Source: Actinomycetota bacterium
GTDB lineage: Bacteria; Actinomycetota; Acidimicrobiia; Spongiisociales; UBA11373
Reading direction: 5' to 3'
DNA: 27,726 bases
Assembly: GCA_038059105.1 (NCBI GenBank)
Contig: JBBTKD010000112.1
Coordinates: 1,163 to 28,888 of the forward strand
The notes beneath the pieces were generated by a model. That model searched no databases, was not told where the DNA came from, and worked only from the letters and a program-made list of their open reading frames with translations. The translations under genes and the position numbers were made by a program. Below, in pieces: positions 1 through 27,726 of the stretch (positions within the stretch are counted from its first letter, which is position 1; every line of letters starts with the position of its first letter).

Positions 1-209
1 GCGATCTGAGCGAATGAGCCCGCCATGAACATGGCGATCTCACTGAGCGGCGCGGCGACGAGATGGCCAGCCTCGTGTACGCCGAGGTCGAACCAGTCAA
101 AGAGAGGAACCGGCGAGCTCGCGACGAAGGCAGACCATCCCGAGGCGAGCGCGATCGACCCCAGCAGCGTCGTTCGGCCCCACCGTTGCCACGGGGTGAG
201 GGTTTGCAT
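1..209 (-). CDS. Membrane protein with HEAGH zinc-binding motif (peptidase M50B-like); runs off the window's left edge
   Basis: Manual translation from ATG at 209: MQTLTPWQRWGRTTLLGSIALASGWSAFVASSPVPLFDWFDLGVHEAGHLVAAPLSEIAMFMAGSFAQI..., open to the edge, with hydrophobic segments and an HExxH motif. Not in the supplied ORF track. Confidence 0.65.
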   Translation of the reverse strand, partial: MQTLTPWQRWGRTTLLGSIALASGWSAFVASSPVPLFDWFDLGVHEAGHLVAAPLSEIAMFMAGSFAQI

Positions 210-246
210 CCCACACCATCGGCAGCGGGAAGCACGAAGGAAAGAT

Positions 247-337
247 GTCAGATTCCCCGGTGCCGGATGCCGGAGAGCGGATGCCGGATGCCGGAGAGCG
301 GATGCCGGGTGCCGGATTCGGGAATCCGGTATCTGAC
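247..337. repeat. Heptamer tandem array (TGCCGGA family) bounded by a short inverted repeat GTCAGAT/ATCTGAC
   Basis: 261-337 reads as 11 in-phase 7-mers (tgccgga tgccgga gagcgga tgccgga tgccgga gagcgga tgccggg tgccgga ttcggga atccggt atctgac). It includes an exact 21-bp duplication at 261-281/282-302. gtcagat is at 247-253. Confidence 0.9.
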
Positions 338-339
338 CT

Positions 340-873
340 TTAGCGATAGGGCGTGAGCAACGCGGCGAGGACGTCCATGTCGTCGCGTACCTCCGTTTGC
401 CATGCCGCCAGACGTCGCGCCGTCGGGGCAACCACGAACATGAGCAGGATCGACGCACCCGCCCCGTAGATGACCCATACGCCGTTGCCTGCAGACCATG
501 ACAGCAACAGACCAACGGGTCCAACTGCGGCGGCGGCGAGCACGCCCCTCATCGTGACCCGGAACGCCCACACAGACAGATGACCCGCCGACCGATCATC
601 TGGCGGCTCCCGGCTAGCGAAGGCGATGACCGTCGCCGCCAACCCCACGGCGGCGAACAACATGATCTGGGCAGTGACTTCCTCGATGCGGGGCTCGCCC
701 GAACCACCGCCGAGAGTCAGGACTGCGACGGCAGTGATGACCGAAGCAACGGAGAGGAACGTGACCGCCGATCGCAGCACCAGCAGCACCGGGCCCTTCG
801 GAGGCTGCAACAGCGCAATGCGCAACGCGAGCAGAAAAGCGGGACGCCAACCGGGGTCTGTGGTTGGCGTCAT
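340..873 (-). CDS. Hypothetical membrane protein, ~4 TM helices (177 aa)
   Basis: ORF 340..978 trimmed to ATG at 873 (MTPTTDPGWRPAFLLALRI), because the upstream part only translates the repeat array. Four hydrophobic stretches. Confidence 0.7.
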   Translation of the reverse strand: MTPTTDPGWRPAFLLALRIALLQPPKGPVLLVLRSAVTFLSVASVITAVAVLTLGGGSGEPRIEEVTAQIMLFAAVGLAATVIAFASREPPDDRSAGHLSVWAFRVTMRGVLAAAAVGPVGLLLSWSAGNGVWVIYGAGASILLMFVVAPTARRLAAWQTEVRDDMDVLAALLTPYR

Positions 874-898
874 CGGGAGAGTTTGGCATGAGGACGGC

Positions 899-1033
899 AG
901 GATTCCGGGTTGCCGGACTCCGGATGCCGGAGATGCCGGATTTCGGATGCCGGACACCGGATGCCAGAGAAGAGGCAAGAGCTTCGACGTCCCTTCCCGA
1001 GTCTGGAATCCGGCATCCGAAATCCGGAATCCG
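899..1033. repeat. Heptamer array (GCCGGAT family) forming a hairpin
   Basis: Perfect 19-bp inverted repeat ccggatttcggatgccgga (936-954) / tccggcatccgaaatccgg (1009-1027), embedded in further degenerate 7-mers. Confidence 0.9.
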
Positions 1034-1045
1034 TTGTACCCAGAC

Positions 1046-1160
1046 GCGAATCACGGGCCCGGAGGCGGCCCGTGACTCGCGGCACGATCTGGGATCGATC
1101 AATCCCGGTTGCGAAGACCCTCGGACAGGTCTCGGGGTGAGCCCGAGGGCTTCGCAGCCG
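1046..1160. other. Cluster of three adjacent stem-loops (REP-like or structured RNA)
   Basis: gcgaatcacgggcc/ggcccgtgactcgc (1046-1080); gggat/atccc (1091-1106); cggttgcgaag-a-ccctcgg/ccgaggg-cttcgcagccg (1106-1160). Confidence 0.6.
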
Positions 1161-1255
1161 GAGTCGAGTGGGAGTGGATCGTGACCATGTGGCTCAGTTC
1201 CATCGACAGTGATCACCCCGAGAAAAGAGGACCATCCCAGAATGGCCCAATCGGA

Positions 1256-3811
1256 CTAGTCCCCACCAAGTCCGGTCGGAAGACGAGGGCCCGCGTCGCC
1301 CTGAAAGACCCTGCCCGCAGCGAGCCACGCCGAGAGGTCGGTGAAGCCCATTGGTTTGGCAATGAAGTAGCCCTGAGCGACGTCACACTCAGCAGCGCGC
1401 AGCAGATCCCACGTCCCCCGGTTCTCCACCCCTTCGGCGACGACCCGCATTCCGAGTGAGTGCACCAGGCCCGCGGTCGATGTCACGATCTTTGCCTGAC
1501 GCTCGTCGACGGCCATGTCCATGACGAAGGACCTATCGATCTTGACCTCATCGATCGGAAGGCCGCTCAGATAGGAGAGCGATGAGTACCCGGTGCCGAA
1601 GTCGTCGATCGAGAGGGTCACGCCGATCTCGTCGAGCGAATTGAGCACCAGTCGAGCGCGCGCCGAGTCGGTCATCATCGTCGTCTCGGTCACCTCGAGG
1701 GTGACTGCCTGAGGGTCGACGTCGCACTCGCCAATCAGGCGGGCGACCAGATCGGGGAACTCCGGGTCGCTCAGGGACGAGGCGGCGATGTTCACCGCCA
1801 CCGAAAGACGCTGGCCGTCGTTGCGCAGCCGGCCGAGGTCACGAAACGACACGCGCAGGATATGTTCCGTAAGCGGCCTGATGAGTCCAGTTCTCTCGGC
1901 GAGCCCGATGAACTCTTCAGGAGCAACGAACCCGTGACGGGGGTGGAGCCAGCGCGCCAACGCCTCGACGCCGGCGATCGAACCATCTTCGAGATACGCC
2001 TTCGGCTGGTAGTGCACCGCGAGCGTCCCGGCCTCGATGGCGTCGCGTAGCTCTCCGGCCAGCGCGAGCCGCCGGGTGCTGTAGCGATCCCGCTGCGGGT
2101 CATACACCTCGAAACTCGATCCCCCTGCCTTGGCCTCATACATGGCGACGTCGGCGCGCCGCAGCAGCGTCTCGCCGTCGGTGCCGTGATCGGGAGCAAA
2201 GGCGATCCCGATGCTGCCGTTCACCTGGATGGCGAGACCCTCGTTGATGAACGGACGTTGCAGTACCGCACCGATGCGGCGGGCCCAATCGGACACCTCG
2301 GCCACACCGCGAACGTCGCGCAGGACGATTCCGAACTCGTCACCGCCCAGACGCGCGATGTGATCATCGCCTCCCACCTCCTCGGAGAGTCGCAGTGCGA
2401 GATCCTGAAGCAGCGCGTCGCCGCGTTGATGACCCAGGGTGTCGTTCACTTCCTTGAACCGATCGAGGTCGATGAGCAGCACAGCCACACGGGTCTCGCT
2501 GTCACGAGCCTTGCGTAATGCGTCTTCGACCACGATTGTGAAGTGCAGACGGTTGGGGAGGCCAGTAAGAGCGTCGTGCAGCGCCTGATACTCCTTGCGA
2601 CTCATCTCCGTCCGGAGACGGTCGAGGAGTCGACCACGCTCGAGTGCGACCCTCGCCTGACGGGCGAGCGTGTCGAAGAGCCTGAGTTCATCGGGTCCAA
2701 ACGATGAGCCCCGCTCCGGAGCGCCGACCACCAGCAGTGCCGCGGTACCGCTGTCACCGCGCATGCAGGCGACGAGTGCGTCGGTGATCCCACGACGCCG
2801 ATAGTGCTCTGCGACGACCTCCGGTACATCGGCGAGCACGGCGACGGCGGTTGCGGGTTCGGTGAGTTCTCCGAGGGACTCGATGAGCGCAGGCGGCGCT
2901 GGGCGCCGCTGGGACGGTCCGGTACCCTCACTGGACGTCGCCGTCGAATCAACGCCGCGCGAGAGCACGACCTCCGCAAAGCGGGCGGAGAAGAGCGAGC
3001 GAGCGTGGGCAAGTGTCGCCTCGAGCAGCTGGTCGGTGTCGACTGCACCGTCGATGGCATTAGTGAACCCGTGAACCGCCTCCAGGTCTTCAAAGCGTCG
3101 ACGGAGAGACCCGTACACCCGGACGGCGCCGTGGAGCGCGACGGCAACCACCCCGAGACCGATAACCGAGATCGGTTCAATCCAGTAGATCGCAAGACCG
3201 CCGACGGCCACCGCTGCTGCCGCCAGAGAGATGATGAGGCCGGGGAGGAGTGAGCGAACGACCTCCCCCGGCTTGCGTCCCGGGACTTTCAGCAGGAGTG
3301 CCGCCGCCACGAGTCCGCCGTTGACGAGCAGCGTCGCACCGAGGGCGATGGCGCCCACCGCCAGGCCCACGATCGATACCGGCGAGTGGCCGTCGAGCAG
3401 ACCGCGATAGATCGCCAGACCTGCAGCGGAGTCGAGATAGGAGAGGGAGAGATTGAAGAAGAGCCGTTCACCACGCGACTTGTGGCGAATCGCGAGCGCG
3501 GAGCCGGAGCCGAGCAGACGGCCCACGATCAGTCCAGTGGGTGAAGCCGAGGCAAGACCGAGCAGCAGGGGAATCTCCGAGAGGGAGGCGCTGTGACCGA
3601 CACCCTTCATCTGGATACGGATCGAGAACGTCTCAGAGACGAGAAAACCAACGGCGATCACCCACCATGGCAATGACAGCGGGGGGATTGGAGCGTCCGC
3701 CCTGAGCGCAAGGGCGTGCAGTGGCACTGCCGCCACCACCATGGCGACCCCGAGCGCGATGATCCGGACCCGCACAAAGCGAGCCGGAGACGCGGCTTCT
3801 TCAGGCGTCAT
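1256..3811 (-). CDS. Membrane-bound diguanylate cyclase/phosphodiesterase (multi-TM + GAF-like + GGDEF + EAL)
   Basis: 851-aa ORF with a hydrophobic N-terminus and the motifs HDALTGLPNR, RLGGDEF, VEALARW, IDDFGTGYSS and AEGVE. Confidence 0.95.
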   Translation of the reverse strand: MTPEEAASPARFVRVRIIALGVAMVVAAVPLHALALRADAPIPPLSLPWWVIAVGFLVSETFSIRIQMKGVGHSASLSEIPLLLGLASASPTGLIVGRLLGSGSALAIRHKSRGERLFFNLSLSYLDSAAGLAIYRGLLDGHSPVSIVGLAVGAIALGATLLVNGGLVAAALLLKVPGRKPGEVVRSLLPGLIISLAAAAVAVGGLAIYWIEPISVIGLGVVAVALHGAVRVYGSLRRRFEDLEAVHGFTNAIDGAVDTDQLLEATLAHARSLFSARFAEVVLSRGVDSTATSSEGTGPSQRRPAPPALIESLGELTEPATAVAVLADVPEVVAEHYRRRGITDALVACMRGDSGTAALLVVGAPERGSSFGPDELRLFDTLARQARVALERGRLLDRLRTEMSRKEYQALHDALTGLPNRLHFTIVVEDALRKARDSETRVAVLLIDLDRFKEVNDTLGHQRGDALLQDLALRLSEEVGGDDHIARLGGDEFGIVLRDVRGVAEVSDWARRIGAVLQRPFINEGLAIQVNGSIGIAFAPDHGTDGETLLRRADVAMYEAKAGGSSFEVYDPQRDRYSTRRLALAGELRDAIEAGTLAVHYQPKAYLEDGSIAGVEALARWLHPRHGFVAPEEFIGLAERTGLIRPLTEHILRVSFRDLGRLRNDGQRLSVAVNIAASSLSDPEFPDLVARLIGECDVDPQAVTLEVTETTMMTDSARARLVLNSLDEIGVTLSIDDFGTGYSSLSYLSGLPIDEVKIDRSFVMDMAVDERQAKIVTSTAGLVHSLGMRVVAEGVENRGTWDLLRAAECDVAQGYFIAKPMGFTDLSAWLAAGRVFQGDAGPRLPTGLGGD

Positions 3812-3902
3812 TCCGTCCCTTTTCTCTCAGATGTTCCCAATAAGTGTCGGCGCTCCTGTGGCGACCTGAAGCGATCCCTCCTGCCCCGCGACACCCTCCG
3901 AT

Positions 3903-3908
3903 TAGCCT
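3903..3908 (+). promoter_or_regulatory. -10 box (TAGCCT) of a probable leaderless transcript
   Basis: TAnnnT hexamer 6 nt upstream of GTG at 3915; no Shine-Dalgarno sequence. Confidence 0.55.
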
Positions 3909-3914
3909 CCCGCC

Positions 3915-4820
3915 GTGCCACGCACCGTCCTCGTCGTTAACCCCCGGGCAGGCCGCGGCAGGGTGGGAAAGGAACTCCCCCGCCTCGTCGCCACCCTGAA
4001 GGCTGCCGGGGCAGAACCTCAGGTGATGACGACCCAACGTCCCGGCCACGCCACAGATCTCGCCCGCACGGCGTCGCGAAACGGCGCGGATACGGTGGTC
4101 GCCGTTGGGGGCGACGGAACGGTGAACGAGGTCGTCAACGGTCTGATCCTCGACGATCGCCCCATCGGGCATGCCGCCCTCGGGGTTGTCGCCGCTGGCT
4201 CAGGAGCCGACTTCGCCCGCTCGTTCGGCTACCCGCCCCATACCGGGGAGCGCCTGCACGGAATCCTCGGCGGCACCACGCCACTCGACGTCGGACGGCT
4301 TACCTGTGACACCGCAAGCGGTCAGATCACGCGCTACTTCGTCAACGTCGCCGAAGCCGGCATGGGTGCCGCGACGGTTCGCGCCGCCGAACGACTCCCC
4401 CGGCGCCTCGGGAAGAGCCGCTACCTGGTCGCCTTCTGGCCGACCCTCGCTGGCTTTCGTCCCTGCGAGGTGACCGTCGTAGCCGATGACGAGCGCTTCA
4501 CTGGGCGCACCCACAACGTGATCATCGCCAACGCCGGCTACTTCGGCGGAGGCATGCGCATCTCGCCCCACTCCGATCCCATCGACGGTGTCGTCGACCT
4601 GCAAATCAACATCGGACCGAAACGGCAGGCGGTGACTCTGATCCCGAAAATCTTCAAGGGGCGACACCTGCCAGACAAGCGCATCGTGCAGATGTCGGGA
4701 CGAACCGGCAGCGTCGACGCCGCGAGCCCCCTTCCGGTCGAGGCCGACGGCGAGATGATCGGAACGACCCCGCTGACGTTTGCGGTCCTTCCCGGTGTGC
4801 TGCGCCTCCGCACCGGCTGA
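3915..4820 (+). CDS. Diacylglycerol/lipid kinase family protein (YegS/DagK-like)
   Basis: 301 aa with the motifs VVNPRAG, VGGDGTVNE, GSGADFAR, GYFGGGM and EADGE. Confidence 0.93.
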   Translation: MPRTVLVVNPRAGRGRVGKELPRLVATLKAAGAEPQVMTTQRPGHATDLARTASRNGADTVVAVGGDGTVNEVVNGLILDDRPIGHAALGVVAAGSGADFARSFGYPPHTGERLHGILGGTTPLDVGRLTCDTASGQITRYFVNVAEAGMGAATVRAAERLPRRLGKSRYLVAFWPTLAGFRPCEVTVVADDERFTGRTHNVIIANAGYFGGGMRISPHSDPIDGVVDLQINIGPKRQAVTLIPKIFKGRHLPDKRIVQMSGRTGSVDAASPLPVEADGEMIGTTPLTFAVLPGVLRLRTG

Positions 4821-4906
4821 GAGTGCGTCGCGACAGGTGATCGACTCGGAACCTGATCCTGGGACATGCCGTGCGCTTCCACCGGCGTAGTACCTTTGCC
4901 TCCGCT

Positions 4907-4983
4907 GCGCCCGTAGCTCAATTGGATAGAGCGTCTGACTACGGATCAGGAGGTTGGGGATTCGAGTTCCTCCGGGCGCGCCA
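4907..4983 (+). tRNA. tRNA-Arg (anticodon ACG), CCA encoded
   Basis: Acceptor stem GCGCCCG/CGGGCGC, anticodon loop ct-ACG-ga, T-loop ttcgagt, 3' GCCA; upstream -10-like TACCTT at 4891-4896. Confidence 0.97.
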
Positions 4984-5087
4984 CTCGAGTCGACCATGAA
5001 CAAGAGGGTCGCTCCTCTTCGAGCCCTACCCGGGCTCGAAACCGTCACTCCACAGAGCGAGCCCTTCGGGCTCGCACCCCCATGGCT

Positions 5088-5117
5088 GGTTGGGGATTCG
5101 AGTTCCTCCGGGCGCGC
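5088..5117 (+). repeat. 30-bp exact direct repeat of the tRNA-Arg 3' end (att-like)
   Basis: ggttggggattcgagttcctccgggcgcgc occurs at both 4952-4981 and 5088-5117. Confidence 0.92.
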
Positions 5118-5206
5118 TGGGCCTTCGGCTCCTCTCACCGGAGGCTTCTACCCCACCGCAGCATTCTGCCGATGAGACGAGGTGCGAGAAGTGGGGTGCC
5201 CGACGC

Positions 5207-5236
5207 AAGAGGGCGGGCCCATGGGCCCGCCCTCTT
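5207..5236. terminator. Perfect 30-bp palindrome, probable bidirectional terminator
   Basis: aagagggcgggccca/tgggcccgccctctt lies between the convergent tRNA-Arg and nuclease gene. Confidence 0.7.
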
Positions 5237-5257
5237 ACCGACATTGTCTCCGTGTCG

Positions 5258-7210
5258 TCAGTGATCCTGCCGAACCAGCTTGATCCCGATAATGACCGGA
5301 TCATGATCCGATACCCGGTACGGCAGTGGTTCATACAGGGCGTCCTGCGCTGGCTGCTTGAACGACATGTCGTAGTCCAGGATGTCCGGCTCGTCGGCAT
5401 TGATGTGGAACGCGGTCACGCCGCGAATCTGGGAGAGCAGAGAACTGCTCGCCAGGGCCTGATCGAGGCTTCCCAGCTGACCGTCAAACAGGTAGCCGTA
5501 CGCCGTCGGGCCCTCGAACAGCTGCAACAGATCGGTGAAGTCGTCCCCGTTGCCGGTGACGCCGTCCACTCCCTCCTTGATGGTGTCAATGGGATCCTCC
5601 ATCGCATAGCTGTTGAGGTCACCCATGATCAGCACGTCTTCGTCGCCGCTGTTGTCCTGTAGCCAAACCACATAATCCAACAGCGCTTCGGCCTGAGCCA
5701 CCCTCGTCAGGTTGCACTGTGCCTGATGAACATCGAATGGATCGCCGATGCTCGCGCAGCTCGAACCCTTCGACTTGAAGTGGTTCACCACCACCGTAAA
5801 GGCTCGGCGGTTGCCGTGGTCCGACTCGTCCTCGTCAGTCGTGAACGTCTGCGCCAGTGGCGGCCTCCCCAGCGGTTCGATGCCCGAGAGACCGGGCAAG
5901 GGCCGCACCTGGTCGAATGCGATGTCGCGGAGTGCGACCGGAGCACCAACGGGCGTCACCTCCGAGGTCCGGTAGATGATCTCGTTGCGCACCGGATAGT
6001 CGTTGTAGGCGCTCGGCCCGCCGTGGGCAGCCGCCTCGCCCACCCACGCCCAGGTACCGGCACCTTCAGCTGCATTGAGCTCCTCGACCAAGGTCAGGAC
6101 CGCGTCGTGCCTCCGGCTGCCGTCGTCGTCGCGGATGTCGTTTTCGATCTCCTGGAGGCCCACGATGTCGGCATCCAGCGCAATGATGCCCGCCACCAGC
6201 TTCGCCAGCTGTCGGTCGTACTCGGCAACAGAGTCGGCGCCGCGGCAATCCGAAAGGCCGGTCGGTCCGCATACGTCGGGGCCGCCGTCGATCGTGGTGA
6301 AGAAGTTCAACACGTTGAACGACGCCACCCGAAGCTGGCCATGCATGGAGTCGGGCGAATCGGGCCGGGGGTTCGCCGCGACATGCGTTGCCCCCTGCGT
6401 GGGATGGATCCGGTATCTGCCAGAAGCCTGGGCCATCACGCCCGTGATGTCTTGCAGGATGTCTCCCCCGCGGAACGTGTTGGTGAGCGTGAACTCGAGG
6501 CCGTTCGGGTGGATCGCCGGGTCGGGATTCTGGCTCGTACGCCCGTCGTCCAGGGTGATCCGCGACAGGCCGTTGGCCGTGGCAAGGGCGAACGCGTCCG
6601 GCGATCCGGGATCGAACACCTGGCTCGGCTGGTACTGCCGGGAGGTGGTGACGACGATCTCACCGAAGCGATCGAAGTTGAAGAACTCCGAGATGTACAG
6701 GTCCTGCTCGAAGGTCACCAGCATTCCCTCGTACTTCTCCCAGTCCGACTGATTGGTCACCGGCATGTCGACCGCCGTCGGCGACGGTCCCGTCGTCGGC
6801 CCGGAGTTGACGACCAGAGTCACACTCGCGATTTCGGTCATGTTGCTGAACTCCGTGACCTTGCCGGTCACCTCGACCAGGTCCCCCACCTCCACCGGCC
6901 CGGCTGCGGGAGCGAAAACAAAGATGCCCTCGGACGTGGCGGGATTGCCATCCGCATCGGAGTCCTCTTCCTGAACGAAGAAGCCGCCCAGCTGAGGACC
7001 GGCGAAGGTGTTGCCCTGAAAGTCGCCGACGACCACGCCATGGACGATGACATCGGCGTTGAGATAGGGCGATGACGCCCCCGACCCCTGAATCTCATGG
7101 ATGAATCGCTCCACCGGCACCGCGGCGGCGGCGACCGACAACGGCAGGAGAGCCGAAATCAGTCCAACTGCTACCAGAACGGGCGCGCCTGTTCGCATAC
7201 GTCTGATCAC
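5258..7210 (-). CDS. ExeM/NucH-family secreted endonuclease (signal peptide + OB fold + EEP domain)
   Basis: 650 aa; GTG start with GAGGAGG RBS; motifs FFVQEED, WEKYEGMLV, ASFNVLNFF, GLQEIEN, NHFKSKG, GDLNSY, SDHDP. Confidence 0.9.
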   Translation of the reverse strand: MIRRMRTGAPVLVAVGLISALLPLSVAAAAVPVERFIHEIQGSGASSPYLNADVIVHGVVVGDFQGNTFAGPQLGGFFVQEEDSDADGNPATSEGIFVFAPAAGPVEVGDLVEVTGKVTEFSNMTEIASVTLVVNSGPTTGPSPTAVDMPVTNQSDWEKYEGMLVTFEQDLYISEFFNFDRFGEIVVTTSRQYQPSQVFDPGSPDAFALATANGLSRITLDDGRTSQNPDPAIHPNGLEFTLTNTFRGGDILQDITGVMAQASGRYRIHPTQGATHVAANPRPDSPDSMHGQLRVASFNVLNFFTTIDGGPDVCGPTGLSDCRGADSVAEYDRQLAKLVAGIIALDADIVGLQEIENDIRDDDGSRRHDAVLTLVEELNAAEGAGTWAWVGEAAAHGGPSAYNDYPVRNEIIYRTSEVTPVGAPVALRDIAFDQVRPLPGLSGIEPLGRPPLAQTFTTDEDESDHGNRRAFTVVVNHFKSKGSSCASIGDPFDVHQAQCNLTRVAQAEALLDYVVWLQDNSGDEDVLIMGDLNSYAMEDPIDTIKEGVDGVTGNGDDFTDLLQLFEGPTAYGYLFDGQLGSLDQALASSSLLSQIRGVTAFHINADEPDILDYDMSFKQPAQDALYEPLPYRVSDHDPVIIGIKLVRQDH

Positions 7211-7427
7211 ATTTCCTCCTCATCTCGGTCCCGGGACGCCTGGCGAAGCACCCTGCCGGGGATCGACCCGAGCAGAGCCGCAGCAGACCGGTACATCGGA
7301 CTCGCCATTAAACGAAAGAGTACCCCCTCCAGAATGCCGATGAATGGGTGCTTCGGCGCCCCACCGCTTCCCGGCAGACCGCTCCTGCTTCGCTCCTAAG
7401 GTCTCCGGCGGGCGACCAGGAGGTTCC

Positions 7428-9101
7428 GTGAACGAGCAACTCGCCGACCTCTCCTCCCGCTTCTGGGACGTCGCCATGGCCAACTCGCCGATGTGGGCAA
7501 GCCTTCTCGGCGACCGCCGTTTCGATGCGGAGGTCGAGGATCTCTCCCGCGAGCACGAGGACGAGGTCATCGAACAGCTCGACGGGATCATCGCCTCGGC
7601 GCAGGCCATCTCCCCGGAAGGACTCGAGCGGAACGACCGCATCACCCGCCACGTGCTCATCTCGGAAGCCGAGGGCATCGTCGGCAATCTGCGCAGCCGC
7701 ACCGCCGAGTTCCTGGTCGACCCGATGCTCAGCCTGCACATCGACATCATTCAGGCGGTGCCGCAACTCCGTGCCGCCACCGACGAACAGGCGTGGGCGT
7801 TCGTCGAGAAGGCGTCGAAGGTGGGCATGCAGTTCGACCAGGCGCTCGAGCGACACCGCCAGGGTGTCGCCAATGGAAGGACGCCACCGCGCGTCGCCGT
7901 CGAGAAGGTGCTCGCCCAGCTCGACGCGTTTGCGGGGTTGAGCGTGAGCGAGAACCCCTTCATGCAGATCGCGTTGCCCGACGAGTGGGACGATCTGAAG
8001 CGAGCCCGCTGGAAGCACGCTATGGAAGAGCAGGTCACCAGTTCGATCAACCCGGGATTCGCCCGGTACCGCGACGGGATCGCCGCGGATGTTCTCTCCA
8101 AGTCGCGACCGCCGGAGAAGTCTGGAGTCTGCTGGCTCCCCGACGGTGAAGAGATCTACCGGCGGGCAGTCAAGCGATACACGTCACTGGACACTGACCC
8201 CCACGAGGTCCACCAGATCGGACTCGACGAGATCGCCTCGCTCGAGGACGAGTACCGCACCCTCGGGAGCAAGGTGCTCGGGACCACGAGCATCTCGGAG
8301 ATCTACCACCGCCTCCGCAACGATCCCGCTCTCCGCTTCAAGACCGCGCAGGAAGTGCATCGCGCCGCGGAGAGCGCATTGGCCCGTGCTACCGAGGCGA
8401 TCCCTGACTGGTTTGGGCGGTTGCCCGAGGCTCCGTGCATCGTTCAACCGGTTCCCGACGTTGGTGCGGCCGATGCCACCATCGCGTACTACTTCCCGCC
8501 GTCAGACGACGGCAGGCCCGGGATCTTCTTCATCAATCTCTCCGAGCCGGAGACCCGGACGCGGTTCGAGTCCGAGGTGCTCGCCTTTCACGAAGCCATC
8601 CCCGGACATCACCTCCAGTTGGCGATCGCCCAGGAACTACAGGGGGTGCCTGCGTTCCGTCGTCACGGCAACGTCACGGTCTTCGTCGAAGGTTGGGGTC
8701 TCTACACGGAACGGCTCGCCGACGAGATGGGTCTCTACTCCGGCGACGTGGAACGGATGGGAATCCTCTCGTTCGATTCATGGCGCGCCGGACGGCTCGT
8801 GGTCGATACCGGTCTGCACGCCCTGGGCTGGAGCAGGCAGAAGGCGATCGACTACTTCGTGGAAAACTCACCGCAGGCGATCAACAACATCGTCAACGAA
8901 GTCGATCGATACATCGGCTACACCGGCCAGGCCCTCGCCTACAAGATGGGGCAACGCGAGCTGTTCCGACTCCGCAGCGAGGCACAGAAGGCGATGGGAC
9001 CGCGCTTCGACATCAAGGGATTCCACGACACCGTGCTCGAGTCCGGTCCTGTCCCGCTCGGACTCCTCGGCGACCTCGTGCGCGAGTGGGCGGCGGGCTA
9101 A
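7428..9101 (+). CDS. DUF885 family protein (557 aa)
   Basis: GTG at 7428 with AGGAGG RBS; motifs HEAIPGHHLQ, EGWGLYTE, RLVVDTGLH, EVDRY, GQALAYKMG. Confidence 0.9.
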   Translation: MNEQLADLSSRFWDVAMANSPMWASLLGDRRFDAEVEDLSREHEDEVIEQLDGIIASAQAISPEGLERNDRITRHVLISEAEGIVGNLRSRTAEFLVDPMLSLHIDIIQAVPQLRAATDEQAWAFVEKASKVGMQFDQALERHRQGVANGRTPPRVAVEKVLAQLDAFAGLSVSENPFMQIALPDEWDDLKRARWKHAMEEQVTSSINPGFARYRDGIAADVLSKSRPPEKSGVCWLPDGEEIYRRAVKRYTSLDTDPHEVHQIGLDEIASLEDEYRTLGSKVLGTTSISEIYHRLRNDPALRFKTAQEVHRAAESALARATEAIPDWFGRLPEAPCIVQPVPDVGAADATIAYYFPPSDDGRPGIFFINLSEPETRTRFESEVLAFHEAIPGHHLQLAIAQELQGVPAFRRHGNVTVFVEGWGLYTERLADEMGLYSGDVERMGILSFDSWRAGRLVVDTGLHALGWSRQKAIDYFVENSPQAINNIVNEVDRYIGYTGQALAYKMGQRELFRLRSEAQKAMGPRFDIKGFHDTVLESGPVPLGLLGDLVREWAAG

Positions 9102-9113
9102 GCGGATGATCTC

Positions 9114-9138
9114 AGATATCAGACGTGATCTGATATCT
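9114..9138. terminator. Hairpin between convergent genes, within a degenerate CTGATA(T/C) repeat tract (~9108-9165)
   Basis: agatatcaga-cgtga-tctgatatct gives a 10-bp stem. Confidence 0.55.
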
Positions 9139-9171
9139 CCATCTGATACCTCGCCAATACCTCGGGAGGAT

Positions 9172-9696
9172 CTAGTGGCGCTCGCCAACGATGACGGAGA
9201 CGGTGCGTCCACCGTCCAGACCGCCGAGCACCATCTCCACCTCAGTGCCGGGCTCCGTGTGACGCACCAGGTCGCTCAACTGTTCCATCGACACGATCGA
9301 CTCGCCGTCGAACGCGACCACGCGGTCTCCCGAATGAATGCCCGCCTTGTCGGCAGGTGACTCGGGGAGGACATCGACCACGAGCACGGCACCCGGAGTG
9401 TCCCGACCGGTGATGCCGAGGAATCCCTGACCGGCGATCACTTCATCGGAGCCGTCGGGACCGGACCCCGGACCGCGACCGCCACCTCCGGGAAACATCG
9501 GGCCGTGCCCCGGCATGTGGCCCTCGAAGGCAATGTCGCCGCCGAATACCTCGGTCGCATCGTCTTCGCCGACCGCATGTCCCACGGCGTACCCGGCGCC
9601 GAACACCGCAACCGCGACGAGAAACGCTATTGCCCAAAACATGGTGCGGTCGGTTGTCGCTGGCTCCGCCGCCTCTGTGGTCTTCTTGGGGGACAT
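9172..9696 (-). CDS. Membrane-anchored single-PDZ-domain protein
   Basis: 174 aa; RBS GAGGAG; one TM helix, a Gly/Pro/His linker, then GFLGI...SPADKAGIHSGDRVVAFDG (PDZ signature). Confidence 0.88.
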   Translation of the reverse strand: MSPKKTTEAAEPATTDRTMFWAIAFLVAVAVFGAGYAVGHAVGEDDATEVFGGDIAFEGHMPGHGPMFPGGGGRGPGSGPDGSDEVIAGQGFLGITGRDTPGAVLVVDVLPESPADKAGIHSGDRVVAFDGESIVSMEQLSDLVRHTEPGTEVEMVLGGLDGGRTVSVIVGERH

Positions 9697-9808
9697 CGAT
9701 CACTCCTCGTTCGGGGTCATGTGCAACCTGATCTGCACGGGGGACAGGGTTCCGCACATGGCTAATTGCGCGATGAGAAGCGATGCGGAACGAGATGAGA
9801 TTCGAAAA

Positions 9809-10082
9809 CGATCGTGCACCCCGCCGTCGAATCGAGGTGACCGGCGCGTCCCCGACCGTCGGCTCCGGCCAGGCACCCCTGCGGCACCCGGGAACAACCG
9901 CTCAGGGCTGCTTCCTTCCGGACCTGACCCGGTTCACGGTGCCCCGCCGCGCAGGACCCAGCCTTCAACACCTCGTCTCGGGCGCTCGACCCGACCGTCC
10001 TCGACCCTCGGGCGGGGATTCGGCCCCGCATAGAGAGGGTTTCGGGTTCAGGGCACCCCTAGCGCCCCGCTTAGCACGATCG
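9809..10082 (-). ncRNA. ffs: Signal recognition particle RNA, large (Alu-domain-containing) bacterial type, ~274 nt
   Basis: Minus strand has the SRP helix-8 core GTCAGGTCCGGAAGGAAGCAGC. It also has the Bacillus scRNA-like 5' segment CGTGCTAAGCGGGG...GTGCCCTG, GGCCGAATCCC and GGGTCCTGCGC. Terminal helix CGATCGTGC/GCACGATCG. Confidence 0.92.
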
Positions 10083-10088
10083 GTCTGG

Positions 10089-10094
10089 AGGTTA
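10089..10094 (-). promoter_or_regulatory. -10 box (TAACCT) of the SRP RNA gene
   Basis: TAnnnT hexamer 6 nt upstream of the predicted 5' end at 10082. Confidence 0.6.
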
Positions 10095-10143
10095 CCCGTT
10101 GCCCGTCGAAGACAGAACCGGGATGGCAGATGTAGACACGCGA

Positions 10144-10200
10144 CACCAGACGCCTCTCTGCTCCGGCTGGAGCCTGATGCCTGGAGCCTGGTGCCTACCG
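10144..10200. repeat. Heptamer array (CTGGAGC/CTGATGC family) directly 3' of tRNA-Ser(GGA)
   Basis: ctggagc ctgatgc ctggagc ctggtgc at 10167-10194, with a partial complementary arm caccag near 10144. Confidence 0.85.
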
Positions 10201-10291
10201 CGGAGGGAGGGGGATTTGAACCCCCGTGACGATTTTCACCGCCAACACGCTTTCCAGGCGTGCGCACTAGGCCGGACTATGCGATCCCTCC
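10201..10291 (-). tRNA. tRNA-Ser (anticodon GGA)
   Basis: Minus strand GGAGGGA/TCCCTCC acceptor stem, cacgc-ct-GGA-aa-gcgtg anticodon arm, long variable arm; upstream -10 TACACT at 10310-10305. Confidence 0.96.
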
Positions 10292-10318
10292 TGGATGCCG
10301 CGAGAGTGTAGGGAACAC

Positions 10319-10777
10319 ATGACTACCTCCTTTGACGATGCCATGCGACTCGCCCTCACCGCCGCTCGGGAAGCAGCGACGGCAGGCGAGGTGCCGGTCG
10401 GCGCGGTGCTGCTCGACCCCAACGGTGCAGTCGTTGCGACAGACCACAACCGCGGAGTGGAATTCGTGGATCCCACCGCGCACGCCGAGATGCTGGTGTT
10501 GCGCAAGGGCGCCAGCCGGGCCGCCGACTGGCGGCTTAACGGACACACGCTTGTTGTGACCCTCGAACCGTGCGCCATGTGCGCAATGGCAGCCGTATGG
10601 GCGCGGGTCGACCGCATCGTGTACGGCGCCTCCGATCTCAAGGCAGGCGCGGCGTGGAGTCTGTACAACATCCCTCAGGATGCCCGACTCAATCACCGAT
10701 GTGAACTGGTCTCCGGTGTACTCGCCGCAGAAGCGTCGGCACTGCTCGCCGAGTTTTTCGCGGCGAGGCGGGACTGA
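10319..10777 (+). CDS. tadA: tRNA adenosine(34) deaminase (152 aa)
   Basis: Motifs GEVPVGAV, TAHAEM and TLEPCAMC (HAE/PCxxC); ATG at 10319; tRNA-Arg(ACG) substrate gene nearby. Confidence 0.9.
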   Translation: MTTSFDDAMRLALTAAREAATAGEVPVGAVLLDPNGAVVATDHNRGVEFVDPTAHAEMLVLRKGASRAADWRLNGHTLVVTLEPCAMCAMAAVWARVDRIVYGASDLKAGAAWSLYNIPQDARLNHRCELVSGVLAAEASALLAEFFAARRD

Positions 10778-10820
10778 GGTCGGAGGATCGAGACCTACAA
10801 TCGCAAGAGAGGTCTTAGGT

Positions 10821-10886
10821 ACCAGGCACCAGGCACCAGCCAGAGAAGATTCTGGAGCCTGGAGCCTGATGCCTGATCCCTGATTT
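10821..10886. repeat. Heptamer hairpin array directly 5' of tRNA-Ser(CGA)
   Basis: accaggc accaggc accagcc, then ctggagc ctggagc ctgatgc ctgatcc ctgattt. Confidence 0.88.
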
Positions 10887-10887
10887 G

Positions 10888-10976
10888 GGAGGGGTGGCCG
10901 AGCGGCCGAAGGCGGCAGTCTCGAAAACTGTTGGGCCGGGTTTCCGGTCCCGTGGGTTCAAATCCCACCCCCTCCG
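10888..10976 (+). tRNA. tRNA-Ser (anticodon CGA)
   Basis: GGAGGGG/CCCCTCC acceptor stem, gcagt-ct-CGA-aa-actgt anticodon arm, long variable arm. Confidence 0.96.
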
Positions 10977-10980
10977 CGGC

Positions 10981-11066
10981 AGGTACCAGGCTCCAGGCTT
11001 CAGCCGGAACATCTGGACCTGGTGCCTGGCATCTGGGCATCCGGCCTCCGGTACCCGGTATCCGAG
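10981..11066. repeat. Heptamer hairpin array directly 3' of tRNA-Ser(CGA), followed by a CCGG-type tract
   Basis: accaggc tccaggc ttcagcc ... ctggtgc ctggcat, then atccggc ctccggt acccggt atccgag. Confidence 0.8.
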
Positions 11067-11115
11067 GCGCCGAGACCTTTAGAGCCTCTCCCGCCCTTCC
11101 GATGTAAGCCTTCGG

Positions 11116-11964
11116 ATGTTCCTCGGGAATCGGACCATTGCTCGGCGCGTCCTTGCCTTCCCGCGTCGTCGTGCGGAACTACTGGCGACCCTGACGACCG
11201 AGATTCAGTCGGGGCCCACGACCCGTCCGCTGGTGATCGCCAACGTATCGAAGACCTACCACGACGGACGATCTTCGGTCCCCGCCCTCGACCGCGTGAA
11301 TCTGAAGGTGGCGCAGCGAGAGTTCGTGTGCCTGGTCGGAGCCTCGGGGTGTGGCAAGACCACTCTGCTGAACCTCATCGCAGGCATCTACCGCCTCGAT
11401 CACGGATCCATTGACACCGGCGACCGGCGCATCGGGATGGTGTTTCAGGAGCCGGCACTTTTCCCGTGGCTCACTGTCGCTCGCAACATCGATCTGGCGA
11501 TGCGGCTACGGGGAGTCGAGCCCGACACGCGCAATCGACGCATCGAGGAACTGCTTCGTCTGGTGCACCTCGAGGGATTCGGAGAGAGCCGTCCCCACGA
11601 ACTGTCGGGTGGGATGCAGCAGCGCTCCGCCCTCGCCCGCGCGTTGGCGCAGGAGGCCGACCTGCTCCTCATGGATGAGCCGTTCGGGTCGCTCGACGCC
11701 ATGACCCGCGACCGCCTGCATGACGAACTGGAACGCATCTGGCTCACGACCGACCTCACCATCCTGTTCGTCACCCACAACGTGCGCGAGGCTGTCAGGC
11801 TCGGCGATCGCGTAGTCGTCCTCTCGAGCCGCCCGGGAAGGGTGGCCGCCGAATTCACCGTCGACATCGAGCGTCCCCGTCGAGCCGACTCCGCGGCTCT
11901 GGCACGTGTCGCCGCGCAAGTCACCGACCGTCTGCGGCAGGAGGTGCGGCGACATGGTCACTGA
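11116..11964 (+). CDS. ABC transporter ATP-binding protein, NitT/TauT (SsuB/TauB-like) family; true start may be further downstream
   Basis: Walker A GASGCGKT, MVFQEPALFPW, signature LSGGMQQR, Walker B LLLMDEPF, H-loop FVTHN. Confidence 0.93.
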   Translation: MFLGNRTIARRVLAFPRRRAELLATLTTEIQSGPTTRPLVIANVSKTYHDGRSSVPALDRVNLKVAQREFVCLVGASGCGKTTLLNLIAGIYRLDHGSIDTGDRRIGMVFQEPALFPWLTVARNIDLAMRLRGVEPDTRNRRIEELLRLVHLEGFGESRPHELSGGMQQRSALARALAQEADLLLMDEPFGSLDAMTRDRLHDELERIWLTTDLTILFVTHNVREAVRLGDRVVVLSSRPGRVAAEFTVDIERPRRADSAALARVAAQVTDRLRQEVRRHGH

Positions 11965-12832
11965 TTCCTACCTTGACGCCGACCTGCGCGGACTCGATGC
12001 GCTCGACACCCCGCGGATCGAAGTCGGAAGTCTCGCCCGGCGTGTCTGGTCGGCGATATGGCCCAAGCTGCTCGCGGTGACGATCGTATTCGCCGGATGG
12101 CAGGCCCTGGTTTGGTCCGGCTGGCGACCGACCGACGTGATCCCGCTGCCGGCCACAGTGCTCTCGGAACTCGGCTCGATCATCACGACCGCATCGTTCT
12201 ACCAAGCGGTAACGATCACGATGCAACGAGCGGTGTTCGGATTCTTCCTCGCGATCATCGTGGGCCTGGTGGTCGGCGTGGCAGTTTCTCGAAGCGACCT
12301 CCTGCGTCGCGCGGTCGGTTCGATCATCACCGGACTCCAGAGCATGCCGTCAATCGCTTGGTTCCCCTTTGCCATCCTGCTCTTTGGTCTAAACGAGAGT
12401 GCGATCCTGTTCGTGATCGTGCTTGGGGCGGCGCCGGCGATCGCCAACGGGTTGATCTCGGGAATCGACCACATTCCTTCGATCCTGCTTCGAGCGGGGA
12501 AGGTGCTCGGAGCCAAGGGAGTGGCGGCATGGCGGCACGTGGTGTTGCCGGCGGCGCTGCCTGCGTTTGTCTCGGGACTCAAGCAAGGATGGGCGTTCGC
12601 CTGGCGATCACTCATGGCCGGCGAGTTGCTGGTGACCATCGCATCACGCCCGTCGATAGGAGTGCAACTCAAGACCGCCCGTGACTCACTGGACGCCACC
12701 GCCCTGCTGGCGATGATGATCGTGGTGCTGGTGATTGGCATCGTGGTCGACTCGGTGCTGTTCGGTTCAGTAGAACGCCGTATCCGCCGGAACCGGGGAG
12801 TGCTTGGCGGAGGAGTAGACGCGGTCCGGTGA
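11954..12832 (+). CDS. ABC transporter permease, NitT/TauT (SsuC/TauC-like) family (292 aa)
   Basis: ATG at 11954 overlapping the end of the ATPase gene; QSMPSIAWFP and HVVLPAALP motifs; multiple TM helices. Confidence 0.92.
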   Translation: MVTDSYLDADLRGLDALDTPRIEVGSLARRVWSAIWPKLLAVTIVFAGWQALVWSGWRPTDVIPLPATVLSELGSIITTASFYQAVTITMQRAVFGFFLAIIVGLVVGVAVSRSDLLRRAVGSIITGLQSMPSIAWFPFAILLFGLNESAILFVIVLGAAPAIANGLISGIDHIPSILLRAGKVLGAKGVAAWRHVVLPAALPAFVSGLKQGWAFAWRSLMAGELLVTIASRPSIGVQLKTARDSLDATALLAMMIVVLVIGIVVDSVLFGSVERRIRRNRGVLGGGVDAVR

Positions 12833-12834
12833 AA

Positions 12835-12862
12835 GTCAGGCACCAGGCACCAGGCGCCAGGA
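12835..12862. repeat. Heptamer array (ACCAGGC family) 3' of tRNA-Ser(TGA)
   Basis: gtcaggc accaggc accaggc gccagga. Confidence 0.85.
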
Positions 12863-12887
12863 GGAATCTGAGCTGACATCTTCTTGA

Positions 12888-12977
12888 GCGGAGGGAGTGG
12901 GATTCGAACCCACGGAACCCCGCAAGGGGCTCAACAGTTTTCAAGACTGTCGCCTTCGTCCGCTCGGCCATCCCTCC
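12888..12977 (-). tRNA. tRNA-Ser (anticodon TGA)
   Basis: Minus strand GGAGGGA/TCCCTCC acceptor stem, acagt-ct-TGA-aa-actgt anticodon arm, long variable arm. Confidence 0.96.
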
Positions 12978-13110
12978 AAGGCCATTATGACCCGCGGTTG
13001 CGGTGCCTCCGGAACAGATGACTCCCCTCGCAGACCCGGGTGCCGATCTCAATGCGAGAGAGGGGCGGTTAGGGTTGCGCCCCTGGGGCATCGGAGCGAG
13101 CGGTATCCGG

Positions 13111-13138
13111 CTGACACCTGATACCTGATACCTGATGC
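13111..13138. repeat. Heptamer array (CTGATAC family) 5' of tRNA-Ser(GCT)
   Basis: ctgacac ctgatac ctgatac ctgatgc. Confidence 0.85.
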
Positions 13139-13146
13139 CTTTCTCG

Positions 13147-13238
13147 GGAGAGGTGGCCGAGCACGGTCGAAGGCGCTCGCCTGCTAAGCGAGTAAGGGGC
13201 GTATAGCCCCTTCGAGGGTTCAAATCCCTCCCTCTCCG
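13147..13238 (+). tRNA. tRNA-Ser (anticodon GCT)
   Basis: GGAGAGG/CCTCTCC acceptor stem, ctcgc-ct-GCT-aa-gcgag anticodon arm, long variable arm. Confidence 0.96.
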
Positions 13239-13314
13239 CTCGGTCCACGACGGGGTAGTCGGACAAACCCGGCGTAGATACGCTTGATCGGCAATGTCGG
13301 ACAAGGGGTCAACG

Positions 13315-13542
13315 ATGGGTCATGTGACGGTTCTTGCGGAGTCGGCCTATCTCTTCGCGATGCCTACGTGGTCGCTTGGTGCCGGTCGCCTCGTCGACAT
13401 CGTGGGCACCGCCGACGAGTACAACGAGTCGCTCAACCCGCAACAGGCCGACGCACTCGCACTATGGATGGACTGGCATGCCGTAGGTCGCGACCTTGCC
13501 TACGCGCTCTACCAATTCAAGTCAGCAGAAGACGCCGCCTAG
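13315..13542 (+). CDS. Small hypothetical protein (75 aa; alternative start 13294), apparent partner of the DUF2335 gene
   Basis: LFAMPTW...GRLVDIVGT..EYNESL.PQQADALALWMDWHAVGRDL; stop 3 nt before the next ATG. Confidence 0.75.
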   Translation: MGHVTVLAESAYLFAMPTWSLGAGRLVDIVGTADEYNESLNPQQADALALWMDWHAVGRDLAYALYQFKSAEDAA

Positions 13543-13545
13543 CGA

Positions 13546-13926
13546 ATGGCGAAGAAGAAGCCATCGCCCGCTCGCCAAGCTTCCGCTCGCCAGGTTTCTG
13601 GCGAGGTTTCCGTGAGCGCCACTGCCTCCTTGGTCTGGCAAGGCCCGATACCTCCCGCCCATGAGATGGAGCACTACGAACGGGTCATGCCGGGTTCGGC
13701 GAATCGGATCTTGGCAATGGCCGAGTCGCAGACCGGTCACCGACAGCAACTGGAGACCACGGTCGTCACAGGCAACATCGAGTCGGAGAGGCGGGGACAG
13801 CGATATGGGCTCGCAGTTGTCGCTGCTGGTCGGCTGGACATGAACCAGAAGAAGGTGCGAGAAGCGATCAAAGTCGTGGATTTAGCTGCGGGCCTCAAAC
13901 ACGTCTACGAGACGATGGGGCAATAG
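13546..13926 (+). CDS. DUF2335-like protein with an atypical, possibly truncated C-terminus
   Basis: WQGPIPPAHEMEHYERVMPGSANRILAMAESQTGHR matches the DUF2335 pattern (GPlPpP..l..Ye...PG.A.RI..MAE...HR). Confidence 0.8.
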   Translation: MAKKKPSPARQASARQVSGEVSVSATASLVWQGPIPPAHEMEHYERVMPGSANRILAMAESQTGHRQQLETTVVTGNIESERRGQRYGLAVVAAGRLDMNQKKVREAIKVVDLAAGLKHVYETMGQ

Positions 13927-13948
13927 GCACGGAAAATCACCAAACCGG

Positions 13949-14338
13949 TCAGCCGTTGATGCTCATGGACCTCGGGGGAAAGTCGGGGACTTCAGCGAAT
14001 TCGGACTGACCCTCTACCTCAGCCCTGTTACAGCTCCGCCGCTTCAGCTCAATGAAAAGCACCACACTTCCCCTACTAGCCATGAGATCGAACTCGGGGA
14101 GAATGCGGCCCGGACCCAACATCCGCTCTGCGAGAGCGGCCCTCAGAAACTCGGAGATGGTCTCTCCAGCCTCCGATGCAGCCACCTCAAGACGATCCAA
14201 CTCGTCGGATGGCAAGCGAAATGAGACAACCTCCGACTTCCTCGGTGTGACGGCGATGTCCGTTGACATTTCGTCCCACATCAGAGGGTTGTTGCGACCT
14301 TCAAACATCTCATCAGCACCCATGTCCGCCTCGTTCAT
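13949..14338 (-). CDS. Ribbon-helix-helix (CopG/BrnA-like) antitoxin with C-terminal extension (129 aa)
   Basis: KSEVVSFRLPSDELDRLEVAASEAGETISEFLRAAL RHH pattern; ATG 1 nt after the toxin stop codon. Confidence 0.75.
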   Translation of the reverse strand: MNEADMGADEMFEGRNNPLMWDEMSTDIAVTPRKSEVVSFRLPSDELDRLEVAASEAGETISEFLRAALAERMLGPGRILPEFDLMASRGSVVLFIELKRRSCNRAEVEGQSEFAEVPDFPPRSMSING

Positions 14339-14339
14339 G

Positions 14340-14636
14340 TCAGTGCCCTGCCTTGCTTCTCTCATACCAGGCTTTGTCGCCAGCCTCTGACGGCCATCCA
14401 GTCACTGCCCGCCACCTACCGCGGAGAATCGTCTCGACGATACAGATCGTCCACAGCGCCCCGCCTCGGTCAGGCCCGATCATCTGAAATGTCGCCGAAC
14501 GTTCTGTCCGGTTTCTCCGAAACCGCGGATGCTCCAGGGCGACGGAGAGAACCACCGATCGGGACACTCCGTGGCGGGCAAGCTCGCCCAGATTCCCGTC
14601 GTCCCACTCCCACTCCTCGATGGCCAGCCGAGGCAC
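14340..14636 (-). CDS. BrnT-like (DUF497/RelE-fold) toxin (98 aa)
   Basis: WEWDDGNLGELARHGVS...IG...RWRAVTGW pattern; toxin-first gene order typical of BrnTA-like pairs. Confidence 0.75.
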   Translation of the reverse strand: MPRLAIEEWEWDDGNLGELARHGVSRSVVLSVALEHPRFRRNRTERSATFQMIGPDRGGALWTICIVETILRGRWRAVTGWPSEAGDKAWYERSKAGH

Positions 14637-14665
14637 CTCTTAGATTCCATCTTGCGATGCCGTAA

Positions 14666-14686
14666 ACATATGTATACACTGTAACA
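14666..14686. promoter_or_regulatory. AT-rich divergent promoter/operator with overlapping palindromes
   Basis: ACATATGT (14666-14673) overlaps TGTATACA (14671-14678). TAnnnT hexamers occur on both strands (TACACT on +; TACAGT and TATGTT on -). Confidence 0.5.
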
Positions 14687-14705
14687 CGTCAGAAAGGAAA
14701 AGGGA

Positions 14706-15131
14706 ATGGCCACGATCGAGATGCTCACCCTCGCCAATCATGTCGAGGCAATCAACGGACTTCTCTACCTCTCCGGTGCCGGGTGGAACCGGGTCACCCG
14801 GAGATACCCGAAAGGTGGAGTTCCGACACCGCACAACTTCGGCATAGGGGTGAGCGTCCTGGTGCCGTGGACGGAAGCGAACCGAAAGCACCACTTGTCC
14901 CTTCGCATCGAGGATGAGGACCAACACGAACAGCCTCTCCTGCGCGTCAATGGGGAGTTGGAGGTCGGACGACCGGCGGGAGTCCCGGAGGGATCGGATC
15001 TTCGAGCTGTGTTGGCGTCACAAGCCACCCTGCAGTTTCCCTCCGCAGGTGGATACCGCGTGGTGGCGGATCTCAACGGGGAGTCGCGCAACTACGGGTT
15101 CATCGTTGTCGATGAGGTCACGCCCTCGTAG
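14706..15131 (+). CDS. Hypothetical beta-rich protein, DUF6941-like (141 aa)
   Basis: RBS AGAAAGGAAAAGGG; pattern MLTLANHVEAINGLLYLSGAGW...F...G.Y.V...LNGE. Family assignment from pattern recall only. Confidence 0.7.
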   Translation: MATIEMLTLANHVEAINGLLYLSGAGWNRVTRRYPKGGVPTPHNFGIGVSVLVPWTEANRKHHLSLRIEDEDQHEQPLLRVNGELEVGRPAGVPEGSDLRAVLASQATLQFPSAGGYRVVADLNGESRNYGFIVVDEVTPS

Positions 15132-15787
15132 GCGGCGCGAGCGTACAACGGTGCCGACCCTTGCTGCTTCCTGAGCACCACCCCATACACGAACCCCATC
15201 GGGCCCATTCGCCAGACCTTCTCGAGGTGCAGCGGGCCGTTGGCGTAGAGCTCTTGAGGTGGGGGGAGTGCGTCGAGGCTGCGGTGCAAGTAGCGGTACT
15301 CACCGATGGCGCCGATCGACGCTCCCGCGACCGGGAGGACCACGGCGGTACCCAATCGATGCAGCCGTCGCTTCCACGGCGACTCGGGGCGACCGAGGTC
15401 GACGATTGCCGCGACTCCCCCGGGGCGCAGCACCCGGGCGATTTCGGACATCGCCTCGGGGATCGAATCGAGGTTGCGCATGACATACGCCGAGAACACC
15501 CCGTCGAACCATCCGTCGCGAAACGGGAGACGCTCCCCCTTGCCGACCACGCGCCGCGTCAAGGGATTGATCGCCAGCATCTCCGGCGAAGGATCGAGAG
15601 CGACGATCTCTCGATCGCCGAGATCTGGATTGGCGGCACCGGTGCCGGCGCCGAGGTCGAGAACGCGCCCCGGCGGGAGATGGGCAATCGCGGTGCGACG
15701 CCAATCGTCGTCGTGACCCAGCGAAAGGATGCGGTTGAGCCGGTCGTACCGGCGAGCGATCCGGGAGAACACCTCCCGGTTGCTCAC
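15092..15787 (-). CDS. UbiE/MenG-like class I SAM-dependent methyltransferase
   Basis: FSRIARRYDRLNRILSLG, VLDLGAGTG, GERLPF, RVLRPGG; GTGA overlap with the serS stop codon. Confidence 0.88.
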   Translation of the reverse strand: MSNREVFSRIARRYDRLNRILSLGHDDDWRRTAIAHLPPGRVLDLGAGTGAANPDLGDREIVALDPSPEMLAINPLTRRVVGKGERLPFRDGWFDGVFSAYVMRNLDSIPEAMSEIARVLRPGGVAAIVDLGRPESPWKRRLHRLGTAVVLPVAGASIGAIGEYRYLHRSLDALPPPQELYANGPLHLEKVWRMGPMGFVYGVVLRKQQGSAPLYARAAYEGVTSSTTMNP

Positions 15788-17067
15788 GTCAGTCGCTCGA
15801 ACCCGACGAGGGGTCGGAGCACCTCGGGGACCACCACCGAACCGTCGGACTGCTGGCCGTTCTCAAGAATGGCGATGAGGGTGCGGCCGACGGCGACTGC
15901 GGTCCCGTTGAGGGTGTGGGCGATCGTGGGTTCGCCGTTCGCCGTTCGATAACGGATGCGCAACCGACGGGCCTGATAGTCGGTGGTGTTGGAGCACGAC
16001 GTGAGTTCGCGGTAGGCGTTCTGACCGGGGAACCAGCCCTCGATGTCGTACTTCTTCGCAGCCGAATCACCGAGATCACCGCTGCACACGTTGACCACCC
16101 GGTACGGGATGCCGAGGGCGCTGATCAGCGATTCCTCGATGGCGAGCAGGGCTTCGTGTTCGTCCCAGGATCGTTCCGGGGTGGTAAACGAGAACATCTC
16201 CACCTTGTCGAACTGGTGCACCCGGAAAATCCCGCGGGCGTCCTTGCCATAGGTGCCCGCTTCGCGGCGAAAGCAGGTGGAGAACCCGGCGTAACGCATG
16301 GGAAGATCGCCACCGTCGAGGATCTCATCGGCGTGCATTCCGGCGAGCGGTACCTCGGCCGTGCCGACGAGATAGAGGTCGTCGGACGTGACCACTCCAT
16401 CGGCGTCCGACACGCCCACGGCGTAGACCTGATCGCGCGCTCCAGGAAAGAAGCCCGTGCCGAACAGGGCCTGATCGCGCACCAGAACCGGCGGAACGAC
16501 CGGCGTGAATCCCTCGGCCATCAACCTGCCGAGTGTCCACTGCACGAGGGCAAACTCGAGCAGCACCGCGTTTCCCTTCAGATATGCGAAGCGCGATCCG
16601 GAGACCTTGGCGCCGCGATCCATGTCGAGGATGCCCAGGCGTTCACCCAGGTCCACGTGATCGAGCACAGGGAAGTCGAAGAACACCGGATCACCGTGCG
16701 ACTTGATCTCGACATTGTCTGCGTCGGTCAGACCCTTCGGAACTGAGCGGTGCGGCGGATTCGGCAACGGCACCCACACCGCCTCAAAGCGGGCATCGAG
16801 CGCATCGGCCTCGATGAGCGCAGTCCTGTAGCGCTCGGCAAGGTCGGTGACCGCGGCGATCGCCTTCTGCTTTTCGGCGCCCTGGAGACGAGCGATCTCC
16901 TTACCGGTGCGGTTCTGCTCGGCGCGCATCTCCTCGGCAACCATCCGGGCACGGCGTCGCTCCTCATCGAGCGCCACCAGCGCGGGAACGTCGACGGTCA
17001 GCCCGCGGTGAGTAAACGACGCCGCAAGAGCATCGGGATCAGTACGAAGAAGAGAGACGTCGAGCAT
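15784..17067 (-). CDS. serS: Serine--tRNA ligase
   Basis: 427 aa; N-terminal coiled coil; motifs LPNPPH, KVSGSRF, GTAEVP, FRREAG, RVHQFDKVE, KKYDIE, SCSNTTDYQARR, TLNGTA. Confidence 0.98.
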   Translation of the reverse strand: MLDVSLLRTDPDALAASFTHRGLTVDVPALVALDEERRRARMVAEEMRAEQNRTGKEIARLQGAEKQKAIAAVTDLAERYRTALIEADALDARFEAVWVPLPNPPHRSVPKGLTDADNVEIKSHGDPVFFDFPVLDHVDLGERLGILDMDRGAKVSGSRFAYLKGNAVLLEFALVQWTLGRLMAEGFTPVVPPVLVRDQALFGTGFFPGARDQVYAVGVSDADGVVTSDDLYLVGTAEVPLAGMHADEILDGGDLPMRYAGFSTCFRREAGTYGKDARGIFRVHQFDKVEMFSFTTPERSWDEHEALLAIEESLISALGIPYRVVNVCSGDLGDSAAKKYDIEGWFPGQNAYRELTSCSNTTDYQARRLRIRYRTANGEPTIAHTLNGTAVAVGRTLIAILENGQQSDGSVVVPEVLRPLVGFERLT

Positions 17068-17073
17068 GGGGGA

Positions 17074-17079
17074 ATGGTA
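17074..17079 (-). promoter_or_regulatory. -10 box (TACCAT) of a probable leaderless serS transcript
   Basis: Minus strand reads TACCAT-TCCCCC-ATG (6-nt spacer); no Shine-Dalgarno sequence. Confidence 0.65.
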
Positions 17080-17083
17080 GGGG

Positions 17084-17184
17084 AGGCATCAGGCATCAGG
17101 CATCAGGCAGAGCGAACAAAGAGGGGCTGGAGAGCAGCCTACGAATCCGGTCTTACCTGAAGACTGAGGACTGAAGACTGAGGA
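17084..17184. repeat. Two heptamer arrays of different sequence with complementary cores (TCAG vs CTGA)
   Basis: aggcatc x3 (17084-17104); ctgaaga ctgagga ctgaaga ctgagga (17157-17184). Confidence 0.88.
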
Positions 17185-17189
17185 CTTCC

Positions 17190-17633
17190 TCAGGCCCCCG
17201 CCAGCGCTCTCTCCACCGCCGTCTGCTCTTCCGCTGAGAGGGGTTCGATGCCTTGGCCGTCGCGGATCATCTTGGTGAAAAAGAGTGACTGGCGTGGTCC
17301 GTGAAGCAGGGTGATGACGAGACCGTCGCGACGTTCGTTGAGGAGTGCGATCGCCCGTGACATGTGCCCGGTTCGCTCGTCGTTGGCGTCGAAGGTGACC
17401 ACCGCGGCGTAGCGCAGCGCACCCGGCATGCGGTCGACCACCGATCGCAATACCGGTTGCATCTTGGCGACCGCGGCTTCGATCAAGGCAAGGTCTTCAT
17501 CGAGACGGCGGATCTGATCGAGCACGTTGGCGTCGCGAGGAAGCGCTGAGAAACGACGTCGTTCCAACGACACCATATAGATCGCCATGACGGCGACGAA
17601 CAGGCCGATGACCGCGATGACGTCGATCACCAT
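17190..17633 (-). CDS. DUF4446-like membrane-anchored coiled-coil protein
   Basis: 147 aa; N-terminal TM helix and coiled coil; VVTFDA...GHMSRAIALLNERRDGLVITLLHG..SLFFTK pattern. Confidence 0.75.
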   Translation of the reverse strand: MVIDVIAVIGLFVAVMAIYMVSLERRRFSALPRDANVLDQIRRLDEDLALIEAAVAKMQPVLRSVVDRMPGALRYAAVVTFDANDERTGHMSRAIALLNERRDGLVITLLHGPRQSLFFTKMIRDGQGIEPLSAEEQTAVERALAGA

Positions 17634-17634
17634 G

Positions 17635-18627
17635 TCAGCCGCCCGGGTTCACGATGAAGAGGAATTGGATCGAGTCGTTTTCCTCGTCATCGTCATCTCT
17701 CGTCAGCGACACGCTGATCTCGTAAATCGAGCCAGGAGTCAGCGGAAGATCCTCGAAGGTGAGAGCGATGAGCGTCGTCGCCTCGAGACCAGCGATCTCT
17801 TGCTCACTCTCGTACAGCTCGCCGTCATTGGAGACGAGGTTGAGTCTGACCGTGATCCCGGTGACATCGACATTGCCGCGGTTGGACACGACGACCTCTG
17901 CCGACTGGTTCGCGGTGACCGCCACGACTGGCAGACCATCACGCACGCCGACGGGTCCGGGCTCGAGCTTGAGATCGGCAACAGCGATGTCATCGATCGG
18001 TGCAATCGAGCCACCGAGGAACATCCGGCGCGCCAGGTCGCGCGGCTCATAGAGCGCATCGTCGGCCGGGGGCACGAACGCGATCGAAGGCAGGGGTCCA
18101 CCCTGAAGCGTCGTGTCCACTTCTCCGATCTCCGAGAGGAACCCAACATACGCGCGATCGCCTACGCGGAGATCGATCAAGCCGTGTGCCAGCGCCGCAA
18201 GGCCGTCCTCGTCGAGCGGATTCGCGGACAGCGCCAGAAGTCCCACTCGTGAGTCACTGATCCCGGATCGCCACGCTCCCGCTGCGATACGCAGGAAAAC
18301 GCCCGCTTCTCCGAGCGACGACGGGGCCTCCACCTCAAGGAGACGGGCAATGATCACCTCGACGGAGGCTTCCATGGACCCAAGGCGTTCGATCAGGGTC
18401 GCCCGGCTGTAATCCTCGACGTTGACCACGAGATCGGAAAGGGAGGCGCTCACATCGTCGGCGATCGCCGCCACCTCGAAGGCGACGTCGAGATACGCTC
18501 GGGTCGTCTCACGCTCGCCTTGCGCCTGGGTCACCCCGTAGGTGACACCGAGCAGCACCCCGACAACGCCGAGGATGGCGATCATGCGACGCCGACGCTT
18601 CCTCCGAACAGCGGGGGAGTATGACAC
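17635..18627 (-). CDS. Hypothetical membrane-anchored protein with helical bundle and C-terminal Ig/CARDB-like domain (~330 aa; alternative start ATG 18585)
   Basis: ORF 17635..18996 trimmed because its 5' part overlaps tRNA-Leu and fhaA. RRKRRRR precedes a TM helix; C-terminal VVVSNRGNVD beta-rich motif. Confidence 0.75.
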   Translation of the reverse strand: MSYSPAVRRKRRRRMIAILGVVGVLLGVTYGVTQAQGERETTRAYLDVAFEVAAIADDVSASLSDLVVNVEDYSRATLIERLGSMEASVEVIIARLLEVEAPSSLGEAGVFLRIAAGAWRSGISDSRVGLLALSANPLDEDGLAALAHGLIDLRVGDRAYVGFLSEIGEVDTTLQGGPLPSIAFVPPADDALYEPRDLARRMFLGGSIAPIDDIAVADLKLEPGPVGVRDGLPVVAVTANQSAEVVVSNRGNVDVTGITVRLNLVSNDGELYESEQEIAGLEATTLIALTFEDLPLTPGSIYEISVSLTRDDDDEENDSIQFLFIVNPGG

Positions 18628-18631
18628 CGTG

Positions 18632-18715
<84 letters not shown>

Positions 18716-18728
18716 TCGAGGGTCCGAA

Positions 18729-18734
18729 AGCGTA
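18729..18734 (-). promoter_or_regulatory. Extended -10 box (TGG-TACGCT) for tRNA-Leu
   Basis: TGn-TAnnnT ending 13 nt upstream of the tRNA 5' end. Confidence 0.55.
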
Positions 18735-18768
18735 CCACGAGGCTGTTCAGCCACTCCGGGCCGAGGGT

Positions 18769-18774
18769 TACCCT
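18769..18774 (+). promoter_or_regulatory. -10 box (TACCCT) of a probable leaderless fhaA operon transcript
   Basis: TACCCT-TGCCCA-ATG (6-nt spacer); no Shine-Dalgarno sequence. Confidence 0.65.
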
Positions 18775-18780
18775 TGCCCA

Positions 18781-19440
18781 ATGGGATTCGCTCGCGGAAT
18801 CGAGCGTCGACTCGAACGCCTCGTCGATGGATTGGCGGCGCGGCTCTTCCGCGGGCGAATTCATCCTGTCGAACTCGGCACGCTGCTGGTTCGCGAGGCC
18901 GACCTCGGCATCTATGAGACCCCTGGTGGTTGGGGCGTTCCCAATCGGTTCGTCGTCACGATGGGTGGCGAACCCGTCGACGGTGAGGTGCTCCACGCCG
19001 TCGAACGCGAGCTCGCGGCGTTCGTCGAGGACTCGGCGCTCGAACGGGGATGGCGTCTCGAGGGACCGGCGCGCGTCGCGGTCGCCGTCGACTCAGCGCG
19101 CCGCCCTGCCGAAGTGGAGATCGACGCTGCGATCGAACCCGGGACGAGACCGGTGTGGGCGCGACTCAAGCCAGTCGACGGCACGAACGGACCGCTCGAC
19201 GTCGCCATCAACCGCGCCGTGGTCGGTCGCAGCGCTACGAGCGACGTGCAGGTGCCGACCGACGACGTGTCCCGCACCCACGCCGTGATCTGGCAGGAGG
19301 CTGGTTCCGCCTGGGTCGGCGACCTCGAGTCGTCGAACGGGACATATGTCAACGGAGAGCGCGTGAAGGGTCCAACGCCGATCGTCGACGGCGACCTGCT
19401 CACACTTGGACGAACGGAGTTCGTCGTGGGGCGAGCCTGA
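18781..19440 (+). CDS. fhaA: FhaA (DUF3662 + FHA domain)
   Basis: ERRLERLVDG..ARLF...IHPVEL (DUF3662); VGRS...VSRTHA...DLESSNGTYVNG (FHA); first gene of the cluster. Confidence 0.9.
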   Translation: MGFARGIERRLERLVDGLAARLFRGRIHPVELGTLLVREADLGIYETPGGWGVPNRFVVTMGGEPVDGEVLHAVERELAAFVEDSALERGWRLEGPARVAVAVDSARRPAEVEIDAAIEPGTRPVWARLKPVDGTNGPLDVAINRAVVGRSATSDVQVPTDDVSRTHAVIWQEAGSAWVGDLESSNGTYVNGERVKGPTPIVDGDLLTLGRTEFVVGRA

Positions 19441-19859
19441 TGTCGCCGCTCCTCATCAATGTCTTCAAAGTGCTATTCGTCGCAGTTCTCTACGGCTTCC
19501 TGTGGGTCGTGGTGCGAGCAATACGGTCTCATCTTTCACCGGTGTCGACCGCGGTGGAGCGCACCGTCTCAACACCCGCGGTCCTGGTCCTGCTCGAACC
19601 CGCGGCCATGGCGGGAAGGGTGATTTCGGTCGAGCGTCCGATGACAGTGGGACGAGGTTCCGACGCAGACGTCCCGTTCGACGATCCATTCACTTCGGAT
19701 CGGCACGTGCGGTTTGACCGTGTCGAGGGAAGATTGGTGATCGAAGATCTCGGCTCCACCAACGGGACACTGGTGAACGGCATCGTCGTGGTCGGTCGGC
19801 GCACCCTGGATCGTGGCGACCTCGTCCGCGTCGGCCAGACCATCATGGAAGTGCGATGA
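19440..19859 (+). CDS. fhaB: FhaB/FipA membrane FHA-domain protein (139 aa)
   Basis: ATG at 19440 overlapping the fhaA stop; N-terminal TM helix; VGRG...SDRH...DLGSTNGTLVNG. Confidence 0.88.
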   Translation: MSPLLINVFKVLFVAVLYGFLWVVVRAIRSHLSPVSTAVERTVSTPAVLVLLEPAAMAGRVISVERPMTVGRGSDADVPFDDPFTSDRHVRFDRVEGRLVIEDLGSTNGTLVNGIVVVGRRTLDRGDLVRVGQTIMEVR

Positions 19860-20566
19860 ACTTCACCTGGGCTACCCGAACCGACCCCGGAAGGGTTCGC
19901 GATCACAACGAGGATGCCGTGCTTCCCGAACCCGGGACCAACGGGACAGACGATCACCTGGTCGCCGCGATTGCCGATGGCATGGGCGGACATGCCGGAG
20001 GCGAGATCGCCAGTGGCACGGCCATCGCGACGGTGGCCGCGGTGGCAGGTGACGCTGCGATCCGCATCGAGGCGGCAAACCTCGCGGTGCTCGACGCGGC
20101 GTCGCAGCGTCCCCGCCTTACCGGGATGGGAACCACCCTCACGCTGGGCATCTTCGAATCGGATGGCTCCCTTCAGATGGGCCATGTCGGCGACAGTCGG
20201 GCATACATGCTTCGCGCCGGCGACCTGGCACGGATGACGACGGATCACTCATTCGTCAGTGAGATGCTCGCCGCAGGACGAATGACGGAGGCCGAGGCTG
20301 CGGTGCATCCCTACAGAAGCGTGCTCACCCGAGCCATCGGCCTGGAAACTGCTGTCGAGATCGAAGTGCTGCGTTTCGAACTTGCGGCCGGAGATCGAGT
20401 TCTGATCTGTTCGGATGGTGTCACCGCGATGATCGACGATGACGCCATACGATCGGTGCTCACTACCGAGTCCGACCCGGGCCAAGCGGCTGAGAAGTTG
20501 ATTGCCGCCGCCAACGATGCCGGCGGTGCCGACAACATCACCGCGGTCGTCGTGGACATGGGTTGA
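19856..20566 (+). CDS. pstP: PP2C-family Ser/Thr phosphatase, soluble form (236 aa)
   Basis: TDPGRVRDHNED, IADGMGGH, HVGDSRAY, LICSDG, GGADNIT; ATGA overlap with fhaB. Confidence 0.93.
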   Translation: MNFTWATRTDPGRVRDHNEDAVLPEPGTNGTDDHLVAAIADGMGGHAGGEIASGTAIATVAAVAGDAAIRIEAANLAVLDAASQRPRLTGMGTTLTLGIFESDGSLQMGHVGDSRAYMLRAGDLARMTTDHSFVSEMLAAGRMTEAEAAVHPYRSVLTRAIGLETAVEIEVLRFELAAGDRVLICSDGVTAMIDDDAIRSVLTTESDPGQAAEKLIAAANDAGGADNITAVVVDMG

Positions 20567-21852
20567 CAGCGCGCACCGAAGCGCTCATGGTGGCGTTGAG
20601 CGCCGTGATCACTGCGGCGGGCACTGCACTCGTCACCGCCACCACCTCCGGGACCGTCACCCTCGACACGTTCGCCGCCGGTGCGGTCCACCTCGGCTCT
20701 TTCGGGGGCTTGCTCATCGCCTTTCGCAGGTGGGCTCCCGCGGCGAGTCGACTCCTACTGCCGATCGTGTCACTGATCACCGCAGTGGGTTCGATCGAGG
20801 TGTTCCGCATCGATCCCGATCTGGGGAGGTTGCAGCGGTGGTGGCTGGTTCTCGCAGCCGTCATCGGAATCGCGGCGATGCGCCTTTTGCACCGCCGCGG
20901 GGTGAAGGTGCTGCGCCGCTACCGCTACCTGTTCCTTGTCGCGTCGCTGGGGCTGCTCGCGCTCCCCCTGCTCCCCTCGAGCCTGCCGCTCGGGGGGGCA
21001 ACGGTCAACGGATCGCGGCTGTGGGTGCGGCTCAGCCTTGATGAGCGGACACTGTCGTTCCAGCCGGGTGAGGCGGCCAAGGTCCTCATCGTCGTGTTTC
21101 TCGCCTCCTACCTGGCCGACCGGCGGCGTGTTCTCGCAGAGATGCCTCACTCTGTCGGACCACTCCGCCTCCCTGAGCCTCGCCAACTGCTGCCGATCCT
21201 CCTGGCATTCTCCATTGCGTTCATGGTTCTCGTCTACCAGCGCGACCTCGGCGCCTCGCTACTGCTCTTCCTCGTGTTCGTGATGCTCCTCTACGTGGCG
21301 ACCGCACGGGCGACCTATCTCGTCGCCGGGGGCCTTCTCGCGGTCGGAGGTGCCTTCGCCGCGGCGACGTGGTTCTCGCATGTCGCGGTTCGAGTCGAGG
21401 CGTGGCTGCACCCGTTCCAGGACTACGCCACCGGCGGGTATCAAGTGGCACAGGGCGTGTTCGCACTCGCCGAGGCGGGACTGGTCGGCACCGGCCTCGG
21501 CAACGGATCGCCGTGGCTGATTCCCGCCGCGTCCACCGACTACGTGTTCATCGCCATCGTCGAAGAGACCGGGCTCGCCGGAGGGCTCGCGTTGCTCGCG
21601 GCATATGCACTCCTCGTCACGATCGGGTTCGGCATCGCCCTGCGCGCCAACGACTCGTTCCGGTCACTCCTCGCTGCAGGTCTTACGATCGTGCTCGCCG
21701 TGCAGACGCTGCTGATCATCGGTGGCGTACTGCGCATGCTGCCCCTTACCGGCATCACGCTGCCCTTCGCCTCATACGGCGGCTCCTCGCTGCTGGTCAA
21801 CGTCCTCATCATTGCCCTCCTCGCCCGCGTCTCTCACGAGGAGCGCACATGA
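20563..21852 (+). CDS. rodA: SEDS family peptidoglycan polymerase RodA/FtsW
   Basis: NGSRLW, FQPGEAAK, QRDLG, STDYVF, PLTGITLPFASYGGSS; multi-TM; position in cluster. Confidence 0.92.
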   Translation: MTARTEALMVALSAVITAAGTALVTATTSGTVTLDTFAAGAVHLGSFGGLLIAFRRWAPAASRLLLPIVSLITAVGSIEVFRIDPDLGRLQRWWLVLAAVIGIAAMRLLHRRGVKVLRRYRYLFLVASLGLLALPLLPSSLPLGGATVNGSRLWVRLSLDERTLSFQPGEAAKVLIVVFLASYLADRRRVLAEMPHSVGPLRLPEPRQLLPILLAFSIAFMVLVYQRDLGASLLLFLVFVMLLYVATARATYLVAGGLLAVGGAFAAATWFSHVAVRVEAWLHPFQDYATGGYQVAQGVFALAEAGLVGTGLGNGSPWLIPAASTDYVFIAIVEETGLAGGLALLAAYALLVTIGFGIALRANDSFRSLLAAGLTIVLAVQTLLIIGGVLRMLPLTGITLPFASYGGSSLLVNVLIIALLARVSHEERT

Positions 21853-23249
21853 AGACAAGCCTGCGTCGGATCGCCGCGGCTCTCGCCGCCTCGCTCGCCT
21901 TCTCGGGCATCTGGATGACGTGGCTGGTGACCGACGCAGCCAGCCGATACCGAAACGACCCCCGCAACGTTCGGTCGCAGCAGGCTGGCTACCTCCCCGG
22001 TGCGGGTCGCATCATCACTGCCGACCGTGTGATCGTGGCCATCGATGACTCGAATGGGGAACGCCAGTACCCCGAGGGTGTTGCGTATGCCCACATCGTT
22101 GGTTACGACGCAGCGTCCGGGCGAAGTGGAATCGAGCAGTCGCGATATGCCGCACTCCGGGTGCGCGACGACGGGTCGATCACCGACTGGCTTCTCGGAC
22201 TCGGCGACGGAGGCACTCGCCAGCCCCACGACGTCGTACTCACCGTGCACGACCCACTGCAACAGGTGGCACGCGACGCTCTCGGCGGAAAGACCGGAGC
22301 GGTAGTGGTGATCGACGTCGCCACCGGCGCGGTGTTCGCCTATGTGTCTTCGCCTGCCTACGACCCCAACCAGGTTGTCGCTGGCAGCCTCGACCCCGAA
22401 GAATCCGCGGATGCGACCCTCGATCGCGCCGCCGATCGCGTGCTCCCACCGGGATCGACCTTCAAGGTCATCGTGGCCGCCGCCGCCCTCGACGTCGGCG
22501 CCAATCCCGACACTCCCTTTACGGACTCCGAGGAGTATCTCGCCCCTGGAGCGGGATCTCCTATTCGCAACGCCAGCGACGGATTCTGCAGCGACGGGAA
22601 CACGCTCACTCTCACTGACGCGCTCGTGGTGTCGTGCAACACCGTGTTTGCGGCCCTTGCGGTCGACCTGGGAGGTGCATCCGTCGTCGGAGCGGCACGG
22701 CGAGCCGGGTTCGGAACAGTGATCCCCTGGGAGACCGGAGCCGCGAGATCCTCTCTTACGGGCGCCGACGTGTTGGAGGCCGACGACGGAGCTCTCGCCC
22801 AGACCGGAATCGGGGAACGCGACGTGCGCGTCACCCCCCTCCTCATGGCCCTGATCGCCAGCTCGATCGGAAACGGCGGCGTGGCGATGCAGCCGTTCGT
22901 GGTTGGAGCGATCCTGACGCCCTCGGGAGACGTCATCGCGCAGACCGAACCCGCACCGTTTACCCGAATGTTCTCATCCGCGGTGGCAGCTGACCTGCGA
23001 ACGATGATGACCGAGGTGGTGACGAGAGGCACCGGGACCGCGGCACAGGTCGATGGCCTGATCGTGTCAGGCAAGACCGGCACCGCCGAAGGATCGGGAG
23101 GACCGCACGCCTGGTTCATCGGAATCGCCGGACACGACAACCCCGAGATCGCAATCGCCGTCGTCGTCGAATCGGGAGGCTCGGGAGGAAGAGTGGCGGC
23201 GCCCATCGCGGCGGAAGTTCTGAAGATGTGGCGGGACCTCAGCGGGTAA
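21849..23249 (+). CDS. pbpA: Class B penicillin-binding transpeptidase (466 aa)
   Basis: ATG at 21849 (ATGA overlap with rodA); SxxK (GSTFK), SxN (SCN) and KTG motifs. Confidence 0.92.
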   Translation: MKTSLRRIAAALAASLAFSGIWMTWLVTDAASRYRNDPRNVRSQQAGYLPGAGRIITADRVIVAIDDSNGERQYPEGVAYAHIVGYDAASGRSGIEQSRYAALRVRDDGSITDWLLGLGDGGTRQPHDVVLTVHDPLQQVARDALGGKTGAVVVIDVATGAVFAYVSSPAYDPNQVVAGSLDPEESADATLDRAADRVLPPGSTFKVIVAAAALDVGANPDTPFTDSEEYLAPGAGSPIRNASDGFCSDGNTLTLTDALVVSCNTVFAALAVDLGGASVVGAARRAGFGTVIPWETGAARSSLTGADVLEADDGALAQTGIGERDVRVTPLLMALIASSIGNGGVAMQPFVVGAILTPSGDVIAQTEPAPFTRMFSSAVAADLRTMMTEVVTRGTGTAAQVDGLIVSGKTGTAEGSGGPHAWFIGIAGHDNPEIAIAVVVESGGSGGRVAAPIAAEVLKMWRDLSG

Positions 23250-23275
23250 CTCGAACGCGGCTCTTCACTGGGCTT

Positions 23276-23346
23276 TCGTTACCGGTTACCCGTTTCCCGT
23301 TCGCGACCACTGTGCACGCGAACGGGTAACGGGTAACGGGTAACGA
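23276..23346. repeat. 30-bp heptamer-based hairpin (GGGTAAC family) between pbpA and pknB
   Basis: tcgttaccggttacccgtttcccgttcgcg (23276-23305) / cgcgaacgggtaacgggtaacgggtaacga (23317-23346), 2 mismatches, 11-nt loop. Confidence 0.92.
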
Positions 23347-23408
23347 GGCAGGACCACGCCTAATACCTAGATAAAGCTTGAACACCCCCACGGTTACCAT
23401 TGCCTCCC

Positions 23409-26036
23409 GTGGATTCGCAACGGATTCTCTCCAATCGCTACGCCCTGCAAGCGCACATTGCGCGGGGTGGGATGGCCGACGTCTACGTCGCCGTCGATCA
23501 ACGCCTGGGACGCAACGTTGCGGTCAAGATCCTCCACGGTGAGTACGCCGCCAGCACTGCGTTCGTCGAGCGGTTTCGACGCGAGGCTCAGGCTGCCGCC
23601 AACCTGACCCATCCCGGAGTCGTCGCCATCTATGACTGGGGCGAGGACGACGGCACCTACTTCATGGTCATGGAGTTGGTCCAGGGTCAGAACCTGCGCG
23701 ACGTGGTTCGCGCCGAGGGGACCCTCAAGCCGAGACGGGTCGCCCAGATCGGCTACGAAGTTGTGGCGGCTCTCTCCGCGGCGCATGCGCAGGGTCTGGT
23801 GCACCGGGACATCAAGCCGGCAAACATCCTCGTTACCCCCGAGGGTCCGGTCAAGGTCGCCGACTTCGGAATCGCCCGGGCGTTCGACGATTCCGAGCAA
23901 CTCACCCGCACCGGCTCGGTTATCGGCACCGCGACCTACTTCAGCCCGGAGCAGGCGCAGGGTCATGTGGCCGATGCCCGCAGCGATCTGTACTCACTCG
24001 GCGTGGTGATGTACGAGTTACTCACCGGGCAGCCTCCCTTCACCGGAGAGTCGCCGGTTGCAGTCGCCTATCAACACGTTCGTGAGACGGCGGAGCCACC
24101 GTCGTGGCGCAATCCCGACATCCCGCTCGGCCTCGAGGCGGTCGTCATGAAGGCGTTGGAGAAGCATCCTGATGACCGCTATCAGGACGCCGCCGAGATG
24201 GCCGATGACCTCAAGCGGGTCCTCGCCGGACAAGTCCCGCTGGCGGCACAGGCGACCGAAGCTCCGACGCGCCTGATGTCGGCGGCACCGCTGCCACCGG
24301 CATACGACGATCCGTATTCCACACAGCGTCCGCCGCGTCGAACGGGTCAGTACGCCGACCCGGGGCGTCCCGGTCGTGCCCGTCCGGACCGCAACACCAT
24401 CATCATCGGCGTCCTCTCGGCGGTGGCGTTGCTCGGTCTTGGTCTGATCCTGCTCGTCAAATTGCTCGGCCCTTCCGGCGGAACGGCGTCGTTGACGATT
24501 CCCGACGTACGCGGCATGGATCTCGCTGAGGCGCGCTCTGCACTCGACGATGCCGGAATGGCACGCATCGGCGAAGAGTTCGTCGCCGACAGCGAGATAG
24601 CCGTGGGACTCGCTGCCGGCACCACTCCTCCGGCCGGCACTGCCGCGGTGCGCGGCACCGAAGTGACGCTGCTTGTTTCAGGCGGCGTCGCCGATATCGC
24701 GGTTCCCCGGGTGATCGAACAGACCCTTGAGAATGCTCGCTCTGCAATCGAGGGCGTCGGACTCGAAGTGGGGGACGTGACTCAAGAGGTGTCCTCCGTG
24801 ATTCCAGAGGGAAGCGTCATCAGCCAAAACCCCGAACCCGGAGTGTTGGTGGTCGCGGGTACAGACATCGACCTCGCGGTGTCCCTGGGAGCCACCGCAC
24901 TGATCGTCCCCGAGGTGGTCGGCAAGACCGAGGCCGACGCGAGGTTCACGCTCACGGAGGCCGGATTTCAGACCTCCCAGATCAGCATCGAGCGCCGACC
25001 CTCCGGGGAGGTCGAAGAGGGGTTTGTCATCGAGACCAACCCGCCAGCGGGAGAAGCGCTCGGACTTGGTGGAGTGGTCACTCTGGTTATCAGTCAGGGA
25101 GCCATCCCTGCGGTCGTTCCCGATGTCATCGGCGAGATTGCCGAAGTCGCCCAGGTGATGCTTGAGGACTTCGGCTTTGAGGTCGTCTTCGACGCTGAGA
25201 TCGAGGTCGCCTGGAACAATCCGCTCCACGGCCTGGTGGCCGAGCAAGACCCCACCGCCGGACAGACACTGGAGTTCGGGTCCCGCGTGACCCTCCGCAT
25301 CGGACGCGCCGCAACCGCGGCACCGGTGCCGGCGGTCGTGGGTGATGCCGAAGCCGCGGCTCGCACCGAGGTCGAATCCGCCGGTTTCGTGTGGGCCAAG
25401 GGAGCAGACACGCTGCTCGCTCCCGGCGACGGCAACATCGGACGCGTCGTGTCTCAGGACCCGACCGCCGGAACCAACCGACCTATCGGCTCGATGGTCA
25501 CGGTGAGCATCGGGATAGAGGGCGCATCCGTGCCCAACCTGTTCAACGGTGGCTCCGGCGGGTGCTCGACGGCCATCACGCAGGCGACGGCGCAGAGCAG
25601 GATCAGCGCGGCGAACCTCGTGATGGCGACGGTGGCGCCCGTCGACGAGTACGCCTACTCGACGTCACCCGGGCTCAACACCCACGCATGTGAGGGACGC
25701 ACGGTCGAGCAGAGCCCGCCGCCGGGCACCGTCGTCGCCAAGAACTCGACCGTGATCGTGACCTTCGACATCGTTCGCACCCCGATCGACAACGAGATCT
25801 ACGGCCTGCTTCCTGCCGACGCAACCGCAAGGTTCCCGGTGTTCATCCTCGAGCAGTCAACCGTCGATGGTGGTCTGTGCTTTGACGCCGACCTTGCATT
25901 CGACGGGACCATCCGAAAGATCGACCCACTGCCCCAGCAGGAGATCCCCCTCGTTTCCGGCGCCTACAAGATCCTCTACTGGCTGGCGACGACCACTCCC
26001 GGCCCCGCCTGCCCGGCGTACACGCCGCCGCCATGA
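23409..26036 (+). CDS. pknB: Stk1/PknB-family PASTA-domain Ser/Thr kinase (~875 aa; ORF track start TTG 23400)
   Basis: ARGGMADVY, VAVKIL, HRDIKPANIL, KVADFGIA, GTATYFSPEQ, one TM helix, then PASTA repeats. TACCAT -10 at 23395-23400 favours GTG 23409. Confidence 0.95.
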   Translation: MDSQRILSNRYALQAHIARGGMADVYVAVDQRLGRNVAVKILHGEYAASTAFVERFRREAQAAANLTHPGVVAIYDWGEDDGTYFMVMELVQGQNLRDVVRAEGTLKPRRVAQIGYEVVAALSAAHAQGLVHRDIKPANILVTPEGPVKVADFGIARAFDDSEQLTRTGSVIGTATYFSPEQAQGHVADARSDLYSLGVVMYELLTGQPPFTGESPVAVAYQHVRETAEPPSWRNPDIPLGLEAVVMKALEKHPDDRYQDAAEMADDLKRVLAGQVPLAAQATEAPTRLMSAAPLPPAYDDPYSTQRPPRRTGQYADPGRPGRARPDRNTIIIGVLSAVALLGLGLILLVKLLGPSGGTASLTIPDVRGMDLAEARSALDDAGMARIGEEFVADSEIAVGLAAGTTPPAGTAAVRGTEVTLLVSGGVADIAVPRVIEQTLENARSAIEGVGLEVGDVTQEVSSVIPEGSVISQNPEPGVLVVAGTDIDLAVSLGATALIVPEVVGKTEADARFTLTEAGFQTSQISIERRPSGEVEEGFVIETNPPAGEALGLGGVVTLVISQGAIPAVVPDVIGEIAEVAQVMLEDFGFEVVFDAEIEVAWNNPLHGLVAEQDPTAGQTLEFGSRVTLRIGRAATAAPVPAVVGDAEAAARTEVESAGFVWAKGADTLLAPGDGNIGRVVSQDPTAGTNRPIGSMVTVSIGIEGASVPNLFNGGSGGCSTAITQATAQSRISAANLVMATVAPVDEYAYSTSPGLNTHACEGRTVEQSPPPGTVVAKNSTVIVTFDIVRTPIDNEIYGLLPADATARFPVFILEQSTVDGGLCFDADLAFDGTIRKIDPLPQQEIPLVSGAYKILYWLATTTPGPACPAYTPPP

Positions 26037-26100
26037 CCCGCGGCGGGAATGACGCCACGAGGATCAGCGGTCGGTCTCCGGTGGCAGCTCGGATCGCCAC

Positions 26101-26982
26101 GTGAGCGGGTCACCGGTGGATCGCCAATCGCCAACTGCCAATTGCGGGAGGCCCGAAGGGCCGACCTCGCGCAACCGAGCACTGCTCGCCTGGTATCACC
26201 GCAACCGTCGAGATCTCCCCTGGCGCCGTGACCGCGATCCATGGCGCATTCTCATCAGCGAGGTGATGCTGCAGCAGACCCAGGCGACGCGAGTCGCCCC
26301 TGTCTTCGAGCGGTTCATCGCCCGGTTCCCCACCGTGGAGGACGCAGCCGCGGTTACGCCGGATGTCGTGGTATCCGCCTGGGTGGGCCTCGGGTACAAC
26401 GCTCGCGCTCGCCGGCTCCACGCCGCAGCGCGCCGCATCGCCGCCGACGGGTGGCCCCGAACCGCGGAGGAGCTCCGGTCACTCCCTGGTGTCGGGCAAT
26501 ACACCGCGGCTGCGGTGGCATCGATCGCCTTTGGAGAACGGGTTGCCGCCGTCGACACCAACCTGCGACGGGTGCTCTCGCGATGGGTAGGGAGAGCATT
26601 GAGCGGTGCGGGACTGGAGGAGGTCGCCGCGCAGAATGTCGCAGCAGATGCGGCGACCTGGAACCAGGCAGTCATGGATCTCGGTGCTGTGCTGTGCCGT
26701 CCCCGGCAACCGGGGTGTGACGCGTGCCCGGTGGCATCGTGGTGCGTTGACCCCACTGTCTACGTCGCACCACCGCGGCAGGCCACCTTCGCTGGATCTG
26801 ACCGGCAGGTCCGCGGGGCGGTGGTGCGAACACTGGCAGGACGATCGTGGTCGACCCCGGACGAGATCGCGGCAGCCACCGGTCATCGTCGCGATCGGGT
26901 CAGTAAGACGGCCGACCGCATGGTGACGGAGGGTCTCCTCGAAGCACATGAAGGCGGTGTCCGGCTGAGCCGTATAGGCTGA
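26101..26982 (+). CDS. mutY: A/G-specific adenine glycosylase, actinobacterial short form
   Basis: RDLPWR, ISEVMLQQT, HhH LPGVGQYTA, VDTN, Fe-S motif C-X6-C-X2-C-X5-C. Confidence 0.92.
   Translation: MSGSPVDRQSPTANCGRPEGPTSRNRALLAWYHRNRRDLPWRRDRDPWRILISEVMLQQTQATRVAPVFERFIARFPTVEDAAAVTPDVVVSAWVGLGYNARARRLHAAARRIAADGWPRTAEELRSLPGVGQYTAAAVASIAFGERVAAVDTNLRRVLSRWVGRALSGAGLEEVAAQNVAADAATWNQAVMDLGAVLCRPRQPGCDACPVASWCVDPTVYVAPPRQATFAGSDRQVRGAVVRTLAGRSWSTPDEIAAATGHRRDRVSKTADRMVTEGLLEAHEGGVRLSRIG
26119..26146 (+). repeat. Degenerate heptamer tract inside the 5' end of mutY
   Basis: gatcgcc aatcgcc aactgcc aattgcg. Confidence 0.65.
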
Positions 26983-27001
26983 ACCCACCGAGGAGGAAAC
27001 G

Positions 27002-27726
27002 ATGCGCCTGAGATCATCCGCCATGGTCGCCGTGTTCTTGCTGGCGGTGGTGGCCGCCTGCGGTGACGACTCGGGAGGGGGCCTCCCCTTCGATTCGAGC
27101 ACCACGACCTCGACGACGGCCGCGCCGGTGACCACCACAACCGCGCTCGTCACCACCACAACCACACCCGTTACCACCGTCGCCACCACGGTTCCCGAAA
27201 CTACGACGACCACCGCGCCCGCGCTCGTACCGGTGCAGTTCCGTCCCGACGGGATCGGGTTTGCGCTCTTCGGCGATGATGCCGAGGCGGTGATCGCGAC
27301 AGCCATCACCTACTTCGGAGCGATCACGACCGACAGTGGACTGCTTCCCGGTGGATTTGGGGACTACGGGGTCTGCCCGGGAGCCCAGTTCCGTCAGGTG
27401 TATTTCCTCGGCGACACCCTCATGCTCATGTTCAGCGACGTCGACTACTTCCGCGCCGGTGGTGTTCAGAACTTCGTCCACTACACCTACTACGCCCCAG
27501 ACGGAACCACGGTGACGGACGGCCCGCCGACCAGCATCGATCTCGGCAACACCGTTGCGCAGTTGCAGTCGATGTGGCCGGGCGTGATCGTCAGCGGCGA
27601 CGACCCCCTGTACGGCGACACCTTCTACTTCGAGGCGGGACCGGGATTCGACTGGCTGGGCGGAACCCTGACGGGAACCACCCCCACCGACACGATCGAG
27701 GTTATCCAGGGCGGAGTGGGCTGCGG
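27002..27726 (+). CDS. Predicted lipoprotein with Thr-rich linker; runs off the window's right edge
   Basis: AGGAGG RBS at 26991; MRLRSSAMVAVFLLAVVAAC lipobox; STTTSTTAAPVTTTT linker; frame open to the edge. Not in the supplied ORF track. Confidence 0.85.
   Translation, partial: MRLRSSAMVAVFLLAVVAACGDDSGGGLPFDSSTTTSTTAAPVTTTTALVTTTTTPVTTVATTVPETTTTTAPALVPVQFRPDGIGFALFGDDAEAVIATAITYFGAITTDSGLLPGGFGDYGVCPGAQFRQVYFLGDTLMLMFSDVDYFRAGGVQNFVHYTYYAPDGTTVTDGPPTSIDLGNTVAQLQSMWPGVIVSGDDPLYGDTFYFEAGPGFDWLGGTLTGTTPTDTIEVIQGGVGC

Follow-up and report, generated by a model that had tools for sequence, protein, structure and literature searches.

Heptanucleotide arrays in an Actinomycetota genome as probable arms of hairpin elements related to S23p cassettes

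Among the long repeats of many bacteria, those with 7-nt units are the most frequent, and slippage has been put forward as their cause (Mrazek, 2007, cited in PMC4679880 and PMC4692102). The cyanobacterial STRR, the TAACTGA repeats of the Beggiatoaceae (PMC4679880) and the GGGAATC repeats of Xanthomonas (PMC4692102) all have a period of 7, lie in intergenic regions and occur in many copies. In Geobacter metallireducens, paired heptanucleotide arrays have been interpreted as "global regulator binding sites" (PMC2700814). The 23S rRNA intervening sequences of Coxiella burnetii and Leptospira carry an S23p gene flanked by inverted repeats, which together make up a long stem; that of Coxiella has a 28-bp terminal stem that was experimentally found to be cut by RNase III, and contains tandem GACAGAT heptamers whose number is strain-dependent (PMC4990558). 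Here we describe 7-bp tandem arrays that have features in common with these systems, in a window of 27,726 nucleotides (contig JBBTKD010000112.1 of an Actinomycetota bacterium) and in the genome around it.

A preliminary description of the window had proposed that its arrays form a single system with a fixed unit length, and Tandem Repeats Finder (TRF) identified an array at each of the positions concerned, although in one case as a period-13 row (Table 1). Arrays are present in 10 of the 19 window intergenic regions of at least 40 nt. The source organism is a groundwater bacterium with a small draft genome (1.4 Mb, 73% complete, 65% GC). Across the whole draft, period 7 accounts for 523 of 1391 TRF rows, a signal well beyond chance that confirms the suspected enrichment over other periods; the runners-up, periods 9 (206 rows) and 12 (128 rows), are both coding, and at a score of at least 50 there are 169 rows of period 7 and at most 58 of any other period. 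Superperiods of 14 and 21 nt are also present. As for the STRR-like repeats, the rows are mainly intergenic (425/523, compared with ~10% intergenic DNA in the genome), and the arrays cover ~9.5% of intergenic bases genome-wide. There are 105 canonical units and ~100 unit families with hundreds of copies, and identical families are found again at dozens of loci, the most abundant being ACCAGGC with 51 arrays. The excess is genome-wide here, yet limited to part of the taxonomic family; sister genera at equal GC content have array densities at background. Two further features that had been noted, a YYRR core in most units and the sharing of a family by neighbouring arrays, were found in weaker form: the core shows a modest enrichment (64% vs. 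48%), and neighbouring arrays belong to one family in 17% of cases compared with 12% of random pairs.

Table 1. Heptanucleotide elements of the window, with their TRF period-7 rows, the evidence for each and their surroundings.
Position	Strand	Feature	TRF rows	Evidence	Surroundings and orthologous sites
257..337		Unpaired array, ~9 units TGCCGGA, 21-nt superperiod	257-317	TRF period 7 and 21; fold z -0.47	3 nt from stop of minus-strand gene 340-873
899..1033		Long hairpin: TGCCGGA arm 899-968, 33-nt loop, TCCGGCA/AATCCGG arm 1002-1033	900-965, 1005-1033	Fold -76.9 kcal/mol, z -5.65	Adjoined by ordinary GC hairpin 1045-1081; downstream of GGDEF-EAL gene 1256-3811 (Pfam)
9108..9165		Short hairpin, TCAGATA / TCTGATA units	9128-9152 (TCTGATA units; period-13 row)	Sequence; fold z -2.51	Occupies whole gap of convergent genes 7428-9101 (+) and 9172-9696 (-, PDZ)
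10167..10196		Right-arm-type array CTGGAGC/CTGATGC, TCCGG junction, left arm decayed	10167-10196	TRF; comparison with congeners	Abuts 3' end of tRNA-Ser(GGA) 10200-10291; congeners have full hairpins of different units
10817..10884		Hairpin: ACCAGGC x3, CCAGA junction, 12-nt loop, CTGGAGC/CTGATGC x4-5	10817-10839, 10852-10884	Fold -37.1 kcal/mol, z -4.87	Flanked by tadA (10319-10777) and tRNA-Ser(CGA); orthologous hairpins in G002 and G004 built of ACCAGAY units
10980..11064		Hairpin: CAGGNNC arm, CCGGAA junction, CTGGNNC arm, then GGCATCC units	11036-11064	TRF; fold z -3.05	Directly 3' of tRNA-Ser(CGA) 10888-10977
12835..12862	+	Left-arm-type array CAGGCAC x3.6, without partner arm	12837-12861	TRF; fold z +0.5	Starts 3 nt past stop of gene 11954-12832
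13111..13140	+	Right-arm-type array CTGATAC x4.3	13111-13140	TRF	7 nt upstream of tRNA-Ser(GCT) 13147-13239
17084..17186		Two arrays of different families, 47 nt apart: AGGCATC x3.7, CTGAAGA/CTGAGGA x4.3	17084-17109, 17157-17186	TRF; fold z -1.45 (weak)	Second array CAG-type on minus strand, 4 nt past stop of DUF4446 gene 17190-17633 (Pfam)
23276..23346		Near-perfect hairpin, 35-nt arms GTTNCCC / GGGNAAC, 89% complementary	23277-23301, 23321-23345	Fold -55 kcal/mol, z -8.18	Between gene 21849-23249 and pknB 23400-26036
26119..26146	+	Weak unpaired array AATCGCC x3.3	26120-26142	TRF score 32; fold z +1.3	Downstream of pknB

The arrays had also been thought to pair, in many cases, as complementary arms around short loops. 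When folds were compared with shuffles, pairing held at five window sites (895-1040, 9100-9172, 10812-10887, 10978-11066, and 23270-23350; z -2.5 to -8.2), was weak at 17080-17190, and was absent at 250-340, 12830-12890, and 26100-26160. Genome-wide, ~155 of 413 arrays (~40%) are paired as hairpin arms, compared with 3-18 in controls, and the remaining ~60% are unpaired. Nor are the loops short: their median is 37 nt and their range 0 to ~120 nt, with a median stem of 23 bp at 88% Watson-Crick pairing. Adjacent array pairs comprised 72 inverted, 12 direct, and 110 unrelated. All 54 of the 54 pairs examined for polarity, representing at least 14 families, have the CAG-type arm on the 5' side and the CTG-type arm on the 3' side, and the same order was seen in 7/7 pairs of relatives. 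The inner junction motifs CCAGA/TCTGG and AACCGG/CCGGTT are conserved (75-90% for CCAGA in 88 arms), and each unit has one hypervariable position, e.g., AGTC[N]TC (1.68 bits) and GTT[N]CCC (1.64 bits), with other positions near 0. The recurring families, uniform polarity, junctions, single hypervariable position and genome-wide period-7 excess support the earlier view that this is one organised system and not a scatter of slippage products.

We consider it probable that the arrays are the arms of hairpin elements that all belong to a single class. On whichever strand it is read 5' to 3', a full element consists, in this order, of 3-9 tandem heptamers, usually of the form NNNNCAG, a short junction that is conserved (CCAGA, CCGGA, or AACCGG), an interior, the complementary junction and the complementary array (CTGNNNN). 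Complete elements have as interior a gene for a four-helix-bundle protein of the PF05635 family; in most copies, including all eleven in the window, the interior is 0-120 nt of unrelated sequence.

PF05635 is the family of the 23S rRNA intervening-sequence protein S23p, which is Avd-like. A reverse transcriptase or transposase gene had been expected to accompany the arrays, and the gene that does so is this different one: a profile search identified four copies in the genome (E 1e-25 to 1e-35), and all four are enclosed by inverted arrays from families that also occur without a gene. The cassette families in this genome are AGTCNTC with ccaga/tctgg, GGGCAAT with aaccgg/ccggtt, CAGATNT, and CGCAATA, and all four genes have ordinary genes next to them. 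The S23p gene is absent from the whole window; it is present at four loci elsewhere in the genome and at 0/11 window elements. S23p is a relative of Avd, the nucleic-acid-binding protein of diversity-generating retroelements; no reverse transcriptase adjoins the PF05635 genes, and none (PF00078) was found in this genome at its 73% completeness. S23p also matches PDB 2GSC (E 4e-28), a deposited Xanthomonas protein that is described as a homopentamer (PMC4990558).

Among 21 genomes of the order, 38 of 43 PF05635 genes (117-136 aa, four-helix bundle) have an array of tandem heptamers upstream and 25 have both arms, which are complementary in 24 of the 25. The polarity is that of the gene-less hairpins, with CAG in the 5' arm in a ratio of 14:1 and CTG in the 3' arm in a ratio of 12:2, and a promoter-like TTGAC is positioned for a leaderless mRNA in 17 of the 43 copies. 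[quoted passage not shown] Gene-bearing and gene-less copies have anatomy, polarity, unit families and junctions in common, and 42% of gene-less arrays differ by at most one mismatch from cassette arms of the same genome, compared with 10% for random heptamers. Gene and arrays co-occur across relatives and gene and arms co-diverge: PF05635 is carried by 13/13 array-rich and 7/22 array-poor genomes (Fisher 6e-5; kin not independent), its copy number follows array density (Spearman rho 0.74 in 35 genomes, again with kin not independent), and S23p identity drops from 0.59 to 0.39 as the distance between arm units grows (permutation p 0.0005).

At orthologous sites, copy number and unit vary between species. 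Cassette C94 is shared with genome G006; at the corresponding gene end, G004 carries an AGTCNTC hairpin that lacks the gene. A second cassette, C31, is shared with G002, and G003 has a related left arm, a right array of a different unit and no gene. The cassettes at such sites look vertically inherited. Within one population the arrays were identical across seven contigs and four runs, and therefore are not hypervariable on that time scale. No recombinase, target-site duplication, or movement was seen.

The closest counterparts of the cassettes are the 23S rRNA intervening sequences (PMC4990558), with which they have in common a PF05635 gene (E 1e-35) between inverted repeats of a long stem, CAG-containing tandem heptamers in the arm (as in the Coxiella GACAGAT) and an AGAAGA-type flank. 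Unlike those sequences, the elements lie outside rRNA, all copies being between protein or tRNA genes and none in a 23S rRNA helix; they follow ordinary genes and tRNAs, nearly all are gene-less, the copies run to hundreds over ~100 unit families, the gene comes with a promoter-like TTGAC of its own, and RNase III cleavage is only predicted. The 23S inserts of three relatives contain neither heptamers nor PF05635, and the 23S gene of this genome is unassembled. The STRR, TAACTGA, and GGGAATC repeats likewise have 1-2 free positions per unit, some inverted pairs, and copies between the same gene pairs in related species that differ in length and sequence; AGTCWTC units are one base apart from TAACTGA after rotation, and exact AGTCWTC arrays also occur in cyanobacteria, Bacteroidota, Planctomycetota, and others. 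What differs here is the small 65% GC genome with many families together, the strict hairpin polarity, the conserved junctions and the link to PF05635 cassettes.

Taken together, these comparisons suggest, with a probability of roughly 0.6, that the window elements are copies of S23p-type cassettes without the gene, or what remains of such cassettes, and that slippage has changed their size and RNase III probably cuts them as RNA. Several observations count against this reading. For the most abundant family, ACCAGGC, the assembly (73% of the genome) contains no cassette. PF05635 is also carried by seven array-poor genomes, and therefore the gene is not by itself the cause of proliferation. The interiors of gene-less and cassette copies have only a junction of 5-8 nt in common, and therefore a simple recent internal deletion is not evident. 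Of the array-bearing loci from other phyla, 0/118 had an S23p profile match. Further points against it are that the window contains no S23p gene, that ~60% of arrays are unpaired, that arrays are identical throughout the population, that no recombinase, target-site duplication or movement was seen, that cassettes at orthologous sites look vertically inherited, and that stem mismatches have neither G-U nor sense-strand bias.

It is conceivable, if unlikely, that the arrays are plain long simple-sequence repeats, generated in situ by slippage that favours 7-nt steps, independent of any gene and without function. The general commonness of heptanucleotides, the superperiods, the variation of unit and copy number between species and the way in which arrays fill the space up to the stop codon speak for such repeats. 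Against them stand a polarity of 54:0 over at least 14 families, conserved junction motifs, identical families at dozens of loci, variability limited to a single unit position, background levels in sister genera of the same GC content, and the bracketing of PF05635 by arrays and its co-occurrence with them.

A role for the heptamer as a putative binding site, of a global regulator, a nucleoid protein or S23p itself, with the pairs being regulatory or architectural, also strikes us as doubtful. Six of the seven unit positions are near-invariant and one is free, as in the Xanthomonas GGGANTN, and the Geobacter arrays that were taken for regulator sites consist, like those here, of 3-5 tandem heptamers (there MTYCTGA) in opposite-strand pairs at variable distance, although PMC2700814 names no gene family and the density here is far higher. 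The co-divergence of S23p and arms, the match of S23p to a protein described as a homopentamer, and its relationship to Avd, would also fit. Simple linkage predicts the same co-divergence, however, the arrays lie mainly past stop codons and not in promoters, and many families are without a cognate gene in the genome.

The preliminary description had assigned the elements to termination or RNA processing. That they arose in situ as terminators of transcription or as protectors of mRNA 3' ends, the repeats being incidental, is very unlikely, despite their strong folds and their location: 53/62 hairpins flank a gene 3' end, starting a median of 7 nt after the stop codon vs. 44 nt from 5' ends, and arrays occur in 54% of convergent, 36% of co-directional, and 27% of divergent intergenic regions. 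The hairpins do not match an intrinsic (rho-independent) terminator, which has a short GC-rich stem, a small loop and a U-tract; a T-rich tail (at least 50% T in the following 12 nt) follows 0/64 hairpins, the loops are long, the majority of arrays are unpaired, more than a quarter of divergent regions have arrays too, and a conventional GC hairpin stands beside some of them (e.g., 1045-1081). Stem mismatches had neither G-U bias nor sense-strand bias (14 vs. 17), i.e., no wobble-pair signature on the sense strand, and therefore selection at the RNA level is not evident. A reading as non-autonomous transposons of REPIN or MITE type, mobilised by a Y1 (RAYT) or other transposase, can be given almost no credence. 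REP/REPINs are likewise dispersed families of intergenic inverted doublets, separated by a spacer, that fold into hairpins close to gene ends, and 17/334 contig ends fall at arrays. However, the arms here are tandem repeats, interiors are unrelated from copy to copy, target duplication was not seen, copies are identical across samples, and the cognate Y1/RAYT gene (PF01797) is found in 1/41 genomes and no array-rich one, with no match in G000-G006, G008, G019, G021, G023, or G036.

If the elements are indeed related to S23p cassettes, the gene-less hairpins may have been derived from cassettes or made by the same process, with replication slippage adding or removing 7, 14, or 21 nt at a time and arm complementarity being maintained either through selection or through template switching from one arm to the other. 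Transcribed arms would form a stem of ~23 bp with a mismatch about every seventh pair, which could then be cut by RNase III, an enzyme encoded in this genome, as in the Coxiella intervening sequence; such cuts would shorten 3' ends and divide tRNAs and parts of operons from one another. By homology with the RNase III-cut intervening sequences (PMC4990558), a role as RNA-processing hairpins is plausible, and the earlier interpretation is in this respect partly upheld: the organised system stands, the terminator role is poorly supported, and of the proposed mobiliser genes no reverse transcriptase was found in this genome at its 73% completeness and no Y1/RAYT transposase in the array-rich genomes searched. 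The link of heptamer arrays to PF05635 cassettes is not made in PMC4679880 or PMC4692102, and it offers a testable lead on the commonness of 7-base repeats in bacteria.

The genome that contains the window is a draft of 1.4 Mb in 167 contigs (65% GC, 73% complete), and DNA identical to the window's was found on groundwater-metagenome contigs. A preliminary description of the window had reported tandem arrays of 7-bp units along its whole length, and Tandem Repeats Finder (TRF) returned a period-7 array for every one of them; at window positions 9128-9152 the TRF row is of 13 nt and covers the same units as the array first described. The enrichment is genome-wide, contrary to what would have refuted the preliminary description: 523 of the 1391 TRF rows have period 7, and the rows of the two periods that come next, 9 and 12, are nearly all coding; at TRF scores of at least 50 there are 169 rows of period 7 vs. 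at most 58 for any other period. In a gene model based simply on codon usage, with 1378 genes and 90% of the sequence coding, 425 of the 523 period-7 rows are intergenic. Arrays make up ~9.5% of the intergenic bases of the whole genome, ~1% of this streamlined genome consists of heptamer arrays, and in the window an array is present in 10 of the 19 intergenic regions of at least 40 nt. The genome has 105 canonical heptamer units, the commonest by number of arrays being ACCAGGC (51), ACTGATG (38), AAGACTG (36), AATGGGC (27), AGGCATC (25), and ACCGGCG (23). The window also contains a 21-nt tandem repeat of 2.8 copies (27120-27178) inside the open frame 27002-27724, which looks like an in-frame repeat of seven residues with no relation to the arrays between genes.

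For ~155 of 413 intergenic arrays, an array of reverse-complement sequence lies no more than 120 nt away, compared with 3-18 when the controls were reversed or complemented, and adjacent TRF array pairs are inverted in 72 cases, direct in 12, and unrelated in 110. The resulting hairpins have a median loop of 37 nt (interdecile range 10-96), and the median stem on alignment is 23 bp long, with 88% Watson-Crick pairing. Five sites in the window (895-1040, 9100-9172, 10812-10887, 10978-11066, and 23270-23350) fold far better than shuffles, while three of its arrays are without a partner and the two at 17080-17190 belong to different families. Of the 54 inverted pairs with CAG or CTG units, every one has the CAG-type array as its 5′ arm and the CTG-type array as its 3′ arm, a polarity that is true on both strands since the element reads the same when reverse-complemented. 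Each family without CAG is one-sided to an equal degree. As possible reasons for the polarity, rules based on purines, on C over G, or on stop codons were compared by eye with the main families and none fits all of them. The inner junction is also conserved: across 88 arms of AGTCNTC it reads CCAGA, each position being 75-90% conserved, and faces TCTGG; in GGGCAAT arms it is AACCGG/CCGGTT, and in CAGGCNC arms CCGGAA. The sequence between junctions is unrelated among copies. Within a family nearly all variation falls at one position of the unit, with 1.68 bits at position 5 of AGTC[N]TC and 1.64 bits at position 4 of GTT[N]CCC and values near zero elsewhere, so that folded stems carry a single mismatch at about every seventh pair.

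The architecture of these hairpins is shared with that around genes for S23p (PF05635), the Avd-like four-helix-bundle protein of 23S-rRNA intervening sequences. All four PF05635 genes of this genome lie between inverted arrays as cassettes (see table), and the same families and junctions also occur gene-less. Among the abundant families, ACCAGGC, ACCGGCG, GGCAGAT, and GTTNCCC have no cassette in the assembled 73% of the genome. For the protein, the match to PF05635 is at 1e-35 and that to the bAvd-like family is weak; a deposited protein of Xanthomonas, 2GSC, described as a homopentamer (PMC4990558), matches at 4e-28. PF05635 resembles Avd (PMC10053308). Each of six congeners has 1-7 copies. 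An array lies 40-100 nt upstream of 38 of 43 PF05635 copies from 21 genomes; both arms are present for 25 copies and are complementary in 24 of these, and the 5′ arm of the cassette is CAG-type by 14:1. In 17 of the 43 the start codon is preceded by a TTGAY motif (TTGAC 16 times and TTGAT once), at a distance of 34-36 nt in 16 genes and 44 nt in one, and the motif often follows AAGGGG/A [e.g., on contig C94 of this genome (G000) upstream of 10286 on the minus strand, and at loci L194, L205, L208, L217, and L220], and no Shine-Dalgarno region was evident in the genes with this motif. As 34-36 nt before the start is the promoter spacing for a leaderless mRNA, the sequence suggests that the PF05635 gene is transcribed from a promoter of its own, without a leader.

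Locations of PF05635 genes, of sequences between arrays at the orthologous sites of two cassettes, and of 23S rRNA loci with or without an insertion (G, genome; C, contig; L, locus; contigs without a genome handle are of G000)
Feature	Location	Strand	Remarks
PF05635 gene	G000:C94:9921-10286	minus	AGTCNTC arms, ccaga...tctgg
PF05635 gene	C14:2079-2381		GGGCAAT arms, aaccgg...ccggtt
PF05635 gene	C31:2956-3405		CGCAATA arms
PF05635 gene	C40:17027-17428		CAGATNT arms
Extra gene pair, C94 site	G004:C54:4599-5799		L240
Extra gene pair, C94 site	G002:C150:2877-4103		L242
Sequence between arrays, C31 site	G003:C66:17855-18365		L252
23S rRNA locus with insertion	G036:C6:44177-48794		L256
23S rRNA locus with insertion	G008:C19:13911-18875		L257
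23S rRNA locus with insertion	G019:C1:1-3771		L258
23S rRNA reference (G011)			L255

Samples of 8-40 kb were taken from each of 34 relatives. Period-7 rows per 100 kb number 25-78 in all six congeners, 52-73 in genus g3, 15-45 in g7, 22 in g14, and 30 in G036, a genome of another family, and 0-13 in the remaining sampled relatives at similar GC content. PF05635 is present in 13 of 13 array-rich vs. 7 of 22 array-poor genomes (Fisher 6e-5, the kin not being independent), and its copy number follows array density with a Spearman rho of 0.74 across 35 genomes, again for kin that are not independent and with densities from small samples. Furthermore, 42% of gene-less arrays are within one mismatch of one of the genome's own cassette arms, vs. 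10% for random or shuffled heptamers, and S23p identity declines with zero to four mismatches between arm units (0.59, 0.48, 0.45, 0.41, and 0.39; permutation p 0.0005). Linked descent alone can explain this co-divergence, and recognition of the arms by the protein would give the same. The gene-less loops had no homology with cassette interiors beyond the junction. Our best reading is that the arrays are the arms of S23p-type hairpin cassettes, nearly all of them gene-less.

Orthologous sites illustrate how such cassettes change. At the site of the C94 cassette, genome G006 has a cassette with 56% amino-acid identity and different arms, and G004 has a gene-less AGTCNTC hairpin at the same gene end, followed by two other genes. 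Two extra small genes (~190 and ~160 aa) are found at the site in both G004 and G002, where they are bracketed by heptamer arrays, with a further array between the two genes in G002, and it looks as though gene content turns over between arrays at this site. The C31 cassette is present in G002 with 78% identity and the same arms; in G003 its site has a related left arm, a different right array, and ~400 nt between them without the S23p gene. Between the G003 arrays, in the place that the gene occupies in other species, we observed several copies of a different, palindromic repeat, CTCCCCCC..GGGGGGAG, which has a short AAGAACACGCG-like tail. From these comparisons, cassettes appear to be old and vertically inherited, with arms that turn over in place and a gene that is present or absent inside them; no target duplication and no movement were seen at the sites compared.

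Turnover of the arms is also seen in the tadA/tRNA-Ser region, where the tRNAs are 12-40 nt apart in array-poor genera and congeners have heptamer hairpins in those gaps. Some of the congener units are related (ACCAGGC, ACCAGAC, and GCCAGAT) and others quite different (CTGGWGC, CTGACAC, TCGGGNG, and CTGCNGT), and both arms changed together between congeners. Within the population, the arrays are identical in seven contigs with the same tadA protein from other samples and in contigs of four further runs, and no copy-number variation was found among assembled contigs, where rare variants would be hidden. An association of arrays with tRNA-Ser in particular, as seen in the window, is ruled out as specific, since an array lies within 40 nt of 16 of 36 tRNAs of many kinds.

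Slippage, a guess about polymerase behavior, has been the sole explanation so far for the 7-base excess (proposed by Mrazek, 2007, along with the finding that long simple repeats are most often heptanucleotides, both as cited in PMC4679880 and PMC4692102). It would probably account for the resizing of arrays; a plain slippage model leaves unexplained why polarity is strict, why a single position per unit is free, and why junctions are conserved. A role as terminators, put forward in the preliminary description, would be in keeping with the position of the hairpins, of which 53 of 62 flank at least one gene 3′ end, at a median of 7 nt (36 of 64 within 10 nt) compared with a median of 44 nt to gene 5′ ends (1 of 60 within 10 nt). 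Regions of at least 40 nt bear an array in 54% of cases if they are convergent, 36% if co-directional, and 27% if divergent. However, a T-rich tract follows none of 64 hairpins, mismatches in the stems show no excess of G-U wobbles and no sense bias (14 sense, 17 antisense, and 95 other), an asymmetry that would have pointed to selection on an RNA structure, and conventional GC hairpins adjoin some arrays, and so we do not class the arrays as intrinsic terminators. In the window, an ordinary short GC hairpin with 15-nt arms and a 7-nt loop lies beside an array at 1045-1081, and a perfect, GC-rich palindrome of 15 bp, also short and ordinary, is present at 5207-5236; these show that the genome has conventional hairpins near gene ends as well. 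Among genes directly before an array, 18 of 39 end in TAG, vs. a genome average of 26% (e.g., C126:2598, C25:1112, and C9:5806 of G000), and the flank T(G/A)(A/G)GAAAGTC is common to several of them, so the preceding gene may take its stop codon from the element's outer edge.

The initial observation of the arrays was borne out and its first interpretation in part. The genes proposed along with it were not found: the Y1/RAYT transposase (PF01797) occurs in 1 of 41 genomes and in none of the array-rich genomes searched, and reverse transcriptase (PF00078) has no match in this genome. G039, an unpublished genome, enters the searches as a single row without a match, and no conclusion here depends on it. 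A search of 23S rRNA genes of relatives for an S23p intervening sequence found inserts without heptamers and without PF05635. Three relatives share the site of an insertion of 1.1-1.9 kb, which falls between 2120 and 2149 in the numbering of the G011 gene. The insertion is absent in G004 and G011 and is likely an intron or homing-endonuclease element.

Similar features have been described elsewhere. In Coxiella, inverted repeats at the borders of the S23p intervening sequence pair into a 28-bp stem, cut in vitro by RNase III, and the 5′ part of the sequence has AGAAGA followed by tandem GACAGAT heptamers that differ in number among strains (PMC4990558). Two Xanthomonas species have GGGANTN repeats flanked by the same genes, with a length and sequence that vary between the species, and inverted pairs are found among the repeats (PMC4692102); paired heptanucleotide arrays (MTYCTGA) with variable spacing in Geobacter metallireducens were read as regulator sites (PMC2700814). 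In the literature searched we found no published link of genome-wide heptamer arrays to PF05635. Exact AGTCWTC arrays are present on at least 118 contigs, from cyanobacteria, Bacteroidota, Planctomycetota, Chloroflexota, Acidobacteriota, MAGs labelled Acidimicrobiia, and others, and this unit, when rotated, is one base away from the Beggiatoaceae TAACTGA repeat. With a profile of our own, S23p was found beside none of 118 such loci of other phyla; as ~2 genes would be expected at this genome's ratio, a result of zero says little. In an intergenic region of Pantoea rodasii, a cultured enterobacterium, AGTCATC is repeated in tandem more than 20 times (NZ_MLFP01000007.1, L146), and this could be a tractable organism for bench work on this type of repeat.

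RNase III is encoded in this genome and would probably process the hairpins once transcribed, an RNA step that we infer. The role of S23p and the means by which the elements spread are likewise matters that we infer, and we consider it unlikely, at somewhat under one chance in five, that each S23p paralogue recognizes the heptamer of its own arms and, with host replication or repair enzymes, seeds or copies arms at gene ends. If it does, S23p and the gene-less arms would relate to each other as a transposase does to its MITEs, one autonomous and the other non-autonomous, with no known recombinase involved.

As contigs sometimes break at arrays, the elements are relevant to the annotation and assembly of metagenome genomes. 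An intergenic excess of 7-base repeats in bacteria has been on record for decades (STRR, long simple-sequence repeats, TAACTGA, and GGGAATC), and this genome is an unusually clean case, with strict polarity, conserved junctions, and families and an architecture common to the arms around the gene for S23p, an Avd-like protein. Among relatives, presence of the S23p gene also follows array density, and with all this a puzzle so far descriptive becomes testable at the bench. If the seeding of arms by S23p is true, the 7-base excess, noted since 1990 in cyanobacteria, Xanthomonas, Geobacter, Beggiatoa, and others, would be what a single widespread and so far undescribed class of element has left behind.
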